64,000 nucleotides of DNA from Candidatus Bathyarchaeota archaeon (GTDB lineage Archaea; Thermoproteota; Bathyarchaeia; 40CM-2-53-6). The stretch covers positions 2,112,001-2,176,000 of the forward strand of contig CAVSBL010000002.1 of the NCBI GenBank assembly GCA_963726255.1, read 5' to 3'. The notes beneath the pieces are model-generated. The model searched no databases. It saw nothing but the letters and a program-made list of their open reading frames with translations, and was not told the origin of the DNA. The position numbers were made by a program, and so were the translations under genes. The number at the start of each line of letters is the position of its first letter. Position 1 is the first letter of the stretch. Below are positions 1 through 64,000 of this stretch, one piece after another.

Positions 1-1
1 A

Positions 2-169
2 CTGCGTTGGATGAACATTCTCTACGAGCTCGGGCTGCAAAGCAAAGGGACCCTCATGCTCGTCCCGACAAACACCCCCACAGCCGGAGTTTCAATGGGG
101 TTCCCACCGTTAGGCATAGCCAGCATCCGGGACATTACAAGAGATAAGAAAGATCAAAAGACCGATTAG
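2..169 (+). CDS. C-terminal fragment of a probable SPFH/band-7 (slipin/stomatin-like) protein, partial at window edge
   Basis: Manual translation of frame 2 gives LRWMNILYELGLQSKGTLMLVP...KDQKTD*, resembling the stomatin C-terminal LR-x3-L-x-E...T-hydrophobic-P segment. Open from the window start. Confidence 0.55.
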   Translation: MRWMNILYELGLQSKGTLMLVPTNTPTAGVSMGFPPLGIASIRDITRDKKDQKTD

Positions 170-267
170 GTTCCGCTGTAGGTTGCAGGGGAACGTTCCC
201 TCTTGGTTAGTTCTCGATGTCTGACAAGCCTGTCGGTTAGTCGTCCTCCTAATTGGTTGGTTGGCCG

Positions 268-1239
268 ATGAAAATACCACAAAGACTGCTGGATTGGCTA
301 CTGGAACCAAATCAACCAGCCATACGCTGCAGCACATTAATGCATTTACTTGGTTATTCGAGAAATAGCGAAGACGTACGAGAAGCCTATTCCAAGATTC
401 CGAACGTTGGATGGGCGCATGAAATTCTAGCCGGGCAAAGACCCGGAGGTTATTGGGAGTCACGAGAGGATCTTTATCGCCCCAAGTATACTGCGACAAT
501 TTGGAAACTCATAGTTCTCGCCGACTTGGGGTTGACTGCTAAGGACGCTCGAATCCGAAAACCATGCGAATTTTTCCTGAACGAATACGCTCAACCAGAC
601 GGCGGCTTCGACACGCCAAGCGAGTCGCCTAGAAGTGAACTGTGCATCGTGGGGAACCTGGCGAGGACACTTCTCCTCTGTGGGCACGGCGAAGACAAAC
701 GTGTGCTCGCCGCGTTCGATTGGATAGTAGAAAACCAGATGGATGACGGCGGCTGGCATTGCTTCCCCGACAGGGCCCATGGGAGGGGCACCCTTGATTG
801 CTGGGAAGGCCTGAGTGCGTTCGCTGCCCTCCCAAGGAGAAAGTGGACGCGGCGAATCAACCGTTCCGTTGAGAGAGGAGCCGAGTTCTATCTCGAACGG
901 GGACTTTTCAGGGAAGGCCGCCGGCGATATTTGCCATGGTTCCGGTTCCATTACCCAGTCCACTACTACTATGATCTACTCGTAGGACTAGATGTCATCA
1001 CCTGCCTCGGCTATGCGGGTGACAAGCGGCTAAGGGCGGCCCTTCGAATATTGAAGGACAAACGCCGTCCAGATGGCACTTGGGCTCTCGACGCTGTCCA
1101 TCCGGACTTAGGGGTTGGTGCCGGTTATAGGTTCAAGAAGCGACCGAAACATTTTGCGCTAGAGAAGCAAGGAAAACCAAGCAAGTGGATTACATTAACT
1201 GCATTGCGCGTTCTAAAAAGAGTCGAGGAAGCGAATTAG
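268..1239 (+). CDS. prenyltransferase/squalene-oxidase-repeat (alpha/alpha toroid) protein of unknown function
   Basis: Repeated QW-like motifs (QRPGGYW, QPDGGF, QMDDGGW, RRPDGTW); no DxDD cyclase motif seen. ORF track begins at 253; ATG at 268 preferred. Confidence 0.75.
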   Translation: MKIPQRLLDWLLEPNQPAIRCSTLMHLLGYSRNSEDVREAYSKIPNVGWAHEILAGQRPGGYWESREDLYRPKYTATIWKLIVLADLGLTAKDARIRKPCEFFLNEYAQPDGGFDTPSESPRSELCIVGNLARTLLLCGHGEDKRVLAAFDWIVENQMDDGGWHCFPDRAHGRGTLDCWEGLSAFAALPRRKWTRRINRSVERGAEFYLERGLFREGRRRYLPWFRFHYPVHYYYDLLVGLDVITCLGYAGDKRLRAALRILKDKRRPDGTWALDAVHPDLGVGAGYRFKKRPKHFALEKQGKPSKWITLTALRVLKRVEEAN

Positions 1240-1330
1240 AACTAACCGCAACAACTCTGTCTTGCAGAGAATTGCGTTCGACCACTGGAGAGTAGTACTT
1301 GCGGGTTGATACTCCGAATCGCTTCACTGT

Positions 1331-2221
1331 CTAGCGGTGTATCTCGGCCAGGCGAATTAGTTGGTTGATCCGGTAGCGAATTGGTGGGTGGCGGCTCGTA
1401 AGAGTTGAACCCGCACCAAGGATGGAGAGCGTCCCATAAGAGCGCAGGCTGCTTTTCGGAAATGCTTCGTAGATTTTCAATAGCGCAGAGGCAAGAGACA
1501 GTGGCTTGTTTGTGGTGAGGGCGGCAGTTTCATCAGCAACCATCTCCCTCTCCCTGTGGAAGGCCGCTTCCACCATCCGTATGAGTGGGTCCATGGGTAG
1601 CGCTGTCTTGTAAGCTGTAACCAGTGCCTTCAACATAGTATCTGAATTCTTTACATGCGCTAGCTCGTGCGCCAAAACAGCTTCGAGTTCATCTTTCTTC
1701 AAGAGCGAGAGGAGTCTTTCAGATATTACGACCAGTGGTCTATCCGCATCGACGGCGAAGGAGATTGGGGTGCTCATCTCTGAAAGTCGAAGTTCAGCGG
1801 CTGGTACTCCCATTGCTTTTCGTATTGCTTCGAAGGATTCTGCGATGTCACCGCGAGCTACCGTGAGGTTCGTTGCTTTCGCGAGGACAATTTTGGGTGA
1901 AATGTACCGCAGGGAGATTGCGAGCGGGAGTCCGGCGACAACTGCAATCAATACGGCGTTCCCGAAGACAGCCCTTACAGCTGCCTGGGGTTGCAATTCA
2001 TAGGTTTCCCCTGTGGCGTAACACAAGACGAGGCTGATTCCTACGAAAAGCCAAAGAACAATCGAAGAAGCCAACATGAGGCCGAGGCTCCAGGAACGTG
2101 CCCGCGAGCTGCTCGTCCTTCTGAAGAACGAGTAGAGTAACAGAATAATGGCGAGGGGGATTACTATCGACGCAAATGTTCTCCAGTCCGAAAAGTATGC
2201 GCCGTAGATTCCTAATTCCAT
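1331..2221 (-). CDS. membrane zinc metalloprotease, M56/M48 (BlaR1/HtpX-like)
   Basis: Three N-terminal hydrophobic segments, LAHELAH (HExxH), REMVADE, C-terminal HPP..RI; directly downstream of a BlaI-family gene. Confidence 0.85.
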   Translation of the reverse strand: MELGIYGAYFSDWRTFASIVIPLAIILLLYSFFRRTSSSRARSWSLGLMLASSIVLWLFVGISLVLCYATGETYELQPQAAVRAVFGNAVLIAVVAGLPLAISLRYISPKIVLAKATNLTVARGDIAESFEAIRKAMGVPAAELRLSEMSTPISFAVDADRPLVVISERLLSLLKKDELEAVLAHELAHVKNSDTMLKALVTAYKTALPMDPLIRMVEAAFHREREMVADETAALTTNKPLSLASALLKIYEAFPKSSLRSYGTLSILGAGSTLTSRHPPIRYRINQLIRLAEIHR

Positions 2222-2227
2222 TCAGGT

Positions 2228-2602
2228 TTACCTTCGGGCCTTGCTAACTTTCTTCTTGAGTTCAGCCGTGTCGTCCTTCGAAATTTGGTCGAGGCTATCA
2301 TAAATTGTGGGAACGACGGATGGCCCAAAGGCGCTGACGAGTTGATTCAGTGCTCTCTGAACTAGGCTAGCTCGCACCTCTGCAGGTGCTGCGTAAGAGT
2401 AAACATACTTGGCCCCGCCCCTCGCAACCATTTTGGAACGTTTCACTAACCCCTTCTTGTATAGGCGGCCCAGGACTGTGCTCACAGTTGTGTAAGCGAC
2501 CGGCCTCTGTGCGCCAATCTCCGACATAATCTCCCTTGCAGAAGCCTTTCCAAGCTTCTGAATCGCACCCAAGATTTCTGCCTGTAGGTCGCCCAGTGAC
2601 AT
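2228..2602 (-). CDS. BlaI/MecI/CopY family transcriptional repressor
   Basis: LGDLQAEIL...AYTTVSTVLGRLYKKGLVKR...YVY signature, 124 aa; SD-like AGGT before the downstream M56 gene. Confidence 0.9.
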   Translation of the reverse strand: MSLGDLQAEILGAIQKLGKASAREIMSEIGAQRPVAYTTVSTVLGRLYKKGLVKRSKMVARGGAKYVYSYAAPAEVRASLVQRALNQLVSAFGPSVVPTIYDSLDQISKDDTAELKKKVSKARR

Positions 2603-2617
2603 TGTTCATCAGCAAGC

Positions 2618-2633
2618 TACTATGCTCGTAGTA
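2618..2633. promoter_or_regulatory. candidate BlaI-type operator (TACTA-N6-TAGTA)
   Basis: tactatgctcgtagta palindrome 16-31 nt upstream of the repressor ATG, just downstream of a TTTTTAGT TATA-like box on the minus strand. Confidence 0.55.
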
Positions 2634-2751
2634 ACTAAAAACAAGCGCAACCCCTGTTAAAGAGGTTTCTTCCTTCCTATCGGCCCTGCTCTAGGCGCGG
2701 CTGTTAGAAGAAAACCATAGTAGCCGCAATTGGTTTGCTAAGAGCGGAGGT

Positions 2752-3669
2752 TTGAACATGAGGTTCGGCGTCTGTATACCCAATTATGGGGAGACCACTT
2801 CCGTAGATGGTTTGCGAACGGTAGCTGTTGAAGCTGAAAGGATGGGCTACGATTCTGTCTGGACCACGGATCATCTACTCATGCCCACCCAGAGCGGGAC
2901 GCCTTACGAGAGAATTTTTGAAAGCGTCACCGGCCTAGCGTACCTTGCCTCAGTCACAAGCACCGTGAAGCTCGGTATCTCCTCGTTGATTATGGCGATG
3001 CGCAACCCCGCCGTTGTAGTCAAGCAACTTGCCACAATCGACCTTTTCAGCGGCGGCAGAGTCATGCTGGCCACAAGCGCGGGCTGGAACGAAAGCGAGT
3101 TTCAGCATTTAGGCTCAAACTTCCACGACAGGGGCAGACGGCTCGACGAATCAATCAAGCTCATCAGGGCGTTATGGAACAACGCCTCCGGTGCCAAGTT
3201 TGAAAGCAAGAAGATTCCACACAAGTTCACCAATCCAAAGTTCGAGCCTCGGCCAATTCAAAAGAGACTCACAATTTGGATCGCCGGAAACGGCAAAGCA
3301 GCAATGAAACGGGCAGCAACACTCGGAGATGCTTGGCACCCGAACGTCACGCCGCTCGATACATTCAGGAGCCTTGTCTCAGAATTTCGGAATATCCCTG
3401 AAGCGAAGGGCAAGGACATATGCGTCCGTATCGGCCTAAACCCGAAGGCAACAGAATCAGAATACGTAAGCCCCCAAGGGGAACGCAGGCTACTACTTTC
3501 AGGCAACATGGCTGAAAACAAGAACACGGTAACCGAACTTGAAAAGCTCGGAGTCACACATATGCTCGTCACCCCAAGCCCAGACGGAAAGGTGCCAATT
3601 CCAGATCAAGTGCTGAACTTAAGGGCCCTGTCAGAAGTCTTCATCAGAAAATCAAGTTACATCGGATAA
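2752..3669 (+). CDS. LLM-class (probably F420-dependent) oxidoreductase
   Basis: AERMGYDSVWTTDH, LAYLASVTSTVKLG, DLFSGGR, GWNESEF, RGRRLDE, IWIAG motifs of luciferase-like monooxygenase family. Confidence 0.9.
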   Translation: MNMRFGVCIPNYGETTSVDGLRTVAVEAERMGYDSVWTTDHLLMPTQSGTPYERIFESVTGLAYLASVTSTVKLGISSLIMAMRNPAVVVKQLATIDLFSGGRVMLATSAGWNESEFQHLGSNFHDRGRRLDESIKLIRALWNNASGAKFESKKIPHKFTNPKFEPRPIQKRLTIWIAGNGKAAMKRAATLGDAWHPNVTPLDTFRSLVSEFRNIPEAKGKDICVRIGLNPKATESEYVSPQGERRLLLSGNMAENKNTVTELEKLGVTHMLVTPSPDGKVPIPDQVLNLRALSEVFIRKSSYIG

Positions 3670-3722
3670 ATGCGGTTTAGCTGTACAAGTGTTCTAGTTA
3701 ATGCTTAAATGCGGCATATCCG

Positions 3723-3737
3723 ACTACGCATCGTAGT
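3723..3737. promoter_or_regulatory. second candidate BlaI-type operator (ACTAC-N5-GTAGT)
   Basis: actacgcatcgtagt palindrome between a CTTAAAT TATA-like box (3704-3710) and the TTG start at 3737. Confidence 0.4.
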
Positions 3738-4135
3738 TGGTTTTCTTGAAGGCTCCTAGTATACTCGCCGTGCTAGTCTTGGTGGATGCGTTACTGATGG
3801 CTTACGGTCATGTCCCTATAATCCGCGCGATCTTCTTCTCTCTCCCGGTAGGGGGATACTTTCTCTTCGCCACCGTCGCGTATATCCTCGGCGGTATCTT
3901 CGTAGTGGCGAATAGGCTATTCAAATTATCAATTGTGGGGCTCGTGGTTTTGGCGGTAGTGGACAACCTGCTTCTCATCTACACGAGAACTATGCCCAAC
4001 ATCTTCTTCCATAGAATGATACCGTGGTCGTGGGATTGGGTCCCACTCGGCACAGTTCAAGTTCTGGTTGGGCAGGTTATCCTGATCGTGCTCTGCGCAA
4101 TCCTCTACAGAACAAGACGGTCATCCGCGAAGTGA
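3737..4135 (+). CDS. small integral membrane protein (about 4 TM), unknown function
   Basis: 132 aa with four hydrophobic stretches, basic C-terminus and an upstream TATA-like box. Confidence 0.7.
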   Translation: MVFLKAPSILAVLVLVDALLMAYGHVPIIRAIFFSLPVGGYFLFATVAYILGGIFVVANRLFKLSIVGLVVLAVVDNLLLIYTRTMPNIFFHRMIPWSWDWVPLGTVQVLVGQVILIVLCAILYRTRRSSAK

Positions 4136-4233
4136 AGGCCCTACCTTCGACTTGAGCCCAGTCAAACTGGTCCATAGCTAATGACATTAATTCTCCTCGG
4201 AGTAACATGTTTTCCACACAAAACTACACCACC

Positions 4234-4273
4234 CCACCCCCCTCAGGGGTGGAGCCACCCGATGAGGGGTGGC
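4234..4273. repeat. tandem GC-rich hairpins between convergent genes
   Basis: ccacccc-cctca-ggggtgg (4234-4252) and gccaccc-gatgag-gggtggc (4254-4273), related to each other as direct repeats. Confidence 0.55.
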
Positions 4274-4399
4274 ACCATTTGGCACCCCCACTTCAGGCAG
4301 AATAACGCCGCAAAATCAACCCCGCTTGACTCAGAAAACTGCACCGCCCCCCTACCCACTTCCGCAAGCGTGCGCGCGATAATTCTGCGCAGCCTAGGT

Positions 4400-5236
4400 T
4401 TAGCTTGACTTTGTTATCTCTCGTTCGGCGATTGAGAGTGGCTTCCCAGTCGCCCCCTTTCTCCGCATTATTATTTCAGCCATCGTGCTAACAGCAATTT
4501 CACCGGGAGTTTCGGCACCAATATCCAAACCAATGGGTGTCACTACCCGTCGAAGCAAGTCCTCGGAGATCTTCTCTCTCCTCAACTTGCCCAGAATCGC
4601 TTTCGCCTTGGATTCGCTTGAAATCATTCCAATGTACGCCGCCTTTGACCCGATAACCGTCCTTAGGGCCAGCTCATCGAATTCGCCAGCATACGTCAAA
4701 ATTACCACATACGTATGCTCATCAATTGGAACTTCCCTCAACGCTTTCCCCCAGTCATCAACGATGAGCTTGTCCGCCTCCGGAAATCTTTCCTTGGTCG
4801 CGTATTCGACTCGGTCATCGACGACGATTACCCTGAACCCAAGCATTTTCCCCAGCGTAGCCATGGGCTGGGCGACGTGGCCTGCCCCGGCTAGGATCAG
4901 TGTTTCGCGGGCCGGGAAGACATTGATGAAGCAGGTTATGACGCCTGCGCAGACGGGCAGGGGCATCTTGACGGTTCGTGGTTTTCCATCTTTTATCGCT
5001 TGGATGGCTTGGTCGATTAGTTGCAGTTCAGCGATGGCTCCGCCGACAGTTCCAATCACCCTGCCCTCGCTAGTTACAAGCATTGAGGAACCGAGGTGGC
5101 GTGCGCTCGACCCTTCTTGGCCGATAATGGTTACCCATGCGAACGCCTTCGACGCTTCGATCAGCTTGTTGGCTTCTTGAACAATCTCCGCGTCCGACGC
5201 TATGGGTTGATGTTTCAACTCTTTTTCTTCTCCCAC
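4400..5236 (-). CDS. xdhC: XdhC/CoxI family Mo-cofactor insertion chaperone
   Basis: GSSAR..G.SM, GTVGG, CAG, GAGHVA, VVDDR, YIGMI, PIGLDIGAETPGEIAVS; follows the Mo subunit gene. Confidence 0.92.
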   Translation of the reverse strand: MGEEKELKHQPIASDAEIVQEANKLIEASKAFAWVTIIGQEGSSARHLGSSMLVTSEGRVIGTVGGAIAELQLIDQAIQAIKDGKPRTVKMPLPVCAGVITCFINVFPARETLILAGAGHVAQPMATLGKMLGFRVIVVDDRVEYATKERFPEADKLIVDDWGKALREVPIDEHTYVVILTYAGEFDELALRTVIGSKAAYIGMISSESKAKAILGKLRREKISEDLLRRVVTPIGLDIGAETPGEIAVSTMAEIIMRRKGATGKPLSIAEREITKSS

Positions 5237-5238
5237 GC

Positions 5239-7569
5239 CTACTTCTTGGCTTCTCGCGCCATCTTGTAAGCTGCCAATACCCTGTCCGGTAAAGTTGGTA
5301 TTTCGTAAAGCCTAACGCCTAGCGCATTATCAATCGCGTTCACAATAGCTGGGGCCGGTAGAACTATCGGTGGTTCCCCTATCGCTTTCGCGCCGTACGG
5401 GCCTAACGGTCCCGGGTATTCTATAATCATCGTTTTGATTTCAGGGATATCGAGTGATGTGGGTATGTAGTAATCTGCAAGGTTGGGGTTGACGACGATA
5501 CCGTCTTTGTGGACTAGGTCTTCCATTATCGCGTAACCCAGTCCTTGCACGGTGCCCCCTTCGATTTGGCCTATGAGGGACAGCGGGTTGATGGCTTTGC
5601 CAATATCATACGCCGCGACCATTCTCTCAACCTGCACCTTGCCAGTCTCAGTGTCAACCTCCACTTCAGCCGTGACCGCCCCGTACGTGTATTGCAAGTA
5701 TGTCGTGCCTTGGCTTGTTTCAGGGTCGTATTCGCATTTGGGTGCGGTGAATGTTCCAGCCTCCTTCAGCTGGACGCTGTGCTTGTAGGCGTATTCAATC
5801 AATTCGTGGTAAGTGACGGAGCGTTGGGTTTTCGATTTCTGGTAATATTTTGCGTCGGCTGATTCAACTTCCTTGGCGGCGCAATCTAACATTTCCGCCG
5901 CGACCTCGATTAGCTTCTGGTTTAGCGTGCCGGCTACCATCTGGGTGGCGCGGCCACCGATGGTAATCGTTCGCGAAGCAACTGTCGGGCCAGTGTCCTT
6001 GCAGAAATCTGTGTCGGGTGCTTCGAGCCTGAAGTAGTCTACGGGGAGGTGCATGGTTTCCGCTGCGATCTGCATGAGGCCGGATAGTGCTCCAGTTCCG
6101 TATTCCGTGAGTCCCGTCCTAAACCTAACCAGTCCGTCTCGGTCGATTTGCATGTGAACTGCTGCGTAGTCGTTTCCTTCTGGTCCTAGACTGTTTCCGT
6201 GGTAGATGATGGCGATGCCTAGGCCTCGCCGTTTGGTTCCAGTTATGTTAGCGAACTCTTTGCGCTTGCGGTACCAGTCCGATTCCTTTACCGACTTGCT
6301 AATGCATTCTTCAAGCCCGCATGCTTCGTCGACGACTTGGCTCGTAGCCGTCAAGCTTCCAGGTCTCAAGATGTTCAGGAGGCGGAAGTCTACTGGGTCC
6401 ATGGCGAGTTTCTTTGCAATCTCGTCTACGAGTGACTCAGCCGCGAAGTGCGCTTGCGGTCCTCCGAAGCCTCTGAAGGAGCCGGCCATGGTGTTGTTCG
6501 TGTAGACGCAGTAGGCGTCGGTTTTCACATTCGGGATAACGTACGGGCCTGTCGCATGGAAGCATGCACGGATGACTACGAGTGGGCCTAGGGAGGCGTA
6601 TGCTCCTGTGTCCGCGAGCATGGTAGTTTCCCAAGCCGTGAACTTCCCATTCTTATCCACGCCCGCCTTCAATGTCGTGACGAAGGGGTGGCGTTTTGTG
6701 TGCCCAATCATGGATTCTTCTCGCGTGTAAGCTAGCGCCGCGGGTTTTCGGGTTTTTATGGCTACTAAGGCGGCCATGCCTAAGACGTCGACTGGTATCT
6801 CATCGGATTTTGGTCCGAAGGCGCCGCCCGTAACGGCTTGGATGACGCGAACTTGTTCGGGCCGCAGCGAGAGTATCTTGGCTATGCCTGTTTGGACGTG
6901 GAAGGGGCTCTGGATCGAGCCGACGCAGGTTACTGACCCATCGGGTTCTGGAACGACGAAGCCAGCTTCGGGTTCTAGCGGGACGGGTTCTTGGAATTGG
7001 CTCTTGTAAGTGCGTTCAACGATCAGGTTCGCCCGTTTGAAGCCTTCCTCCGCATTGCCCTTTCGCAATTTCATGTGCTTGGCAATGTTTCCGTTCTTGT
7101 GAATTTTCGGCGCGTCTGGTTTAATGGCATCTACGGGAGAGAAGACTGCTGGAAGGGGTTCGTATTCCACCTTCACCAGGTCAACTGCTTCTTCAGCAAC
7201 GGACGGATCGTAGGAGGCGATGGCTGCGATTGGTTCCCCGGCAAAGCGCACCCTGTCTGTTGCGAACAGTGGCTTGTCGGGGAGCAGGGCGGTCGATTCG
7301 TTAATGCCTGGTATATCATGTGCTGTGACAACTCCGGCAACGCCCGGATACTTCCGGGCCTCCGTAACGTCCACCATTTTCAGGAGTGCATGCGGGACGC
7401 TTGACCTGACGACTTTCAAGTAGAGGGCGTTTTCTGGGACGATGTCCATTGTGTAGATTGGTTTCCCAAGCACTTTATCAACGGAGTCGAGTCGTTGGAT
7501 GCTTTTGCCCACAACTAGTAGTTGCCTGCTCCTGGTAAGTTTCTCTACTGCCGCGTGGTCATCGACCAT
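5239..7569 (-). CDS. xanthine dehydrogenase family molybdopterin-binding subunit (copy A)
   Basis: 776 aa; VRFAGEPIAA, GGAFGPK, GSFRGFGGPQ, TVASR, QIEGG, AKAIGEPP with the catalytic Glu. Confidence 0.95.
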   Translation of the reverse strand: MVDDHAAVEKLTRSRQLLVVGKSIQRLDSVDKVLGKPIYTMDIVPENALYLKVVRSSVPHALLKMVDVTEARKYPGVAGVVTAHDIPGINESTALLPDKPLFATDRVRFAGEPIAAIASYDPSVAEEAVDLVKVEYEPLPAVFSPVDAIKPDAPKIHKNGNIAKHMKLRKGNAEEGFKRANLIVERTYKSQFQEPVPLEPEAGFVVPEPDGSVTCVGSIQSPFHVQTGIAKILSLRPEQVRVIQAVTGGAFGPKSDEIPVDVLGMAALVAIKTRKPAALAYTREESMIGHTKRHPFVTTLKAGVDKNGKFTAWETTMLADTGAYASLGPLVVIRACFHATGPYVIPNVKTDAYCVYTNNTMAGSFRGFGGPQAHFAAESLVDEIAKKLAMDPVDFRLLNILRPGSLTATSQVVDEACGLEECISKSVKESDWYRKRKEFANITGTKRRGLGIAIIYHGNSLGPEGNDYAAVHMQIDRDGLVRFRTGLTEYGTGALSGLMQIAAETMHLPVDYFRLEAPDTDFCKDTGPTVASRTITIGGRATQMVAGTLNQKLIEVAAEMLDCAAKEVESADAKYYQKSKTQRSVTYHELIEYAYKHSVQLKEAGTFTAPKCEYDPETSQGTTYLQYTYGAVTAEVEVDTETGKVQVERMVAAYDIGKAINPLSLIGQIEGGTVQGLGYAIMEDLVHKDGIVVNPNLADYYIPTSLDIPEIKTMIIEYPGPLGPYGAKAIGEPPIVLPAPAIVNAIDNALGVRLYEIPTLPDRVLAAYKMAREAKK

Positions 7570-7575
7570 TAGCTC

Positions 7576-8034
7576 TTACCCCTTCATTTCCTCGGCCGCC
7601 GCTTGCACCGCCTCAAAGATTTTCAAGTAGCCTGTGCAGCGGCATAGAATTCCACTCGTCGCTCTCCTGATCTGATCCTGGGTAGGGTTCGGGTTCTTGT
7701 CGAGAAGGTTCTTTGCGGCCAAAATCATGGCCGGGATGCAATATCCACACTGAGAGGCGTTCCATTCCATGAATGCTCGTTGTACCGGATGTAGTTTCTC
7801 GGCAGTTCCAATTCCTTCAATGGTCTCGATGCTCTTGTTCCTGGCCTGTATGGCAAAAATCAAACACGAGTTAACAAGCTTCCCATCCATCAGCACGCCA
7901 CAAATGCCACAGTCACCAGTGCTGCAACCTTCCTTGGTTCCCTTCAACCCCAACCTGTTCCGAAGGACATCCAATAATCGTTCGTGTGATTCCACGACCA
8001 GAGCATAGTCTTTGCCGTTGACTGTGAATTTCAA
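7576..8034 (-). CDS. 2Fe-2S subunit (CoxS/XdhC-type small subunit), copy A
   Basis: GTKEGCSTGDCGIC, NSC, QCGYC, LCRCTGY. Confidence 0.95.
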   Translation of the reverse strand: MKFTVNGKDYALVVESHERLLDVLRNRLGLKGTKEGCSTGDCGICGVLMDGKLVNSCLIFAIQARNKSIETIEGIGTAEKLHPVQRAFMEWNASQCGYCIPAMILAAKNLLDKNPNPTQDQIRRATSGILCRCTGYLKIFEAVQAAAEEMKG

Positions 8035-8041
8035 CAGATGC

Positions 8042-8929
8042 TTAGCCAGAGTTGTTCTCTCCTAGCAATGTGTTCGTGCTTCTGCCCAGGGCTCGTCTGA
8101 ACAGCACACATGCGACATCCGTGCGGTAGTCCCCTGAAACTCTAAAGTCCGAACTGAGCTTCAACTCACTCCTCAACGCAGAGACCGCGCCCTCGACCGC
8201 TTCAGCACTCAACACTCGTCCGCGTAGCTTTTCTTCGGTTCTTCTTGCCCGTTCAGGTATCTTTCCGCCCACCCGATTGAAAGCGATTCGAATCTCCTCG
8301 ACGAGTCTAGTCTCACTCTTCGCCTTGAGGTATACAGCGCAGTTGACAAACGCTATGATTAGTGAATTCCTCATCCCGATCTTTTCGAATGCGCATGCAG
8401 AGTGTTCATCGAGTGCCTTGAACATGGTCTCAACGAGAATTTCGTTTGGTCTTAGGTCGCTTGCCCGTTTGCCCTTCAGAAAATCCTCAAGCCGCATCAC
8501 GCGTTCTCCATTTGTGCTGCGCACGCGAACTTGGGCGTCAAGAACGAGGAGTACGGGTAAGAGGTCTTCAGAGGATGAGGCAGCGCAGATGTTGCCGCCT
8601 ACGGTTGCCACGTTAATTATCGCCGGTCCACCGAACTTCGCGGCAACTTCACGGAAAACCTCATGTCGTAAGTCTATGACGGGGGAATCGCTAAGGTCAG
8701 AGATTGTTGTGAGTGCTCCAATCCTGATTGCGTTTCCCTCTTTTTTCACGTAATTGAATTCCTTTAAGCCGGAAAGGTCGACCAGCGTTTTGGGGTTGAT
8801 CTGTCGGCGTTGAATTCGGCTGATAAGGTCGCTTCCGTTCGCTATCAAGTGGACTCCGGACTGGTGGGTGTCTAAGTAGTGGAGTAGGTCGGGTAGGTCC
8901 TCTGGGACGTACATGTCAAACCTGCGCAC
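8042..8929 (-). CDS. FAD-binding subunit (CoxM/XdhB-type), copy A
   Basis: ANGSDL, IRIGALTT, ATVGGNI, DFRVSGDYR. Confidence 0.93.
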   Translation of the reverse strand: MRRFDMYVPEDLPDLLHYLDTHQSGVHLIANGSDLISRIQRRQINPKTLVDLSGLKEFNYVKKEGNAIRIGALTTISDLSDSPVIDLRHEVFREVAAKFGGPAIINVATVGGNICAASSSEDLLPVLLVLDAQVRVRSTNGERVMRLEDFLKGKRASDLRPNEILVETMFKALDEHSACAFEKIGMRNSLIIAFVNCAVYLKAKSETRLVEEIRIAFNRVGGKIPERARRTEEKLRGRVLSAEAVEGAVSALRSELKLSSDFRVSGDYRTDVACVLFRRALGRSTNTLLGENNSG

Positions 8930-8937
8930 CTACTCCT

Positions 8938-9213
8938 TCACCCACCTGCTGCTGCTGGAACCAATAACACTAGGTCGCCGTCATTTAGCTTCTGGGAAAG
9001 GTTAGGCGGATTTTGAACCATGTTGTTAACATAGAACAGCAAGTACCCTCGAACTTGCCCTTGAGAGTCGAAGATTAGGTCCTTCACGGCCTCGCTCCTG
9101 TGGATGAGCGTCTGAAGCACCTCGTTTAGGGTGTTAGCTTCGAGCTCGAGTTCACTCTCCCCAACGCTCGAACGGAGTTCATGGAATAGTCTAACTCTGA
9201 CTCTCGCTCGCAA
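8938..9213 (-). CDS. MoaD/ThiS/SAMP family ubiquitin-like sulfur carrier
   Basis: VRVRLFHELR...YVNN...LNDGDLVLLVPAAAGG with C-terminal GG. TTG start at 9213 inferred, overlapping the end of the upstream Mo subunit gene. Confidence 0.88.
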   Translation of the reverse strand: MRARVRVRLFHELRSSVGESELELEANTLNEVLQTLIHRSEAVKDLIFDSQGQVRGYLLFYVNNMVQNPPNLSQKLNDGDLVLLVPAAAGG

Positions 9214-11518
9214 AATCTCCGAGTCCCTTTTTCTCTCTAATGGCCTTGTAGACTCGTTCGGGCGTTGCAGGTAGTGTGAAAACACGTGCGCCGGTTGCGT
9301 CGTACAAGGCGTTGGCCACAACTGAACCCACGGGAATTATGCCGATTTCCCCAAGGCCCTTTGCCCCAAACGGTCCGATCTTCTCGTAGGTTTCTACTGG
9401 GTCCACTTCAATTTCTGGTATGTCGCAGATGGTCGGGATGATGTATGTGGTGAAGTTGTTCGTCCTTACCATGCCGTTTTCGATTTGCGTATCCTCAGTC
9501 AGCGCGAAGCCCAGCCCTTGGACTATTGCACCTTCACATTGTCCTGTGTAGGATTGTGGGTTGATGATCTTTCCCGAATCGGTTGAAAGGAAGAATTTGA
9601 GTACCTTCGTCGCACCGGTCAAGGTGTTTACTTCTACTAACGCTACTGCGCTGGCGTACATGTATGACCAGTGTGGGATCTCTAAGCTGCCTTTGACTGG
9701 TTTGTCGACCCGTGGGACATTGAATCCGGCTACGACCTTCGTCTCAAAGCCTGTTCGATGCATGTATTGAGCGATTTCTGCGTACGTGGCGGACTTCTTC
9801 GGGTTCTTTATCGAAACGACATGCGATCCTTTGAACCTTAGCTCTTCTTTGCGTTCGCCGAATATTTTGGCTGCGGTCTCCAGTAGCAAGTCATTCATTT
9901 TCGGTGCTGCTGCAAGGATGGCGTTGCTTCCCCGAACCAAGGCCATGGAAGCTGATGATGAGCCAGTGTCCGGGGCCAACAGCGTATCTGCTGAAGCAAT
10001 GTAGACGTCGCTAATGTCACAGTGTAGCGTTTCAGCTGCAATCTGAGAGTATGCGGTAACCGCTCCTTGCCCAATCTCCGGGCAGCTAATTCCAACAACG
10101 AACTTACCTGTCGGCGTGATCTGGATCGACGCAGCGCCAAAATCCGGCAACGCACCGAAACCAAAACCCTTGACGGCAGTGGTGACTGCGATGCCTCTTT
10201 TGCACCAGGGAGCGGACGGGGTTGATTTGTGCCGTTCCCTGTTTCTCCATACATCGGAACGCTCAGCTTTCTGGAGTGTTTCGTAAATTCCAATGCTTCC
10301 GAGTAGCTTGTAACCGAATGGCCCGATGTCGCCCTCGCGGAGAACGTTCTTCTTACGAATTTCGAGTCGGTCCATTCCAAGTTTTTCTGCAATGACGTCC
10401 AAGTTCGATTCTACCGCAAAGTTGACTTGTGGCGCGCCGAAACCGCGAAACGCTCCGGCGACGCCGTTGTTCGTGTAAACCAGGTAAGCGTCTATGTCGA
10501 TGTTCGGTATCCGGTATGGGCCGCAAGAGTTTTCGATCGCAACGTCTAACACGGTTGGGCCCAGTGACGCGTAGGCGCCGGTATCTGCAATTACTCGCAC
10601 TTGGTTGGCGACGATTCGGCCGCCTCTGTCGGCTGCAGTTTTCATAGTGACGGTCATTGGGTGTCGTTTGATGCCGGTAACTCCCGACTCTTCCCTAGTC
10701 CAGACCATCTTCACGGGGCGTTTTGTTTTCAACGCAAGCATCGCGAGGTGAATTTGGACCGTGTTCTCCTCTTTTCCGCCGAAAGCGCCGCCGACTGGTG
10801 TCGAAATGACTCTGACTTGTTCAGGCTTAATGCCGAGCGCCCTCGACACTTGCATTTGGTCTCTGTAGGGCGATTGCCCTCCTACGTAGAGGACAATGTT
10901 TCCTTTCTCATCGAGTATGCCGACGCCGGCTTCAATCTCGAGGAACATGTGCATCTGGCGGCCGGTTTGGTAAGTGTTCTCGACAACTACGGCGGCTTCG
11001 CGGAACGCTTTTTCAACATCGCCGACGCGCACCGTTGCGTGTCTTTGTATGTTGCCTTTCTCGTGGACTTTCGGCGCATCTGGCTTCATGGCTTCGAACG
11101 GGTCGGAAACGACGGGCAGTGGTTCATACTCAACCTCGACCAGTTGTGCTGCCCTTTCTGCTGCTTCCAAGGTTTCTGCAGCTATGACGGCGATTGCGTC
11201 TCCAAGGTACCTTACCTTGTCGTGGCAAAGGACGGGTTGGTCGGGTACGATGATGCCGAATCCGTTGACGCCGGGGACATCCTTGTGGGTGAGAACAGTC
11301 ACAACGCCTGGAATAGCCTCAGCCTTCTTTGTGTTGATTCCCTTGATCCGTGCGTGGGGATACCTACTTCGGGCGGCTTTAGCAAAGAGCATGTTCGGGA
11401 ATGACATGTCCGAAAAGAATTTTGTTTCCCCGGTGACTTTGCGTGCACCATCTTTTCGAGCGACTGATTTTCCAACCCACTCGAGCTTTTGCGTGCCAAC
11501 TGCTGCGGTTTCCGTCAC
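9191..11518 (-). CDS. xanthine dehydrogenase family molybdopterin-binding subunit (copy B)
   Basis: 775 aa; VRYLGDAIA, QMHMFLE, GGAFGGKE, GAFRGFGAPQ, EIGQG, AKGLGE. Confidence 0.95.
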   Translation of the reverse strand: MTETAAVGTQKLEWVGKSVARKDGARKVTGETKFFSDMSFPNMLFAKAARSRYPHARIKGINTKKAEAIPGVVTVLTHKDVPGVNGFGIIVPDQPVLCHDKVRYLGDAIAVIAAETLEAAERAAQLVEVEYEPLPVVSDPFEAMKPDAPKVHEKGNIQRHATVRVGDVEKAFREAAVVVENTYQTGRQMHMFLEIEAGVGILDEKGNIVLYVGGQSPYRDQMQVSRALGIKPEQVRVISTPVGGAFGGKEENTVQIHLAMLALKTKRPVKMVWTREESGVTGIKRHPMTVTMKTAADRGGRIVANQVRVIADTGAYASLGPTVLDVAIENSCGPYRIPNIDIDAYLVYTNNGVAGAFRGFGAPQVNFAVESNLDVIAEKLGMDRLEIRKKNVLREGDIGPFGYKLLGSIGIYETLQKAERSDVWRNRERHKSTPSAPWCKRGIAVTTAVKGFGFGALPDFGAASIQITPTGKFVVGISCPEIGQGAVTAYSQIAAETLHCDISDVYIASADTLLAPDTGSSSASMALVRGSNAILAAAPKMNDLLLETAAKIFGERKEELRFKGSHVVSIKNPKKSATYAEIAQYMHRTGFETKVVAGFNVPRVDKPVKGSLEIPHWSYMYASAVALVEVNTLTGATKVLKFFLSTDSGKIINPQSYTGQCEGAIVQGLGFALTEDTQIENGMVRTNNFTTYIIPTICDIPEIEVDPVETYEKIGPFGAKGLGEIGIIPVGSVVANALYDATGARVFTLPATPERVYKAIREKKGLGDFASESQS

Positions 11519-11523
11519 TGCAG

Positions 11524-11763
11524 TTAACCTCCTGCTATTGGCGGAACAACTAGGATTTCATCGCCGTCTTTGAGTTTCGTTGATGGTTTGAGCCTAATGC
11601 CTTCTCGTACGATGTATAGGTAGTCTCTGTCCTTGACTGGTATGGATTTGAGCAAATCTTCGGTCGTCGCTTCCTCACATAACTCAAGCATCAGTTCATT
11701 GCTCTCAAGTGCGAGCATGGGCGCGCCGAAGATTTTGACTCGAACACGGACAGGATTACCCAC
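11524..11763 (-). CDS. MoaD/ThiS/SAMP family ubiquitin-like protein (second copy)
   Basis: VRVRVKIFG...LKDGDEILVVPPIAGG with C-terminal GG. GTG start at 11763 inferred. Confidence 0.88.
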   Translation of the reverse strand: MGNPVRVRVKIFGAPMLALESNELMLELCEEATTEDLLKSIPVKDRDYLYIVREGIRLKPSTKLKDGDEILVVPPIAGG

Positions 11764-12640
11764 CGGCTTTCCTCCTTCCGTGCAACGCTTCATAGAGCGC
11801 CTGGTAAACTAATGAAACAACCATATTCTTCCTATACTCTGCCGAACCACGAATATCATCTATCGGCGTCGCATCTTCAGCGGCGAACGTTGCGGCTTCC
11901 CGCAGGATCTTCTCATTCAACGGCTTATGCTCCAATGCCTTCTCGCTTTTGCGAGCGCGTGTTATTACTGGGGTAACGGCCCCTAACGCGACTCTAGCTT
12001 CAGTAAATGAGTCATTGGCGCTTCTGTCTCGAAGTACGGCAGCCACGTCAACGATCGAAATTGCATTTGCTTCCCTAAGGCCGAGTTTTAGGTAGGCTCC
12101 GCGGTCATTCGAATTCATTGGTTTGAAGTGGACTTCTTCAATCAGCTCGTCAGGCCTCAATGCGGTCTTTCTGTAGGAGACGAAGAATTGTTCGATGGGT
12201 GTTTCGCGTCGGCCGGCTTTGCTTCTGATAACGACATAAGCATCCAGAGCGTATAATGGGGGGAGGGAGTCTCCTGCCGGTGAAGCATTCCCAAGGTTTC
12301 CACCTAACGTCGCTGTGTTCTGGAGTTGAACCGCACCAATCTGCTTGGCCGCGGAAACAAGAACCCAAGCATGTTCCCTCATCAGCTGGGAATTAGTGAT
12401 GTCGCTGTACGTTGTTAGGGAACCTATGTGAAGCTGATCGTCCTTTTCCCGGATGTATCTCAGTTCCTTCAGACATAGTATGTTCAGAAGTCTTTCGGCT
12501 TTCATGGCGCCGTCTCGGAGTTGCACAACTACGTCTGATCCGCCAGCAACAATTCTGAGCCCTGCTTGCCTTTGCTGAAGTATACTGAGTGCTTCATCTA
12601 ACGTCTGTGGAGTCAGTACATCAATTTCAGATCGCATCAT
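11756..12640 (-). CDS. FAD-binding subunit (CoxM/XdhB-type), copy B
   Basis: AGGSDV, IGSLTT, ATLGGNLGNASPAGD, PIDDIRGSAEYR. Confidence 0.95.
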   Translation of the reverse strand: MMRSEIDVLTPQTLDEALSILQQRQAGLRIVAGGSDVVVQLRDGAMKAERLLNILCLKELRYIREKDDQLHIGSLTTYSDITNSQLMREHAWVLVSAAKQIGAVQLQNTATLGGNLGNASPAGDSLPPLYALDAYVVIRSKAGRRETPIEQFFVSYRKTALRPDELIEEVHFKPMNSNDRGAYLKLGLREANAISIVDVAAVLRDRSANDSFTEARVALGAVTPVITRARKSEKALEHKPLNEKILREAATFAAEDATPIDDIRGSAEYRKNMVVSLVYQALYEALHGRRKAGG

Positions 12641-12644
12641 GAGC

Positions 12645-13121
12645 TCAATGGCTCCAATTCTTTGCGGCTTCCTGAACGGCGGCGATTATCTTAGTGTAGC
12701 CAGTGCATCTGCATAAGTTACCTGAGAGGGCGGTGCGGATTTCTTCGACAGAGGGCTTCTGGTTACGCATTAGGAGTGCTGAGGCTGAGACGATCATGCC
12801 CGGAATACAATGGCCGCACTGGACGGCTCCTTCCTTGAGAAAAGCTTCCTGAACGGGGTTCAATCTCCCGTCCTTCAACAGTCCTTCTGACGTAATGATC
12901 TCAGAGCCCTGCGCCTGTGAAACCAGCACGAGGCAAGAACAGACGGGTTGGCCGTTCATCAATACTGTGCAGGCGCCGCATTCGCCCTTGGCGCAATCTT
13001 CCTTTGGTCCCGTTACGTGAAGCTGCTCGCGGAGGACTTCAAGCAAGGTGTAGGCAGGGGGGGTGTTCACCGTTACCTGTTGCCCGTTGAGCTTGAAACT
13101 AACAGCACGTTCAATACGCAT
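12645..13121 (-). CDS. 2Fe-2S subunit, copy B
   Basis: KEDCAKGECGACTVL, CSC, QCGHC, GNLCRCTGY. Confidence 0.95.
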   Translation of the reverse strand: MRIERAVSFKLNGQQVTVNTPPAYTLLEVLREQLHVTGPKEDCAKGECGACTVLMNGQPVCSCLVLVSQAQGSEIITSEGLLKDGRLNPVQEAFLKEGAVQCGHCIPGMIVSASALLMRNQKPSVEEIRTALSGNLCRCTGYTKIIAAVQEAAKNWSH

Positions 13122-13384
13122 TCAACCTGACACCTCTGCCCTTGCACCGGATGAAGTCCGAGTAATCGCGACCCCTGAAAGAGTTCCGATAGCCCATTCT
13201 TAACCGTTCATGAGTTATGGTGCGGGACAGACATGTTCACGTAGAAACACCGTACTCTAGAGTGTACTTCGAAAGTCAGGTTCAAGACGAGACCACTCAT
13301 CCCGTATCGATTGTACCTCGAGAGTGAAATCAGAAGTTTCACATATGCAATGCTATTCTTCAACGAGGGGGTATTATTCGAACC

Positions 13385-14383
13385 ATGAAACGGGTGGCAC
13401 TCTACCTTCAAGACAAGCATCAGGTTCGCGAGGAAATGAAGCTCGCGCAATACGCTGAGCAGAAACGCTTCGAGGCTGTGTGGCATGCTGAATCTCGCCT
13501 CGCCCGCGACGCCTTCACGCCCTTAGCCGCGATGGCAGCGGTCACGGAGAGAATCAAGCTAGGCACAGGCGTCATCAATAACTGGACTCGAAACGTTGCA
13601 CTGACCGCCGCTTCTTTTCTAACGCTCGATGAATTATCGAACGGCCGCTTCTTACTCGGGATCGGTGCCTGGTGGGACCCGCTCGCTTGGAAGGTTGGAA
13701 TAGAGCGGAAGAAGCCGCTGAAAGCCATGCGTGAGTACGTCACAGTTCTCCAACGTCTATTCAAAATGGAGAACGTCACCTTTGAAGGCGAATTCGTGAA
13801 CGTTCGGGACATACGGTTAGATGTCGTCTACGGCGACCCTTCGACTCCGCGCAAAATTCCCATCTACATTGGGGCAACCGGCTGGGAGATGATTGAGTTG
13901 ACCGGGGAAATAGCAGACGGCCTGCTTCTGAATTATCTCGTATCTCCTGAGTACAACCGCAAAGCCTTGGAACATCTGAGGGAGGGCGCAAAGAAAGCAA
14001 AGAGGAAGTGGGAGGACATCGATAGACCTCAGCTTGTGGTGTGTTCGTTGGACGAAGATGCTGACAGAGCGCTTGACAGTGCACGTCCCTTGGTAGCGCA
14101 ATATCTAGGGCAGCAGCCTCACATCGCAAAGGCCAGCGGAGTAAAGGATTCCTTGATTGAAGAAGTGAAGACGGCACTAGGAGGGTGGCCCGCAAAACCA
14201 GGAGGCTTGGAGAAAGCGAAAGCACTGATAGATGACAAACTCGTCCAACTAATCACGGCCAGCGGGACCGCTAACGATTGCATGAAGAAAGTTGAGGAAT
14301 ACAATAAGACGGGCTGCACATGCCCTGTACTCTACCCGCTCGCGGACGATGTTGAAGCTATGATTGACGCGTTCGAACCCTAG
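13385..14383 (+). CDS. LLM-class, Mer-like (probably F420-dependent) reductase
   Basis: [48 protein letters not shown]...GEIADG; divergent from the Mo-enzyme operon. Confidence 0.9.
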
Positions 14384-14409
14384 TTCGACAGTAAGACGTG
14401 AGTTTCGGT

Positions 14410-16218
14410 TTACTCGATGATTGGGTTCACGAATTTGAAATTTACAGTGTCGAGTAGTCCCTTATCGGTGATTCTGAGTTCCGGGATTACGGAGAGTGTC
14501 GTGAACGCGAGCGTTATGTAAGGGGAAGGAAGCGTGCTGCCGAGTTTGCTCCAAGCATCCTTGAGCGCGTAGACCTGCTCCGAGACGACCTCCACTGATT
14601 TGTCTGACATGAGGCCTGCGATGGGAAGCGGTACCTGGGCTATCACTTTCCGATCCTTCACTGCAACCATTCCCCCACTGCTTTCGATCACTGCGTTAGC
14701 CGCAAAGATCATGTCGGGTTCATTTGCCCCTGCGACGACGAGGTTGTGGCAATCATGTCCCACTGTGGACGCGACTGCTCCCTCCTTGACTTCTAGGCCT
14801 TTGACGAAGCCGAGACCTACGTTACCAGAGGCCTTATGACGTTCAAAGACGGCTATCTTTAGGACGTCGTCGTCGGGGTTGGCTGAGGCTTTCCCATCCT
14901 TTGTTGGTACATCCTCCTCCAAATTGCGTGTGTAAATGCTATTTGGCATGACGCCAATCGCCCGAACCTTTACCGTACCGTTGGCCGCCTTCGTTCGAAT
15001 CATTACGTCGTCTATTGTCGGCCGCGTTTTGATTCGGATGGAGTTTTTCACGGAATCAGGGAAATTCGGCCGGGGGAATATTGAAACTAATTTGCCGTTT
15101 TGGTAGACAACTCTTCCGTCAGCTATTACTGTGCTTACGGCTACTTTGTTCAAGTCATCAAGGATTGCCATATCCGCATGGCGTGCGGGGGCTATGCTCC
15201 CAAGTTCTCTAGCGCACTCATAATGCTCGGCGACGTTCAGGGTGGCCATCTGTATTGCTTCGACGGGGTCGACGCCTTCTTGGATTGCTCGTCTCACAAC
15301 GTGGTCAACGTGGCCCTCCTCCCGAAGTGAATTGGGCTCACGGTCGTCGGTTACCAAGCAGACATGTCGCGAGTCCAATTTGTCCTCGGTAACTGATTGT
15401 ATGGTGTCAGCTACATCTCGAGACGCTGATGCCTCTCTGAGCATAGCGTAGATGCCATAGCGTAGTTTCTGGATTGCCTCAATTTTCTTTGTTGATTCGT
15501 GGCAGGAGGTTATCCCCGCAGCCGCGTAGGCCGCCAATTCTCTTCCCAATAAATTCACAGCGTGGCCTTCTACAACGCGCCCCGCACGAAGGGTGGCGGC
15601 TATTTCCCCGTGGACCTGTAGGTCGCCCGCGAGCACGGCCGGATAATTCATCATCTCCCCCAAAGCCACAACGCCTTCCCAACCTAATGCTTCCTCGACC
15701 TCTTTGGGCCCAATCGTGGCGCCATTAGTTTCGAAACCAGGTGCCGCGGGGACGCAGGAGGGGAACGTAACAAGAACTTTGAGTGGCAGGCCATGAGCTT
15801 CTGTGAGGAAGAACCGAACGCCCTCTAAGCCAAGGACATTCGCAATTTCATGCGGGTCGATGAACACCGTTGTTGTCCCATGGGGCATCACCGTCTTTGC
15901 AAACTCGGTGGCTGTGACCATTGCGCTCTCGATGTGGACGTGGCCGTCAATTAATCCAGGGATTACATGTCTTCCCTCAGCATCGATTACCTTGGTAGAA
16001 GTGCCAATCGTGGCCTGCGCGTTTCCTACCAGTGCTATGCGGTCGTCCCTCACTGCGATATCCTGATTCTCAAGGATTTCTCCCGAATTGACATTCACTA
16101 ATGAAGAATTTCGTATGACCAGGTCAGCCTTCTCGCGCCCCATCGCCACGTCTACGAGTTCCCTTGTCACGTCTGCGAGGCGAGTCCGTCCTGGAACATT
16201 GAACAATGCGCCGTCCAC
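14410..16218 (-). CDS. ade: adenine deaminase
   Basis: 602 aa; PGLIDGHVHIES, DPHEIANV, PSCVPA, LGEMMN, CHES, LVTDD, HDCHN. Confidence 0.95.
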   Translation of the reverse strand: MDGALFNVPGRTRLADVTRELVDVAMGREKADLVIRNSSLVNVNSGEILENQDIAVRDDRIALVGNAQATIGTSTKVIDAEGRHVIPGLIDGHVHIESAMVTATEFAKTVMPHGTTTVFIDPHEIANVLGLEGVRFFLTEAHGLPLKVLVTFPSCVPAAPGFETNGATIGPKEVEEALGWEGVVALGEMMNYPAVLAGDLQVHGEIAATLRAGRVVEGHAVNLLGRELAAYAAAGITSCHESTKKIEAIQKLRYGIYAMLREASASRDVADTIQSVTEDKLDSRHVCLVTDDREPNSLREEGHVDHVVRRAIQEGVDPVEAIQMATLNVAEHYECARELGSIAPARHADMAILDDLNKVAVSTVIADGRVVYQNGKLVSIFPRPNFPDSVKNSIRIKTRPTIDDVMIRTKAANGTVKVRAIGVMPNSIYTRNLEEDVPTKDGKASANPDDDVLKIAVFERHKASGNVGLGFVKGLEVKEGAVASTVGHDCHNLVVAGANEPDMIFAANAVIESSGGMVAVKDRKVIAQVPLPIAGLMSDKSVEVVSEQVYALKDAWSKLGSTLPSPYITLAFTTLSVIPELRITDKGLLDTVNFKFVNPIIE

Positions 16219-16402
16219 CCGCGAGATACGAATTCCAATGATACTTAATGAATGCTCTGATACTAACCGGCCTTCATGAAAATGTGAGCGCCCAGTTCAA
16301 TCCATGGCCACGTTTGCCAAATCGTCTTACTCGAGTTGGAATTCCGAGAGATAAATTCTAGTACTATCCAACGTACCTACCCGTTATCGAAGATGCGTAG
16401 AG

Positions 16403-17371
16403 TTGCCGGACAAGAAGTTTACGAAGATATTCTTCGCAACTGACCTACACGGTTCGAGTCGTTGTTACGAGAAGTTGCTGAGCGCGGCCAAATTCTACAA
16501 GGTGGACGTTCTGGTTCTCGGGGGAGATCTAACTGGCAAGATGCTTGTACCGATTGTCGACCTCGAGGATGGGACGTTCAAAGCGGACTATATCGGCGGA
16601 AGAACTGCGAGGGGAGCCGACGAGGTGAAGGCTTTGGAGAAGGAAATTACTGACAGCGGTTATTACTACTACCACTGTGGGAAAGCAGAGATGGAGGAGC
16701 TCAAAGCATCCAAGGAGAAAGTAGACAAACTCTTCATGACAACCATGAAGGAGACATTGATGAAGTGGGTTGACCGTGCTGAACCATTCCTCGCCGACCT
16801 AGGTGTGACTTGTTACTTAACGGGCGGAAACGACGACTATCAAGAAATCGTAGACGCCGTGCACGATACGCCTCATGTGAAGAATGCTGATAACAAAGTT
16901 ATGAAAATAGACGAACTCCATGAAATGGTGAACTTGGGATGGAGCAATCCAACCCCTTGGAAATGCCCGCGAGATCATAGCGAGGAAGATCTTGAAGCTG
17001 CAACAGAGAAACTAGTCTCTTCTGTAGCCAATTTGGAGAATTGTGTATTCAACGTACACGTACCTCCGGCAAACTGCGGGCTTGATACATGTCCGAAATT
17101 GGACGATTCGGTATTCCCGCCGAAGCCTGTTTTTGATAAGGGGCAGGCCGTTATGATCGGCGCGGGAAGTACTGCGATTCGGCGTGAAGTCGAAAAGCAT
17201 CAGCCGCTTGTTCACCTGTGCGGTCATATCCATGAGTCGAGGGGTACGACTAAGATTGGAAAAACACTCGTGGTTAACCCGGGCAGCGAATATCCTGAAG
17301 GGGTACTCAGAGGTGCGATTGTGAACGTGGGGGACAAAAAAGTGGTTAGCTGGCAGCTTACGTCCGGGTAA
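16403..17371 (+). CDS. calcineurin-like metallophosphoesterase (Icc/TT1561-related)
   Basis: Motifs TDLHG, GGDL, GGNDD, HVPP, CGHIHE, NPGS. Confidence 0.9.
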   Translation: MPDKKFTKIFFATDLHGSSRCYEKLLSAAKFYKVDVLVLGGDLTGKMLVPIVDLEDGTFKADYIGGRTARGADEVKALEKEITDSGYYYYHCGKAEMEELKASKEKVDKLFMTTMKETLMKWVDRAEPFLADLGVTCYLTGGNDDYQEIVDAVHDTPHVKNADNKVMKIDELHEMVNLGWSNPTPWKCPRDHSEEDLEAATEKLVSSVANLENCVFNVHVPPANCGLDTCPKLDDSVFPPKPVFDKGQAVMIGAGSTAIRREVEKHQPLVHLCGHIHESRGTTKIGKTLVVNPGSEYPEGVLRGAIVNVGDKKVVSWQLTSG

Positions 17372-17487
17372 TGTACGGTGGGTTAGGGATTTGGCCCCGG
17401 TAACAGCGTGTACACCGGCGTAACTTGGTCCGTATTGCCGCGTTTTCGTTTCGGGGCTCGTTCAGTCAGTATTCTGCTGTAAAGGGA

Positions 17488-19035
17488 CTACAGCGGGGGC
17501 AATTCCTTGTACGCTAGCGATATGTCGATGCCACGCTTGCCGTAGTAAGATTTCGAAATTGCATAGATTATGATGCCGCCGATGAAACTGCCCACAACCC
17601 AACCATAGGCGATCGGGTTTCCTCCCCATATTCCAGGGAAGGCTAGGAACTGGTACGTAATGTACACGAACACTATTGTCATTAGGGCTCCGGAAGTTGC
17701 CAGAAGAGCCTTGGATCCACCCTTCTCGTTCTTGAAGGCGTAGAGCACGGCGGCGATTCCAACGAAGATGAAGTAAATCATTGCTGCGACGACTGCTCCA
17801 AAGAGTGCAACCAAGGTACCGTAGAAGAACGAAGCTAACCCAATCAAGACTAGGGTTCCTACGAGTTCAATCAGTAATGCTACTACGGGTGAACTGTACT
17901 TCGGGCTGACGTAAGCTACCTTCTCGGGTAGGAATCGGTCGAAGGATTGGGCGAAGAGGTAACGGGATAGGACGATGATTCCATAAGCAAGGATGGCGAC
18001 GTTCCAGAGAATCCATCCCAAGCCGATAAACCATGACACTGCTGGAATGCTAGAGACGCCCATTGCAAGCGTCCAGAAGTTGAAAGTCCAATCGTATACT
18101 AGATTCGGATTACTTAACGCGCCATTTACGAAATTGAAACCACCCGCGTAGTACATGCTTGCGAACGCCGTGGTGACGACTATAAGAGTTACAACTGAAG
18201 AAATCACCACGTTATACCGGAGAGCGCCTTTACCCTTAATCTCGGAGGCAACGGCAGGTCCAGCGTTTATCCACGGATAGACGAAGATTGCAAAGAATGG
18301 CAACATGAAGATTGTTGCTCCCAGATCGAACGTTGGAGAATTGGCCGGCAACGAAGCCGACTCATACGTGGCCTTCGCGCCGATGGAATCGAGAAAACTC
18401 ATGTAGCCTTGGACGCCAGACGTGCCTGCGCCCAAGATTGTGAAAATTCCGACGAAGGTAGCCGCTATCGCGATTATCACTGCGATCGCAACTATCTTGT
18501 AACCAGCCTTTGGCTTTAGGATATTGACAGCTATGAGGACAGCGAAGATTGCCGCGGCAATCACAAATTGCCCCACGAGATCGGCTCCAGGAATATTCCC
18601 TGGCAGCGCCAAGCTTAGCATGTTCTCATACCCAAGTGAAAGCCCAACCGAACCAATCGAGACAACCGCTGCCAACGCAATCAGAGCCAGATAGGCCATC
18701 GTCTCAAGAGTGTAACCCATGAACGAAAGCGCTCCCCCAAAGAATCCACCGTACACTCGTGAGGCCCACACGTAATCTCCGCCAGTACGACTAATTCGCG
18801 TTGTCATCATCGTATAGACGATGATCTGCGGGATTGATAGAACCCAAGCGAGTATGGAGCCATACACCAAGTTGACTCCTGATGTCGATGAGAGTAACAC
18901 CATTGTGTATCCGATAATTCCGAGGGCTGCTCCTCCTGACATGTTGCTCAAATTCAGACCAACAACATCCAAGAAGGAGACGTCTCGGCGCAGCCCTGAA
19001 GCCTTTCTAACAAACGCCACAGGTTGGCTTGTCAT
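17488..19035 (-). CDS. APC family amino acid/amine permease
   Basis: About 12 TM; FVRKASGL.R, RTGGDYVW.SR, SEIK, SRYLFAQSFDR.LP, YKELPP. ATG at 19035 preferred to the ORF-track start at 19170. Confidence 0.92.
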   Translation of the reverse strand: MTSQPVAFVRKASGLRRDVSFLDVVGLNLSNMSGGAALGIIGYTMVLLSSTSGVNLVYGSILAWVLSIPQIIVYTMMTTRISRTGGDYVWASRVYGGFFGGALSFMGYTLETMAYLALIALAAVVSIGSVGLSLGYENMLSLALPGNIPGADLVGQFVIAAAIFAVLIAVNILKPKAGYKIVAIAVIIAIAATFVGIFTILGAGTSGVQGYMSFLDSIGAKATYESASLPANSPTFDLGATIFMLPFFAIFVYPWINAGPAVASEIKGKGALRYNVVISSVVTLIVVTTAFASMYYAGGFNFVNGALSNPNLVYDWTFNFWTLAMGVSSIPAVSWFIGLGWILWNVAILAYGIIVLSRYLFAQSFDRFLPEKVAYVSPKYSSPVVALLIELVGTLVLIGLASFFYGTLVALFGAVVAAMIYFIFVGIAAVLYAFKNEKGGSKALLATSGALMTIVFVYITYQFLAFPGIWGGNPIAYGWVVGSFIGGIIIYAISKSYYGKRGIDISLAYKELPPL

Positions 19036-19190
19036 GGGCGGAAGACCTGTCGACCACAAATTTAACACCTTCGAAGGGATGTTCTTAATCCGATACGCGG
19101 CCTCGCTGAGCCAACGGCATACGACTACGATTTTTCTCATCGTAACATGGTAATCAACACAAAGTTTCATTTAGCGGGGGGCTGACGGTC

Positions 19191-19988
19191 TTGCAAATTC
19201 CTTGTGGGATCGTCTTGGCAAAGTATGGTAATGCGAGCTCCGACTTTCTTGACGAGGTCCACAGAATCACGAATGCCGCCAAGACCGAAGGCGTACTATT
19301 GAGGCTGCTTGGAGCGCTCGCCTTTCACATACATTGTCCAAAATTCTCGTACATGCAGGAAATGCTGGGACGCACGTTTACTGACATAGACTTTGCCTCA
19401 TACAGACAAGAAAGTTCCCGAATCACCAACCTATTCACCGAGCTCGGGTATCAGCATGACGCACGAGTAAGGGCCCTCTTTGGTTCGAGGTTAGTATTCT
19501 ATGAAACAAGCGGGACTAACAGACACTGTGATGTATTCCTAGACAAGCTTGAGTTCTGTCACGATGTGGACTTCCAAGATAGGCTCGAAGTTGACGATCC
19601 GACTGTGCCGCTCGCGGAGCTTCTCCTGGAGAAAATGCAGATAGTCAGGTTGAATCAAAAGGACGTCATCGACACTATAATGCTTCTAAGAGAGCATCAG
19701 ATCGGCGGGTCAGACGATGACACAATCAACGCAGACCGCATAGCGCGCCTTACCGCTCGCGATTGGGGTCTTTGGAGAACATTCACACTCAACTTGGAAA
19801 ATGTGGGAAGAATCGCTCAAAATCTCGAGAAGCTCTCCGAGGAGGATAAGAAAGATGTGAATTCGAAGATCACAGCTTTACGGTCTCGCATAGATAGCGA
19901 ACCCAAGACACGGGGTTGGAAGATTAGGTCACAAATCGGAGAGAGAAAGAAGTGGTACCGAGATGTTGACGAGCTCCTGCGGGAATAA
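19191..19988 (+). CDS. uncharacterised nucleotidyltransferase-superfamily protein
   Basis: LRLLGALAF...TDIDF (hG...DhD), third acidic strand CDVF, and LLEK...KD..D helix as in AbiEii/DUF1814-like NTases. Confidence 0.75.
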   Translation: MQIPCGIVLAKYGNASSDFLDEVHRITNAAKTEGVLLRLLGALAFHIHCPKFSYMQEMLGRTFTDIDFASYRQESSRITNLFTELGYQHDARVRALFGSRLVFYETSGTNRHCDVFLDKLEFCHDVDFQDRLEVDDPTVPLAELLLEKMQIVRLNQKDVIDTIMLLREHQIGGSDDDTINADRIARLTARDWGLWRTFTLNLENVGRIAQNLEKLSEEDKKDVNSKITALRSRIDSEPKTRGWKIRSQIGERKKWYRDVDELLRE

Positions 19989-20074
19989 TTCTGGTTGTCG
20001 TGCACATCGGTCGTGAAATGAAGTAATTACGGGCTTATTCTCTCGCCAGTCGCTTCACAGGCCACTGCCTGTTC

Positions 20075-21016
20075 TTATCCGCTTTCTCTAGTGTAGGGGA
20101 TTCCCAACGCCGACGGTTGGCGGGCGCCTCGGGCAATAGCCACTAGGATTACGAGGGTAAGCAGGTAGGGGACCATGAGCAGGAAGTAGTAGGGTATTAT
20201 TGAGCCTACGACTTGGAAGAATGAGCCGAGAAGATAAGCCGCACCGAAGAGGAATGTTCCGAAGAACGCCCTAGCAGGGCGCCACTTACCGAAATATACC
20301 ATGGCAACTGCGATGAACCCTCTTCCAGCGGTGATGTTTTCTGCCTGGAAAGCGTGGACTGAGATGGCTAGGTAAGCGCCTCCGATTCCTGCCAAGGTCG
20401 CTCCTGCAATTACCGCAATGTACCGTATCTTTGCGACGTTGACTCCCAGTGTGTCAGCTGCTGATGGATTCTCGCCAACTGCTCTCAAGTTAAGCCCGAA
20501 CGTTGTTCGCCCAATCACGAGAATTACGATGACGAGCGTCACGAAGGCCATGTACTCTATGATATCTTGGGAGAAGAGTGAGTTACCGAGTATGGGAATT
20601 GAGGATAGCACGGGTATTGGTATATTCGGAAGCCCTTCAATTCTGATCGTCGAGCCAATTTCGCCGAACAAGGCTTCGTAGACGAATCCAGAAAGACCGA
20701 GTCCTAGAAAGTAGATTCCGAGACCCGAGAGGATTTGGTCCTGTTTCAAACTTATCGAGATAAACGCCATCAGCAGGCCGATGAGCGCGCCACAGAATGC
20801 CCCCAGGATTACTCCGAGTAGGTTGTCATGCATGAAGAAGCTGACTGAAAACGCCGAGATTGCTCCGACGAGCATTACTCCCTCCGTTCCGAGATTTATC
20901 ACCCCACCTCGTTCACTAATGACCTCGCCCAACGATGCGAATGCCATTGGGACGCTCAATTCAAGCATCGAAGCGATCAGACCGGAAATCGCTGCTGCAT
21001 CAAGAACAACACCCAT
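20075..21016 (-). CDS. nucleoside ABC transporter permease (NupC-like)
   Basis: SERGGVINLGTEG, LRAVGENP.AA..LGV, AGRGFIAVA..YFGKW.P. Confidence 0.93.
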   Translation of the reverse strand: MGVVLDAAAISGLIASMLELSVPMAFASLGEVISERGGVINLGTEGVMLVGAISAFSVSFFMHDNLLGVILGAFCGALIGLLMAFISISLKQDQILSGLGIYFLGLGLSGFVYEALFGEIGSTIRIEGLPNIPIPVLSSIPILGNSLFSQDIIEYMAFVTLVIVILVIGRTTFGLNLRAVGENPSAADTLGVNVAKIRYIAVIAGATLAGIGGAYLAISVHAFQAENITAGRGFIAVAMVYFGKWRPARAFFGTFLFGAAYLLGSFFQVVGSIIPYYFLLMVPYLLTLVILVAIARGARQPSALGIPYTRESG

Positions 21017-21019
21017 TTC

Positions 21020-22087
21020 CTAGCTTCTCCTGATTTCGTACCTTGCAAAAACCTGAATGATGAGGATTAGAACAATAATTATGCCCTGTGACAGCAAGGA
21101 TAAGGTTTGGGGAATTTGAAGTGCTCTCTCGACCGAGGACATTCCCGAAATGAGACTGCCAAAGAATATCGATGAGAAGATCACGCCTAAAGGATGTAGG
21201 TTCCCAAGCAAGGCGACAACGACCGCAGTGTAACCGATTCCTGAAGCTTGTTCTGGCAACAGTTCATGCGTGATGCCAAGTATGTAGACACCTCCTCCTA
21301 AACCACACAATGCTCCACTCAGAAACATTGCTGAAATTACCACACGCTTTACTGAAATTCCGCTCGTCTTAGCCGCTGACGGGTTTAGCCCGACTGCACG
21401 TATTGTATACCCAAGAGGCGTCTTGAAGAGAATATAGTACGCCAAAACGCATGCTACGACGGAAACAATGATGCCGACGTTTAAGCTCGACTGGCGGAGT
21501 AGGATTGGTAAAGAAGTTTCTTTCGGAAAGATAGGAGATTCAGGGTAACTTCCCGGAATCGATTTGTCTTGGAACGGGCCTCTCACAAGCCAGTTCAGAG
21601 CGTCGATTGCAACATAGTTCAGCATAATCGTAGTGATGACCTCGTTAATTCCAAGCCTCGATTTGAGTAAGGCCGGTATCGCAGCGAACAAGCCTCCGCC
21701 CAATAGCGACAGTACCAGCGCAAGCGGAATCATAACGTAGGAAGGCATTGGCTCCTTCAAGAAAGGCAATACGAACCACGTGACGAGAATAGCGCCAAAA
21801 ATCTGCTGCCCTTCGGCGCCTATGTTCCAGACCTTGCAGCGGAAGGCAATGACAAGGCCAATAGCCATGAGCATAAGCGGGGTCGCTTGAACAATTGATT
21901 CGGCGAACCCAGCTTCTGTCCCTACCGTTCCCCTGTAAAGGGCGTCCAGCGCCACAAGGGGGTTCTTTCCCGCAGCCCCCAGAACGACTAGAACCACAAG
22001 GGGTGAAACGATGTACGCTAACAGCGTGACGGTCAACATGGCTCGCCGGCTTACATCTAGACGTTGAGTAACCTTGAATCCCAACAA
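21020..22087 (-). CDS. nucleoside ABC transporter permease (NupB-like)
   Basis: WNIGAEGQ, NEVITTIMLNY, GY.IRAVG.NP.AA, VALLG.LHP.G. TTG start inferred. Confidence 0.93.
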   Translation of the reverse strand: MLGFKVTQRLDVSRRAMLTVTLLAYIVSPLVVLVVLGAAGKNPLVALDALYRGTVGTEAGFAESIVQATPLMLMAIGLVIAFRCKVWNIGAEGQQIFGAILVTWFVLPFLKEPMPSYVMIPLALVLSLLGGGLFAAIPALLKSRLGINEVITTIMLNYVAIDALNWLVRGPFQDKSIPGSYPESPIFPKETSLPILLRQSSLNVGIIVSVVACVLAYYILFKTPLGYTIRAVGLNPSAAKTSGISVKRVVISAMFLSGALCGLGGGVYILGITHELLPEQASGIGYTAVVVALLGNLHPLGVIFSSIFFGSLISGMSSVERALQIPQTLSLLSQGIIIVLILIIQVFARYEIRRS

Positions 22088-22091
22088 GTGT

Positions 22092-23657
22092 TCACGCCGC
22101 CATCGAGATCTTCTTCGCACCTGTCATCAGGAGTCCGATCTCTTCCATGTTGAACTGTCCGGGTTCGAGCAATCCGACTACCTGGCCTTTGTACATGACT
22201 GCAACTCTATCGCTCAGGGTGATCAGCTCAGCTAGGTCTTCGTCGACTAGGAGTACAGCAGCGCCTCGATTTCGTTGTTGAACCAAAATGCTCCTGACGT
22301 ATTCTGTTGCGGCTACGTCGAGGCCGCGCGTTGGTTGTGAAACCACAATGAGTGAGGGTTGCCCAGACAGTTCTCTTGCTAAGATTAGCTTCTGAAGGTT
22401 TCCGCCGGAAAGCGACCTTGCTTTTGCAGAAATACCTGTCGTCTTAATGTTGAACTGTTTGATGGCTTCCTCTCCCCTGTGCGTAATCTCTTTGCTATTC
22501 AGCAAGGTTGGTACCTTGTTGGCTAGCATATTGCAAATGGGTGGTTTATCGAAGTCTTTGAGGATCATATTTTCGTCTAAACGAAAGTCCGTGATAATGG
22601 CGTCCTCGGTTCTGTTTTCGGGGACGTAGGCGAGGCCTAAGTCAATTATCCTGCGAGGTGACTTGCCAGTGATGTCTATGCCTGCAAACTTTAGGGATCC
22701 TGAAGAGCTCCTCCTCAGTCCCACAATGGCTTGAACAAGTTCTCTTTGGCCATTCCCGGATACACCGGCTATTCCGAGGATTTCTCCTCTTCGAACTTCG
22801 AAAGTGACGCCCTTGACCGCTTCGAGGCCTCTATCGTCAAATACAGAGAGTTGTTCTATTTGCAGAACAACTTCCCTTTCCGAAGTCCTTGTCTTGTCGG
22901 CGATTGGAGGAATCTCCTCGCCAACCATCATGTGAGCTAACTTTTCCTTGTTTACAGCTTGCGTCGCTTGCGTGGTAACTTTGCGTCCTTTCCTCAAAAC
23001 CGTGACCCTGTCTGTGACATCCATTACTTCGTCAAGTTTGTGAGTGATTAGAACGATGGAGATTCCCGTGTTTTTCAATCCGCGTAATGAGTTGAAGAAA
23101 TCACTAACCTCAGTAGGTGCGAGAACGGATGTAGGTTCGTCAAGAATCAGAACTTTCGCGTCACGATATAATGCTTTGAGAATTTCGACACGTTGGAGTT
23201 CCCCTACCGCGAGTTGCCAGATCTGAACCTTAGGGTCAACGTGCAGACCATGTTGTTCTGATAAGCGTGAGATTCGCGTCTCGGCCGAAGCTATGTCCGT
23301 CAGTATTCCTCTGGGAGACTTCAGTCCCAAGATTACGTTTTCTGCCACAGTCATGTCGCTCACAAGTTTGAAGTGTTGGTGTACCATGCCGATACCCCGC
23401 TTGATTGCGTCGGATGGGGAGCGAAACGCGGCAGGTTGACCGAAAATTTCAATCGAACCAGCGTCTGGTTGATAAAATCCATAAAGGATATTCATGAGCG
23501 TAGTCTTCCCGGCACCGTTCTCTCCTAGGAGCCCATGTATTTCGCCAGCATGAAGCTCAAAATCTACCATATCATTTGCCACGACGCCGCCAGGAAATCT
23601 CTTCACAATACCCCGCATCACGACGGCGGGAGTTTCATTACTTATCTCATCTACCAT
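22092..23657 (-). CDS. nucleoside ABC transporter ATP-binding protein (NupA-like, two ATPase domains)
   Basis: GENGAGKTT, MVHQHF, LDEPT, GVSGNGQ, LSGGNLQK, QPTRGLD. Confidence 0.95.
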   Translation of the reverse strand: MVDEISNETPAVVMRGIVKRFPGGVVANDMVDFELHAGEIHGLLGENGAGKTTLMNILYGFYQPDAGSIEIFGQPAAFRSPSDAIKRGIGMVHQHFKLVSDMTVAENVILGLKSPRGILTDIASAETRISRLSEQHGLHVDPKVQIWQLAVGELQRVEILKALYRDAKVLILDEPTSVLAPTEVSDFFNSLRGLKNTGISIVLITHKLDEVMDVTDRVTVLRKGRKVTTQATQAVNKEKLAHMMVGEEIPPIADKTRTSEREVVLQIEQLSVFDDRGLEAVKGVTFEVRRGEILGIAGVSGNGQRELVQAIVGLRRSSSGSLKFAGIDITGKSPRRIIDLGLAYVPENRTEDAIITDFRLDENMILKDFDKPPICNMLANKVPTLLNSKEITHRGEEAIKQFNIKTTGISAKARSLSGGNLQKLILARELSGQPSLIVVSQPTRGLDVAATEYVRSILVQQRNRGAAVLLVDEDLAELITLSDRVAVMYKGQVVGLLEPGQFNMEEIGLLMTGAKKISMAA

Positions 23658-23733
23658 TCGCGTCTACGCCCTGTTCGTCGTGGAGAATAAAAAAATAGGA
23701 GGGGAAGCCCTCTGTGAGAGAGCTTGCGGACGT

Positions 23734-24921
23734 TTAGTTGCGCGGCTGCTGCAGACCTATAGCAATGAAGAAACTGGTCTGAATCGATTGAAGCGATGTT
23801 CCAATCGTTAGTGGGCCGAGTGGGTCGGTTTGAATTTGGCCGCCTTGGACTTGCGATGCGACGCTCATGACTTGCTGTTGAACGGCCGCTGGAACATTGT
23901 CCTTGTTCAGTTCGATTTCCAACCCTCCAGTCTGGAGGTTTGCCCAGTACTTGCCGTTTGTCTTTCCTGCGGCTACATCAGCGAGCCATTGTTTCATTAC
24001 TGCGTCCCATTTCCAAGAACCACTCCCTAGGACCAGCTTCTCACCACCAACAGGTGGGTTGTCTGCTATGTCGACACCGTTACCGATCAGGCTCACGTTC
24101 TTCTCAATTGCCCCTTCGATGGTTCCGAGCACGACACCGTCGCCCATCGTCGCGATCACGTCGACGCCCTGGCTCGCCATCAATTCAGCATCAGATTTAG
24201 CGCCCTGCAAATCGTGGAAGTCACCTACTGCGACAACACTAATGCTGCCGCCTGGTTGAATGCCATTGCCGCCGCCCGGCAGAGGTCCATATGTGTACAT
24301 GATGTTTGAATTTGCGTCGTGCGCACCTTTCGCAAAGTTCGGTTCGAATCTTGCAAGTTCGGCGACCCTCGCACCCATAATGTACCCAATCTTGTTAGAC
24401 ATGGTCATCTTTCCGGCTAAGTAGCCGAGAATGTATCCTGTCTGGTCCGTTCGGACGTCTGCGATAGCGAGGTTTGGTAGTGAGTTATTCCATCCCGCGA
24501 TTACTAGGAAGTTTGTGTTGGGGTATTGTGGAGCAATTTCCTGAATGGGAATCTGAAACTCGAAACCGGAACCGATTATCAGGTTGTATCCCTTGCTGAC
24601 GAAGTCTCTGACATCAGCCTGAATCTGAGCGCTTTCCTGATGGTTTTGTACCCAGCATCCGCAGGTGTTTATGCCTTCGTTCATACTGGTCAGGAGGTCT
24701 TCAAATGAAGTGTAGCTTGCTTGGTTCCACGCAAGGTCGTCTGTTCGGCCGGGCATTATCATTGCGATCTTCATTGGCCCGCTCGTCATGGATTCAGTCA
24801 TTGAAGTGTTTGTAGCGGGTACCGATGGTTTCTGTGTGAGGTAGTATGCTGCGCCAGCGACGATGATGAGAACGACTATTACGACAGCCATGATTGTTTT
24901 GTTGTTCTTTGCTTGACTCAT
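23734..24921 (-). CDS. BMP/PnrA family nucleoside-binding protein with N-terminal membrane anchor
   Basis: N-terminal TM and S/T linker, then D.AWNQ..Y, IIG.GFEF, GY..GYLAG.MT, GDF.D, GVDVI. Confidence 0.88.
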   Translation of the reverse strand: MSQAKNNKTIMAVVIVVLIIVAGAAYYLTQKPSVPATNTSMTESMTSGPMKIAMIMPGRTDDLAWNQASYTSFEDLLTSMNEGINTCGCWVQNHQESAQIQADVRDFVSKGYNLIIGSGFEFQIPIQEIAPQYPNTNFLVIAGWNNSLPNLAIADVRTDQTGYILGYLAGKMTMSNKIGYIMGARVAELARFEPNFAKGAHDANSNIMYTYGPLPGGGNGIQPGGSISVVAVGDFHDLQGAKSDAELMASQGVDVIATMGDGVVLGTIEGAIEKNVSLIGNGVDIADNPPVGGEKLVLGSGSWKWDAVMKQWLADVAAGKTNGKYWANLQTGGLEIELNKDNVPAAVQQQVMSVASQVQGGQIQTDPLGPLTIGTSLQSIQTSFFIAIGLQQPRN

Positions 24922-24964
24922 AATATATCTTCAACTCTCCGTGACGGAAGCTGGCTGGCTCCAA

Positions 24965-25777
24965 CTAGATATAACTTGCGAAAGCTTCCCAGCCAGGGTG
25001 TCGCTGAAACAGTCGCGTTTCCGTAGTTAGCGGCAGGAACGCGTGCCCGGCTGCAGAAATGATGTTGGTACTTAACTTGTAACTGGTCAGCGTTTGAGTG
25101 ACCTTCTCATTATTGTTATAGTACTCACCGTAGACAACTTGCCCCAACCCTGCGTCAAACCACAATACCTCCGACAATGTTCCGTTTTGTGTTACTGTTA
25201 CCTTGAACGCGTGAAATTGGCCGAGAGGAGTCGAAACATCATCTATCGACGTAGTTGTCCTCACCTCTAGAAGCAACTTTGTTGAAGTTATGGTTGTGTT
25301 CTTCACCTCAGTTGTGGTATGCAGAGTGCTGTTCACGGTCCATTTATCCCCGATGTGGAGGGGGACTTGAAATAGCTGGACGGGTGGCGTGTAGATTGTT
25401 GTGGAGTTGGCGAGTAGGTTGCCGATTGTTGGCCTGAACGTTTTGACCTCATGCCAATCTAGTGTGGTCCAGTGGTATTGAGTTGACAGATGTTGCGAAT
25501 CATCGTACAGAATCACATACGCCTCAGTCCCGTTCAAATCGGCAACCTCTCTTACTGACACGGTTAACTGGTAGCTCTTAGAATCAGGAAATACGACCTT
25601 GTAGTTCCAGCTGTCACCCGCGGCCAAACGGCGTGGTAACGTACTTCTCGACTCATTCCACATGAAGGCTAGTGGAGAGAGCGTCGCGAGAATCGCCATC
25701 AGAAACACAAGTGCAACAATGGAGCGTCTTGCCAGAATCAGCCCCGCCCTTCTAATCCTTTCAGACTTGTTGCGCAA
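24965..25777 (-). CDS. exported beta-rich hypothetical protein (DUF3108/TapB-like)
   Basis: N-terminal signal/TM; GDSWNY, PL.IGDKW, V.TPLG.F.AFKV, WF..GLG.V. True start uncertain. Confidence 0.65.
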   Translation of the reverse strand: MRNKSERIRRAGLILARRSIVALVFLMAILATLSPLAFMWNESRSTLPRRLAAGDSWNYKVVFPDSKSYQLTVSVREVADLNGTEAYVILYDDSQHLSTQYHWTTLDWHEVKTFRPTIGNLLANSTTIYTPPVQLFQVPLHIGDKWTVNSTLHTTTEVKNTTITSTKLLLEVRTTTSIDDVSTPLGQFHAFKVTVTQNGTLSEVLWFDAGLGQVVYGEYYNNNEKVTQTLTSYKLSTNIISAAGHAFLPLTTETRLFQRHPGWEAFASYI

Positions 25778-25825
25778 GGAATTCAGTTAAAGCCGACATC
25801 TGCAACTCGCTACACAACCTACGAA

Positions 25826-27227
25826 GTGTTCATCATGGCATCTATTCTGATTTCCGGCGGAACAATCATAACCATGGATTCAAATCGGCGAGTGATCAGG
25901 AACGGAGCCGTTCGGGTCGAGAACGATCGCATCGTCGAACTTGGAAAGGCAAACCAAGTCGGGACGCAGTCGCAGGCGGAGTCCGAACTAGACGCAAGCG
26001 GTATGGTTGTGCTCCCGGGCCTGATAGATACGCACGTGCACCTCGCCCAAGCTCTTCTTCGAGGTTGTGCCGACGATACCTCCTTGATAGATTGGCTACA
26101 GAAATTCGTTTGGCCACTTCAGGGCAACTTCGAAGCGGAGGATGGTAGGACGAGCGCGGAACTGTGCATGTTGGAAATGATTAAGTCAGGAACGACAACC
26201 TTCCTTGAGAGCCTCTTACACTCGCGTTACGGATTCGACGGCATCGCTGAAAGCGTGCAGAAATCTGGAATGCGCGGTTTTCTCTCCAAAACAGTGATGG
26301 GGCTACCCGGCTATGGGACCGAAAAGAGCATAATGCATCCGGGAATGATCGAGGACGCGGAAACCTGCCTTCACGAAGTCAAATCCCACTTCAAACGTTG
26401 GGATGGGAAGGCGAATGGGAGAATTAGGGTTTGGTACGGTGCTCGGTCGCTAGGTGGCTGCACAAAGGAATTGTACGAGCTTATCGCTAAAGGCGCTCAA
26501 GAGCTTGGGACGGGCGTCACGATGCATCTGAGCGAGGTCCAGGAGGATGTGCGATACGCCAAGAAAGAGTTCGGAATGATGCCTGCAGAATTCATGAACA
26601 AAGTCGGCTTAGCGGGACGAAATGTTGTTTTCGCGCATGGGGTATGGTTGACGGAGAGTGAGTGGGCCATACTAGCTCGGAAGGGTGCGCATGTGGCGCA
26701 CTGCCCATCTTCGAACATGAAGCTATCGTCTGGAATTGCTAGCGTTCCTGAGATGTTGAAGGCCGGTGTAAATGTCGGCCTCGGATGCGATGGCGGGCCA
26801 AGCAACAACTGCTACGATATGGTCCGTGAAATGAAGACCGCTTCGCTACTTCAGAAGGCCAGATTGCTCGACCCGCTGACTATGAGCGCTGAAACAGTCC
26901 TAGAGATGGCTACTATAAACGGGGCACGCGCTCTTAGGACTACAGAACGATCTTGGTTCGATAGAGGTCGGAAAGAAAGCCGATATGATCTTGATAACGT
27001 TGAAAAAACCGCACTTGACACCCGCTTTCAACCCCGTGTCACATCTTGTATACGCGGCGGAGGGAACCGACGTACAGACAGTAATAATTGATGGAGAGGT
27101 AGTGATGGAGAACCGAAACCTCAAAACACTCAGAGAAGAGGAAATCCTCAAAGAGGCCAGCAACAGAAGCGAAAAGCTTCTAGAACGGGCGGGTCTGGAA
27201 GTCAAACCTAAGTGGGCTATTAGTTAA
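25826..27227 (+). pseudogene. amidohydrolase (SsnA/MtaD/DadD-like nucleobase deaminase family) interrupted by a +1 frameshift at about 26935
   Basis: PGLIDTHVH, MHLSE, AHCPSSNMKL, LGCDG. Removing one base in CTCTTAGGA restores GARALGLQNDLGSIEVGKKAD and joins ORF 26985-27227. May be a sequence error. Confidence 0.85.
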
Positions 27228-27282
27228 GAACTGCCCACAAGATTCAAGACTGAATTGCGATTGGAAGGTTGGCCTGATTCAT

Positions 27283-28379
27283 ATGAGCATAAAATGGACG
27301 AAATCCAGTAAGGTCGCAGATGGAGTGTTCCAAACGATTGGCCGAACTCCACTCGTTAGACTAAGGAACATACCTGCCTCTGAGGGTGTCAAAGCAAACA
27401 TTCTGGTTAAGCTTGAGTACATGAACCCCACGGGCAGCTTGAAGGATCGTATCTATTTCGAGATGATAACGAAAGCGATTGCGCGCAAGGAGCTCCGGCC
27501 TGGAATGGAGATTCTCGAAGCCTCCACAGGGAACGCGGGTATCGCTTGCTCATTTGTTGGAACAACTCTAGGTCACAAGGTGACCATAGTCATGCCGGCA
27601 GGCATGAGTCAGGAGAGAATGAAGATCATTCGAGCGTACGGAGCCGAAATCATTACTACGCCAGGCGGTGAGAGCGACGTAGACTTATGTCTAAACGAAA
27701 TTGAGGAGCTGAAACAAGCAAGCCCAAGCAAGTATTGGGAGCCAGGGCAATTTAGCAACAAAGACAATGTTGCGGCACACTACAAAACGACAGGTCCTGA
27801 AATTTGGGAACAGAGCGGGGGAAAAGTTGACTGTTTCCTCGCCTCGCAGGGGACTGGAGGAACATTAACTGGTGTGGGAAAGTACCTAAGAAAGAAGAAA
27901 AAGAAGGTGGCCCTCTTCGCCGTGGAACCTTCCGAAGCTCCAATCCTTGCCCACCGTCAGTGGGGAACCCACAGAATTGAAGGTGTCGGGGATTGGGCTG
28001 TCCCAAGAATCCTTGACGTCAGCCACCTCACTGGGATAGTTAATACGCGCTCTGATGTTTCCATTGAAATGGCCCGAAGGCGAAGGAAGAAGGAATCTTT
28101 TGCGGAAATAGGGAAGAGGGGAAAGTCGCTAAGGAAGAGGGAATCTTTTGCGGAATATCGTCAGGCTGCAAAGTACTAGCTGTTCTAAAAGTGGCCAAGC
28201 GTCACCCTGAATACAAGACGATTGTAACTATGGTGAACGACACTGGTCAGAGATACTTCTCGACCGAACTCTGTGGCGAAAAGAAACATGTGGAACTCCC
28301 TGAAAGAGAAGTACCGTTTGACGAGTATACAACGACGGAGCTGAACACATACGAATCGCGTTGGGAAATAGTTGAATGA
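27283..28379 (+). pseudogene. PLP-dependent cysteine synthase family protein disrupted by a local duplication and frameshift at about 28080-28155
   Basis: NPTGSLKDR, ASTGNAG, GTGGT, HRIEG. The C-terminal KEEGIFCGISSG...DTGQRYFST is in another frame and the KEEGIFCG segment appears twice. Confidence 0.85.
28083..28155 (+). repeat. imperfect 25-nt direct repeat, period 48
   Basis: aaggaagaaggaatcttttgcggaa (28083-28107) and aaggaagagggaatcttttgcggaa (28131-28155). Confidence 0.85.
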
Positions 28380-29626
28380 CATCTTTCCTTAAGCTGATGA
28401 AATGTGCGCGCTGTGGGAAGGAATATCCGCCTGAATCTGGCGCAATCCGGTGCGTGAACAAAGACGACGGCCGTCTAGATATTTCCTATGACTACGATGC
28501 TTTGCGCGATTTCGTCAGCGTGGAGACATTTTCGAAAAGGCAAAGAGGGGTTTGGAAATACAGGGAACTGCTGCCAGTTAATGATCCGAAAAACATAGTG
28601 ACCCTCGGAGAAGGCGGAACGCCTTTCCTTCCGGCACACCGCCTAGGCGACAAACTCGGCCTAAGTAATCTTTGGCTGCTCGATGACACACGCAATCCGA
28701 CAGCCTCATTCAAAGATAGACCGATGACTGTTGGCGTTTCAAAAGCTGTTGAGTTAGGATACAAAACAGTGGTGTCAGCTTCCAGCGGTAACGCCGCTGC
28801 GGCGCTGTCAGCCTACTCTGCTAAGGCGGGGCTCAAATGCATCACCTTCGTCCCAGAGATGGCGAGCATAGGAAAATTGGCTCAGCTAACGATGTACGGG
28901 GCTCATGTCGTGAAAGTTCGAGGGCTAGAGTCAGGGGAGGACCCGACTGTGAAAATGCTCAAGGCTGTTTGCGACCGGAAAAATTGGTACCCTTGCCCAA
29001 GCTTCGGCCCTATGAATCCCTACCAAGCGGAGGGCCCGAAGACCATGTCGTATGAGATTGTTGAAGGACTGAGTTGGGAGGTTCCTGACTGGGTTTTCGT
29101 TCCGGTAGGTGCAGGAGGTGCATTAGCAGGAAATTGGAAGGGCTACTTGGATTTTCAGAACTTAGGTTTCATAAGATCAATGCCGAGAATGGCAGCGGTC
29201 CAATCGACCGGTTGCGCGCCCGTGATCCGTGCGTACGAGCAGGGCGCCGACCCGAAAAACATAGTTCCATGGGAAATGCCTGACTCCGTCGCAACAGGAC
29301 TCATGGACCCGTATCCTTGGGACGGTGATGCAGCTCTCGTTGCTATCCGGAGTTCTCATGGGGCAGCCGTTTCAGTCTCCAACGAAGAAATCCTAGAGGC
29401 ACAGAGGAAGCTCGCCAAGCTCGAAGGAATTTTCGCCGAGCCGTCCGGCGTAACTTCACTTGCCGGCTTGATCAAAGAGCGTGAAAAAATAGACAGGGCC
29501 GATTGTGTCGTGGTAGAAATAACGGGAAGCGGTTTGAAAGATCCGAATGTAGCAACGAAGGGAATGCCCGAGATACCTATCATTGATTCCTCGTTTCAAG
29601 AATTGGAACGAGTGTTGAAACTCTAA
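28376..29626 (+). CDS. thrC: threonine synthase family PLP enzyme
   Basis: N-terminal CxxC, TLGEGGTP, NPTASFKDR, ASSGNA, VPVGAG, EGIFAEP, TGSGLKD; ATGA overlap with the upstream gene. Actual substrate uncertain. Confidence 0.8.
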   Translation: MTSFLKLMKCARCGKEYPPESGAIRCVNKDDGRLDISYDYDALRDFVSVETFSKRQRGVWKYRELLPVNDPKNIVTLGEGGTPFLPAHRLGDKLGLSNLWLLDDTRNPTASFKDRPMTVGVSKAVELGYKTVVSASSGNAAAALSAYSAKAGLKCITFVPEMASIGKLAQLTMYGAHVVKVRGLESGEDPTVKMLKAVCDRKNWYPCPSFGPMNPYQAEGPKTMSYEIVEGLSWEVPDWVFVPVGAGGALAGNWKGYLDFQNLGFIRSMPRMAAVQSTGCAPVIRAYEQGADPKNIVPWEMPDSVATGLMDPYPWDGDAALVAIRSSHGAAVSVSNEEILEAQRKLAKLEGIFAEPSGVTSLAGLIKEREKIDRADCVVVEITGSGLKDPNVATKGMPEIPIIDSSFQELERVLKL

Positions 29627-29693
29627 GACAGCGCCAAGGGAAGAATAATAGGCCGGTAAACCCAACCGAGCCGAACGTGCGTAATACGCGCCT

Positions 29694-30719
29694 TCATCTT
29701 TTCTTGTTGCCCATGGTCACTGCGAGAACGGCCATTTTGGTGTACATTCCATTCTCGGCTTGAGGATAGATAACTGAGTGGCGGCCATCCATGACCTCAT
29801 CGGTGGCTTCTTCACCGCGAAGTACGGGCAAGACGTGAGTCACAATCGCTTTTCTCTCCATCTTGTCGAGCAAATCCTGAGTGAGCATCCAATCACGATA
29901 CTTCTCATGTAGTTCTACCTCTCTTTCCTTGCCGAACTTGCTCGCGCCCAATTGCAGTAGTTCGTTCGAGGCCCAATTTCTGGGGAAAACCGCCTGCGCT
30001 CCTTCGATCGCTGAATTGAGGTCGTTTGAGACTTCGAAGGTGCCGCCTGATTCTCTGGCGTTAGATTTTGCCGTCTCAACAATTGTTGGGTCGATTTCGA
30101 AGCCCGGCGGGTGGGCGAGAACGACATTCATCCCAAAGCGCGGCATGATTAGTGCTTCTTCTTGTATGCTGCATCTACCTCGGAAGCTCTTTGCATAACC
30201 CCACATTATGACGTACTTCTTCCCCTGCACCTTGCCCAACGCTTCCTGAGTCGTCATCAAGTCAGCAAGCCCCTGGGTGGGGTGGTAGGTGCAGCAGGCC
30301 ATGTTTATGACAGGAATCTCGGCGTGCTTGGCGTACTCTCGAACAACAGACACACCGGCCCCGTAAACGTAGTCGATTGCGGAATCAAGAATTCGAATAC
30401 CTAGTCCCTGGCCATACTTCTCATACATCTTGGCCACATCTTTCGGGGCCTCCCCAGACCCTAGTCGAGTCGTTGAGACGTCAATGTACAGCGCATGTCC
30501 ACCGAGATAGGTCATTCCAGCCTCAAAGGCTGCCCTAGTTCTAGTCGACGGTGCATAGAACAACATGAAGAACGTCTTATTTCGAAGGAGAGTTGGAACC
30601 CGACCACGCCGATATTTCGCTTTCAGGTCCCGCGCTAGCTTGAGCGTTGCCCTGAGCTCATCAACAGACCACTCTTGTGTAGTGATCAAGTCTCTACCCG
30701 CCAAATCAATCCTAGACAT
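29694..30719 (-). CDS. carbamoyltransferase, non-canonical (YgeW/AOTCase-like branch)
   Basis: STRTR, HPTQ, QAEN present; HVLP replaces HCLP and PRNWAS replaces the OTC DxxxSMG motif. Confidence 0.88.
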   Translation of the reverse strand: MSRIDLAGRDLITTQEWSVDELRATLKLARDLKAKYRRGRVPTLLRNKTFFMLFYAPSTRTRAAFEAGMTYLGGHALYIDVSTTRLGSGEAPKDVAKMYEKYGQGLGIRILDSAIDYVYGAGVSVVREYAKHAEIPVINMACCTYHPTQGLADLMTTQEALGKVQGKKYVIMWGYAKSFRGRCSIQEEALIMPRFGMNVVLAHPPGFEIDPTIVETAKSNARESGGTFEVSNDLNSAIEGAQAVFPRNWASNELLQLGASKFGKEREVELHEKYRDWMLTQDLLDKMERKAIVTHVLPVLRGEEATDEVMDGRHSVIYPQAENGMYTKMAVLAVTMGNKKR

Positions 30720-30851
30720 TAAAGTCTCTCCAGTTTTCGTCAGCGTCAGCTCTTCCTACTAAATAGAACTTTCCGATTCGAGAAAAAGCATGAAAGTTCA
30801 TAAGGGGTAAAGTGGGACCGTGTGCGTCTACGATCGTGAGCTGAACCGAGG

Positions 30852-31805
30852 TTGACAGACAAACTCATAGTTATTGCCCTCGGGGGAAACGCTCTCCTCC
30901 GGCGAGGGCAGAAGGGCACCTTCGAAGAGCAATACCGCAACGTGAAGGAAACCGTAACGAAGATTGCGGATCTGATTGAACGCGGATACAAAATAGTCAT
31001 GACGCACGGGAATGGTCCGCAGGTGGGTGCCACACTTCTGAGGCACGAAGCCGCGAAGAGCATCGTTCCAGCTCTTCCGCTTGACGCGTGTGGCGCTGAG
31101 ACGCAAGGGTTCATCGGATACATGATTCAACAGGCTCTCAGAAACGAGCTCAAATCACGCGGGATCGACAAGTACGTTCTCACCATCATAACGCGGGTCA
31201 TTGTCGACAGGCATGACTTAGCTTTTCAAAATCCCACGAAACCGATCGGCCCCTTTTACTCCAAGGAGGAAGCAGCCAAAGTGAAAGAGCAGAAGCCAGA
31301 GCTGGTCATCAAAGAAGATGCTGGCCGCGGCTACAGACGCGTCGTCCCCTCTCCAGACCCAAAAATAATCGCAGAGCGCTCCGCCATTAGGGCCTTGGTA
31401 GATGCTGGTTTCGTTGTAGTTGCATGTGGCGGTGGGGGAATCCCAATCATAGAAGAGAATGGACTCGCGGTCGGAGTGGAGGCCGTAATCGATAAGGATC
31501 TGGGAGCCCAACGCTTAGCAACCCTGATCGGCGCTAACATCCTTGTAATCCTAACTGATGTGGAAGGCGCCTACATCAACTATGGAACACCCAAACAGGA
31601 GTTGATTAGAGAAGCCTCTTCAGGCAAGCTAAAGAATTATCTTCGAGAAGGCCAGTTCAAAGAGGGAAGCATGGCACCAAAAGTCGAGGCTGCAATCAGG
31701 TTCGTCGAAAGCGGCGGCGAGCGGGCAATAATCGCAGCCTTGGGCAGTCTGACCGAAGCCCTTGAAACAAAGACCGGAACGCAAGTTGTGATGCCAAGAG
31801 CTTAA
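30852..31805 (+). CDS. arcC: carbamate kinase
   Basis: [52 protein letters not shown]. Confidence 0.96.
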
Positions 31806-31847
31806 TTCAAATAACGGCAGCCAACAGGGCACGACGAGGTTACAGGG

Positions 31848-32918
31848 TTGTTGTCATTCGTAGGTAAGTGGAAAGCTAAACATTTCCTAGACACAAATGA
31901 TTTCTCGCAAGAACAAATCAAAGAAGTTCTGGATGCAGCGGATGTTCTGAGGAAACTATTCCGATCGCGCAAGGAGCATCGATACTTATCTGGAAAAACA
32001 CTCTTCATGATGTTCTATAACAGGTCGCTCAGGACAAGGAATTCTTTCGAGGCCGGAATGTATCAGCTCGGCGGTCACGCGCACTTTCTTAGCCCACAGG
32101 ATGTGTATACCCCCGCGTTGCCGGAAGATATGGTCGCGTACCAGACTGAGGCCATCTCTGACGTTTCCCGCGTCCTAAGCAGGTACGGAGACGCGATTGC
32201 GATTAGAATCTATGGTGATGCCGCGAAATGGAACATAGGCAGGGGCCACAAGGTTGTACAGGAATTTGCCAAATACGCAACAATCCCCGTGCTAAACATG
32301 GAAGACGATATGTATCACCCCTTTCAAGCACTCGCCGACGCGCAGGCTATGAGAAACGCTATTCCAAAGCTTCAAGGAAAGAAACTCGTAGTTTCCTACG
32401 CCTACTCCGGCGGGCTGAAGCCGCTCGCTGTCCCTCAAAGTGAGGTTCTGATTGGAACACAGCTTGGAATGGATGTCGTTCTCGCGCACCCGCATGGTTT
32501 CGAGCTGGAAGACGTCGCACTTGATGCCGCGAAGGCGAATGCGGATAGATATGGCGGCGGATTCCACGTAGTGAATGATATGAAAGAAGCGTTCAATGGC
32601 GCTGATGTTGTGTACCCGAAGGCTTGGTCTCCGAAGAACTATTTCCCACCCCACAGCGGCGCCTTAGATAAGGACGGTGCAACCAGCTACCAGGACAAGT
32701 TCAAGGACTGGATTTGTACCCAGAAGATGATGGACCTTACGAAGAAGGGCAAGTATATGCACTGCGGCCCGGCCGACCGAGGCCAAGAAGTTACTGACGA
32801 AGTAATCGACAACGAGAGTTATTCACTGTACTTCGAACAAGCCGAAAACAGGCTACACGCCCAAAAGGCCGTAATGGCCATGGTCATGGGAGATCGCCGC
32901 GGTCCACGTCGAAAGTAA
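31848..32918 (+). CDS. YgeW-like carbamoyltransferase
   Basis: SLRTR, HPFQ, YAYSGGLKPLAVPQS, YPKAWSP, MHCGPAD, resembling recalled YgeW motifs WAYS...KPLSVPQ, YPKSW, MHCLPAD; no SMG motif. Confidence 0.88.
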   Translation: MLSFVGKWKAKHFLDTNDFSQEQIKEVLDAADVLRKLFRSRKEHRYLSGKTLFMMFYNRSLRTRNSFEAGMYQLGGHAHFLSPQDVYTPALPEDMVAYQTEAISDVSRVLSRYGDAIAIRIYGDAAKWNIGRGHKVVQEFAKYATIPVLNMEDDMYHPFQALADAQAMRNAIPKLQGKKLVVSYAYSGGLKPLAVPQSEVLIGTQLGMDVVLAHPHGFELEDVALDAAKANADRYGGGFHVVNDMKEAFNGADVVYPKAWSPKNYFPPHSGALDKDGATSYQDKFKDWICTQKMMDLTKKGKYMHCGPADRGQEVTDEVIDNESYSLYFEQAENRLHAQKAVMAMVMGDRRGPRRK

Positions 32919-32978
32919 CGGCACGGAGAATTTGACAATCAGGTCCCTCTGTGAGAGCTCCGAAGAAACGGTACCTGT

Positions 32979-33476
32979 ATGACTAAAGCTAAACCCAGTT
33001 CAATCGTGCTTGCAAACTGGGGAAGGCGATTCATCGCATGGTTAATCGATTATGTCACCATAAATGTGATGCTCGCATATTTCAGAGTAGAAGACATAGA
33101 GTCACGACTTATCCCAATAATCCTCTTGCCTCGCCTACCAGGGTTTGACATCTCAATCTGGTCCCCCATCTCAGTGTTGACCTTCTTTCTCTACTGGTCT
33201 CTATCGGAATGGTACTTCGGAAGGTCGATTGGGCAATTATTGCTGAACATTAGACTTGCTGACATGCAGGGAAGAAGGCCCAGTCTGGTCGCTTCAGGAA
33301 TCCAGAGCGTCGGAAAGTCTCTCCTACTTCCTCTAGATTGTGTGATCGGTTGGGCCTACCCTTCATGCCGGAAACATAGACAACGGTTCTTCAACATGCT
33401 GTCTAATACTATTGTCATATACATTGGGACGCCGATGCACGCCCTCAAGCAAGGAGATTACACAAGAGAAGCTTGA
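32979..33476 (+). CDS. RDD family membrane protein
   Basis: LANWGRRFIAWLID, Y...SE...GRSIG, QR.F.MLSNTIV. Confidence 0.88.
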   Translation: MTKAKPSSIVLANWGRRFIAWLIDYVTINVMLAYFRVEDIESRLIPIILLPRLPGFDISIWSPISVLTFFLYWSLSEWYFGRSIGQLLLNIRLADMQGRRPSLVASGIQSVGKSLLLPLDCVIGWAYPSCRKHRQRFFNMLSNTIVIYIGTPMHALKQGDYTREA

Positions 33477-33563
33477 ATTCCAACCGCTGGAACAGAGAAT
33501 CAGTCTCGATAGGACAAGGGTTGGACTTATAATTCGTAAGTACAAACGGTAAGTGGAAACAGC

Positions 33564-34511
33564 ATGGCAGAATATGACATAATCATAATCGGTTCTGGTC
33601 CAGCAGGACTCACAGCAGCAATCTACGCTGGCCGCGCACTTGTCAAGACTCTCGTCGTCGCGGGAAGGATGTCAGGCGGCCAACTCATGCTTACGAGCGG
33701 CGTGGAAAATTTCCCAGGGTTCTCCGACGGAATACAAGGCCCCACCCTCATGGAGGAGATGAGGAAACAGGCTGAGCGGTTTGGGGCGGGGTTTCTTGAT
33801 GACGATGTTGAATCGGTAGATTTTTCGCGTAAGCCGTTCCAAGTTAACGTCGGGGGCAAGGTTCACCATTCAAAAGCGGTGATCATAGCGACGGGGTCAT
33901 CGGCCAAATGGTTGGGCCTAACTTCCGAAGAGAAGTTGCGTGGCCGAGGCGTTTCCAGCTGTGCAACGTGCGACGGCTATTTCTTTAGAGGAAAGCGAGT
34001 CGTCGTCGTTGGCGGTGGAGACACGGCGATCGAAGAGGCCCTTTTCTTAACCAAATTCGCGACCGAAGTTGTCGTTATTCATAGACGCGACCAGCTGCGT
34101 GCCAGCAAAATAATGCAAAGGAGAGCGCTATCCAACGACAGGATCAGGTTCCTCTGGAACTCAGTGATCGAAGATATCCTCGGAAAGCAAAGTGTCGAAG
34201 GCGTAAGGGTCAGAAACGTCGAGACAGGTGAGCAATCAATTGCCGCATGTGATGGCGTCTTTGTGGCAATCGGGTTTCAACCCAACACGAAGATCTTCGG
34301 AAGCCAAATACGGCTTGATGAGAAGGGCTACATCCTTTCTGGGGACGGGACGAAGACCTCCGTGGATGGTGTATTTGTCGCAGGAGACGTGCATGATTTC
34401 AAGTACCGCCAAGCCATCACGGCAGCCGGCGAAGGTTGTAAGGTAGCCATGGATGCGCTTGCTTACCTGGAAGAGCAGAAAGAATTGACTTTAACGGCCC
34501 CACAGAAGTAA
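33564..34511 (+). CDS. trxB: thioredoxin-disulfide reductase
   Basis: GSGPAG, VENFPG, SCATCDG, GGGDTA.EEA, HRRD, FVAGD. Confidence 0.96.
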   Translation: MAEYDIIIIGSGPAGLTAAIYAGRALVKTLVVAGRMSGGQLMLTSGVENFPGFSDGIQGPTLMEEMRKQAERFGAGFLDDDVESVDFSRKPFQVNVGGKVHHSKAVIIATGSSAKWLGLTSEEKLRGRGVSSCATCDGYFFRGKRVVVVGGGDTAIEEALFLTKFATEVVVIHRRDQLRASKIMQRRALSNDRIRFLWNSVIEDILGKQSVEGVRVRNVETGEQSIAACDGVFVAIGFQPNTKIFGSQIRLDEKGYILSGDGTKTSVDGVFVAGDVHDFKYRQAITAAGEGCKVAMDALAYLEEQKELTLTAPQK

Positions 34512-34570
34512 TCTAGACCCCCAATATTCTAGGTTAGAACATCCCCGCATCACTCAGGCGGGGCTTTGAA

Positions 34571-35824
34571 TTGAAGGCCATTGTTCGGTGGTCGAATGGA
34601 GTAGCCTTACGCTACGGGGAAACCAAGCTGCTATTCGACCCTGTCGAAAGCGACCCTGCTATCCCAGACGTTTTCATAACTCACGCCCATTACGATCACT
34701 GCAAAGGCTTTCAGTTCCCAACCCAAAAGAAGTACTCGACTAAGGAAACACGTGAGCTCTACGAGGCCGACAGTAGCCGCAAGGTTGGGGACTGGCAGCA
34801 GGTTCGATTAGGACGCCGTCTGAAACTCGGAGAAGTCGAGGTCGAAGCGCATGAAGCTGGGCATGTGTTGGGCGCGGTTCAATACGAGGTTATCACGCCG
34901 GAAGGTAGTATCGTCTATGCCAGCCACATCAATTTCGTTGACACGCTTCTAACTCACGCTGCCGGCGTAGCTCCATGCGAACTTCTAATCATCGAGACAA
35001 CACTAGCTTCCCCTTCACGAGTCCTTCCGAAACGAGAGTCGACGGTTGCTGAGATAGTAAAATGGGCTTTAGAATGCATTAAGGAGAGGAGAATTCCTGC
35101 ATTCATAACTGATCCGATTGGCAATTCTCAGGAACTCCTGAAAATCTTCAACAACTGGACTGAGTTGCCCGTCATAGTTCACCCGCGAATAGCCCGCGTC
35201 AACAAGGTCTACGAGAATAATGGCGTGGCACTACGTTACACAGATTCTTCGACTCCGGAATCGCAGAGCCTGATTGAGACCGCTCAGTGCATAGTCGTAG
35301 TCCCCAGGGGGTTTGACACGAGCCGTTTTGGGGATTTCAGAACCGCCATCGTCTCAAGCTGGGCAAGTAGAGTTGACGATGCGGATGGAAAGGGCTTCCA
35401 GTTAAGCGATCAAGCAGACTTCAATCAGTTGCTACAGTTTGTGCAAGAAGCAAGGCCTAAGAATGTACTCACGTTTCGCGGAGCGAGTAAACTTTTCGCG
35501 CAAACGGTCTCTCGGAGACTTGGGATAGCCGCCAACGAATTGGCAGCGAACATCAGCCGTCCCAAACCGCCTAAACTGAGGTTAGATGAAAGTCGAATTG
35601 GAAAATGCCAAGATGTTCTGCTGGATGCGATTCAAATTCCGAATTTCACCTATGAGAAGAGAGGCCTCCTCGCGTTGGGAATCAAGGAAGGTTTCAAGGG
35701 TCCGGAGGTTGAGGAGGCATTGCTCAGGCTAACCAAGGACGGGGTTCTGAATTATTCAGAGTTACTTGACGGGTACAATCGGTTGGCCGATCGCGACTCG
35801 AAACGAACAGCCGAACAAGACTAA
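34571..35824 (+). CDS. MBL-fold beta-CASP-type nuclease-like protein with degenerate motifs and C-terminal extension
   Basis: ITHAHYDH, AGHVLG, LIIETT; YASH in place of YTGD and LSDQAD in place of LSDHAD. Confidence 0.8.
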   Translation: MKAIVRWSNGVALRYGETKLLFDPVESDPAIPDVFITHAHYDHCKGFQFPTQKKYSTKETRELYEADSSRKVGDWQQVRLGRRLKLGEVEVEAHEAGHVLGAVQYEVITPEGSIVYASHINFVDTLLTHAAGVAPCELLIIETTLASPSRVLPKRESTVAEIVKWALECIKERRIPAFITDPIGNSQELLKIFNNWTELPVIVHPRIARVNKVYENNGVALRYTDSSTPESQSLIETAQCIVVVPRGFDTSRFGDFRTAIVSSWASRVDDADGKGFQLSDQADFNQLLQFVQEARPKNVLTFRGASKLFAQTVSRRLGIAANELAANISRPKPPKLRLDESRIGKCQDVLLDAIQIPNFTYEKRGLLALGIKEGFKGPEVEEALLRLTKDGVLNYSELLDGYNRLADRDSKRTAEQD

Positions 35825-35936
35825 AGGCCGAGGCCTTTGAGGAGAAACTTGTGCTGGCAGTAGGGGCAGTGATGGGTTTCGCAGGAATCGTCTGGCCGCA
35901 ATAGGCACATCTAATGTATGGTGAACCAAATGACAT
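35821..35936 (-). pseudogene. putative 38-aa zinc-ribbon micro-protein split by a 1-nt frameshift
   Basis: MSFGSPYIRCAYCGQTIPAK in one frame and THHCPYCQHKFLLKGLGL* in the -1 frame. Adding one A to gcgaaacc gives C-x2-C-x10-C-x2-C. Confidence 0.45.
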
Positions 35937-36083
35937 TTGTGACCAACAGAAAAGCCGTTGGTAGTTTTCATTTTGAGATTTCTTTACTATATCTGCCAAC
36001 CTTCGCTCTTATTGTGACACAGTAATTACAAGGTCTAGGCAAGGTTACACGGCGCTCAGAAAGCCTGAAATTCACATCGTTTC

Positions 36084-37439
36084 ATGCAGCATCCATGTGA
36101 CATGACGTTGGACCAAGCAGTTCTGAAGGAGTCGGGATACGTCAAACGAACTCCGATGTCCCGTGCGATGTTCGAGCGTGCCAAACGGGTTGAGCCCGCC
36201 GGAATTTCATATAAGAACAGAGACTTCGAACCATACCCATTCTTCGTCAAGGAAGCTAAAGGTGCGAAGCTTACTGACGTCGACGGAAACACGTACACTG
36301 ACTACTGGTGTACGCATTTCGCAATGATTCTCGGGCATGCACACCCAATCGTAATGCAAGCCATTAAGACGCAAGTAGAGAGGGGCTGGCATTTCGGCCT
36401 CGCCCACGAATTCGAAGTGACACTCTCAGAAACAATAACGAAAAATGTCCCAAGCGCTGAGCTAGTTCGTTACACAAGTTCCGGTAGCGAAGCAAATTTC
36501 TTCGCGATTCGCTTAGCGAGAACCTTCACTAAGCGAGACAAGATTGCCAAGCTGGAAGGCTGTTGGCACGGCGCCTACGATCCTCTCCACCTTGGCGTGA
36601 GGCCTCCCCTAGACAAGCCCTTGTCAGGTGGAATCACGAAGGCATCACAGCAGGATACCATACTGGCTCCCTACAACGACCTCGAAGGCTTCCTCAAGCG
36701 CATTGCGCGGGAGAAATTGGCATGCGTAATCCTAGAGCCAGTCCTGGGCGCGGGTGGAATGATACCTGCCGAGAAGGCCTTTCTCGAAGGGCTAAGGGCG
36801 TACTGCGACGACACTGGTGCCTTAATGATCTTTGACGAAGTAATCACTGGATTCCGGCTTGGTTTAGCTGGAGCACAAGGATGCTTCGGCGTGAAACCGG
36901 ACATCACCGTAATGGGCAAGATCATTGGCGGTGGACTGCCAATTGGCGCGCTCTGCGGCCGACGCGATATAATGGAGCGAATGGATCACACGAAATACAC
37001 GGGTTCAGACTACGCTTACCACGGAGGGACCTTTGCGGGCAATGCGATCACGCTTGCTGCAGGCCTCGCGACAATAAATGTCTTGCAACATTCGCCAGTG
37101 TACGAGCATGTTAACCGACTAGGACAAGAAACTCGCCACACACTGAACAGAATATTTGAACAGAACGCATTTCCAGCACACGCGACTGGGATAGGTTCAC
37201 TTTTCGCCATTCACCTGACCCGAGAGCGTCCGATACGGGACGCAAAGAGCTACGCTAACAGCGACCATGAACTCTCCAAGAAACTTTTCAGCCATTTGAT
37301 TGAGAGCGAGATCCTAATGATCGTACCCGAGATGCTACACGGAGCTATCAGCTATGCGCACACCGACTCTGACGTTAAACACTTGAGTTCCGCTGTAGAG
37401 GAATTCGTGAAAGGCAACAACCGAAGAGGGACGCCCTAG
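36084..37439 (+). CDS. class-III PLP aminotransferase, glutamate-1-semialdehyde aminomutase-like
   Basis: DVDGN.Y.DY, ILGHAHP, SGSEA, FDEVITGFR, GKIIGGGLP, GTFAGN; DYWCTHF differs from the usual HemL DYVGSWG. Confidence 0.85.
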   Translation: MQHPCDMTLDQAVLKESGYVKRTPMSRAMFERAKRVEPAGISYKNRDFEPYPFFVKEAKGAKLTDVDGNTYTDYWCTHFAMILGHAHPIVMQAIKTQVERGWHFGLAHEFEVTLSETITKNVPSAELVRYTSSGSEANFFAIRLARTFTKRDKIAKLEGCWHGAYDPLHLGVRPPLDKPLSGGITKASQQDTILAPYNDLEGFLKRIAREKLACVILEPVLGAGGMIPAEKAFLEGLRAYCDDTGALMIFDEVITGFRLGLAGAQGCFGVKPDITVMGKIIGGGLPIGALCGRRDIMERMDHTKYTGSDYAYHGGTFAGNAITLAAGLATINVLQHSPVYEHVNRLGQETRHTLNRIFEQNAFPAHATGIGSLFAIHLTRERPIRDAKSYANSDHELSKKLFSHLIESEILMIVPEMLHGAISYAHTDSDVKHLSSAVEEFVKGNNRRGTP

Positions 37440-38476
37440 AAAGTCTTCAGCATCACAGACCGGTCCTGTTCTGGCAGATTCTGACAGGGTGGGAACGGAG
37501 GCAGGTCCAACATTGTTCTCAACCCCGGTTGCAGGCTAATGACTTTCAGGATTGAATTGACTACTATGGCAGGGGTCGCTCGGTCTCCTTGCACTCCGCC
37601 GCGTATCACCATATCTACTGGAGGGATGCCGTCGAGTAGTACAGAGTCATGGGGATTCTCTGCACCAAGGTACATTCGCAGGTCTAGGACTACTAGTTCT
37701 TGACCCGCGAGAATGCCCTTCGCGACTTGGCGGACCCCTGCTACGGAACCGGCTGGGACCGTCACGTAATCGCTCTTCGCTTCCTTCTCCGCGACGACAG
37801 GGCTAATCCTCTCCTGAATTTCTCCTACCTTCCAACCCATAGCCAGAGCGATGAGGCCCACTGACTCAGGTAAACCCACATGCTTTATGGTTCCCTCGGC
37901 CACTTTCTTCTCAAATTCGCTCGGTGACAGGCCTGCTCCAATTTTCTTCTGCAACGGCAGTCTGCGCCTCGATGCGTCCACGACGCGTTCGGCGCGAATG
38001 GAATTCACTTTTTGACAAACGCCGCTCAACGCGACTGCCAAAGTGTCTAGGAGGAAGCCTGGGTTAATGCCAGTTCCGAGGACTATAACTCCCTTATCGC
38101 GCGCACGCTCGTCGATCTCCTTTGCCATCTCAAGATACTTGACAAATGGATATGACAATTCCTCAGCGGTCGATACAACACTCGTTCCATGCTCGATAAG
38201 CTGAATGATCTGTGGATGAATCGTCTTCATGTAGGAAGAAGTAGCGTGAGTTACAATTTGTGGCGAGGTCTGCTTGAGGACTTTTTCCACTCTGTCAGTT
38301 ACCGTCACACCAATTTTTCTCGGTTTCTCTAGTAACTCTCCAACGTCTTTTCCGACTTTGTTCTTGTCGATGTCGATAGCCCCGACCAGTTGGACCCAGG
38401 GTCGGGTAAGAAGAACTTCAACTATCCCTAGTCCAATTGGGCCTAGGCCATATTGAACGATCTTGATGTTCTTCAA
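37436..38476 (-). CDS. NAD(P)H-dependent amine dehydrogenase family (2,4-diaminopentanoate dehydrogenase/Ord-like)
   Basis: YGLGPIG Rossmann motif, STAEELSYP, GTGINPGF, HVGLPES, GD.AT. Confidence 0.8.
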   Translation of the reverse strand: MKNIKIVQYGLGPIGLGIVEVLLTRPWVQLVGAIDIDKNKVGKDVGELLEKPRKIGVTVTDRVEKVLKQTSPQIVTHATSSYMKTIHPQIIQLIEHGTSVVSTAEELSYPFVKYLEMAKEIDERARDKGVIVLGTGINPGFLLDTLAVALSGVCQKVNSIRAERVVDASRRRLPLQKKIGAGLSPSEFEKKVAEGTIKHVGLPESVGLIALAMGWKVGEIQERISPVVAEKEAKSDYVTVPAGSVAGVRQVAKGILAGQELVVLDLRMYLGAENPHDSVLLDGIPPVDMVIRGGVQGDRATPAIVVNSILKVISLQPGLRTMLDLPPFPPCQNLPEQDRSVMLKTF

Positions 38477-38610
38477 TCGCTAACTCCCTGCCTTCTCACT
38501 TGGCGGGTCTATTCAAGGGCCTATGTAAAAGACATTCAATGACCGCACATACAATAAACGCGAAACCTCTTTTAGCCCTCCTAGGGCCGTCGCTATCTGG
38601 TAGTAACCCG

Positions 38611-40644
38611 TTGCTTGCCACGCTGTTGGATCTTGCACACCGCGTGAACTACGACCTTATGCCGGCCTTCACAGCCCTTCTGATGTATTCGATTCTCACA
38701 GTGTTCGCCGTAGTATTCCTCTACGGCGTCTACAGGCGCTTGCGCATCTACTTCAGAGGAGCTCCTCCTCCAAAGTTTGACCACCTTAAGGAGCGGGTCC
38801 TCAAGGCAGTAGCAAACGCGTTCATGCAGAGAAAAGTCTTGAAGAAGAAGTACCCCGGCATCATGCACCTTCTCATTTACTCTGGCATAATCGTACTCTT
38901 GATAGGGACGACTTTAGTGTTCCTTGATTCTGACATCTGGGAGACCATCCTCCATAGTCAAATCCTAGTCGGCAGTTTCTATCTCTTCTTTGAACTCTTC
39001 TTGGACGCTTTCGGCCTCGTCGCCATAGCTGGCCTGTTAATCGCGATCTTCAGAAGGGCTATTTCGAGGCCACCGAACCTGCCCACCTCTCGTGGTGATA
39101 TCTACATCTTTTCGGTTCTCTTGGTTATCCTGACAACGGGTTACGTGTTGGAAGCGATTCGACTCGCCGTTGATAAGCCGCCTTGGGCGCAGTGGTCGTT
39201 TGTCGGCTACCAACTTTCCCTCTTGCTGATAGGCCGTGGGCTCGACACTCAGGGAATCATGACCTTTTACCGAGGGCTGTGGTGGTTCCACGCTCTCCTT
39301 GCGTTTACGGCCGTTGCAACCATTCCGTACACGAAACTCTTTCACCTCATCACTTCACCGCTGAATGCTCTCTTCGGACACTTGCGACCGAAAGGCCAAC
39401 TCAGCACTCCATTTGACCTGAAACAGCTGTTGGCTTCAGGCAACTTCGACATCAAGGTCGGAGCGGCGGCTATTACTGACTTCTCTTGGCAACAGAGGCT
39501 GACATTTGACTCGTGCACTTCATGCGGGCGGTGCACTAACGCCTGTCCCGCAACTGCTGCTGGTACTCTTCTCTCTCCTATGCACCTGATCCTGAAGCTT
39601 AGGGACGTGATGCTCGCGCAAAAGGCGACTGACGGCGGAAGCGTCGTGGTACCAGAGGTCGTCAACCCGGAAGAACTCTGGGCATGCACAACCTGTAGAG
39701 CATGCGTTAACGAATGCCCAGTTCTCATCGACCACGTCGACGCCATAGTCGATATGAGACGGCACTTAGTCGGGGAAGGAAAACTCGATCGGGGCAAAAA
39801 GGATCTGCTCACGAACCTAAACAACGTTTCCAACCCCTACGGCTTGCCACGATCGGACCGCATGAAATGGGCCGAAGGCCTCGACGTGAAGACTGTCAAG
39901 GAGCAACCGGAATTCGACGTACTCTACTGGGTTGGCTGCTCCGGGTCGTATGACCCCAGGAACCAAGACGTATCGAGGGCCATCGTGAAGATACTGAAGG
40001 CGGCCGGAGTGCGTTTTGCTGTCCTCGGAAACGAAGAGAAATGCAACTGCGAGGTAGCCCGACGGCTAGGGGAAGAGGGGCGTTTTCAGCAAGCGGCTCT
40101 GGAACTTGTGGACTTATTCAGGAAATATAACGTCAAGGCAGTTCTTACGCAATGCCCCCATTGTTTCAACACTTTCAAGAACGAGTACCCGCAGTTCGGC
40201 GCTGACCTGCAAGTGATGCACCACTCACAATTCATCGCCCAACTTATTGCGACTGGGAGGTTGAAAGTCAAGAAAAGCCTCCAGGGGAACGTAACGTTCC
40301 ATGACCCGTGCTACCTCGGGCGGTACAATAACATCTTTGATTCGCCTAGAGAGGTCATAACTTCCATCAGCCCAACACAGATCATGGAGATGCCGAGGTC
40401 TCGCGAAAACAATTTCTGTTGCGGTGCGGGCGGAGCAAACTTCTGGTATAAGGTCGAGCAGAAGAAGAAAATCGGTGTAATACGTTTCGAGGAGGTACAA
40501 CAAGTGAGCGCCAACACATTAGCGACTGCCTGTCCATTCTGCACCTCGATGCTCGAGGATGCGTCGGTTGCACTGGGTGCCAAAGGTACTGTTGCGGTGA
40601 GGGACATCGCCGAACTTGTTGCAGACCAACTTGAGAATTCCTAA
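38611..40644 (+). CDS. membrane-bound Fe-S oxidoreductase (FadF/EMO-like; cytochrome b, 2x4Fe-4S and CCG domains)
   Basis: TM region with His ligands (GIMH, WWFH, KLFH), CTSCGRCTNACP, CTTCRACVNECP, CPHC, HDPC, CCGAGG, ACPFC; precedes etfBA. Start approximate. Confidence 0.9.
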   Translation: MLATLLDLAHRVNYDLMPAFTALLMYSILTVFAVVFLYGVYRRLRIYFRGAPPPKFDHLKERVLKAVANAFMQRKVLKKKYPGIMHLLIYSGIIVLLIGTTLVFLDSDIWETILHSQILVGSFYLFFELFLDAFGLVAIAGLLIAIFRRAISRPPNLPTSRGDIYIFSVLLVILTTGYVLEAIRLAVDKPPWAQWSFVGYQLSLLLIGRGLDTQGIMTFYRGLWWFHALLAFTAVATIPYTKLFHLITSPLNALFGHLRPKGQLSTPFDLKQLLASGNFDIKVGAAAITDFSWQQRLTFDSCTSCGRCTNACPATAAGTLLSPMHLILKLRDVMLAQKATDGGSVVVPEVVNPEELWACTTCRACVNECPVLIDHVDAIVDMRRHLVGEGKLDRGKKDLLTNLNNVSNPYGLPRSDRMKWAEGLDVKTVKEQPEFDVLYWVGCSGSYDPRNQDVSRAIVKILKAAGVRFAVLGNEEKCNCEVARRLGEEGRFQQAALELVDLFRKYNVKAVLTQCPHCFNTFKNEYPQFGADLQVMHHSQFIAQLIATGRLKVKKSLQGNVTFHDPCYLGRYNNIFDSPREVITSISPTQIMEMPRSRENNFCCGAGGANFWYKVEQKKKIGVIRFEEVQQVSANTLATACPFCTSMLEDASVALGAKGTVAVRDIAELVADQLENS

Positions 40645-40690
40645 CCTTTTAATGCGATTGTAAGTTGAGGGAAACTAATTCATTCTGTGA

Positions 40691-41491
40691 TTGGCGATGG
40701 TAAACATCATCGTACTCGTGAAACAGGTTCTACAAACAGCAGACCTCAAAGTCGACAAGAACACTAAGACAATAATGACGCAGGGTGTTCCCCGCGTTAT
40801 TAGTGAAACGGACAAGAATGCAATCGAGGAAGCCGTCAGGCTCAAAGAAAAACACGGAGGAAAAATCACCGCGATAAGCTTAGGCCCGCCAGAAGCAAAA
40901 GAGGCGCTGAGGGAAGCCTTGGCAATGGGTGCTGACGAAGCCTGCCTGCTAACCGACCCATTGTTCGAAGGCTCTGACGCCCACGCGACCGCCAATGTCC
41001 TGGCCGCCGCTGTCACGAAGATACTTGATTATGACCTAATCATCTGCGGTGCCTACTCAGAGGACCTCTTCGCATTCCAAATCGGACCGAGACTTGCCGA
41101 GATGTGTAATCTGCCACAGCTAACTTACGCTACCAAAATCACGCTGGAAGCAGGGAAAGTGATCGTTGAAAGGGACCTAGAAAACGAACGGCAGATTGTA
41201 GAGAGTCCGCTCCCCTGCTTGGTCAGCGTCGTCAGGGAAATCAATGAGCCGAGGCTTCCGACGCTTATGGCAATAATGGCCGCCTCCAAGAAACCTACGA
41301 ACACATGGACAGCCGCGGACCTAAGCCTCGGGGCAGATGAGTTAGGTTTCAACGGGTCCCTTGTAGAGGTTCTGCGCAGCACCGTCTCCGTAGGAGAGAG
41401 AAAGCGCATGATGCTTCAAGGGGAGCCAAAGGAGATTAGTGCGAAACTTGCGAAGGCGCTTGTTCAAGAGGGAGTTCTGAAGGCGAGCTAG
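40691..41491 (+). CDS. etfB: electron transfer flavoprotein beta subunit
   Basis: IIVLVKQV, NAIEEAVRLKE, REALAMGAD, INEPRLP. Confidence 0.95.
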   Translation: MAMVNIIVLVKQVLQTADLKVDKNTKTIMTQGVPRVISETDKNAIEEAVRLKEKHGGKITAISLGPPEAKEALREALAMGADEACLLTDPLFEGSDAHATANVLAAAVTKILDYDLIICGAYSEDLFAFQIGPRLAEMCNLPQLTYATKITLEAGKVIVERDLENERQIVESPLPCLVSVVREINEPRLPTLMAIMAASKKPTNTWTAADLSLGADELGFNGSLVEVLRSTVSVGERKRMMLQGEPKEISAKLAKALVQEGVLKAS

Positions 41492-41493
41492 CT

Positions 41494-42471
41494 ATGGCAC
41501 AAGAAAACAAAGGCGTCTGGGTCTTCTCCGAAATGCAGCAACTAACCCTTGAACTACTCGGAAAAGGAAGAGGCCTAGCTGACCAACTTGGAACGCACCT
41601 TGCCGCCGTCTCGATTGGCAGCAGTGAAGAGGCACAGAAACTAATCCAACATGGCGCCGACAGAGTCTTCTCCATATCAGACCCGGCGTTGAAAACATTT
41701 CAAGTCGACACATACACAGACGGTCTCACGGCACTTGCAACCGAACACAAACCTGACGCGCTCCTGATAGGTGCAACTCGAAGCGGACTTGAGTTAGCAC
41801 CACGCCTAGCTGAAAGGCTCAAAACTGGCTGCGTAACTGAAGCGACAAGACTGGAACCAGACGCTGAGAAGAACTATATTCTCATAGATCGTGTAACTAT
41901 GGGCGGTAATCTAGTAGAGACTCAGATATCAAGATCGAAGCCACAGATTGCGACGATTCCCAAGGGATTATTCTCAGCGCTCCCCGCTGATACTTCACGT
42001 AAAGGCGAGGCCATCAAAGTCGAACCTAAGATCAAGCCCCCGAGCACAAAGCTCATCGAGACGAAACCAAAACCTGCGAAAGGTGTCAAACTGGTTGACG
42101 CACCCGTAATTGTTTCTTTCGGGCGAGGTGTACGCAAAAAGGAAGATATCGCCTTAATCGAACAGTTCGCACAGGCTGTAGGGGGAGTAGTTGGATGCTC
42201 TCGGCCGATCGCGGAGGACCTACGCTGGTTACCTGAAGAGCAATACATAGGGCTCTCTGGTCAAAAGGTCAGCCCCAAACTGTATTTTGCATTGGGAATT
42301 TCGGGGCAAATTCAACACCTGACCGGAATAAGAAATAGCCGGGTCATCGTTGCGGTGAACAATGACCCAAAGGCCCCAATTTTCGAGTTCAGCGACTACG
42401 GAATTGTGGCAGACCTATACCAACTTATCCCCGCCTTCACAGAAGCCATGAAACAATTAGGGCGGACCTAA
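41494..42471 (+). CDS. etfA: electron transfer flavoprotein alpha subunit
   Basis: VS.GRG, GCSRP, IGLSGQ.V.PKLY.A.GISGQIQH, AVNND..APIF..SDYG. Confidence 0.95.
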   Translation: MAQENKGVWVFSEMQQLTLELLGKGRGLADQLGTHLAAVSIGSSEEAQKLIQHGADRVFSISDPALKTFQVDTYTDGLTALATEHKPDALLIGATRSGLELAPRLAERLKTGCVTEATRLEPDAEKNYILIDRVTMGGNLVETQISRSKPQIATIPKGLFSALPADTSRKGEAIKVEPKIKPPSTKLIETKPKPAKGVKLVDAPVIVSFGRGVRKKEDIALIEQFAQAVGGVVGCSRPIAEDLRWLPEEQYIGLSGQKVSPKLYFALGISGQIQHLTGIRNSRVIVAVNNDPKAPIFEFSDYGIVADLYQLIPAFTEAMKQLGRT

Positions 42472-42514
42472 ACAGTACCCTGCGACCCGTACCTCCGTGG
42501 TAGTTTCCAAATCT

Positions 42515-43759
42515 TCAGCGACTTCTTCTAGTCCCCGTTCCAACCAGCGAGGGAACAGAAAGAACTGATGCTGATACGAGAGTTATGAAGAGGCGCGGGT
42601 CTCGAGCTAGGGAGAGTAGTGTTCTGCCTTGGAAGTCGATGTCCGCCGTTCTGTTGAGGATGTCATCCGCCTTCAATTCCGCCGATATTCTAAAAATACG
42701 ATCTAACTGGCGATCCGGCAATCTGTAGAGTAACCTACGGAGCCACGACATTGCAGTCAAATCGAGTCCGATGAGCCTCCGCCATGCCTTCTCATAGCTA
42801 CTCAGGCTGGAAGCAGATACGTCTCCCTCATGCACTGCATTTGCAGCTGTCTCACCAGCAATCTGCCCACAGGCCAAGCCGAAGACTATGCCACCGCCCG
42901 TCGTTGGCTTAACTTGGGACGCGGCGTCTCCTACAACCAAGACATTATTCGCGTATGTGCGGCCTGTCCCGCCGACGGGTATGGGGTGGTACACTGGGGC
43001 AGTTGTGGCTTTGGCGTGTTTCAGTTTAGTGGAAACGATGCGATGCCGGTGGATGAAGTTGTGGAAGCATTCCCGGACATTCGCACGTCCCCCTGCTGCT
43101 ATCCCAACTTTAGCCGAGCCGTCCCGGCGTGGTATGATCCACCCAAAGAACCCCGGCGCAAAACTCTGACCGAAATAAACCTCAACAAAATCCTCGTCAA
43201 CATCATTCAGGTTCTCCATGTTGAACTGGGCTGAATTCACGAGCATACCTCGGCCCGGCCTCGCGAGGCCAACGTATCTCGAAATGGAAGCTCCACAACC
43301 GCTGGCGTCAATTAGCATCTTGCAAGAAAACTCGCCTCCATTCCGGCCGCTAGCTCTGAGTCTTAGTTCTCCTCCAGAACGCTCGAAGCTTTCGACACGG
43401 GAGTTCAGACGCAATGCTGCTCCACGCTTAACTGCTAAGCGAGCTAGGTGCCTGTCGAATTCAGCACGATTCAGGACCCATGTAACCGGTTCCTTTCTGT
43501 AGAGTGTGAACGGTTTTCCGTTGGGTGGGTAAAGCATAGCTCCCTTGATCTCGTTCTCGATGAGACGTGCTGGTATTTCAGGAGCGAATTTCTTGAAGGC
43601 GAGTATGCCAACGTGGCCGGAACAATGGGAAGGTTCCCCAACCTGTTCGTGTTCTTCAAAGATAGAGACCGTGAGATCCTGCCGGGCGGCAGCTAGCGCT
43701 GCGCTTGCTCCGCTTACCCCGCATCCAATGATTGCTAGGTCAGCTGATTTCGCCGGCAA
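42515..43759 (-). CDS. geranylgeranyl reductase family flavoprotein
   Basis: GCGVSG, P.HCSG, R..FD, FGWIIP, VGDAASQVKP.TGGGI. Confidence 0.9.
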   Translation of the reverse strand: MPAKSADLAIIGCGVSGASAALAAARQDLTVSIFEEHEQVGEPSHCSGHVGILAFKKFAPEIPARLIENEIKGAMLYPPNGKPFTLYRKEPVTWVLNRAEFDRHLARLAVKRGAALRLNSRVESFERSGGELRLRASGRNGGEFSCKMLIDASGCGASISRYVGLARPGRGMLVNSAQFNMENLNDVDEDFVEVYFGQSFAPGFFGWIIPRRDGSAKVGIAAGGRANVRECFHNFIHRHRIVSTKLKHAKATTAPVYHPIPVGGTGRTYANNVLVVGDAASQVKPTTGGGIVFGLACGQIAGETAANAVHEGDVSASSLSSYEKAWRRLIGLDLTAMSWLRRLLYRLPDRQLDRIFRISAELKADDILNRTADIDFQGRTLLSLARDPRLFITLVSASVLSVPSLVGTGTRRSR

Positions 43760-43831
43760 GGCTCGTTTTCACAATGGACCCAACGCGGTTGTGTATGTAA
43801 GAGACAAAGAGATTGAATTTGGCGAAGGCCA

Positions 43832-44083
43832 TTACGTTTGTGCTTGCTGTTCCACCATTTCCACGCGGCGTTTGCCTTTCATCTGGCGCGAAACCCTTAC
43901 TCGGCCCGTAACCTCGAGTTTCAGGAGTATTCGATTCAACTCGCGAAAGCTGATGTCCTCTTTGCCGTTTCGAAGCTCGCGCAGCAGCTCGTCGTCGGTC
44001 ATTGGGCCCTTTCGCCCTATGACTTCGAGCACTTGGAGTTGTAGGGGGCGTGGGCCCCACACCTTTTCCAACTGATTTGACAC
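43832..44083 (-). CDS. small winged-helix protein downstream of cdc48
   Basis: 83 aa; GPMTDDELL, SFRELNRILLKLEV.G.VRV wHTH pattern; starts 17 nt after the cdc48 stop. Confidence 0.75.
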   Translation of the reverse strand: MSNQLEKVWGPRPLQLQVLEVIGRKGPMTDDELLRELRNGKEDISFRELNRILLKLEVTGRVRVSRQMKGKRRVEMVEQQAQT

Positions 44084-44100
44084 TGTCAGTTACCTTTACC

Positions 44101-46281
44101 TTACGCGATGGGTGTTGGGGCGGCTGCTCTTTCCCTTCTGAGTCGTTTAGAGAACTTCTGGTACCATGCGTCGTCTTCTGCGGTTACGCTTGGGCCCACT
44201 CTCTCCATCGCGACATCGAAGTCGCGCCTTGAGACTTCTGTGGAATCAATGTCTTCTCTAAGCGCGTTCATGGCGGCTTCTCTGCAGATTGCTTCAATGT
44301 CCGCCCCAGAGTATCCCTGGGCTTTTCTAGCCAGTTCGTCAAGGACTATGTCTCTGGATAGGGGCATTCCGGTTGTATGAATCTTGAAGATCTCCTTCAA
44401 CGAGTCGAAATCCGGAGAGGGTACGTAGATTAACCGGTCGAATCTGCCCGGCCTCATGACGGCTGGGTCTAGGATGTCGGGCCGGTTCGTTGCAGCGATC
44501 ACTAGGACGTTCTGGAGCGTTTCGATGCCATCAATTTCGGTCAAGAGTTGGCTTATGACGCGTTCGCTTGCTCCTGAGTCAGCGTATCCTAAGCCACGCC
44601 TTGGCACTATCGCGTCGAGTTCGTCGAAGAAGATTATGGCGGGTGCTGCGGTTCGGCCTTTCCTGAAAACCTCGCGAATTGCCTTTTCAGATTCGCCAAC
44701 CCACTTTGAGAAGATTTCGGGGCCCTTTATTGAGATGAAATTCGCTTCGCTTTCCGTCGCCACCGCCCTTGCTAAGAGTGTCTTTCCGCATCCAGGGGGT
44801 CCGTAGAGTAGGATTCCTCGTGGCGGTTTGATGCCCATCTTCTTGAATACTTCTGGTTTCTTGAGAGGCCACTCAACCGACTCCATCAGTTCCTGCTTAA
44901 CCTGTTTCAGGCCGCCGACTTCGGTCCAGTGAACCTGCGGGACCTCTACATACACTTCACGCATAGCGGTCGGGGTGATTTCCCTGTAAGCTGAGAGGAA
45001 GTCGTCCATTTTGACCATCATTTTCTCAAGGGTTTCAGGTGGTATCCGTTCCTCCTCAAGGTTGATTTCAGGTATGTATCGCCTGAGCGCCTTCATGGCT
45101 GCTTCACGGCAAAGGGATGCGATGTCGGCTCCTGTGTAGCCGTGGGTCACATCAGACAGCCGTTTCAGCTCAACGTCTTCTGCTAGCGGCATGTTGCGTG
45201 TGTGAATTTGCAGAACTTCATACCGCCCCGCCTTGTCGGGCACGCCGATTTCCACTTCACGGTCAAACCTTCCAGGCCTACGCAAAGCTGGGTCTATTGC
45301 GTTCGGACGGTTTGTGGCTCCTATGACTATGATGTTTCCGCGCGAGCCCATACCGTCCATGAGTGATAGGAGTTGGGCAACTACTCGTCGTTCAACTTCT
45401 CCAGTAACTTCCTCACGCTTGGGTGCGATAGCATCCATTTCATCGATGAAAATAATGCTTGGAGAAGTTTCTTGGGCTTTCTGGAAGATCTCGCGCAACC
45501 TAGCCTCTGATTCGCCGTAGAACTTAGACATGATTTCCGGGCCGGAAATCACATAGAAGTTCGCATCGGATTCGTTTGCGACAGCCTTCGCTAGCAACGT
45601 CTTGCCGCATCCTGGAGGGCCGTACAGAAATACGCCTCGAGGCGGCTCAATGCCTAACCGTTGGAAAAGTTCAGGGTGCCTAAGTGGCAACTCCACCATC
45701 TCCCTGATCCGTTGGATCTCCTCATGGAGGCCGCCTATGTCCTCATAGGTGACTATCGGGATGCCTTTCTTCTCAGGCGTTGGTTCACTTAGAACCTGCA
45801 CATGTGCCGTTTCAATGATTTTCACGGGGCCATGCGGTCGTGTTCGTGTAACAACTAATGGGACTGCGCTTCCAAAGATAGAAAGCAGCGTCATGTCTCC
45901 TTCGATGAAAGGCATGTCCATGAATCGGCGTTTTACGAAGCTAACGAATTCTTCATCAACGCTTAAGCGGACATCGGTGGGCGCGAAGATAATCGCTTGA
46001 GCATCCTTCACGTCCGCTTTCCTTACGCTCACATACTCGTTGAGGGCTACACCAGCATTCCTTCGGATTAGACCGTCCATTCGAATGATTTCCTGACCCT
46101 GATCTTCAGCGTAAGCCGGCCAGGCTACCGCGACGGTCATCTTCTTTCCATGTATCTCGACGAAGTCGCCTGCAGTTATGCCCAATTTCTGCATAGTTTC
46201 GTTGTCAATGCGGACTTTGCCATGCCCAACATCACGCTGTCTGGCATCCGCAACTCGCAAAGAAGATTCTTTACTGCTCAT
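44101..46281 (-). CDS. cdc48: CDC48/VCP family AAA+ ATPase
   Basis: N-domain plus two AAA modules (GPPGCGKT twice, [16 protein letters not shown]). Confidence 0.97.
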
Positions 46282-46437
46282 CGTTTGACTCCCTCAACGG
46301 GATACCCGCACGATTTGTGCTGTTCAGACCTTGAGTCCTGCTATTAAAATCCCTTTTGTAATCTGCATCATTTGCCTGTACTGTTTTCGAGGTGGTGGTA
46401 TGGACTGTGAAATCCTTCATTCAAGTTCCAACCTTGG

Positions 46438-46489
46438 ATTTTGTTACCTTGAGTAACAAAATGACAATATAAGCGTTACTTTAAGTAAC
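46438..46489 (-). promoter_or_regulatory. two GTTAC-N5-GTAAC operators flanking a TATA box upstream of cdc48 (Phr/HSR1-like heat-shock element)
   Basis: attttgttac-cttga-gtaacaaaat (46438-46462, perfect 10-bp arms) and gttac-tttaa-gtaac (46475-46489); CTTATATT on the minus strand at 46466-46473. Confidence 0.7.
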
Positions 46490-46493
46490 CGTT

Positions 46494-46763
46494 TCAGAAG
46501 CGCCTGACGTTCAAAACTTGAATCTCGCTAACCAAGTCCACCGCACGTATGGCCTCTTCGACTTGGTCCATTTTGCCTGCCTCATCTTCCGGCAGAACAA
46601 CATGCGCTATCAATGCGACCAGTCCAAAGGCCACGGGCTCCTCCTCGAATTTTTCGACAGTAGAACCGGTAGGGAGAGACGCTTGAACCTTCGACTTTAG
46701 GTTACTGAGGTCGATGTTTGCGTCGTTCGGGAAGATCTTGATGGATGCGAGTACCTTTGCCAA
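46494..46763 (-). CDS. ef1b: archaeal translation elongation factor 1-beta
   Basis: AKVLASIKIFP, EEEPVAFGLVAL, 89 aa, TTG start; adjacent to the HVO_2753-type zinc finger as usual. Confidence 0.95.
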   Translation of the reverse strand: MAKVLASIKIFPNDANIDLSNLKSKVQASLPTGSTVEKFEEEPVAFGLVALIAHVVLPEDEAGKMDQVEEAIRAVDLVSEIQVLNVRRF

Positions 46764-46788
46764 AGTTTTCGTTCCAACCAGGAAAATC

Positions 46789-46992
46789 TCATGGGCCCGT
46801 GAAACCGCATTTAACGCAACGGTAGGGGCGGCCAAACATTCGGCATTTCTCGCAGCGCCAGATTGTCACTTCGCCGCAACTGGGGCAAGGGAACTTGACT
46901 GCCCCCTCGCCAGGGAGTATGGTTCGCGCACACCACGTACATGTGGGCATGCGTATGCTCTTTTCGCTGGATACGGTAGCAGTAGCGCTCAA
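46789..46992 (-). CDS. HVO_2753/DUF1610 family zinc-finger protein
   Basis: CTWC...FPCPSCG...IWRCEKCR....YRCVKCGFTGP. Confidence 0.93.
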   Translation of the reverse strand: MSATATVSSEKSIRMPTCTWCARTILPGEGAVKFPCPSCGEVTIWRCEKCRMFGRPYRCVKCGFTGP

Positions 46993-47174
46993 TCACTGGC
47001 ACTTCGGGTTCCCTCACGCACAGCTCTGAAGGTTATAAATTGATTGCTAGTTTGAACCGGTTCCCATTGTCTCAGCCACGCCTAAGGTCATGCCGAAGAG
47101 AGAACCGGCAAATTCAAACAGCAGGCTTGGTGACATTTACTCAGCTACTTCCAGTCTACTGTAGTGAGACAACC

Positions 47175-47633
47175 TTGGTCAAAATAGATTCAGTTTGCGA
47201 TCTCGACAGGTTTCGACGTTTCATGATTATGAGTACATGTCAAACCTACATCCCGCTTGACATGGATGAGGATGAGACCATCTACCCTGAACGATCTTCA
47301 GACAAGGGCACGATGTATGTTGAGGCCGAAGATAAGGAGACCCTTCAGCAGATACGCGAGATTAGGTTCACTAGAGTATCAAATGTTCTAGGGATAATCT
47401 ACAATTCCAAGAGTGGCCGAACACAGTTGAAATGGCGGCACCTGAAAGGCAGGGTAGGCCGGCTGAGTGGTGAAGCGAGCCCGAACACCTTAGTCAACCT
47501 ATTCGCTTCTCAGGCCCTACCTGAGTCCTATGCGATAGCCGAACCTGAACGTGAACGAGAGTCGGAAACCCAACCGGAACCGCCCGGAGCGGAAGCCTCA
47601 ACCTCAATTCATGAGGCCTTCGCAGACACCTGA
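47175..47633 (+). CDS. conserved archaeal hypothetical protein
   Basis: YVEAEDK.TL..IR.I.F, LGIIY.SKSG.T.LKW, GEAS.N.LVNL, recalled from Thaumarchaeota-type hypotheticals. TTG start inferred. Confidence 0.7.
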   Translation: MVKIDSVCDLDRFRRFMIMSTCQTYIPLDMDEDETIYPERSSDKGTMYVEAEDKETLQQIREIRFTRVSNVLGIIYNSKSGRTQLKWRHLKGRVGRLSGEASPNTLVNLFASQALPESYAIAEPERERESETQPEPPGAEASTSIHEAFADT

Positions 47634-47751
47634 AAGTCAATCACAACAGTGCGCCTAGCTCCGAAACGTACCTGCGAGTCTTGCGCTGTGGGAGTCTAAA
47701 GGGCTAATCTAACATGGACAAACGTCTCTCCGCAAAGGCGCAAATGGCTCA

Positions 47752-47892
47752 ATGCGACTTGAATCAGAGGTTCGCAGATCCGCGATCCTAGAGCAACACT
47801 TCGTTCATGGTAGATGGAAGATCATCAAGGTCTACATCAAAGGAGAGCTTCGCGAGATCATCGTCAGGAGCAGGGAAGGCTATCATACCTAG
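47752..47892 (+). CDS. small 46-aa hypothetical protein, below the ORF-track cutoff
   Basis: MRLESEVRRSAILEQHFVHGRWKIIKVYIKGELREIIVRSREGYHT*, amphipathic beta pattern, fills a 350-nt gap on the coding strand. Confidence 0.4.
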   Translation: MRLESEVRRSAILEQHFVHGRWKIIKVYIKGELREIIVRSREGYHT

Positions 47893-47987
47893 AAGGCCCA
47901 TCTTCTACTCACACCCATCTAAACGTGCTAGGCAACTTTTGTAATGAGGAAGTCGCTGGTACAACCGTGCTGCGGCCGTGGTAACTG

Positions 47988-49022
47988 TTGGGTGTTGACC
48001 TAGCCGATATCGTACCTGAGCAGGAAATTTCTCTCGACAATCTATCACATAAGACGCTGGCGGTGGACGCATACAACGCGCTGTTCCAATTTCTTGCCAT
48101 AATCCGGCAGCCTGACGGGACGCCGTTGAAGGATCGGCAGGGAAGAATCACGAGTCATCTTAGCGGTCTCTTGTATAGGACGACAAACCTGGCTGAGAAA
48201 GGAGTGAGGCTCGCCTTCGTTTTTGATGGGAAACCGCCGGAACTTAAGGCGCTTGAAATTCGCAGGCGACGGCAGGTGAAAGAGGAAGCCGTGGTGCGAT
48301 ATGAGCGGGCGCTCAAGGAAGGAAAGTTGGAAGAAGCAAGAACATACGCCCAAGCCACCTCACAATTGAAGGATACCATGGTCGAGGACGCCAAGAAACT
48401 TCTCGATGCCCTCGGCGTTGCTTGGATTCAGGCCCCTTCAGAAGGAGAAGCCCAAGCCGCATTCATCGCATCACGAGGGGAAGTCTGGGGCGTTGCCTCC
48501 CAAGACCATGATTCGCTACTTTTCGGGGCTCCAAGAATGGTGAAGAACCTTGCTATCACAGGCCGCAGAAAACTGCCGCGCAGGAATGCCTACGTCGAGG
48601 TCGAACCTAAATTAATTGAATTGGCAAAAGTGCTCGAAGAGTTCTCACTTACAAGAGAACAACTTGTCGATGTGGGCATACTGATAGGGACGGACTTCAA
48701 CCCTGATGGTGTCAAGGGTATCGGCCCCAAAACCGCCGTTAAACTGATCTATGAACACGGTAATCTCGAAAAAGTCATGGCAAGCAACCCGGGCATAATA
48801 ATCCATCCAGAACCGGACCTCATACGGAAAATCTTCCTGCAACCAGACGTAACGCCTAGCTATTCGCTGAAGTGGTCGAAGCCCGATGAAGGGAAGGTCG
48901 TTTCCTTCCTCTGTGGTGAGCGAGATTTCTCCGAAGATCGCGTGCGAAAAGCAGTCTCGAGAATGATAACAGCGGATGCGCCCTCCACACCGAAAAAGAC
49001 ACTTGAGTCTTACTTCAGCTAG
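47988..49022 (+). CDS. fen: flap endonuclease 1
   Basis: MGV, AVDAYN.L.QFL, VFDG.PP, APSEGEAQ, SQD.D, GTDFN, GIGPK, C-terminal PIP-like TLESYF. Confidence 0.97.
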   Translation: MGVDLADIVPEQEISLDNLSHKTLAVDAYNALFQFLAIIRQPDGTPLKDRQGRITSHLSGLLYRTTNLAEKGVRLAFVFDGKPPELKALEIRRRRQVKEEAVVRYERALKEGKLEEARTYAQATSQLKDTMVEDAKKLLDALGVAWIQAPSEGEAQAAFIASRGEVWGVASQDHDSLLFGAPRMVKNLAITGRRKLPRRNAYVEVEPKLIELAKVLEEFSLTREQLVDVGILIGTDFNPDGVKGIGPKTAVKLIYEHGNLEKVMASNPGIIIHPEPDLIRKIFLQPDVTPSYSLKWSKPDEGKVVSFLCGERDFSEDRVRKAVSRMITADAPSTPKKTLESYFS

Positions 49023-49052
49023 AGCACGGTTCGTAATTCGTTTCGTGTCTGC

Positions 49053-49733
49053 CTAGATATTCCAACCGTGCCTTCCCCTCATAGGGACAAAAGCAACTCC
49101 GCCCAAGTTCTCATGCGTAAGCCCGCGGCCTTTCTTTCTTACCCTGACCAGTTCTTGGTAGAACTGAGCCCCACCCACAGGGATGAGAAGGGTGCCCCCT
49201 ACTTTGATCTGGTTTGTGAGCTCGGATGGAATCTCCGGCGCCGCACTCGTCACTATAATCAGGTCGAATGGTGCTTCTGCTTCGAAGCCCTCGGAGGCAT
49301 CTGCTTCAAGGAAGGTTACCCTATCAGCGTACCCTAAGTGTTCCACATTCCTTCTCCCAGACTCTGCAAGTTCTGGCACAATCTCTGCCGACCACACATG
49401 TCCCCAGGTTTCTTTCGGTTGTTCGGAAGGGGCGACTACTTCAGCGTAAACGCAGCTCATGTAACCACAGCCACCGCCGACCTCCAACACGCGCTGGCCC
49501 AATCTCATTTCGCCATATTCACAGAACAGGGCAGTCATGTGGAGGGCGCTTGTCGTTTGGCCGTGCCCGATTGGTATTGGAGAGTCGGCGTAGGCATACG
49601 CCTTAACCTCAGGCGGTAGGAATTCTTCGCGTGGGACTCTGTTCATTGCCCTAATTACTTCCGCAGTTCGTAGAATCCCCTCATCTCTGAGTTCGTCTAC
49701 CGCTTGCCGTCTTAATTCGGCAAAGTCCGTCAA
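49053..49733 (-). CDS. pcm: protein-L-isoaspartate O-methyltransferase
   Basis: VPREEF, AY.D.P.PIG.GQT.S, VLEVG.G.GY, APFD.I.VT.AA, V.FVP. TTG start inferred. Confidence 0.93.
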   Translation of the reverse strand: MTDFAELRRQAVDELRDEGILRTAEVIRAMNRVPREEFLPPEVKAYAYADSPIPIGHGQTTSALHMTALFCEYGEMRLGQRVLEVGGGCGYMSCVYAEVVAPSEQPKETWGHVWSAEIVPELAESGRRNVEHLGYADRVTFLEADASEGFEAEAPFDLIIVTSAAPEIPSELTNQIKVGGTLLIPVGGAQFYQELVRVRKKGRGLTHENLGGVAFVPMRGRHGWNI

Positions 49734-49807
49734 TTCTTTCGGCCCGTAAGCACATGTACAAGCCAATAAGGATTCAAAGGATTGTTGCTGAAGAGGTTTG
49801 GTCTGAT

Positions 49808-50233
49808 TTGAGAAGCGTCGAGGAATTATACGCGCAAGGTCATCCGAACATTCTGGCAAAGCATCCAACCACTTTCGAGGTCACGAAAGATAAGGCGCTG
49901 ACCCTCCGTGGAGACTGTGTCATCGGCGTCAACGCCAACAAAGGGCCCCATGACTTCTCCAATCAATTCATAGATTTGTGCAGGCAAGATGAATCCAGAA
50001 TACAAATTCAATTTCAAGCAGATGGGATTGTTGACTCTATAGAGGGAAGGGGTAGCCGCAAACTTACCTTCAAACATTCGAGCGAATCGGTTGGCAGAAG
50101 GTCGTCGTTTGCTTCAAGTCGTACGATCATGGTTAAGGCGGACAGAGCTGCACGCGACCTGAACCGAGAGCTTATCGACGCCCTAACTCGTAGTGAGGCA
50201 AAGTTGTGGGTTAGAATCACGGTGGAACTCTAG
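49808..50233 (+). CDS. DUF371 domain protein
   Basis: GHPNI.A.H.TTFEVTKD..LT.RGDC.IGV.A.K, ADRAA.DL.R.LI. Confidence 0.9.
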   Translation: MRSVEELYAQGHPNILAKHPTTFEVTKDKALTLRGDCVIGVNANKGPHDFSNQFIDLCRQDESRIQIQFQADGIVDSIEGRGSRKLTFKHSSESVGRRSSFASSRTIMVKADRAARDLNRELIDALTRSEAKLWVRITVEL

Positions 50234-51263
50234 CGCCCACAAATGCGTCGATGGCCACTTGCACACGGTTTGGTGCCACCTCTTTGATCACCTTACAGAA
50301 TCGTATCGATTCCAATCTTCTGCCGTGCGATTCGACAGTGGATCGGAAGGACTCAACGATTGTCTCGAGGTTTTCATCACGCCCTGCGAATGTGTAGAAG
50401 TGTATCATTCCTCCTTCGCCTTTGAGTATCTGGGACGCGGCTGCGAGGTAGCGGCTTGCTTCGGACGGAAGGTTCATTATGACGCGATTGGCGATTCCCC
50501 GTAATTTCATCCGTGCCAATTCTTCAACGTCCCCTAGCATGGGAATCACACGGTCGGCAACGCGGTTTGCAAAGATGTTCTCCTTGAGGTACTTTACAGC
50601 TGAAGGGTTGATGTCGACAGAACACACAGTCGACCGTGGTTGCTGTCTTGCAATCAGTATGGAGTATGGGCCAACCCCAGCAAACATGTCCACGACCGAT
50701 TCATTTGGCATCACCTGGCGCGCAATCCGTATCCGTTCACGGGAAAGCCTTGGGTTAAAGTAGACTGTTGAAGCGTCGAGTTGATAGCGGCATGAAAATT
50801 CGCTGTGAACTGTTTCTGTGCCACCACCTCCCGCCATGACCTCGAACTTACGTGTCCTGAAAGTGCCCTCAACTTGGCCGGATCTTCTTAACGCTAGTCG
50901 GACGTGCTGGTTGATTTTCATAACTTCTTGTCCGATCACCTCTGAATACTGCTCCAAACCTTCGGGTAAGTCAACGACGGCAATGTCTCCGATTACATCG
51001 AAAGACTTTGGTAGTTTTGCTATGAGCCCATCCGGAATTCGACCCCGAAGAGACGCCTGAAGGGTTCTGACAATCTCTTTTGTTTCTTCGAATGAGGCCA
51101 GTTGGGTTTTAACATCGCCTATTTGTTCTCTTATGAGCATGCTTTCGTTTTCTGTCGGCATACGGGTTAGCGGCACGAGAATGCCAAGATGAGTTCGTTG
51201 AAATTGGTGCTTGTTATCAACAAGTCCTAGCTTCCGCAGTAGCCGGAGCCCTCTCTCGGCCAT
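50217..51263 (-). CDS. trm5: tRNA (guanine37-N1)-methyltransferase Trm5 family
   Basis: SFDVIGDIA, ET.H.E, VYFNPRL..ER.R, DMFAGVGP, DINP.A, RVIMNLP. Confidence 0.92.
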   Translation of the reverse strand: MAERGLRLLRKLGLVDNKHQFQRTHLGILVPLTRMPTENESMLIREQIGDVKTQLASFEETKEIVRTLQASLRGRIPDGLIAKLPKSFDVIGDIAVVDLPEGLEQYSEVIGQEVMKINQHVRLALRRSGQVEGTFRTRKFEVMAGGGGTETVHSEFSCRYQLDASTVYFNPRLSRERIRIARQVMPNESVVDMFAGVGPYSILIARQQPRSTVCSVDINPSAVKYLKENIFANRVADRVIPMLGDVEELARMKLRGIANRVIMNLPSEASRYLAAASQILKGEGGMIHFYTFAGRDENLETIVESFRSTVESHGRRLESIRFCKVIKEVAPNRVQVAIDAFVGARVPP

Positions 51264-51404
51264 ATTGAAATGTAAGAGAATTCCATGCTGCGCCGTCAAA
51301 TTCACTCGTCCATCCAAATTCAAGAACTTCAAATGTGGATTAATCCGCACAATGCTAAATACTCAAGCGACCAACTACCAACCGTGATTGAGGCTTTAGC
51401 TTTG

Positions 51405-51743
51405 GTGCAGTGGCGCAGAAGGGAAGAAGTAGTTGGCAAAGACGTAGTCGACAGCGAAGCTAGGAAGTTGGGTATTACGAAGGATTTTGCATGGTCATCT
51501 GACGGTCGGTTAGCGTTGGTCATTGAGGCTAGCGAAGAGGAAGAATCGTATCTTCCATTCGAAGACATTCAAAAGATCGGTGATGTTGTATTCGTAAAGG
51601 CAAGGTCTGCATTGGTCGTTGCACCGTCAGTCACTTGCCCTGTGTGCAAGCACAAGAACTTAGTCGAAGCGAAGTTCTGCGCCAAGTGTGGGCGCCTCTT
51701 GGAAAGCAGAGATGAGAAGAAGGACAGAAAACGTCCGGGATAG
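51405..51743 (+). CDS. PRC-barrel plus zinc-ribbon protein
   Basis: VGK.VVDS.A..LG, IQKIGDVVFV, CPVC...CAKCG. Confidence 0.8.
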   Translation: MQWRRREEVVGKDVVDSEARKLGITKDFAWSSDGRLALVIEASEEEESYLPFEDIQKIGDVVFVKARSALVVAPSVTCPVCKHKNLVEAKFCAKCGRLLESRDEKKDRKRPG

Positions 51744-51895
51744 CTACGCTAAGATGGCCCACGGGCTCCTCTTGTCTTAAGGTAGCTTGCTTTGGGACCT
51801 GACAAGGCCATTACTTGCTTCATATCTACTCAGGGTATGGACAGAAAGCAAAAACACTTTTATTCGCACCGAAACAAGCCCAACGAGTGCCCGGG

Positions 51896-54781
51896 ATGTC
51901 CTTAAAGAGGCCGGCGAGGGATTTGAGCAGAAGGATTATCCCCGCTGTCATATTGATCTTCGCTGTTCTATTTTCCGGAACTAACTACGTTCCGACTGTT
52001 TCCGGCCACGCAAGTCTTTCGCCCGATTTGCATGTTACAGCTGTGACTCCGATACCCCAACTCAGCATAACCGAGTGGGACGTGCCATCTAATCTTGGCG
52101 GGCCAATTGGTGTCGGAATCGACCAACTCGGGAAAGTTTGGATAACCGAGAATGCGACCAGCAAGCTCGCTGTTTTCGACCCGTCCAACAATAATTTCAC
52201 GGAATGGAGTACGCCAACTAATCAAAGTCAGCCACGAAACCTGGTAGTCAAACAGGTCAGCGTCTCAGGTGTGAGCGTAACTCAGGTTTTCTTCACCGAA
52301 TATGCTTTGAATGCGATAGCTCGCTTTGACGTAGGCAGCAATACTTTCACGGAATGGCCGCTCCCCACCGGCAGTAGACCCGTCGGAATCTACGTCGACG
52401 AAAACAATGATATTTGGTTCACGGAGTCGGGTAGAGATGCTATAGGCAGACTGCACACCAGCACCAATAATCTAACCGAGTGGACTTTGCCCGGCGCGAC
52501 TACAATTCCTGGTTCGCCAATTCTGAAACCGTGGGGTATCTACGTTCAAGTAGTCACCAAACCCTCTGCCGCATCCAATCGATTTGTTTGGTTCACTGAG
52601 TCGAGCAGCAACGCGATTGGACGATTGGAGGCAAACAGCAATCGCTTGACTCTGTGGGACCTCAACTCGTTGGGCCTAGGCTCGTACCAGCCGACGGACA
52701 TAACGTACGGTACGGTGACCGCAATTCCATCTATCATCTTTTCAGATGCCAACAGCAATCGGATCTCAATTCTGTGGAATGACACAGGGGGCCCGTTGTC
52801 GACCTATAGAGACGCCATCATCCCAACCGGTGCCGCGGGTCCATCTGGCGTGACGTTTGACTCTGCTCGGAGTGCCGTTTGGTTCGCAGAGAATAACGTA
52901 GGGAACATTGCGAACCTGAATACGACAACCGTACTCAACCCCACGACTCTAACCGCTAACTACTGCACGATCCCCCCAGCCGTGGGAACGCCTTTATGTC
53001 TCTCCCCAGCGGCGATGACTTCGACATTGTTGAGTCCCATCGTCACCGCCAACGTGGCGGCGGTTTCACAGATTCAACCTCCGACCCAAACTTCGAACGT
53101 CGGAATATTTCAAAATTTCAACGGTTATGCAGAGTATAATCTTCCCAACCGCACCGCGGAACCGAACCTCATGGCGCTCGATTCAAGCGGCAATCTCTGG
53201 TTTACGGAAAGCAATGTCACCGTGAATCGCATAGGTCGCATCGGTGTCCCATACGTGTATCAAGTTTCAGCTTTTCCGATTACGCAGACAGTAAACACGG
53301 GAAACACTGCAACCTATACCGTAAACGTGGCTCTAACTTCCGGTACCCCAATACCTGTACAACTTTCACTCATCAACGCCCCCGCCAACGTTACAACCCT
53401 TTTCAACCCACAGCTTCAAGAACCGTCCTTCACATCCACGCTTACCATTGCCACGTCAAGCTCGACACCGACGGGAACTTTTCACATGATTGTCCAAGCA
53501 ATCAGTGGAGGCCAGACCCAATCTGCGGCAATTACTCTCACCGTTCAAACGGGGCCGCCACCAGCGTTCAACTACCAAATTAGCCTGACCAGCCCTGCGA
53601 GCGCAACAATTCCGCAGGGGGAGTCAGCGTCTTTTGGTTTGGCTATTGCATTGCTGAGTGGAAGCTCACAGTCTGTGAATCTCAGTGCCTCCGGGCTTCC
53701 GGCTGGCGCAATTCATTCGTTCACAAACTCCAGCGGACTGGTTCCGTTCTCTTCTACACTCAAGATTCAGACTACTGCGAATACTCCGGCCGGCTCATAC
53801 CCAATCACAATTACAGGAGTATCAAGCGGCGGAGTACAGCGTGATTCGGCTCAGGCCCCTATCTTGGTAATCACCGAAGTGTTCCGAGACTTCAACCTAA
53901 CATCTTCTGTTAATCAAGTCATCCTAGTCCAAGGATCTAAGGCTGACGTGCCAATCACTGTGACCGCAGTCGGAGCCTTTAGCGGTGACGTAAATTTCGA
54001 GGCCACATTCTCGCCCCCAGAGCTTGGCCTAGGGGCCTCTTTCTCGCCGTCCCCCGTGACAGTTCAGGCCAATGGAACTGCACAGACAACAATGGAGATC
54101 ATTGCATTCAAAGGCACATCTGGAACCTATCAGCTCACAATCACCGCAACAAGCTCGAACCCATCTCGAAGCCATCAAATAGTAATGAGCGTTCGTGTTT
54201 CACCCTGCCTCATAGCCACAGCCACCTTTGGTTCCGAGCTAGCACCTGAGGTTCAATTCTTGCGAGGATTCCGCGACCAGCAAATCATGCAGACGTTTGC
54301 TGGATCAAACTTTATGGAAGTTTTCAACGCTTGGTACTATTCGTTCAGCCCCGCAGTGGCACAATATGAGTATTCACACGCAACAACTCGTGCCATGGTT
54401 AAGTTGGCACTCTACCCCTTGATGGGCGTCCTACATCTCTCATCGTCAACCTACGCTTTCGTCGGATTCGAACCGGAAGCAGCTGCCTTAGTTGCTGGCT
54501 TAATCGCCAGTTCTCTCATCGGCCTCGCATACCTCGCCCTGCCGTTAACAGGCGTATTCTGGGTCAAACGAAACAGAATCAACGCCAGAACTAGGCGCAG
54601 AGTTGCGAAATGGATGGCCATCGTTTTCGCGGCCTTGATTGCAGGTTTTGTTGTTTCGGAGCTAATGGCAATAGCAGTCGTAATGATGGTTGCCAGCGCA
54701 GGCCTCGTTTTGACAGCCCTGCTAGCAGGAAGCGTTCTGCCAGCATTCAAACTCGTCGAATTCGTCAAGCGCCGAAACTAA
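51896..54781 (+). CDS. large surface protein: Vgb-lyase-like beta-propeller, three Ig-like domains and CFI-box-CTERM anchor
   Basis: Signal peptide, repeated P.GI..D..G.VW.TE....I.R blades, TP.G.Y.I repeats, CLIATATFGSELAPEVQFLR.FRD...WYY.FSP, C-terminal TMs. Confidence 0.88.
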   Translation: MSLKRPARDLSRRIIPAVILIFAVLFSGTNYVPTVSGHASLSPDLHVTAVTPIPQLSITEWDVPSNLGGPIGVGIDQLGKVWITENATSKLAVFDPSNNNFTEWSTPTNQSQPRNLVVKQVSVSGVSVTQVFFTEYALNAIARFDVGSNTFTEWPLPTGSRPVGIYVDENNDIWFTESGRDAIGRLHTSTNNLTEWTLPGATTIPGSPILKPWGIYVQVVTKPSAASNRFVWFTESSSNAIGRLEANSNRLTLWDLNSLGLGSYQPTDITYGTVTAIPSIIFSDANSNRISILWNDTGGPLSTYRDAIIPTGAAGPSGVTFDSARSAVWFAENNVGNIANLNTTTVLNPTTLTANYCTIPPAVGTPLCLSPAAMTSTLLSPIVTANVAAVSQIQPPTQTSNVGIFQNFNGYAEYNLPNRTAEPNLMALDSSGNLWFTESNVTVNRIGRIGVPYVYQVSAFPITQTVNTGNTATYTVNVALTSGTPIPVQLSLINAPANVTTLFNPQLQEPSFTSTLTIATSSSTPTGTFHMIVQAISGGQTQSAAITLTVQTGPPPAFNYQISLTSPASATIPQGESASFGLAIALLSGSSQSVNLSASGLPAGAIHSFTNSSGLVPFSSTLKIQTTANTPAGSYPITITGVSSGGVQRDSAQAPILVITEVFRDFNLTSSVNQVILVQGSKADVPITVTAVGAFSGDVNFEATFSPPELGLGASFSPSPVTVQANGTAQTTMEIIAFKGTSGTYQLTITATSSNPSRSHQIVMSVRVSPCLIATATFGSELAPEVQFLRGFRDQQIMQTFAGSNFMEVFNAWYYSFSPAVAQYEYSHATTRAMVKLALYPLMGVLHLSSSTYAFVGFEPEAAALVAGLIASSLIGLAYLALPLTGVFWVKRNRINARTRRRVAKWMAIVFAALIAGFVVSELMAIAVVMMVASAGLVLTALLAGSVLPAFKLVEFVKRRN

Positions 54782-56031
54782 GCATCTTTCCTTCTAAGTC
54801 GCAATTGCATTGCCTCTAGCATCACAAGATCTGACACCTCTCTTGCTGGCATGGAGAGCGTTTCAGCAATCGAGCGGATGTCTTCGAATTCAGGTTTCAC
54901 TCTTACAACGTTACCTGATCGGTCTTTCGCAAACTTGACTCTCACATCAAACGTCCTCCCCCCAATTTCCAACTTAATTGTTTCAATCTCCCTTTGTAAC
55001 GTGAACCGATTCCACACTTGAAATCTAACACCGAGTGTGCCTGTCTCTCTAATCATGATCGCAGAGATCTTCTCCGCGTCATCGATCTCGCAAATCGCAT
55101 GCAGAACATGCCCAGGGCGGGTCTTTTTGAATATCGCCGGGGTGACCCACGCATCCATTGCACCCGTTTCGAGGATTTTTTGTAAGGCGTGCCCTAATGT
55201 TTCACCAGGTAGGTCGTCGAGATTCGTCTCGAGGACAAGAATCCTTTCAGAATCGAACTTTCCGGCGATGGCGTGCCCAAGAACGACTCTGAGCAGATTC
55301 GGTGTCTTAGCGAGCTCTTTGCTACCGGCGCCGTACCCGATTTTCTCAGGAACCATAGACGGATACGTTTCGGGGAATCTTTTCGCCAAGCAGGAGAGCA
55401 TCGCTATTCCGGTTGGAGTCGCGAGCTCCTCAGCTTCAGGACCACCAATAAGAGGGATACCATGTCGCCGAGCAATTTCTAGAACTGCGGGCGCTGGTGT
55501 AGAGATGGTTCCGTGAGAGAAAGTAACTAAACCACCGCCGACTGCCACAGGGGTGCCGCATATTTCACCACGAAGAACCCCTAGCGAGTCACACGCAGAA
55601 GCAACTCCAAAAACGTCCGCTAAAGTGTCAGTCGACCCTGCTTCATGTAAATGTGCCCTTGAAAGTTCGACTCCATGGAGTTCACTCTCAACATCAACCA
55701 AGATTTGAACCGAAGCTTCCGCGAAGGACCTCGCTTTCTCGCTTAGGTTTGATGCATGTGCAACATCTTGAGATGCTTGAATGAGTTCTTTGGCTCCGGT
55801 TTCTCCTTCCTCTTCCGAGATTGTAAAATGAACTGCCCTTGTTCTAAATCCGTGTCTGGTGACGTCTGCTGTCTCAAAGCGCAGTGATTTGCACTTCGAA
55901 TAATGTTGGGGAATCAACTTCAAAGTTTCTTGGATATTCTGAATATTTGCTCCGGCGTCGATCAAAGCGCCGAGCAACATGTCTCCAGATATTCCGGCTG
56001 TTTGACAGTCGATGAGAGTGATTCCTGGCAA
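54778..56031 (-). CDS. larC: nickel pincer nucleotide cofactor biosynthesis protein LarC
   Basis: GISGDMLLGALID, HLHE.G..D, HG....PAPA, EL.TPTG, GYGAG, LETNLDD, KK.RP, ETGTLGVR, KPEFED. Confidence 0.93.
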   Translation of the reverse strand: MPGITLIDCQTAGISGDMLLGALIDAGANIQNIQETLKLIPQHYSKCKSLRFETADVTRHGFRTRAVHFTISEEEGETGAKELIQASQDVAHASNLSEKARSFAEASVQILVDVESELHGVELSRAHLHEAGSTDTLADVFGVASACDSLGVLRGEICGTPVAVGGGLVTFSHGTISTPAPAVLEIARRHGIPLIGGPEAEELATPTGIAMLSCLAKRFPETYPSMVPEKIGYGAGSKELAKTPNLLRVVLGHAIAGKFDSERILVLETNLDDLPGETLGHALQKILETGAMDAWVTPAIFKKTRPGHVLHAICEIDDAEKISAIMIRETGTLGVRFQVWNRFTLQREIETIKLEIGGRTFDVRVKFAKDRSGNVVRVKPEFEDIRSIAETLSMPAREVSDLVMLEAMQLRLRRKDA

Positions 56032-56082
56032 ATCTTGTCTGCCCCAGGTACTACTTAGCCCTAGAGCAGAAATAAGTCATTT

Positions 56083-56113
56083 CGGCGAAAGCTATCACGC
56101 GTAATTTTCGCCG
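56083..56113. other. intergenic hairpin between ridA and larC (possible terminator or operator)
   Basis: cggcgaaa (56083-56090) pairs with tttcgccg (56106-56113). Confidence 0.35.
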
Positions 56114-56213
56114 CAAAACCGTCCTAGTTGAAGAAAGGTAAGCCATTCTCAGTAGCGCACAATCTCTGCCAAGGAAGATGCGAAATGGGTTAAGTCGTTT
56201 GGGTCTGAACGAA

Positions 56214-56594
56214 CTATTCCTCGTAGGCGATGGCATCAATCTCGATGAGCATGCCCGGTGCGGGTAGTTTCGCCTCGACGGTGGTTCTTGCTGGTGGATT
56301 CTCAGGAAAGAAAGTCTTGTAGACTTCGTTCATCTTCTTGAAATCATCAAGGTTCTTCAGAAAGATGGACACTTTGACAACATCGCGCATTGAAAGGCCG
56401 GAAGCCTCCACAATACCTTTGATATTTGTCAATACTTGGCGAGTTTGAGTTTCCACGTCCCCACCCAACTGCCCGGTCTTTGGGTCGCTCGGTCCTTGCC
56501 CGGCCACGAACAGAAAGTTGCCTGCTTTGACTCCTTGGGAGTAGGGGCCTATTGGCTGTGGGGCGTTAGGTGTTCGGATGTATTGCTTTGCCAT
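56214..56594 (-). CDS. ridA: RidA/YjgF family reactive enamine deaminase
   Basis: AP.PIGPYSQ, FVAGQ, MNEVY..FF...PPAR, LIEID.IA. Confidence 0.93.
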
Positions 56595-56615
56595 TTCAAA
56601 CACTCTACTCGCATA

Positions 56616-56894
56616 CTATGCTCCTGATTGCAGGTTGAACGGCTTTCCTTCTTGGAGTGTCTTCTGCGGGATCTTCTCCTTCCATTTTTGCAGGAATGGG
56701 AAGTCTTCGCTCCGTTCTCTCAACTCGTCAGGCAGCATATGTGGGATTTCATCTATGATGGGATACCAGCGATTGCATTTTGGACAGGTGATCATCCCAG
56801 AACTGACCTCTTCTTTCTCTTCAAAGACCAGCAGTTCAAGCGGATAGAACTTGTCTATTGGGCAGGCTAGAATATCCATCAATTTCCGTTTCAA
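56616..56894 (-). CDS. trm112: Trm112 family methyltransferase activator
   Basis: LMDILACP.D, CPKC.RWYPI.D.IP.MLP. Confidence 0.92.
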   Translation of the reverse strand: MKRKLMDILACPIDKFYPLELLVFEEKEEVSSGMITCPKCNRWYPIIDEIPHMLPDELRERSEDFPFLQKWKEKIPQKTLQEGKPFNLQSGA

Positions 56895-56964
56895 CGCAAA
56901 ACCATCCGTCATCTACTCAGCACCCAACTGAAATATACCATTTTGGCTTGTCTTTCTAGAGAAA

Positions 56965-58758
56965 TCACACACGGTTAGCGGAACTCGACTCTCGCAGCCT
57001 ATCCATTAATTTCGAGAGTTCCTGCCACAATACTGTAGGAAATCCTTCTCCGAGGCTTTCAAAGAACAGCCGAGAAGATTCGAGTTCGTCCATCCACGCT
57101 ACCTTATCCACGCGCAGTAACTCGTCGATTGTAGTTTCCGGAATATTCATTCCCTCCGTATAAAGTGAGGTAGCCGTTGGAACGTAACCTATCGGCGTTT
57201 CAACCGCTTCAGCCTTACCCATGCACCTTTCAACGATCCACTTGAGAACGACGAGGTTGTGACTATACCCGGGCCAGAGAAACCTTCCATCTCGGCCCAT
57301 TCTGAAAGCATTAATCTGGAATATTTTCGGCAGTTTTCCACTCCGTGATCGAAATGATAACCAGTGGTTGAAGTAATCTGCGATGTGGTATCCACAGAAT
57401 GGTTTCATTGCCATGGGATCGTTTCTTAGAACCCCGACCTCACCTGCGGCGGCAGCTGTAGTTTCAACTCTAAGCATTGCTCCCATCAGGACGCCGTGTT
57501 CCCAGTTGAAGGATTCGTAAACTAACGGAACGAGCTCTGGCCTTCTTCCCCCGAAAATTATGGCTGTGATTGGGACTCCGTTTGGATTGTTATATTCGGG
57601 GGATAGGGATGGGTATTGATGGATTGAGGTAGTGAACCTTGAGTTTGGATGGGCGGCGTTTCCAGCAGACTTGCCTGCTGTCCATACTTTTCCCTGCCAA
57701 TCCCAAAGTTTTCTGGGGTGTTCGCCCATGCCTTCCCACCATGGAGTTTTGTCTGAGGACAAGGCGACGTTCGTGAATATTGTGTTCTTCTTGACCATTT
57801 CCATTATTCTTGGGTTGGTCTTCATGCTGGTGTTAGGCGCGACTGCGAAGAATCCGCTCTCGGGATTGATTGCCCTAAACTTTCCTTCTGAATCTAGATG
57901 AATCCAAGCTATATCATCGCTGATCGCCCAGACGTTCCATCCTTTCATGTATTCTGGCGGCTTGAGCATGGTCAAGTTAGTTTTGCCGCTGGCACTGGGA
58001 AACGCCGCCGTCACATAAGTCACCTTGCCCTCTGGATCTTCAATTCCTATGACCAGCATGTGTTCAGCAAGCCATCCCTCATCTCTCGCCATAACACTCG
58101 CGAGTCTGAGGGAGTGGCATTTCTTGCTGAGAAGGGCGTTTCCTCCATAGTTCGAGTTCAAACTCATTACGAGTTTCTCATCCGGAAAATGGCAAATGTA
58201 CCTATTACTTGGGTCAAGTACGCCGGTTGAATGCACGCCCTTCACAAACCCACCGCCCTTCAAGTGGTCTAATGCGACATTACCTACTTTCGTCATGATT
58301 CTCATGTTCGCGGCGACATAGGGGCTGTCAGTTAGCTCAACCCCAACCTGAGAGTAAGGCGAATTTACAGGGCCCAACAAGTAAGGGATAACGTACATTG
58401 TTCGCCCAATCATGCAGCTATCGAAAAGCTTCAGTAACTTTGCGTGGGCCTCATCAGGCGCCATCCAATTGTTGGTGGGGCCCACATAGTCTCTGTTCTC
58501 TGTGCAGATGAAGGTCGCTTCTTCGCTTCTCGCGACATCGTTCGGGTCACTTCTGTGCAGGTAACAGTTTGGATATTTCTCTTCGTTAAGTTTGATCAGA
58601 ATCCCATCTGCAATCATCCCGTTAATGAGAGAATGAAATTCATCTTCAGACCCATCACACCACACAATGCTGGCTGGCTTCGTTATCTTGGCAACGGCAT
58701 CTATCCACTCAATCACAGGTTGCTGAAAGCCATTCCCCGAAGCCTTGAAGACCATCAT
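56965..58758 (-). CDS. pckG: phosphoenolpyruvate carboxykinase (GTP)
   Basis: DVAR.E..TFI, YGGNALL.KK, WLAEHM, FPSASGKTN, DDIAW, AINPE.GFF, HPNSRF, FGGRR, DPMAM.PF. Confidence 0.96.
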   Translation of the reverse strand: MMVFKASGNGFQQPVIEWIDAVAKITKPASIVWCDGSEDEFHSLINGMIADGILIKLNEEKYPNCYLHRSDPNDVARSEEATFICTENRDYVGPTNNWMAPDEAHAKLLKLFDSCMIGRTMYVIPYLLGPVNSPYSQVGVELTDSPYVAANMRIMTKVGNVALDHLKGGGFVKGVHSTGVLDPSNRYICHFPDEKLVMSLNSNYGGNALLSKKCHSLRLASVMARDEGWLAEHMLVIGIEDPEGKVTYVTAAFPSASGKTNLTMLKPPEYMKGWNVWAISDDIAWIHLDSEGKFRAINPESGFFAVAPNTSMKTNPRIMEMVKKNTIFTNVALSSDKTPWWEGMGEHPRKLWDWQGKVWTAGKSAGNAAHPNSRFTTSIHQYPSLSPEYNNPNGVPITAIIFGGRRPELVPLVYESFNWEHGVLMGAMLRVETTAAAAGEVGVLRNDPMAMKPFCGYHIADYFNHWLSFRSRSGKLPKIFQINAFRMGRDGRFLWPGYSHNLVVLKWIVERCMGKAEAVETPIGYVPTATSLYTEGMNIPETTIDELLRVDKVAWMDELESSRLFFESLGEGFPTVLWQELSKLMDRLRESSSANRV

Positions 58759-58881
58759 TATTCTCCTAGATAGAATGCCACTAATCAATTTGTATCGGTT
58801 GAAGCCCGGCTAATAATTCCTGTAAATTCAGGAATGCGCAACCCAATATACCGCTTTCGAGTTCTTTTGGCTTGGCTCTCA

Positions 58882-59259
58882 ATGAGTTCACTGGGGCTAA
58901 ACGATTCGAAGTTCTTCCGTGCGAAGGTTGTCAGTCTTATACTTGATGGGAAGACTGAATTTGCTTTGAAACTTCTTTCGGACTTCTACGGAATCAGCGA
59001 ACCGGACTTGAAGGTAGGAACAGTGAAGCGACACAGGCGAGTTGCAGCATGTTACGTGGAGAACGAGAAGCGCATCTATTTGTCGAAGAGTGAATACTTA
59101 ACGAGCCCCTTTGTCATTTTGCATGAATTCTACCACCATCTAAGGGCTTCCGAAGTGAAGAAGAAGGGGCAAGTCGACAAGCGAGCTGACCTATTCGCTT
59201 CAAACTTCATTCGTGGTTTCGTATCTACGCATGAGTCAAGCAGTAGTGGGAGCCTCTAG
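58882..59259 (+). CDS. small zincin-like (HExxH) hypothetical protein
   Basis: ACY...KRIY, VILHEFYHHL, AD.FA. Confidence 0.7.
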   Translation: MSSLGLNDSKFFRAKVVSLILDGKTEFALKLLSDFYGISEPDLKVGTVKRHRRVAACYVENEKRIYLSKSEYLTSPFVILHEFYHHLRASEVKKKGQVDKRADLFASNFIRGFVSTHESSSSGSL

Positions 59260-60195
59260 CGTGATGGTTCGCCCCGAAGTACCGGATTGAAGAACCACTT
59301 CACAAATCTCCACTGCACGCAGCCCATCCTCCGCACTAACGCGAAATGGGCGATCACTGAGTATGGATTCAGCGAAATGTGCCAGTTCGGCTCGTAGGGG
59401 CTCCTTCCTCTCCAGATACGGCCTTATGGACATGTCAGAGTTCTCGACGGAAATCTCCTGCGAGATATAATCCAACTGGACGGTAGCTTCGCTTCCAGTC
59501 ACAACTAATGTGCGGGTTTTCTGAGGCGTTAGCCAATTTGCATCAATGAACGCAGTCCCACCCTTCTTGAACTGAAGCATGATCTCGGCGTAATCTTCCC
59601 TAGTGTGCCTGATGCTTCCCGTCCTGGCGTGGACAGAGCTAACGTCATCATTGAAGATGTATCTGGCCAAGTCAATGTCGTGGATGGCCGTGTCCCTCAC
59701 AACCCCAACATCGCCTATCCTTTCCGGCCACCTTCCAACCCGCCTTGCGAGGAGCAACATAACTGTGCCGAGTTTTCCTTCCTTAAGCAAAGATTTCAGA
59801 TAATCTACTGCAGGGTTGAAACGTTCAATGTGACCGGGCATCAATCTGAGGCCCTTCCGTTTCGCAAGGGCCAGCAATTCACTTGCTTCCGCAGGAGTGT
59901 TTGTCATCGGTTTCTCCACGAGGGCATGCTTTCCTGCCAACAGAGCCTTTGTTGCGATTTGCTTGTGAGTTGTAGTGGGGGTGCATATTGTTACGGCGTC
60001 TAGGTCTTTGCGTGAAAGAACTTCGTCCACGTTCGTGAAGTAAGGTACGTGAAATTCCGCGCCGACATTCTTGGCGCTGGCTTCTTCGATGTCGCAGATG
60101 CAGACCAGTTCCGCAGGCTCAATCTGAGACAGCACGCGTGCTTGGTTTTTCCCCCAGAAACCTGTCCCCAAGACTGCGGTTCGAAGCTTCTTCAA
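59236..60195 (-). CDS. Gfo/Idh/MocA oxidoreductase (UDP-sugar 3-dehydrogenase WbpB-like)
   Basis: G.GFWG, ICTPT..H, LVEKP, GHIERFNP, DVGVV.D..IHD.D, NWLTP.K.R; coupled to the nucleotide-sugar dehydrogenase. Confidence 0.88.
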   Translation of the reverse strand: MKKLRTAVLGTGFWGKNQARVLSQIEPAELVCICDIEEASAKNVGAEFHVPYFTNVDEVLSRKDLDAVTICTPTTTHKQIATKALLAGKHALVEKPMTNTPAEASELLALAKRKGLRLMPGHIERFNPAVDYLKSLLKEGKLGTVMLLLARRVGRWPERIGDVGVVRDTAIHDIDLARYIFNDDVSSVHARTGSIRHTREDYAEIMLQFKKGGTAFIDANWLTPQKTRTLVVTGSEATVQLDYISQEISVENSDMSIRPYLERKEPLRAELAHFAESILSDRPFRVSAEDGLRAVEICEVVLQSGTSGRTITLEAPTTA

Positions 60196-61595
60196 CGCGT
60201 CCAAACTCCTCTGCCTACACCCCTGTAGACGAGTCCGCTTTTCTCTACACTTGTCGGGTCAAGGATTCCGGTGCAGTCGATAATCAGTCCCTTCTTCGAC
60301 ATGTGAGCTGCAAGTTCAACGGTGTCCATGTTCTTGAAGTCGTCATGTGCGACGGTCAATATCACGCAGTCTGCCTTCTCAACGGCCTTACGCATAGTCT
60401 GCTCAGAGGTCAGGCCGAGTGATTCCATGTCGGACGCATTGAAGAGTGGGTCGAAGGCGGTTACTCTGGCCCCGCGTTTCTTCAAGATCGCTATTAGGTC
60501 AAGGGAAGGGGAGTATCGTGTTTCTTTGACGTTGGGGCGGTAGCTGATTCCAAGGACAACTACTTTCGCTCGTTTGAGTGATTTTCCTGAAACCCGCATC
60601 CCATCCGAAGCCAGCTTGACAACGTGGCGTGGCATGAGGTCGTTCATCTTTCGGCCGTCGAGGACCAACCTGAGCCGAGCGTCGAGAGAATAGGTTTCAC
60701 TGGCCAGAAGATATGGGTACACCGGCAGGCAGTGACCTCCAACCCCGACGCCGGTTGAATGAAGGTGTGAGTAAGGTTGGCTGTTGGCGGCTCTCATTGT
60801 TTCCCTATAATCGACTCCAATCTCCTCGCAGAGAAGAGCGAACTCGTTGGCGAGCGCTATGTTGACGTCCCTGTAAATGGTCTCGAAGAGCTTTGATAGT
60901 TCTGCGGTTTTGATGTCTTGGACGCGGATGAGTTCACCCTTCACTATTACAGAGATTGCAGCGCAAGCCGCCTCGAGGCTTTTCTTGTCAACCGCGCCGA
61001 CAATCTTGCTGTACGTTTGAATGTCTTGGAGTGCTCTTCCCCCCATTGCACGAATCGGACTATAAGCGAGCCCAAAGCCTTGGCCTGCAATAAGACCGGA
61101 GTACTTTTCGATCGTGGCCTTTACCACGCGTTCGGTGACCCCTGGGCCGCAAGTGCTCTCAAATATTACTAGGCTACCGCTCTTCAAGCCCTTGCCTATG
61201 CTTACGCAAGCGTCTTCAACTGCCGAGTAATCCGCGCGTTTCTGCCTGTCTATCATAGTTGGAACTACTATGTAGATAATATCCGAGTTGGCCGCGGCTT
61301 CTTCCGTGTTTGTAGTTGCCGTAAGCTTGCCCGACCTTGTTGTTTTCTTGAGTGCAACAGATAGGCCGGGTTCATCGATTGGGGGGTCTCCCTTCGATAC
61401 CCGCTCGACAACCTTTGGATTCATATCGGCCCCAATTACTCGAGCTCCGGCATCGGCGTAAAGGCATGCTGTTGGCAAGCCCATCCAGCCTAAGCCTACG
61501 ACCCCGACCGTTAGCTCACCGTCCCTGATTCTGACAGCGATTTCGCCTGGTTCGAGGGACAGCGGTGTCTGGGGGGATTGTGTAGTGGATGACAT
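60192..61595 (-). CDS. nucleotide-sugar 6-dehydrogenase (WecC/WbpA family)
   Basis: GLGWMGLP, VPT, EST..PG.T, K.FE..YRDVNIALANE, GVGGHC.P, R.SPS. Confidence 0.92.
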   Translation of the reverse strand: MSSTTQSPQTPLSLEPGEIAVRIRDGELTVGVVGLGWMGLPTACLYADAGARVIGADMNPKVVERVSKGDPPIDEPGLSVALKKTTRSGKLTATTNTEEAAANSDIIYIVVPTMIDRQKRADYSAVEDACVSIGKGLKSGSLVIFESTCGPGVTERVVKATIEKYSGLIAGQGFGLAYSPIRAMGGRALQDIQTYSKIVGAVDKKSLEAACAAISVIVKGELIRVQDIKTAELSKLFETIYRDVNIALANEFALLCEEIGVDYRETMRAANSQPYSHLHSTGVGVGGHCLPVYPYLLASETYSLDARLRLVLDGRKMNDLMPRHVVKLASDGMRVSGKSLKRAKVVVLGISYRPNVKETRYSPSLDLIAILKKRGARVTAFDPLFNASDMESLGLTSEQTMRKAVEKADCVILTVAHDDFKNMDTVELAAHMSKKGLIIDCTGILDPTSVEKSGLVYRGVGRGVWTR

Positions 61596-61662
61596 TAAGC
61601 AATCACCGATTAGTGGCGTCCACAGAAATATTTAACTGTTTTTAACTCTACAGGAGTGAACC

Positions 61663-62493
61663 ATGTCCATCGCGCGCATAAAGGAACAATTGAGAAGGGT
61701 TGGCCTAACGTCCTATGAATCCGAGGCTTACCTTGCACTCCTGCAAAGACGCGAAGTGACTGCTGAAGAGATTTCGAAGATGACGTCGGTTCCAATAACC
61801 CGTGTTTACGGAACCCTTGAGCAGCTCACGCAGAAGGGTTTCGCGAGGATAGTTGAAAGCAGGCCCAAGAAGTTTCATGCCGTTTCCCCTGAAGAAGCGA
61901 GACGCGAATACCTGACCCAGTTGCGGAGAAATTTCGAAACGAACCTCCTTACGCTTGGAGAAACAATGGGAAATCTGCAAAGGCAAGTGGAGCCAATCTA
62001 CGTCGAAAGTCATCTTCAGGTGAAGGCAGAGGAGTTACTTGAGCCGTTGGAGGATTTGAGAATCATGGAGAAAAGGACTGGTGATTACGTTCAAGAAGCG
62101 ACGGAAGAAATCATGATTTCCACAGCATTATTCTCTTGGCTTCCTAAACTGAAAACTCAACTTAGGAACGCGTTGGCAAGGGGTGTGAGTGTCAGAATCC
62201 TGATGCAGCTTGCAGACAGCCGAGTCAAACGGCACCTCGATGATCTCAACAACTTAGGGGCGCAGATCAGAGATACCGCTGACCCATGGCATCCAGTCCG
62301 CGGAACATTAATTGATAACAATGATCTGATTTTCGTAATATGGGCGGCGGAAGAGGCGGAGCGCCATTGGAACCCCATTGTTTACACACCAAACCATACG
62401 AAAAACCCGGGGTTGATCAGGATTTTTCGTGAGTCGTTCCTGTACCGGTGGAGTAACTCCAAGAAAATAGCCACGGTAAGGTTGGTCAAATGA
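61663..62493 (+). CDS. TrmB family transcriptional regulator
   Basis: GLT.YE..AY.ALL, VP..RVY..L..L..KG, RP..F.AV.P, C-terminal RGV.VRIL domain. Confidence 0.92.
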   Translation: MSIARIKEQLRRVGLTSYESEAYLALLQRREVTAEEISKMTSVPITRVYGTLEQLTQKGFARIVESRPKKFHAVSPEEARREYLTQLRRNFETNLLTLGETMGNLQRQVEPIYVESHLQVKAEELLEPLEDLRIMEKRTGDYVQEATEEIMISTALFSWLPKLKTQLRNALARGVSVRILMQLADSRVKRHLDDLNNLGAQIRDTADPWHPVRGTLIDNNDLIFVIWAAEEAERHWNPIVYTPNHTKNPGLIRIFRESFLYRWSNSKKIATVRLVK

Positions 62494-63557
62494 AGGTCTG
62501 GCTGGACATACTTACACCAAAGCAGGCCAATTTCTTTGGTGAACTTCAACATCGTCTCAGTGCAAAGGGTTTCAAAACCGTGTTGACCACCAGGGAATAC
62601 CGAGAAGTAAACGAACTGTTGGAACTCAAAGGGGTCAAAGCTATACAAGCAGGACGGTATGGTGGGGGAGAACTCAAAGACAAACTCCTCGAGAGTTCCA
62701 AGCGAGTTTCGGCTTTAACAGAAGTCATAGAAGACGAACAACCAGACGTGGCAATTTCCTTTTCCTCGCCAGAAGCCGCTCGAGTCGCCTTCGGCCTGAA
62801 GGTCCCTCACTTTTGCATCAGTGATTCACCTCACGCCGAAGCAGTCTGCAAGCTGACGGTACCACTCTCACAAAAGCTATTCACGCCGTGGGTGATCCCC
62901 ACGCATGCTTGGACGCGATACGGTGTAAACCCCCGGGATGTCGTTAAGTACAGGGCTTTAGACCCGGTGGTATGGTTGAGTGGCTACAAGAGTGATACGA
63001 AGGCGCTTGATGGCTTGAACCTGGACCGGGATAAGCCTATTGTTGTTATCAGGACTCCTGAAGAATTTGCCGCATACCTAGGCGATCGGTCTTCCACTTT
63101 ATCGAACAAGGTAACTGATGTCATTGGGAAAGTCTTGGATGTCAACGGCGACGGTATGCAGGTTGTGGTCTTGCCGAGGTACAATGTGCAAGGCGACAGG
63201 CTGAGAAAGCGTTTCGGAAATCGGGTGATTGTTCCAGAGCATATTATCGATGCTGTCCCTCTCATGCGTGCCTCCTCCGTGTTCGTTGGTGGGGGTGGAA
63301 CGATGACGGCTGAGGCTGCCTTGCTTGGGGTCCCTGTGATCTCTTACTACCCAGGCGATCCAACTTTTGTAGAGCGTTTTCTGATAAAATATGGCTTAGT
63401 TGAAAGGGTGCTCGACCCCGGCCGAATCGCTCAAAGGGCCTTTGCCATATCGAAGAGCGAGGATTTCCGTGAATTCTATCAGAAGAAATCAACCAAGCTG
63501 CTCCGAAGCTTGGAGGACCCTCTGCGCGTTATTATTCACCGAATCTTCAAAGCTTAG
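62490..63557 (+). CDS. DUF354 family GT-B-fold protein
   Basis: KVW.DILTPKQ, SSPEAARVAFGL, DSPHA, GGGTM..EAALLG.P.IS. Confidence 0.88.
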   Translation: MKVWLDILTPKQANFFGELQHRLSAKGFKTVLTTREYREVNELLELKGVKAIQAGRYGGGELKDKLLESSKRVSALTEVIEDEQPDVAISFSSPEAARVAFGLKVPHFCISDSPHAEAVCKLTVPLSQKLFTPWVIPTHAWTRYGVNPRDVVKYRALDPVVWLSGYKSDTKALDGLNLDRDKPIVVIRTPEEFAAYLGDRSSTLSNKVTDVIGKVLDVNGDGMQVVVLPRYNVQGDRLRKRFGNRVIVPEHIIDAVPLMRASSVFVGGGGTMTAEAALLGVPVISYYPGDPTFVERFLIKYGLVERVLDPGRIAQRAFAISKSEDFREFYQKKSTKLLRSLEDPLRVIIHRIFKA

Positions 63558-63798
63558 TCGTTTGCCTACCTAGAGCTCGCCATAGGTAAGCGTCAGTTGT
63601 CTTCTTCCAAACGAGCAGCCAAGTCAGAACGATTACGCCTGCCAAGAAGTTCCTCCCTACCTGGGTTGCGAAGCGTTCGGTTATGGTTGCGTTTCCTAGG
63701 TTGATGGAAAAGGCAACCTTGGCGATGAGGAATGTACAGAGTAGAAGAATCAGCCAGACAAACACTTCAATGGTGACGAGGGGGAGAAGGCGTCTCAA
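63547..63798 (-). CDS. small two-TM membrane protein
   Basis: 83 aa, two hydrophobic segments, start overlaps the upstream stop codon. Confidence 0.65.
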   Translation of the reverse strand: MRRLLPLVTIEVFVWLILLLCTFLIAKVAFSINLGNATITERFATQVGRNFLAGVIVLTWLLVWKKTTDAYLWRALGRQTTKL

Positions 63799-63998
63799 AT
63801 TCTACCACTCAACATAATCCAGTAGGTTACGAGGGCCAGAACCGAGGAGACCGCCGTCAGAATCATCATTCCCCTCACGATCTGTTTCTCACCTAGCGGC
63901 CCTTCGGCCAATATTAGGCGAGCCATTGTGACAGGCGCACCTTTCTCAGTACTGGCTCTGAGCAAACCATTATTCATGAGTCTGATTGGCCGTTGATG
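63795..63998 (-). CDS. C-terminal fragment of a MraY/GPT family GlcNAc-1-phosphate transferase (AglH-like), partial
   Basis: G.L.A....AP.T.ARLIL..GPL.E..IV followed by a TM helix; frame open to the window edge; adjacent to glycan genes. Confidence 0.6.
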   Translation of the reverse strand, partial: HQRPIRLMNNGLLRASTEKGAPVTMARLILAEGPLGEKQIVRGMMILTAVSSVLALVTYWIMLSGRI

Positions 63999-64000
63999 AA

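Follow-up and report, generated by a model that had tools for sequence, protein, structure and literature searches.

Does a group of genes in the genome of a Candidatus Bathyarchaeota archaeon, found in a window of 64,000 nucleotides (contig CAVSBL010000002.1; the whole stretch that was analysed), encode an archaeal form of the anaerobic reductive purine pathway? The original prediction had described the genes as an ATP-yielding purine degradation island in which an LLM enzyme stands in for YgfK, a second carbamoyltransferase for YgeY and a ThrC- or CysK-like enzyme for YgeX. The chemistry of the bacterial pathway was taken from Li et al. (2025, PMC12507026) and Liu et al. (2025, bioRxiv 10.1101/2025.04.24.650524).

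Gene content of the locus

Every predicted gene class was recovered by Pfam and NCBIfam searches at about the expected position (Table 1). A further gene, LLM0, adjoins the Xdh operon on its XdhC side, just beyond the proposed start of the island. The listed open reading frame of the MoaD-like protein extends to 9321, and its family match covers residues 41–127. The cassette that follows the adenine deaminase gene probably lies outside the core system; its phosphoesterase and 265-aa protein each have at least five paralogous copies at other places of the genome, with several of these copies side by side, and it is missing at the equivalent place in two relatives (L029 and L030).

Table 1. Positions (window numbering) and assignment of the genes of the locus.
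Feature	Position	Strand	Basis
LLM0, F420-dependent LLM-class oxidoreductase, TIGR03619 family	2752..3669	+	TIGR03619 183.8 bits (cut-off 166.9); PF00296
XdhC-family molybdenum-cofactor insertion/maturation factor	4400..5236	-	PF13478 + PF02625; under NCBIfam equivalog cut-offs
Mo1, molybdopterin subunit, Xdh-family triad 1	5239..7569	-	XdhA 550 bits (cut-off 780)
2Fe-2S subunit, Xdh triad 1	7576..8034	-	PF01799 + PF00111
FAD subunit, Xdh triad 1	8042..8929	-	PF00941 + PF03450
MoaD/ThiS-like small protein between both Xdh triads	8938..~9201	-	TIGR01687 50.4 bits (cut-off 49.5)
Mo2, molybdopterin subunit, Xdh triad 2, PucD-like	9191..11518	-	pucD 646 bits (cut-off 784)
FAD subunit, Xdh triad 2	11756..12640	-	Pfam
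2Fe-2S subunit, Xdh triad 2	12645..13121	-	Pfam; first gene of 8.7-kb minus-strand operon
LLM1, Mer-like LLM oxidoreductase	13385..14383	+	Mer model 198 bits (cut-off 276)
Adenine deaminase	14410..16218	-	TIGR01178 555.7 bits (cut-off 472.5)
Metallophosphoesterase, APC-family permease and unknown 265-aa protein	16403..19988		Multi-copy cassette
BMP/PnrA-type ABC importer (two permeases, double ATPase, binding protein)	20075-24921	-	Pfam, NCBIfam
ABC importer set including leading unknown 270-aa protein	20075..25777	-	Pfam, NCBIfam
AmhW, MtaD/DadD-type amidohydrolase	25826..27188 (also given as 25826-27091)	+	DadD model 349.8 bits
CysK-like fold-type II PLP enzyme	27283..28179	+	cysKM 268.9 bits (cut-off 344)
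ThrC-like fold-type II PLP enzyme	28376..29626	+	NF006050 331.7 bits (cut-off 303)
CT1, orphan carbamoyltransferase	29694..30719	-	No NCBIfam cut-off reached
Carbamate kinase (CK)	30852..31805	+	429.1 bits (cut-off 358.25)
CT2, second orphan carbamoyltransferase, AOTC-like	31848..32918	+	277.3 bits (cut-off 288)

Xdh enzymes, importer and deaminases

Mo1 retains the equivalents of bovine Q767, R880, F914 and E1261, with Ser at the position of E802; Mo2 carries a GGAFGGK-E motif, and E. coli XdhD matches it slightly better than any other protein of the genome (301 vs 278–282 bits). The active-site residues agree with those of bovine XDH only in part, and the best solved relatives of the enzymes are 4-hydroxybenzoyl-CoA reductase and nicotinate dehydrogenase. 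Adenine deaminase, a BMP-type ABC transporter and an Xdh Mo subunit are also combined in a second operon of the same genome (L022).

The gene described as an SsnA/MtaD-like amidohydrolase proved to be MtaD/DadD-like. AmhW reaches 165–169 bits with the SsnA models (cut-offs 444–455) against 349.8 bits with DadD, and was rejected as the SsnA step; it is probably a nucleobase or nucleoside deaminase. Its frame is broken in the window by one extra base at ~26935, which is found neither in a relative of 96.5% identity (L024) nor in the variant contig C5 of the same genome; the gene is intact in C1, C5 and L024–L026.

Conservation of the gene set

The neighbourhood of CT1 was surveyed at 80 archaeal loci, with genes within 10 kb taken as neighbours. 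CK was present at 49 loci, followed by the ThrC-like gene as the next most constant partner (42; 50–98% identity), CT2/CT3 (41), SsnA (19), a PreA/UacX-like gene (17), permeases of BMP-type ABC transporters (15), AmhW (12) and the CysK-like gene (10). The CT1/CK/ThrC-like/CT2 set recurs across several archaeal phyla, as does its linkage with SsnA, and an LLM gene lies beside all three Xdh triads of the genome, which holds 15 LLM genes in total; the grouping exceeds chance. The operon of Zestosphaera has the order CT1-CT2-CK-SsnA-PreA-like-ThrC-like, and a Hadarchaeota locus (L075) combines an Xdh Mo subunit, CT1, SsnA (445.9 bits vs cut-off 444) and a PreA-like gene. At L027, L028 and L034, CT2-CK-CT1 directly adjoins an LLM gene, an Xdh triad, another LLM gene and an M20 gene; at L029 and L030, LLM1 and the Xdh triads adjoin CT1, the ThrC-like gene and AmhW.

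In a sample of 121 genomes of the class, CT1 orthologues and SsnA (E <= 1e-90) were confined to the same three genomes, and an SsnA-family gene was found in 47 of 50 CT1-bearing genomes at E <= 1e-80 (46 at 1e-90). The genes thus co-occur in other genomes, and both neighbourhood and joint occurrence tie the island to the SsnA-based reductive urate (2,8-dioxopurine) pathway, as had been proposed.

A second locus with SsnA and a cyclic amidohydrolase

YgfK, YgeY, YgeX and HyuA are indeed missing from the window, but a hydantoinase-like cyclic amidohydrolase gene lies 250 kb from the window genes, together with MocA and a near-threshold SsnA. HyuA and SsnA therefore appear to be displaced, not replaced. 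The SsnA protein (33% identical to E. coli SsnA) lies slightly under both curated cut-offs (424.7 vs 444; 409.6 vs 455.5). The cyclic amidohydrolase is, as judged by its scores, about as near to allantoinase (330.5, cut-off 357.85) as to hydantoinase (311.9, cut-off 393.25).

At least two loci make up the system, and the window carries the larger part of it. The two loci are united in a related genome (G133) in a single stretch of ~43 kb containing a Nudix-IF2B fusion, CK, CT1, the ThrC-like gene, the ABC transporter, AmhW, LLM1, both Xdh triads, MoaD, XdhC, MocA, the cyclic amidohydrolase and SsnA. The triads have the same order there as in the window, MoaD keeps its position between them, and the divergent pair of LLM1 and 2Fe-2S subunit genes is preserved. 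A run of XdhC, MocA, cyclic amidohydrolase and SsnA was found in a further genome, G111.

Candidate ring reductases and F420

LLM1, divergent from the Xdh operon, has the F420-dependent Mer as its best solved relatives (145 bits) and is a candidate F420H2-dependent ring reductase. YgfK was not found in the genome, nor was a UacX/PreA-like reductase by blastp. Among the 50 CT1-bearing genomes, LLM1 orthologues occur in 13 and PreA-like genes in 32, in 19 of which the PreA-like gene lies <=100 bp from SsnA, as read from coordinates. In eleven of the 13 genomes with LLM1 a PreA-like match is missing, and the other two give short DHODH-length matches only; G121–G131, all of which carry LLM1 orthologues, have no PreA-like gene. 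This complementary distribution fits the predicted exchange of YgfK for an LLM enzyme. The LLM1 orthologues are limited to one Bathyarchaeia subclade, so the complementarity counts as one evolutionary event. No LLM1 orthologue was detected at E <= 1e-70 in G111, which has CT1 and SsnA. Whereas ygfK and uacX stand directly beside the SsnA gene, LLM1 never directly adjoins SsnA and is placed beside the Xdh genes.

A supply of F420 is not assured: the 98.5%-complete genome has genes for CofD and CofE, but none was found for CofG or CofH (FO synthase). The description of the system as undescribed has to be narrowed, since Li et al. (PMC12507026) already proposed an F420 luciferase-family yanthine reductase for Chloroflexota SsnA clusters; the occurrence in archaea and the CT1/ThrC-like module were not found in the literature searched.

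Carbamoyltransferases, carbamate kinase and PLP enzymes

On sequence grounds CT1, which has HVLP in place of HCLP, defines an archaea-wide family of orphan carbamoyltransferases; the best 80 of its 334 relatives are all archaeal. In the tree, CT1 (89/100) and CT2/CT3 (95/89) form separate clades, both on the YgeW side of OTC with weak support (83/86). E. coli YgeW is 34, 32 and 30% identical to CT3, CT2 and CT1, respectively, and 25% identical to the housekeeping OTC; CT1 and CT2 reach 127–165 bits with the YgeW models (cut-offs 453–500). The genome also holds separate OTC-like and ATC-like genes.

CK, flanked by CT1 and CT2, is 48.6% identical to E. coli YqeA, being the only match listed and the only carbamate kinase of the genome. 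Of the 121 class genomes, 51 have a CK gene, in most cases with neither CT1 nor CT2, and a search for CarA/CarB in the present genome gave no match; CK might thus work in the direction of biosynthesis. In genomes of the same family without CT1, CK has another gene context and 56–58% identity, as compared with 80–97% for the CT-linked enzymes of relatives. Two distinct orphan clades around CK, and the frequent linkage of CT2/CT3 to CT1, agree with the suggestion that a second carbamoyltransferase replaces YgeY; the replacement itself we infer. ArgE/DapE-type M20 hydrolases adjoin another Xdh and LLM gene set, so a hydrolytic, YgeY-like step is also conceivable.

The search for DpaL/YgeX found none. 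The genome has three ThrC-family genes, the best of which (332 bits) belongs to another locus. The ThrC-like gene of the window is a paralogue of this higher-scoring ThrC, and its association with CT1 is conserved; its product is above the NCBIfam threonine synthase cut-off. Compared with L024 and C5, the CysK-like frame falls short by a net 4 nt near ~28082, which leaves the C-terminus out of frame or lost (open frames in relatives, 357–383 aa). Replacement of YgeX by an enzyme of this kind is supported, with the broken CysK-like frame as a reservation.

Proposed pathway

The region is likely to be the larger part of an archaeal anaerobic reductive purine (urate/2,8-dioxopurine) degradation pathway, distributed over at least two loci. 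Purine bases or nucleosides would be imported; adenine would be deaminated by adenine deaminase, and another base probably by AmhW. One Xdh-type enzyme would hydroxylate hypoxanthine and xanthine to urate, and the other would strip the C6 oxygen to give 2,8-dioxopurine, roles modelled on XDH and DOPDH of Clostridium sporogenes that we infer for the two enzymes here. The ring would then be reduced with F420H2 by an LLM enzyme, LLM1 being the first candidate, in place of YgfK or UacX. Opening of the two rings by SsnA and the cyclic amidohydrolase would yield 2,3-diureidopropionate, the ureido groups of which would be cleaved with phosphate by CT1 and CT2. CK would convert the resulting carbamoyl phosphate into ATP, CO2 and NH3, possibly with two ATP per purine, and the ThrC-like enzyme (with the CysK-like enzyme where intact) would convert the remaining diamino C3 acid into pyruvate and ammonia, replacing YgeX.

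Alternative explanations

The genes might be adjacent but functionally separate modules: Xdh and LLM enzymes for other N-heterocycles or aldehydes, importer and deaminases for purine salvage, biosynthetic CysK- and ThrC-like enzymes, and CK, CT1 and CT2 as biosynthetic suppliers or users of carbamoyl phosphate where carbamoyl-phosphate synthetase is missing. The missing CarA/CarB, the many CK genes apart from CT1 and CT2, the threonine synthase score, the solved relatives of the Xdh enzymes (other than XDH) and the interrupting cassette would suit such an arrangement. It is nevertheless unlikely, given the separate OTC-like, ATC-like and better-scoring ThrC genes, the divergence and different context of CKs without CT1, the linkage of CT1, CK, ThrC-like and SsnA genes repeated across phyla, and the contiguity of all components in G133.

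To a similarly low degree we credit a phosphorolytic ureide pathway with ATP formation by CK and another substrate: allantoin or allantoate (ureidoglycine and oxamate carbamoyltransferases), pyrimidines or hydantoins (dihydropyrimidinase-type opening, then phosphorolysis of N-carbamoyl-beta-amino acids), or modified bases. A catabolic carbamoyltransferase and carbamate kinase pair acting on allantoate has a precedent in Rubrobacter (Barba et al. 2013, PMC4016543), and the allantoinase-like score of the cyclic amidohydrolase, the PreA/dihydropyrimidine-dehydrogenase-like gene of many archaeal clusters and the MtmB-like and corrinoid genes interleaved in the Hecatella cluster point the same way. 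Against this, uricase was found in none of seven genomes (the present one and six family members), the importer is accompanied by adenine deaminases and Xdh enzymes, and CT1 is regularly accompanied by SsnA, the marker of uricolytic clusters in Li et al. (PMC12507026); the same source describes the PydA homologue UacX of C. difficile as acting with SsnA on 2,8-dioxopurine. Still less probable is a genuine reductive purine pathway with an unrecognised non-LLM ring reductase, the LLM enzymes serving Xdh otherwise, for instance through a side reaction or an F420-linked exchange of electrons. The position of the LLM genes beside Xdh rather than SsnA, the missing FO synthase and the gene content of G111 would be explained, but the genome offers no YgfK or PreA-like candidate, LLM1 and PreA-like genes are distributed in a complementary manner, and the Chloroflexota reductase was proposed independently.

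Significance

Reductive purine degradation with an LLM ring reductase is the reading preferred here. The route has so far been worked out only in bacteria, and the archaeal island appears to hold most of its genes, unrelated enzymes standing in for several of the others; this version could employ coenzyme F420 and might give additional ATP.

Gene content of the window

The gene inventory of the original prediction was borne out by an ORF listing and by Pfam and NCBIfam scans, which gave two complete Xdh-family molybdenum hydroxylase triads with FAD and FeS partners, plus XdhC. The reading of the window amidohydrolase (AmhW) as SsnA was dropped: SsnA models gave 165–169 bits against cut-offs of 444–455, and the protein was MtaD/DadD-like at 349.8 bits.

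Coordinates of the features discussed (window positions, unless a contig or locus is named)
Feature	Position	Strand	Remarks
LLM0, TIGR03619-family LLM	2752–3669	+	flanks XdhC, just beyond the range of the original prediction
Xdh operon: FeS2, FAD2, Mo2, MoaD-like, FAD1, FeS1, Mo1, XdhC	13121 down to 4400	−	
Short ORF	11524–11793	−	in 240-bp gap between FAD and Mo genes of triad 2
LLM1, Mer-like LLM	13385–14383	+	divergent from Xdh operon
Adenine deaminase	14410–16218		above equivalog cut-off
Cassette	16403–19988		metallophosphoesterase, ~260-aa protein, APC-family permeases
BMP/PnrA-type ABC importer	20075–24921		
AmhW, amidohydrolase	25826–27188	+	after importer region
CysK-like	27283–28179	+	after importer region
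ThrC-like	28376–29626	+	after importer region
CT1, carbamoyltransferase	29694–30719	−	faces CK and CT2
CK, carbamate kinase	30852–31805	+	between CT1 and CT2
CT2, carbamoyltransferase	31848–32918	+	
Thioredoxin reductase (TrxR)	33564–34511		
Genes past CT2	33564–42471		RDD protein, bona fide TrxR, MBL-fold protein, HemL-like aminotransferase, Ord-like 2,4-diaminopentanoate dehydrogenase; beyond it HdrD-like membrane FeS protein, ETF beta/alpha
Cassette paralogues	near C2:1477615–1480408, 1893486–1895210, 1902362–1904111 and others		
CT3 locus (L018)	C2:1468214–1471190 and flanks		CT3, creatininase-family hydrolase, F420-G6PDH-like LLM; adjoining, three APC permeases and a DUF1989 protein
Nudix–IF2B fusion	L009:13001–14293 (C2:1863001–1864293)		after SsnA
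Second adenine deaminase operon (L022)	C2:2012161–2020993		co-directional; with second BMP ABC importer and lone Xdh Mo subunit
IF2B-like genes	L096:18403–20396		

The names on close homologues (CT1 and CT2 searches; best CT1 relatives) and archaeal markers elsewhere in the window (CDC48, FEN1, Trm5/TYW2 and TrmB) place the DNA in the Bathyarchaeia. Among the 120 matches listed in the homologue search with CT1 and CT2, none was below 73 % identity and nearly every named source was an archaeon; they pointed to the taxon and gave no distant context. GC content is uniform across the window. An ESM Atlas look-up of the 270-aa protein that heads the ABC importer returned only weak, unnamed archaeal clusters.

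State of the genes and strain variants

The AmhW frame is interrupted in the window copy, with the C-terminal 83 model positions in another frame; the break corresponds to one extra base at ∼26935 that is absent both from L024, a relative at 96.5 % identity, and from C5, another contig of this assembly. The CysK-like gene is net 4 nt shorter near ∼28082 and is without the C-terminus present in relatives. Window ∼16400–28200 recurs as strain variants on two small contigs, C1 (12.9 kb) and C5 (11.8 kb), in which most genes are 94–100 % identical to the window and the AmhW gene, intact there, just 88–89 %; C1 runs on into a different PALP gene. The contamination estimate of 9.3 % for the assembly is probably due to these strain-variant contigs. 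The cassette between adenine deaminase and importer has at least five paralogous copies in the genome and is missing at the same place in two relatives (L029, L030); metallophosphoesterases were also seen near the CT1 clusters of Zestosphaera (L096) and of locus L057.

The short ORF within triad 2 has a counterpart at the same place in the related genome G133 (47.6 % identical), and may encode a small conserved protein or be a shadow of overlapping frames. In close relatives, synteny with CT2 extends through the genes past it as far as the Ord-like dehydrogenase. The thioredoxin reductase scored above the TrxR cut-off and was therefore treated as housekeeping and rejected as a pathway reductase, though it follows SsnA in the related genomes G111 and G133.

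Reference pathway and counterparts in the genome

The bacterial route taken as reference is outlined in the accessible text of Li et al. 2025 (PMC12507026) and Liu et al. 2025 (bioRxiv 10.1101/2025.04.24.650524): urate is dehydroxylated to 2,8-dioxopurine, and the ring is reduced and then opened by SsnA and HyuA to 2,3-diureidopropionate; YgeW phosphorolyses one ureido group, with ATP formed via YqeA, YgeY hydrolyses the other, and YgeX turns diaminopropionate into pyruvate. In C. sporogenes, according to the same portions of text, a separate XDH channels hypoxanthine and xanthine into urate.

Searches of the genome that carries the window (2.42 Mb, 98.5 % complete) gave no YgfK (TIGR03315; best match 36.6 bits, cut-off 835), no YgeX/DpaL (48 bits, cut-off 274) and no YgeY orthologue, the M20 protein beside a third Xdh triad being of the ArgE/DapE type (144 bits against the YgeY-model cut-off of 321). 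No match to a PreA/UacX-like protein was obtained by blastp at 1e-10. The ring-opening enzymes absent from the window were found 250 kb away, where genes for MocA, a cyclic amidohydrolase and a GDSL hydrolase precede a near-threshold member of the SsnA family (424.7 bits, cut-off 444; 33 % identical to E. coli SsnA), followed by a Nudix–IF2B fusion, an MFS transporter and an M20 peptidase. A genome-wide search for the hydantoinase that had been reported missing gave none in the window and a sub-threshold HyuA-like protein near SsnA: the cyclic amidohydrolase adjoining it is the best hydantoinase match of the genome (∼311.6–311.9 bits with TIGR02033, cut-off 393.25) and 29 % identical to E. coli HyuA, and at 330.5 bits for allantoinase it is below both cut-offs.

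All three Xdh triads of the genome, which has 15 LLM genes in total, adjoin an LLM; the third lies elsewhere with an LLM, the M20 hydrolase and CoA-transferase genes. Compared with bovine XDH, the active-site residues of the Xdh enzymes form a mixed pattern; E. coli XdhA and XdhD also deviate. The lone Xdh Mo subunit in the second adenine deaminase operon has no adjoining FAD or FeS partners. In the fusion that follows SsnA, a Nudix domain is joined to an IF-2B/ribose-1,5-bisphosphate-isomerase-like domain, and the occurrence of IF2B-like genes near CT1 and SsnA hints that nucleoside ribose is handled alongside the base.

Carbamoyltransferases, carbamate kinase and PLP enzymes

Five OTCase-fold genes were found in the genome: OTC-like, ATC-like, CT1, CT2 and CT3. 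Neither CT1 nor CT2 reached any NCBIfam cut-off. The YgeW models (TIGR03316/NF005538; cut-offs 500/453) gave 127/135 bits for CT1 and 158/165 bits for CT2, the OTC model (cut-off 306) 211.7 and 237 bits, and the AOTC model (cut-off 288) 202 and 277.3 bits, respectively. The nearest solved structures were Pyrococcus OTC for CT1 (184 bits) and Xanthomonas N-acetylornithine carbamoyltransferase for CT2 (211 bits), with YgeW at 125–139 bits. CT1 proteins carry HVLP at the site where OTC, YgeW and CT2 have HCLP or HCGP. In a maximum likelihood tree of 42 rows, ATCases and OTCases branch first, the OTC clade including the genome's other OTC-like gene and excluding CT1 and CT2; YgeW falls into one weakly supported group (83/86) with two clades, CT2/CT3 (95/89) and CT1 (89/100), and its own branch is very long. 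By context, CT1 and CT2 would work like YgeW, as analogues and not as its orthologues.

CT3 is 57 % identical to CT2, lies beside a creatininase-family gene (above cut-off) and another F420-type LLM, and itself scores above the AOTC cut-off (313.6 against 288); its locus looks like a second ureide- or cyclic-amide-degrading set feeding the single carbamate kinase of the genome.

CK scored 429.1 bits against a cut-off of 358.25 and is 48.6 % identical to YqeA. Many genomes of the class have a carbamate kinase (51 of 121). Where a genome of the same family lacks CT1, the kinase has a different context and is just 56–58 % identical, while the kinases linked to the carbamoyltransferases in relatives are 80–97 % identical.

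The ThrC-like protein passes the threonine synthase cut-off (331.7 against 303, NF006050). It is one of three ThrC-family genes, another of which scores higher on TIGR00260 (332 against 222 bits).

CT1 neighbourhoods across archaea

A CT1 alignment was searched against one genome per species, which gave 334 relatives. The best 80 of these were all archaeal and comprised Bathyarchaeia, Hadarchaeota and Desulfurococcales including Zestosphaera, with the further labels Baldrarchaeota, Hodarchaeaceae, Nitrososphaerota and Thermoproteota. ORFs in the 80 loci were named after their best blastp match among reference proteins, with E ≤ 1e-15 and coverage of the reference of 50 % or more required.

Genes within 10 kb of CT1 among the best 80 of 334 relatives (lower bounds, since many loci lie on short contigs)
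Neighbour	Loci out of 80	Remarks
Carbamate kinase	49	
ThrC-like	42	
CT2/CT3-type	41	
SsnA	19	
PreA/UacX-like	17	
IF2B-like	16	
BMP-ABC permeases	15	
AmhW-type	12	
CysK-like	10	
Cyclic amidohydrolase	8	
LLM	7	all among the 13 closest Bathyarchaeia
Xdh Mo subunit	5	
Adenine deaminase	4	
M20	2	
DpaL	0	
YgfK	0	

Zestosphaera tikiterensis carries a co-directional series CT1-CT2-CK-SsnA-PreA-like-ThrC-like, followed by two ribose-1,5-bisphosphate isomerase genes, and in Hadarchaeota locus L075 combines CT1 with an Xdh Mo subunit, an above-cut-off SsnA and a PreA-like gene. The cluster of Candidatus Hecatella orcuttiae (G064) contains a true hydantoinase (476 bits, cut-off 393) together with SsnA, a BMP ABC importer, two carbamoyltransferases, CK, PreA and PreT, ThrC-like and CysK. 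Interleaved with this SsnA/carbamoyltransferase/hydantoinase/PreTA cluster (L014/L015/L023) are genes for three MtmB-like proteins, a corrinoid protein, a URO-D-type methyltransferase and an aldehyde:ferredoxin oxidoreductase, which may serve the demethylation of methylated bases.

Joint occurrence and linkage of the two loci

Among 121 genomes sampled from the class, CT1 orthologues occur in three (the window's own genome, G111 and Hecatella) and SsnA (E ≤ 1e-90) in exactly the same three. SsnA was further surveyed in 50 of the 80 CT1-bearing genomes; the other 30 were mostly short contigs, several with SsnA beside CT1. The original prediction had turned on co-occurrence in other genomes, and CT1 and SsnA were found together in 47 of the 50 at E ≤ 1e-80 (46 at 1e-90; 11 above the curated cut-off), counts that overstate independence, since the genomes are related, yet span several phyla.

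In G133, whose CT1 is 70 % identical to that of the window, a stretch of ∼43 kb contains the Nudix–IF2B fusion, CK, CT1, ThrC-like, ABC importer, AmhW and LLM1; LLM1 is divergent from FeS2-FAD2-Mo2-MoaD-FAD1-FeS1-Mo1, and XdhC, MocA, cyclic amidohydrolase, SsnA and TrxR follow. One short contig of G111 has the order XdhC-MocA-cyclic amidohydrolase-SsnA-TrxR, and at three further loci (L027, L028, L034) CT2-CK-CT1 directly adjoins an LLM, an Xdh triad, an LLM and an M20 gene. From these arrangements it follows that the island in the window belongs with the SsnA locus 250 kb away to one unit, whose layout varies among genomes.

Candidate ring reductase and F420

LLM0 scored 183.8 bits against the TIGR03619 cut-off of 166.9. 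LLM1 gave 198 bits against the Mer cut-off of 276, but F420-dependent enzymes make up all its top families and its six best solved relatives. A role as the housekeeping Mer was rejected on the grounds that LLM1 misses the Mer cut-offs and that none of the 120 other genomes of the class sample carries an orthologue. Among the cof genes, CofD (346 bits against 257) and three CofE genes above cut-offs are present, and CofG and CofH (FO synthase) were not found in the 98.5 %-complete genome. F420 may be made from scavenged FO.

PreA/UacX-like matches (E ≤ 1e-55) were obtained in 32 of the 50 CT1-bearing genomes, and in 19 of the 50 the gene lies within 100 bp of SsnA, as read from coordinates, an adjacency that mirrors bacterial ygfK-ssnA and uacX-ssnA. 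Orthologues of LLM1 (77–93 % identical) occur in exactly G121–G133 and in no other of the 50. No PreA/UacX-like match was found in G121–G131, and G132 and G133 gave just short DHODH-length matches; G111 has CT1 and SsnA and is without an LLM1 orthologue. This complementary pattern would fit an exchange of UacX for an LLM and counts as one event, since a single clade is concerned. The LLM is proposed as the substitute for YgfK/UacX, with LLM1 as first candidate and LLM0 and a third LLM (C2:1659722–1660681) as further ones.

Proposed route and alternatives

From the identity, linkage and joint occurrence of the genes, we infer substrates by mapping them onto the bacterial scheme. The two Xdh enzymes would share the steps from purine via urate to 2,8-dioxopurine, the LLM would reduce the ring, the two ureido groups would fall to CT1 and CT2, and the diamino acid to the ThrC-like enzyme. 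It is possible, if rather doubtful in its entirety, that several archaeal phyla (Bathyarchaeia, Hadarchaeota, Desulfurococcales and others) include purine fermenters with a reductive 2,8-dioxopurine route of a distinct kind, in which CT1 and CT2 phosphorolyse both ureido groups with a yield of two ATP per purine via CK, the ThrC-like protein is a new kind of diaminopropionate-converting enzyme and, in one subclade of the Bathyarchaeia, a Mer-like LLM reduces the ring with F420H2, FO being necessarily scavenged.

The pairing of a carbamoyltransferase with CK also recalls the ATP-yielding arginine deiminase pathway (ArcA, catabolic OTC, ArcC); this route was rejected, unlike it the genome having no arginine deiminase (best ArcA match 35 bits against a cut-off of 489), and CT1 and CT2 lying outside the OTC clade. 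Breakdown through uricase and allantoin is less likely, judged on a search that found uricase in none of seven genomes, the present one included. In Rubrobacter xylanophilus (Barba et al. 2013, PMC4016543, accessible text) a catabolic ureidoglycine carbamoyltransferase and CK likewise serve purine breakdown, but in a route that starts from uricase and allantoinase, whereas here SsnA is the linked marker. CK or its carbamoyl phosphate could instead be used anabolically; this is possible because blastp with E. coli CarA and CarB found neither in the genome. The source of carbamoyl phosphate in the cell may thus be CK or catabolic carbamoyltransferases.

Comparison with known systems

The reductive purine route proposed here shares with the E. 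coli and C. sporogenes pathway the Xdh-family molybdenum enzymes, of two kinds as in C. sporogenes (accessible text of PMC12507026 and bioRxiv 10.1101/2025.04.24.650524), the SsnA-family protein and cyclic amidohydrolase, the XdhC and MocA cofactor genes, and a carbamoyltransferase adjoining CK, from which, by analogy, ATP would be gained through carbamoyl phosphate. It differs in that the archaeon is without YgfK, YgeX/DpaL and a YgeY orthologue, has two non-YgeW carbamoyltransferases of different clades, a ThrC-like constant partner and LLMs adjoining the Xdh genes, and splits its genes over two loci in an archaeal host. The C. difficile variant uses UacX (a PydA homologue) for YgfK and UacY for YgeW and YqeA; most archaeal CT1 clusters outside the window's subclade resemble it in carrying a PreA/UacX-like flavoprotein, which the window's genome lacks, but the archaeal clusters keep the phosphorolytic route by carbamoyltransferase and kinase, not a hydrolytic one by UacY. 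An F420 luciferase-family reductase has already been proposed for Chloroflexota in the available part of Li et al. 2025 (PMC12507026); those F420-type clusters likewise have an LLM (PF00296) in place of YgfK/UacX, whereas here the host is archaeal and the cluster split.

No description of an archaeal version of the route was found in the literature searched, at the level of article text. The network of Li et al. is limited to bacteria, and the word 'archaea' is absent from the accessible text of Li et al. (PMC12507026) and Liu et al. (bioRxiv 10.1101/2025.04.24.650524). In a metatranscriptome study, transcripts for 'purine catabolism via yagS' are ascribed to Chloroflexota and Bathyarchaeota, with no pathway described in its accessible portion (PMC13197434). 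Judged from sequence, three points would be new: the range across archaea, the constant presence of the CT1 and ThrC-like families, and the complementary distribution of LLM and UacX within archaea.

Anaerobic purine catabolism has been worked out in bacteria only, and its reductive route only in 2025. The whole reading is directly testable with recombinant enzymes. If true, two orphan carbamoyltransferase clades now annotated as ornithine carbamoyltransferase and a ThrC-like clade now annotated as threonine synthase would acquire functions, and there would be a concrete candidate for an F420-dependent purine ring reductase. Widespread uncultured archaea could then obtain ATP, nitrogen and pyruvate anaerobically from the bases of nucleic acids, which would matter for the cycling of carbon and nitrogen in anoxic soils and sediments.

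Follow-up and report, generated by a model that had tools for sequence, protein, structure and literature searches.

The window, the whole stretch of 64,000 nucleotides analysed here, comes from a Bathyarchaeia genome and is, to judge from its gene content, a purine-catabolism island; within it two different carbamoyltransferase genes surround a gene for carbamate kinase. Specifically, CT1 (29694-30719, minus strand, 341 aa) represents an archaeal 'HVLP' family, the kinase is of the arcC type (30852-31805, plus strand, 317 aa) and CT2 (31848-32918, plus strand, 356 aa) represents an 'HCGP' family. CT1 and the kinase gene are divergent, with a 132-bp spacer between them, and CT2 starts 42 bp downstream of the kinase gene. 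Among the sequencing runs listed for 29600-33000, none contains RNA. The kinase, the sole copy detected genome-wide, scores 429.1 bits on the arcC equivalog TIGR00746 (cut-off 358.25) and is 48% identical to E. coli YqeA; CT1 and CT2 both contain the Pfam domains OTCace_N and OTCace. A sequence-only reading of this DNA had placed two transferases other than ornithine carbamoyltransferase (OTC) around a carbamate kinase at these positions, and this arrangement is borne out by the open reading frames found there and by scores under the OTC family cut-offs for both proteins. The motif changes that it described are likewise present. The carbamoyl-phosphate motifs are kept (STRT58, HPTQ146 and QAEN320 in CT1; SLRT60, HPFQ157 and QAEN331 in CT2), HCLP is altered to HVLP295 and HCGP305, respectively, and a motif search detected neither the OTC motif DxxxSMG nor the RxQxER motif of aspartate carbamoyltransferase (ATCase) in either protein. 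An assignment to ATCase was rejected on the missing R.Q.ER and on H..P motifs that read HVLP and HCGP, not HP[LG]P.

Neither CT1 nor CT2 reached any of the curated family cut-offs. On the OTC models TIGR00658 (cut-off 280.85) and NF001986 (cut-off 306), CT1 scored 210.6 and 211.7 and CT2 scored 232.9 and 237.1; on the N-acetylornithine carbamoyltransferase (AOTCase) model NF003384 (cut-off 288), the scores were 202.0 and 277.3 bits; and on the YgeW models NF005538 (cut-off 453) and TIGR03316 (cut-off 500), CT1 scored 134.7 and 127.3 and CT2 scored 164.6 and 158.1 bits. In a quick maximum-likelihood tree, both proteins fell in the 'knotted-type' branch, outside the OTC rows. Neither they nor CT3, a third paralogue encoded outside the window, fell within the core clade of AOTCases, which comprises 14 rows with a support of 100. 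All three carry the extended 120s loop that marks the knotted carbamoyltransferases (AOTCase, SOTCase, YTCase) and is missing in OTC and ATCase. Cut-offs, defining residues and tree thus support an assignment of CT1 and CT2 as non-OTC, non-ATCase transferases. The sequence-only reading had been set against a clustering with ordinary OTC or AOTCase: the separation from OTC stands for both proteins, while for AOTCase a sister position of CT2 is allowed, as a tree in which the CT2 group was forced together with the AOTCase clade was not rejected by the AU test (p-AU 0.258). Motif searches recovered HVLP in 54 of 62 full-length CT1 orthologues, all 62 of which have STRT, and HCGP in 27 of 34 CT2/CT3-type proteins; on this sequence evidence, CT1 and CT2 are each part of their own conserved archaeal family.

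The claim that the second transferase closely resembles YgeW did not hold. CT2 is 31% identical to E. coli YgeW, and by both score and fold it lies nearer to AOTCase: its best solved structure is X. campestris AOTCase (210 bits versus 139 for YgeW 3q98; 37% identity, TM 0.87/0.93), and in fold searches with the CT1 and CT2 models (AF2, pLDDT 96.7 and 94.6, respectively), the top ranks listed did not include YgeW for either protein. YgeW membership was rejected for both proteins on scores far under the cut-offs and on the extensions and inserts of YgeW that are missing in the alignment. CT2 does have, besides the extended 120s loop, a proline-rich loop (GGLKPLAVPQ) of the KPLxVPQ form common to CT2 and YgeW, together with a Lys equivalent to K270 of YgeW. 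The Arg that follows QAEN is also present (QAENR). Among the AOTCase residues W77, E92, N185, K302, E144 and K252, a set given in review PMC4581275 (sections 5 and 8), four of the six are changed in CT2 (W77 to Y87, E92 to T100, N185 to P192 and K302 to E314), and E144 and K252 are retained as E152 and K258; positions were mapped through the PDB alignment because the numbering of a high-scoring AOTCase representative (P0193) differs from that of X. campestris.

These affinities bear on the reading that CT2 serves arginine synthesis as an anabolic N-acyl-ornithine carbamoyltransferase or acts on citrulline as a catabolic OTC, a role that might extend to CT1. The CT2 score close to the AOTCase cut-off, its best solved match and the AU test all speak for this, as do the database names: CT1 relatives are called 'ornithine carbamoyltransferase' at NCBI and JGI, and CT2 relatives 'ornithine' or 'N-acetylornithine carbamoyltransferase', a labelling that the sequence-only reading had anticipated. 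We nevertheless regard such a role as highly improbable, given the altered acceptor or discriminating residues of CT2, the lack of DxxxSMG and a distribution that tracks the SsnA-type amidohydrolase (28 of 300 genomes, see below), not arginine synthesis. A canonical OTC with DVWVSMG and HCLP (421.6 bits) is encoded elsewhere in the genome, on which grounds an ordinary argF was rejected for the locus. No arg genes lie near CT1 or CT2, whose neighbours are purine-catabolic genes and the carbamate kinase. As the sequence-only reading had noted for the window, arginine deiminase is missing, and this extends to the whole genome (best arcA match 35 bits versus a cut-off of 489), so that the arginine deiminase pathway was discarded as well. 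An ATCase-like gene, identified by its HPLP motif and not by family models, is also encoded elsewhere. With a single arcC kinase, no arginine deiminase, and OTC and ATCase-like genes at other sites, CT1 and CT2 would be surplus to biosynthesis.

CT1 departs further from the known enzymes. Its loop KSFRGRCSIQ has the same length as the proline-rich loop of the knotted enzymes and contains no proline, the positions of AOTCase E144 and K252 are occupied by Ala and Arg (MAFFT alignment), and QAEN is followed by Gly in place of the Arg with which OTC and AOTCase bind carbamoyl phosphate, a point against the catabolic role proposed below. A Foldseek search with the CT1 model did not tell the families apart, with P. 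furiosus OTC and AOTCase as equals (TM 0.86-0.87). These losses, the strict co-occurrence of CT1 with CT2 and the location of active sites between subunits in this fold (PMC4581275, section 5) would suit a single mixed oligomer with one activity, or a pair with one non-catalytic partner. We consider this very unlikely, as STRT, HPTQ and HVLP are kept and strongly conserved in CT1, ATCases likewise lack the Arg after QAEN, and the two genes, on opposite strands here, are often far apart in other genomes, in one case by about 109 kb.

The remainder of the window is rich in genes related to purine catabolism. On the minus strand lie an XdhC-type maturation factor with two three-subunit molybdenum enzymes of the xanthine-dehydrogenase (Xdh) family (4400-13121, with subunit sets at 5239-8929 and 9191-13121), adenine deaminase (14410-16218) and a BMP/PnrA-type ABC transporter identified by domains (binding protein, ATPase and two permeases, 20075-24921), which likely imports a nucleoside or purine. 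The plus strand carries two luciferase-like (LLM) oxidoreductases, one at 2752-3669 that is a candidate F420-dependent reductase and a second at 13385-14383 that adjoins the Xdh genes; a comparable F420 variant has been proposed for Chloroflexota (Li et al., section 9). Upstream of CT1, also on the plus strand, are an amidohydrolase of the deaminase/TRZ-ATZ superfamily (25826-27091), a CysK-like PLP enzyme (27283-28179) and a ThrC-like PLP enzyme (28376-29626), the last being a third, divergent threonine-synthase paralogue that may catalyse the deamination with which the pathway proposed below ends. Two of these genes are disrupted in this genome, a point against that pathway: a single additional T near 26934 shifts the frame of the amidohydrolase, whose intact orthologues have 463-497 aa, and in the CysK-like gene an imperfect duplication of some 44 nt, near 28081-28125, cuts short a protein that has 350-358 aa in its intact orthologues. 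The block downstream of CT2 (32979-43759) encodes an RDD protein, a thioredoxin-reductase-like flavoprotein, an MBL-fold protein, a class III aminotransferase, an Ord-like diamino-acid dehydrogenase, an HdrD-like Fe-S protein, EtfBA and FixC, and is kept with the cluster within the genus.

Outside the window, SsnA-like, hydantoinase-like and mocA genes are grouped at C2:1.86 Mb. The SsnA-like protein scores 424.7 bits on NF005540 (cut-off 444), with SsnA as its best family, and is 33% identical to E. coli SsnA. CT3 scores 313.6 bits on the AOTCase model, above the cut-off of 288, and its gene adjoins that of a creatininase. By tblastn at 1e-5, E. coli YgeX and YgfK had no match in the genome, and no YgeY orthologue was found, as the search returned weak M20 matches (23-26% identity, at most 72 bits). 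M20 hydrolases are encoded elsewhere, one of them adjoining a third Xdh set and an LLM gene.

One of the nearest known counterparts is the E. coli pair YgeW (YTCase) and YqeA, in which a catabolic carbamoyltransferase likewise adjoins a carbamate kinase within a purine cluster that also has genes of the Xdh, SsnA and hydantoinase types. Its context is the reductive urate pathway, of which an SsnA-type amidohydrolase is a marker and 2,3-diureidopropionate an intermediate from which bacterial YgeW and YqeA generate ATP (Liu et al., preprint; Li et al., section 8). YgeW shares the extended 120s loop with CT1 and CT2, and the CT1 motifs match the YTCase pattern S[LT]RT / HP[TMF]Q / H[AVC]LP given in Table 1 of Barba 2013. 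The archaeal proteins differ from YgeW in their low similarity (30-31% identity, 127-165 bits) and in lacking its N- and C-terminal extensions and long 240s insert. The systems differ too, with two transferases instead of one, and with LLM genes of the F420 type and PLP enzymes resembling ThrC and CysK where YgeY or YgeX orthologues were not found. X. campestris AOTCase (PDB 3kzk and related) is similar in length and 120s loop and shares Glu144 and Lys252 with CT2, whereas W77, E92, N185 and K302 are absent from CT2, CT1 also loses E144 and K252, and neither gene context is an arginine cluster. Rubrobacter xylanophilus Rxyl_2847, a ureidoglycine carbamoyltransferase that Barba 2013 proposes as the replacement of an amidohydrolase, was misannotated as well, and its gene neighbours one for carbamate kinase within a cluster for purine degradation. 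This enzyme is of the ATCase branch (HPLA or H[ST]LP motifs) and serves the oxidative allantoate route, in contrast to the OTC/knotted branch of CT1 and CT2. The ornithine or putrescine carbamoyltransferases paired with carbamate kinase in the arginine and agmatine deiminase pathways follow the same energy logic, ureido phosphorolysis and then ATP, yet CT1 and CT2 are not accompanied by a deiminase gene, lack DxxxSMG and fall under both the OTC and the putrescine carbamoyltransferase cut-offs.

Taken together, we think it somewhat probable that CT1 and CT2 serve as distinct catabolic carbamoyltransferases in an archaeal variant of reductive (2,8-dioxopurine) purine or urate degradation. Purines would be imported by the BMP transporter, deaminated by adenine deaminase and the amidohydrolase, and hydroxylated or reduced by the two Xdh-type enzymes and the F420-type LLM reductases. 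The SsnA-like amidohydrolase and the hydantoinase-like enzyme encoded elsewhere in the genome would then open the rings to give 2,3-diureidopropionate, from which CT1 and CT2 would remove the ureido groups with phosphate, and the single carbamate kinase would convert each carbamoyl phosphate into ATP, CO2 and NH3. The remaining 2,3-diaminopropionate would yield pyruvate and ammonia, probably through the ThrC-like PLP enzyme. We infer the substrates of CT1 and CT2 from this context. Their sequential action, which the sequence-only reading had put forward, is plausible and would give two ATP per purine compared with one in E. coli, where YgeW acts with the hydrolase YgeY; as no YgeY orthologue was found, the second transferase could replace the hydrolase. 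A tentative split of labour can be drawn from the acceptor sites: CT2 would cleave the 3-ureido group because it keeps the Glu/Lys pair that holds an N-alpha-acylated amino acid in AOTCase and YgeW, and CT1 would cleave the 2-ureido group because it has Ala/Arg there and, as in ATCases, no Arg after QAEN.

Relatives of CT1 were located at 470 loci, and conservation of gene neighbours was assessed among genes within 10 kb in the best 80 of these, which span at least seven archaeal lineages. Carbamate kinase was present in 42 of these 80 loci, the ThrC-like enzyme in 39, a CT2- or CT3-type transferase in 35 (often directly adjoining SsnA) and an SsnA-type or related amidohydrolase in 31; CysK-like (13/80), Xdh (10/80), hydantoinase-like (9/80) and PreA/DPD-like Fe-S flavoprotein (9/80) genes were less frequent, and no gene resembling E. 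coli YgeY or YgeX was found in any of the 80. Co-occurrence was evaluated across 300 genomes of the phylum that are at least 80% complete, a sample in which the pattern draws on few independent lineages (three families and this genus). CT1 orthologues occurred in 28 genomes and SsnA-like orthologues in the identical 28, with no genome having CT1 alone; CT2 and the ThrC-like enzyme were each found in these 28 and in two more. Carbamate kinase was present in all 28 and in 107 of the 300 overall, and hydantoinase-like matches at 1e-75 (34-42% identical) tracked the module poorly (19 of the 28 module genomes and 23 outside). At the level of the genus, CT1 is present in 19 of 22 genomes, 17 of which carry CT2 just a few kb away on the contig that bears CT1.

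The same survey bears on a possible, though rather unlikely, alternative, in which the purine pathway includes both transferases but one alone cleaves diureidopropionate, the other acting on another ureido compound, such as N-carbamoyl-beta-alanine formed in reductive pyrimidine breakdown or a carbamoyl amino acid derived from a hydantoin. Diureidopropionate would then lose its second ureido group to a hydrolase, or as urea through beta-elimination by the PLP enzyme. The PreA/DPD-like and dihydropyrimidinase-like genes in the clusters also suit pyrimidine reduction, the class III aminotransferase is retained downstream within the genus, and many of the 80 loci have just CT1, carbamate kinase and the ThrC-like gene adjoining. 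The position of CT3 by a creatininase is consistent with recruitment of the group to other ureido or hydantoin routes, and given the M20 hydrolases in the genome, a hydrolase could still take off one ureido group; an orthologue of the genome's own M20 peptidase lies near the cluster in two of the 80 loci. Conversely, the restriction of CT1, CT2 and the SsnA-like gene to a common set of 28 genomes without any CT1-only case, the proximity of both transferase types in 35 of the 80 loci, often beside SsnA, and the lack of a detected YgeY orthologue argue against this alternative. The proposal that both transferases act on diureidopropionate can be extended, more tentatively and at less than even confidence, to a lower branch of anaerobic purine breakdown that needs no hydrolase, yields two ATP and would be widespread among archaea (Bathyarchaeia, Caldarchaeales, Desulfurococcales, Hadarchaeota and others). 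In it, two carbamoyltransferase families not recognised before would share the work, CT2 acting on the 3-ureido group and CT1, whose knotted-type scaffold would hold an acceptor site like that of ATCase, on the 2-ureido group, and a threonine-synthase-like PLP enzyme would stand in for diaminopropionate ammonia-lyase.

The reductive urate pathway was solved in 2025 in gut bacteria and described as bacterial, the word 'archaea' appearing in neither primary paper, and literature searches, outside which lay preprint supplements and extended data that possibly bear on distribution, found no published description of an archaeal or two-transferase variant. One survey of metagenome-assembled genomes demanded at least 63% identity to C. 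sporogenes YgeW, a threshold that very probably excludes CT1 and CT2, for which the figure of about 30% refers to E. coli YgeW and not to the C. sporogenes protein. Single-contig genomes of Desulfurococcaceae type may come from carriers in culture, in which case the hypothesis would be open to bench work. If it is true, abundant archaea of sediments, peat and hot springs would ferment purines and draw two ATP from each by substrate-level phosphorylation, where one is otherwise gained, and a function could be given to two large protein families that at present bear the label 'ornithine carbamoyltransferase'.

Two intact carbamoyltransferase genes flank an intact carbamate kinase gene: CT1 (29694-30719, minus strand, 341 aa) is transcribed divergently from the kinase, CK (30852-31805, plus strand, 317 aa), across a 132-bp spacer, and CT2 (31848-32918, plus strand, 356 aa) follows 42 bp downstream of CK. 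The kinase scores above the arcC equivalog cut-off (429.1 bits versus 358.25) and is the sole carbamate kinase copy found in the genome. CT1 and CT2 are 37% identical and each contain two Pfam carbamoyltransferase domains. Every motif named in the sequence-only reading was located (STRT58, HPTQ146, HVLP295 and QAEN320 in CT1; SLRT60, HPFQ157, HCGP305 and QAEN331 in CT2), and DxxxSMG and RxQxER are absent from both proteins, as that reading had claimed. Neither protein meets any NCBIfam curated cut-off. The top scores (cut-offs in brackets) are ornithine carbamoyltransferase (OTC) 211.7 (306), N-acetylornithine carbamoyltransferase (AOTCase) 202.0 (288) and YgeW, the Escherichia coli transferase of the reductive urate pathway, 134.7 (453) for CT1, and AOTCase 277.3 (288), OTC 237.1 (306) and YgeW 164.6 (453) for CT2. 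The claim that neither is an OTC holds on these scores, on the missing DxxxSMG and on the tree. Arginine deiminase, reported as lacking from the window, was not found anywhere in the genome (top match 35 bits versus a cut-off of 489).

Of the top 150 representatives (50% clusters) matching CT1, 107 were full-length, and all of these were labelled by NCBIfam; 69 entered the tree, 38, mostly OTC- or AOTCase-labelled, were left out to limit its size, and 14 sequences from the window, the genome, relatives and E. coli completed the 83 rows. In this quick maximum-likelihood tree, with SH-aLRT as the only branch support, a knotted-type clade (98) encloses a core AOTCase clade of 14 rows (100) and its 44-row sister (96), composed of CT1 (27 rows), CT2/CT3 (6) and YgeW (11) subclades, CT3 being a third paralogue outside the window. 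Because they fall in this sister clade, CT1 and CT2 stand apart from ordinary OTCs. The separation of CT2 from AOTCases did not hold equally: an AU test did not reject uniting the CT2 group with that AOTCase clade (delta lnL 8.2, p = 0.258), and it is residues and genomic context, not the tree, that suggest CT2 is not an AOTCase.

Among solved structures, CT1 is best matched by Pyrococcus furiosus OTC (184 bits) and CT2 by Xanthomonas campestris AOTCase (210 bits; YgeW 3q98, 139). With confident AF2 models (pLDDT 96.7 for CT1, 94.6 for CT2), Foldseek ranked AOTCase first for CT2 (TM 0.87/0.93, 37% identity) and ranked OTC and AOTCase alike for CT1, with no separation. In an alignment of CT1, CT2 and CT3 with E. 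coli YgeW, ArgI and PyrB, the host's OTC and aspartate carbamoyltransferase (ATC) and one AOTCase representative, all three paralogues show an extended 120s loop, which a review describes as characteristic of knotted transcarbamylases (Shi et al., PMC4581275). The proline-rich YgeW loop KPLSVPQ is closely resembled by KPL(A/S)VP(Q/H) of CT2 and CT3, and its CT1 counterpart is of equal length with zero prolines; the N- and C-terminal extensions and long 240s insert of YgeW are missing from all three. In X. campestris AOTCase numbering (chain number = native + 20), CT2 retains E144 and K252 but changes W77 to Y, E92 to T, N185 to P and K302 to E, whereas CT1 has Ala at E144 and Arg at K252 and, like ATCases, Gly instead of Arg after QAEN.

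Within the genus, a CT1 orthologue occurs in 19 of 22 genomes (at least 79% identity), 17 of which have a CT2 match a few kilobases off on the same contig; CT1 is divergent from CK-CT2, which RDD, TrxR, aminotransferase, Ord-like dehydrogenase and HdrD/Etf genes follow. Window positions 36084-43759 encode a class III aminotransferase, an Ord-like 2,4-diaminopentanoate dehydrogenase homologue (302 bits versus 400), an HdrD-like Fe-S protein, EtfBA and FixC, linked to the cluster within the genus and not in other phyla. In one genus mate (G014; loci L019, L029) no kinase gene separates CT2 from CT1; a different carbamate kinase (45% identical) is encoded roughly 130 kb from them on that contig, along with two further OTC-branch carbamoyltransferase paralogues, a weaker carbamoyltransferase-fold match (25% identical), an ABC transporter and aminotransferases.

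A contig scan found 470 CT1 relatives, and the best 80 loci were analysed; these belong to Bathyarchaeia, Nitrososphaerota/Caldarchaeales, Hadarchaeota, Desulfurococcales, Korarchaeota-type, Baldrarchaeota and Hodarchaeaceae MAGs. Within 10 kb of CT1 at these best 80 of 470 loci lie carbamate kinase (42), a ThrC-like enzyme (39), a CT2- or CT3-type transferase (35), an SsnA-type (ring-opening) or related amidohydrolase (31), a CysK-like enzyme (13), Xdh (a xanthine-dehydrogenase-family molybdenum enzyme; 10), hydantoinase-like enzymes and PreA/DPD-like Fe-S flavoproteins (9 each) and the host genome's M20 peptidase (2), with no gene like E. coli YgeY or YgeX. Several Desulfurococcales loci carry the consecutive row CT1-CT2-CK-SsnA-PreA-like-ThrC-like. 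The motifs are family-wide: STRT occurs in 62/62 and, by motif search, HVLP in 54/62 full-length CT1 orthologues, and HCGP in 27 of 34 CT2/CT3-type proteins, the remaining 7 having HCLP. Two loci (L042, L081) with CT1 at 81-82% identity and Bathyarchaeia gene order sit on contigs filed as Candidatus Acidoferrum and Methylomirabilota MAGs; these contigs are probably archaeal, mis-binned into bacterial MAGs.

Across a single sample of 300 genomes from the phylum, all with completeness of 80% or more, CT1 (E-value limit 1e-105) and the SsnA-like protein (1e-95) occur in the identical 28 genomes, CT2 (1e-100) and the ThrC-like enzyme (1e-110) each in those 28 plus 2, and carbamate kinase (1e-50) in 107, including all 28. 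These 28 represent only three families (13/14, 12/12 and 3 genomes), and hence few independent events. The hydantoinase-like query matches 19 of the 28 and 23 other genomes and is uninformative. The 40 nearest relatives include 22 genus mates, 19 of which carry an SsnA-like orthologue; every genome among the 40 with only one of CT1 and the SsnA-like gene is 67-88% complete.

The window is a purine island, with XdhC and two Xdh-type molybdenum enzyme sets, two luciferase-like (LLM) oxidoreductases, adenine deaminase, a permease, a BMP-type ABC transporter, a deaminase-like amidohydrolase, and CysK-like and ThrC-like PLP enzymes, then CT1, CK and CT2. The ThrC-like gene is a third paralogue; the other two score far higher on threonine synthase models. 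At 26930-26940 the amidohydrolase gene has one extra T relative to a 98%-identical orthologue in a related genome, G021 (GCGCTCTTAGG versus GCGCTC-TAGG), shifting the frame past residue ~370 (intact orthologues, 463-497 aa), which may reflect true pseudogene formation or a mistake in the assembly. The CysK-like frame is broken at 28081-28125, where ~44 nt are imperfectly duplicated in tandem (peptide repeat ...KKESFAE...RKRESFAE...); its orthologues have 350-358 aa and reach the cysteine-synthase subfamily (cysKM) cut-off. Near-copies (~97%) of both genes on the small contigs C1 and C5 suggest strain-variant fragments, consistent with the genome's 9.3% contamination estimate.

The genome has five carbamoyltransferase-fold genes: CT1, CT2, CT3, a canonical OTC (DVWVSMG and HCLP, 421.6 bits) and a putative ATC-like gene with HPLP. 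CT3 (C2:1468214-1469263; L003 961-2019, L035; 352 aa, HCLP, 57% identical to CT2) exceeds the AOTCase cut-off (313.6 bits) and adjoins a creatininase (275 bits versus 235), an F420-type LLM oxidoreductase and an MmgE/PrpD protein; its locus may encode another ureido or hydantoin route.

In recent work on the bacterial route, urate is converted to 2,8-dioxopurine (XdhD or DOPDH) and reduced (YgfK or UacX), SsnA and HyuA then give 2,3-diureidopropionate, and YgeW phosphorolysis (ATP via YqeA), YgeY hydrolysis and YgeX lead to pyruvate (Li et al., 10.1101/2025.05.19.654654; Liu et al., 10.1101/2025.04.24.650524; Percudani, PMC12990295); Chloroflexota are described with an F420-type luciferase-family enzyme in place of YgfK (Li et al., bioRxiv 10.1101/2025.05.19.654654). 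That gene type is present twice in the window, beside the Xdh sets. Queried with the E. coli proteins of this route, the genome yielded an SsnA-like gene (33% identity; SsnA is its top family, at 424.7 versus a cut-off of 444) and, adjoining it at C2:1.86 Mb, a HyuA-like gene (29%); mocA is close by. YgfK and YgeX had no match, and YgeY had only weak M20 matches. A third Xdh-type set lies beside an F420-type LLM oxidoreductase and an M20 peptidase of the ArgE/DapE family (C2:1655000-1662000; L034), and in two genus mates (L046, L047) an orthologue of this peptidase is a few genes from CT1-CK-CT2.

On this evidence CT1, CT2 and the kinase belong to a putative archaeal form of the reductive purine pathway; M20 hydrolases encoded at other sites in the genome, and the AU result that allows CT2 among AOTCases, count against this assignment. 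No description of an archaeal or two-transferase variant was found in the literature searched. An intermediate of the reductive purine pathway bears two ureido groups. Residue patterns permit a speculative division of labour, in which CT2, with its AOTCase/YgeW-like Glu and Lys, would suit an N-alpha-carbamoylated acceptor, and CT1, with Arg residues and, as in ATCases, no Arg after QAEN, would suit an alpha-amino acceptor. Since the two transferases are conserved and always co-occur and no YgeY orthologue was found, the data fit the earlier proposal that CT1 and CT2 phosphorolyse two ureido groups in sequence: the archaeal pathway is predicted to make two phosphorolytic cleavages.
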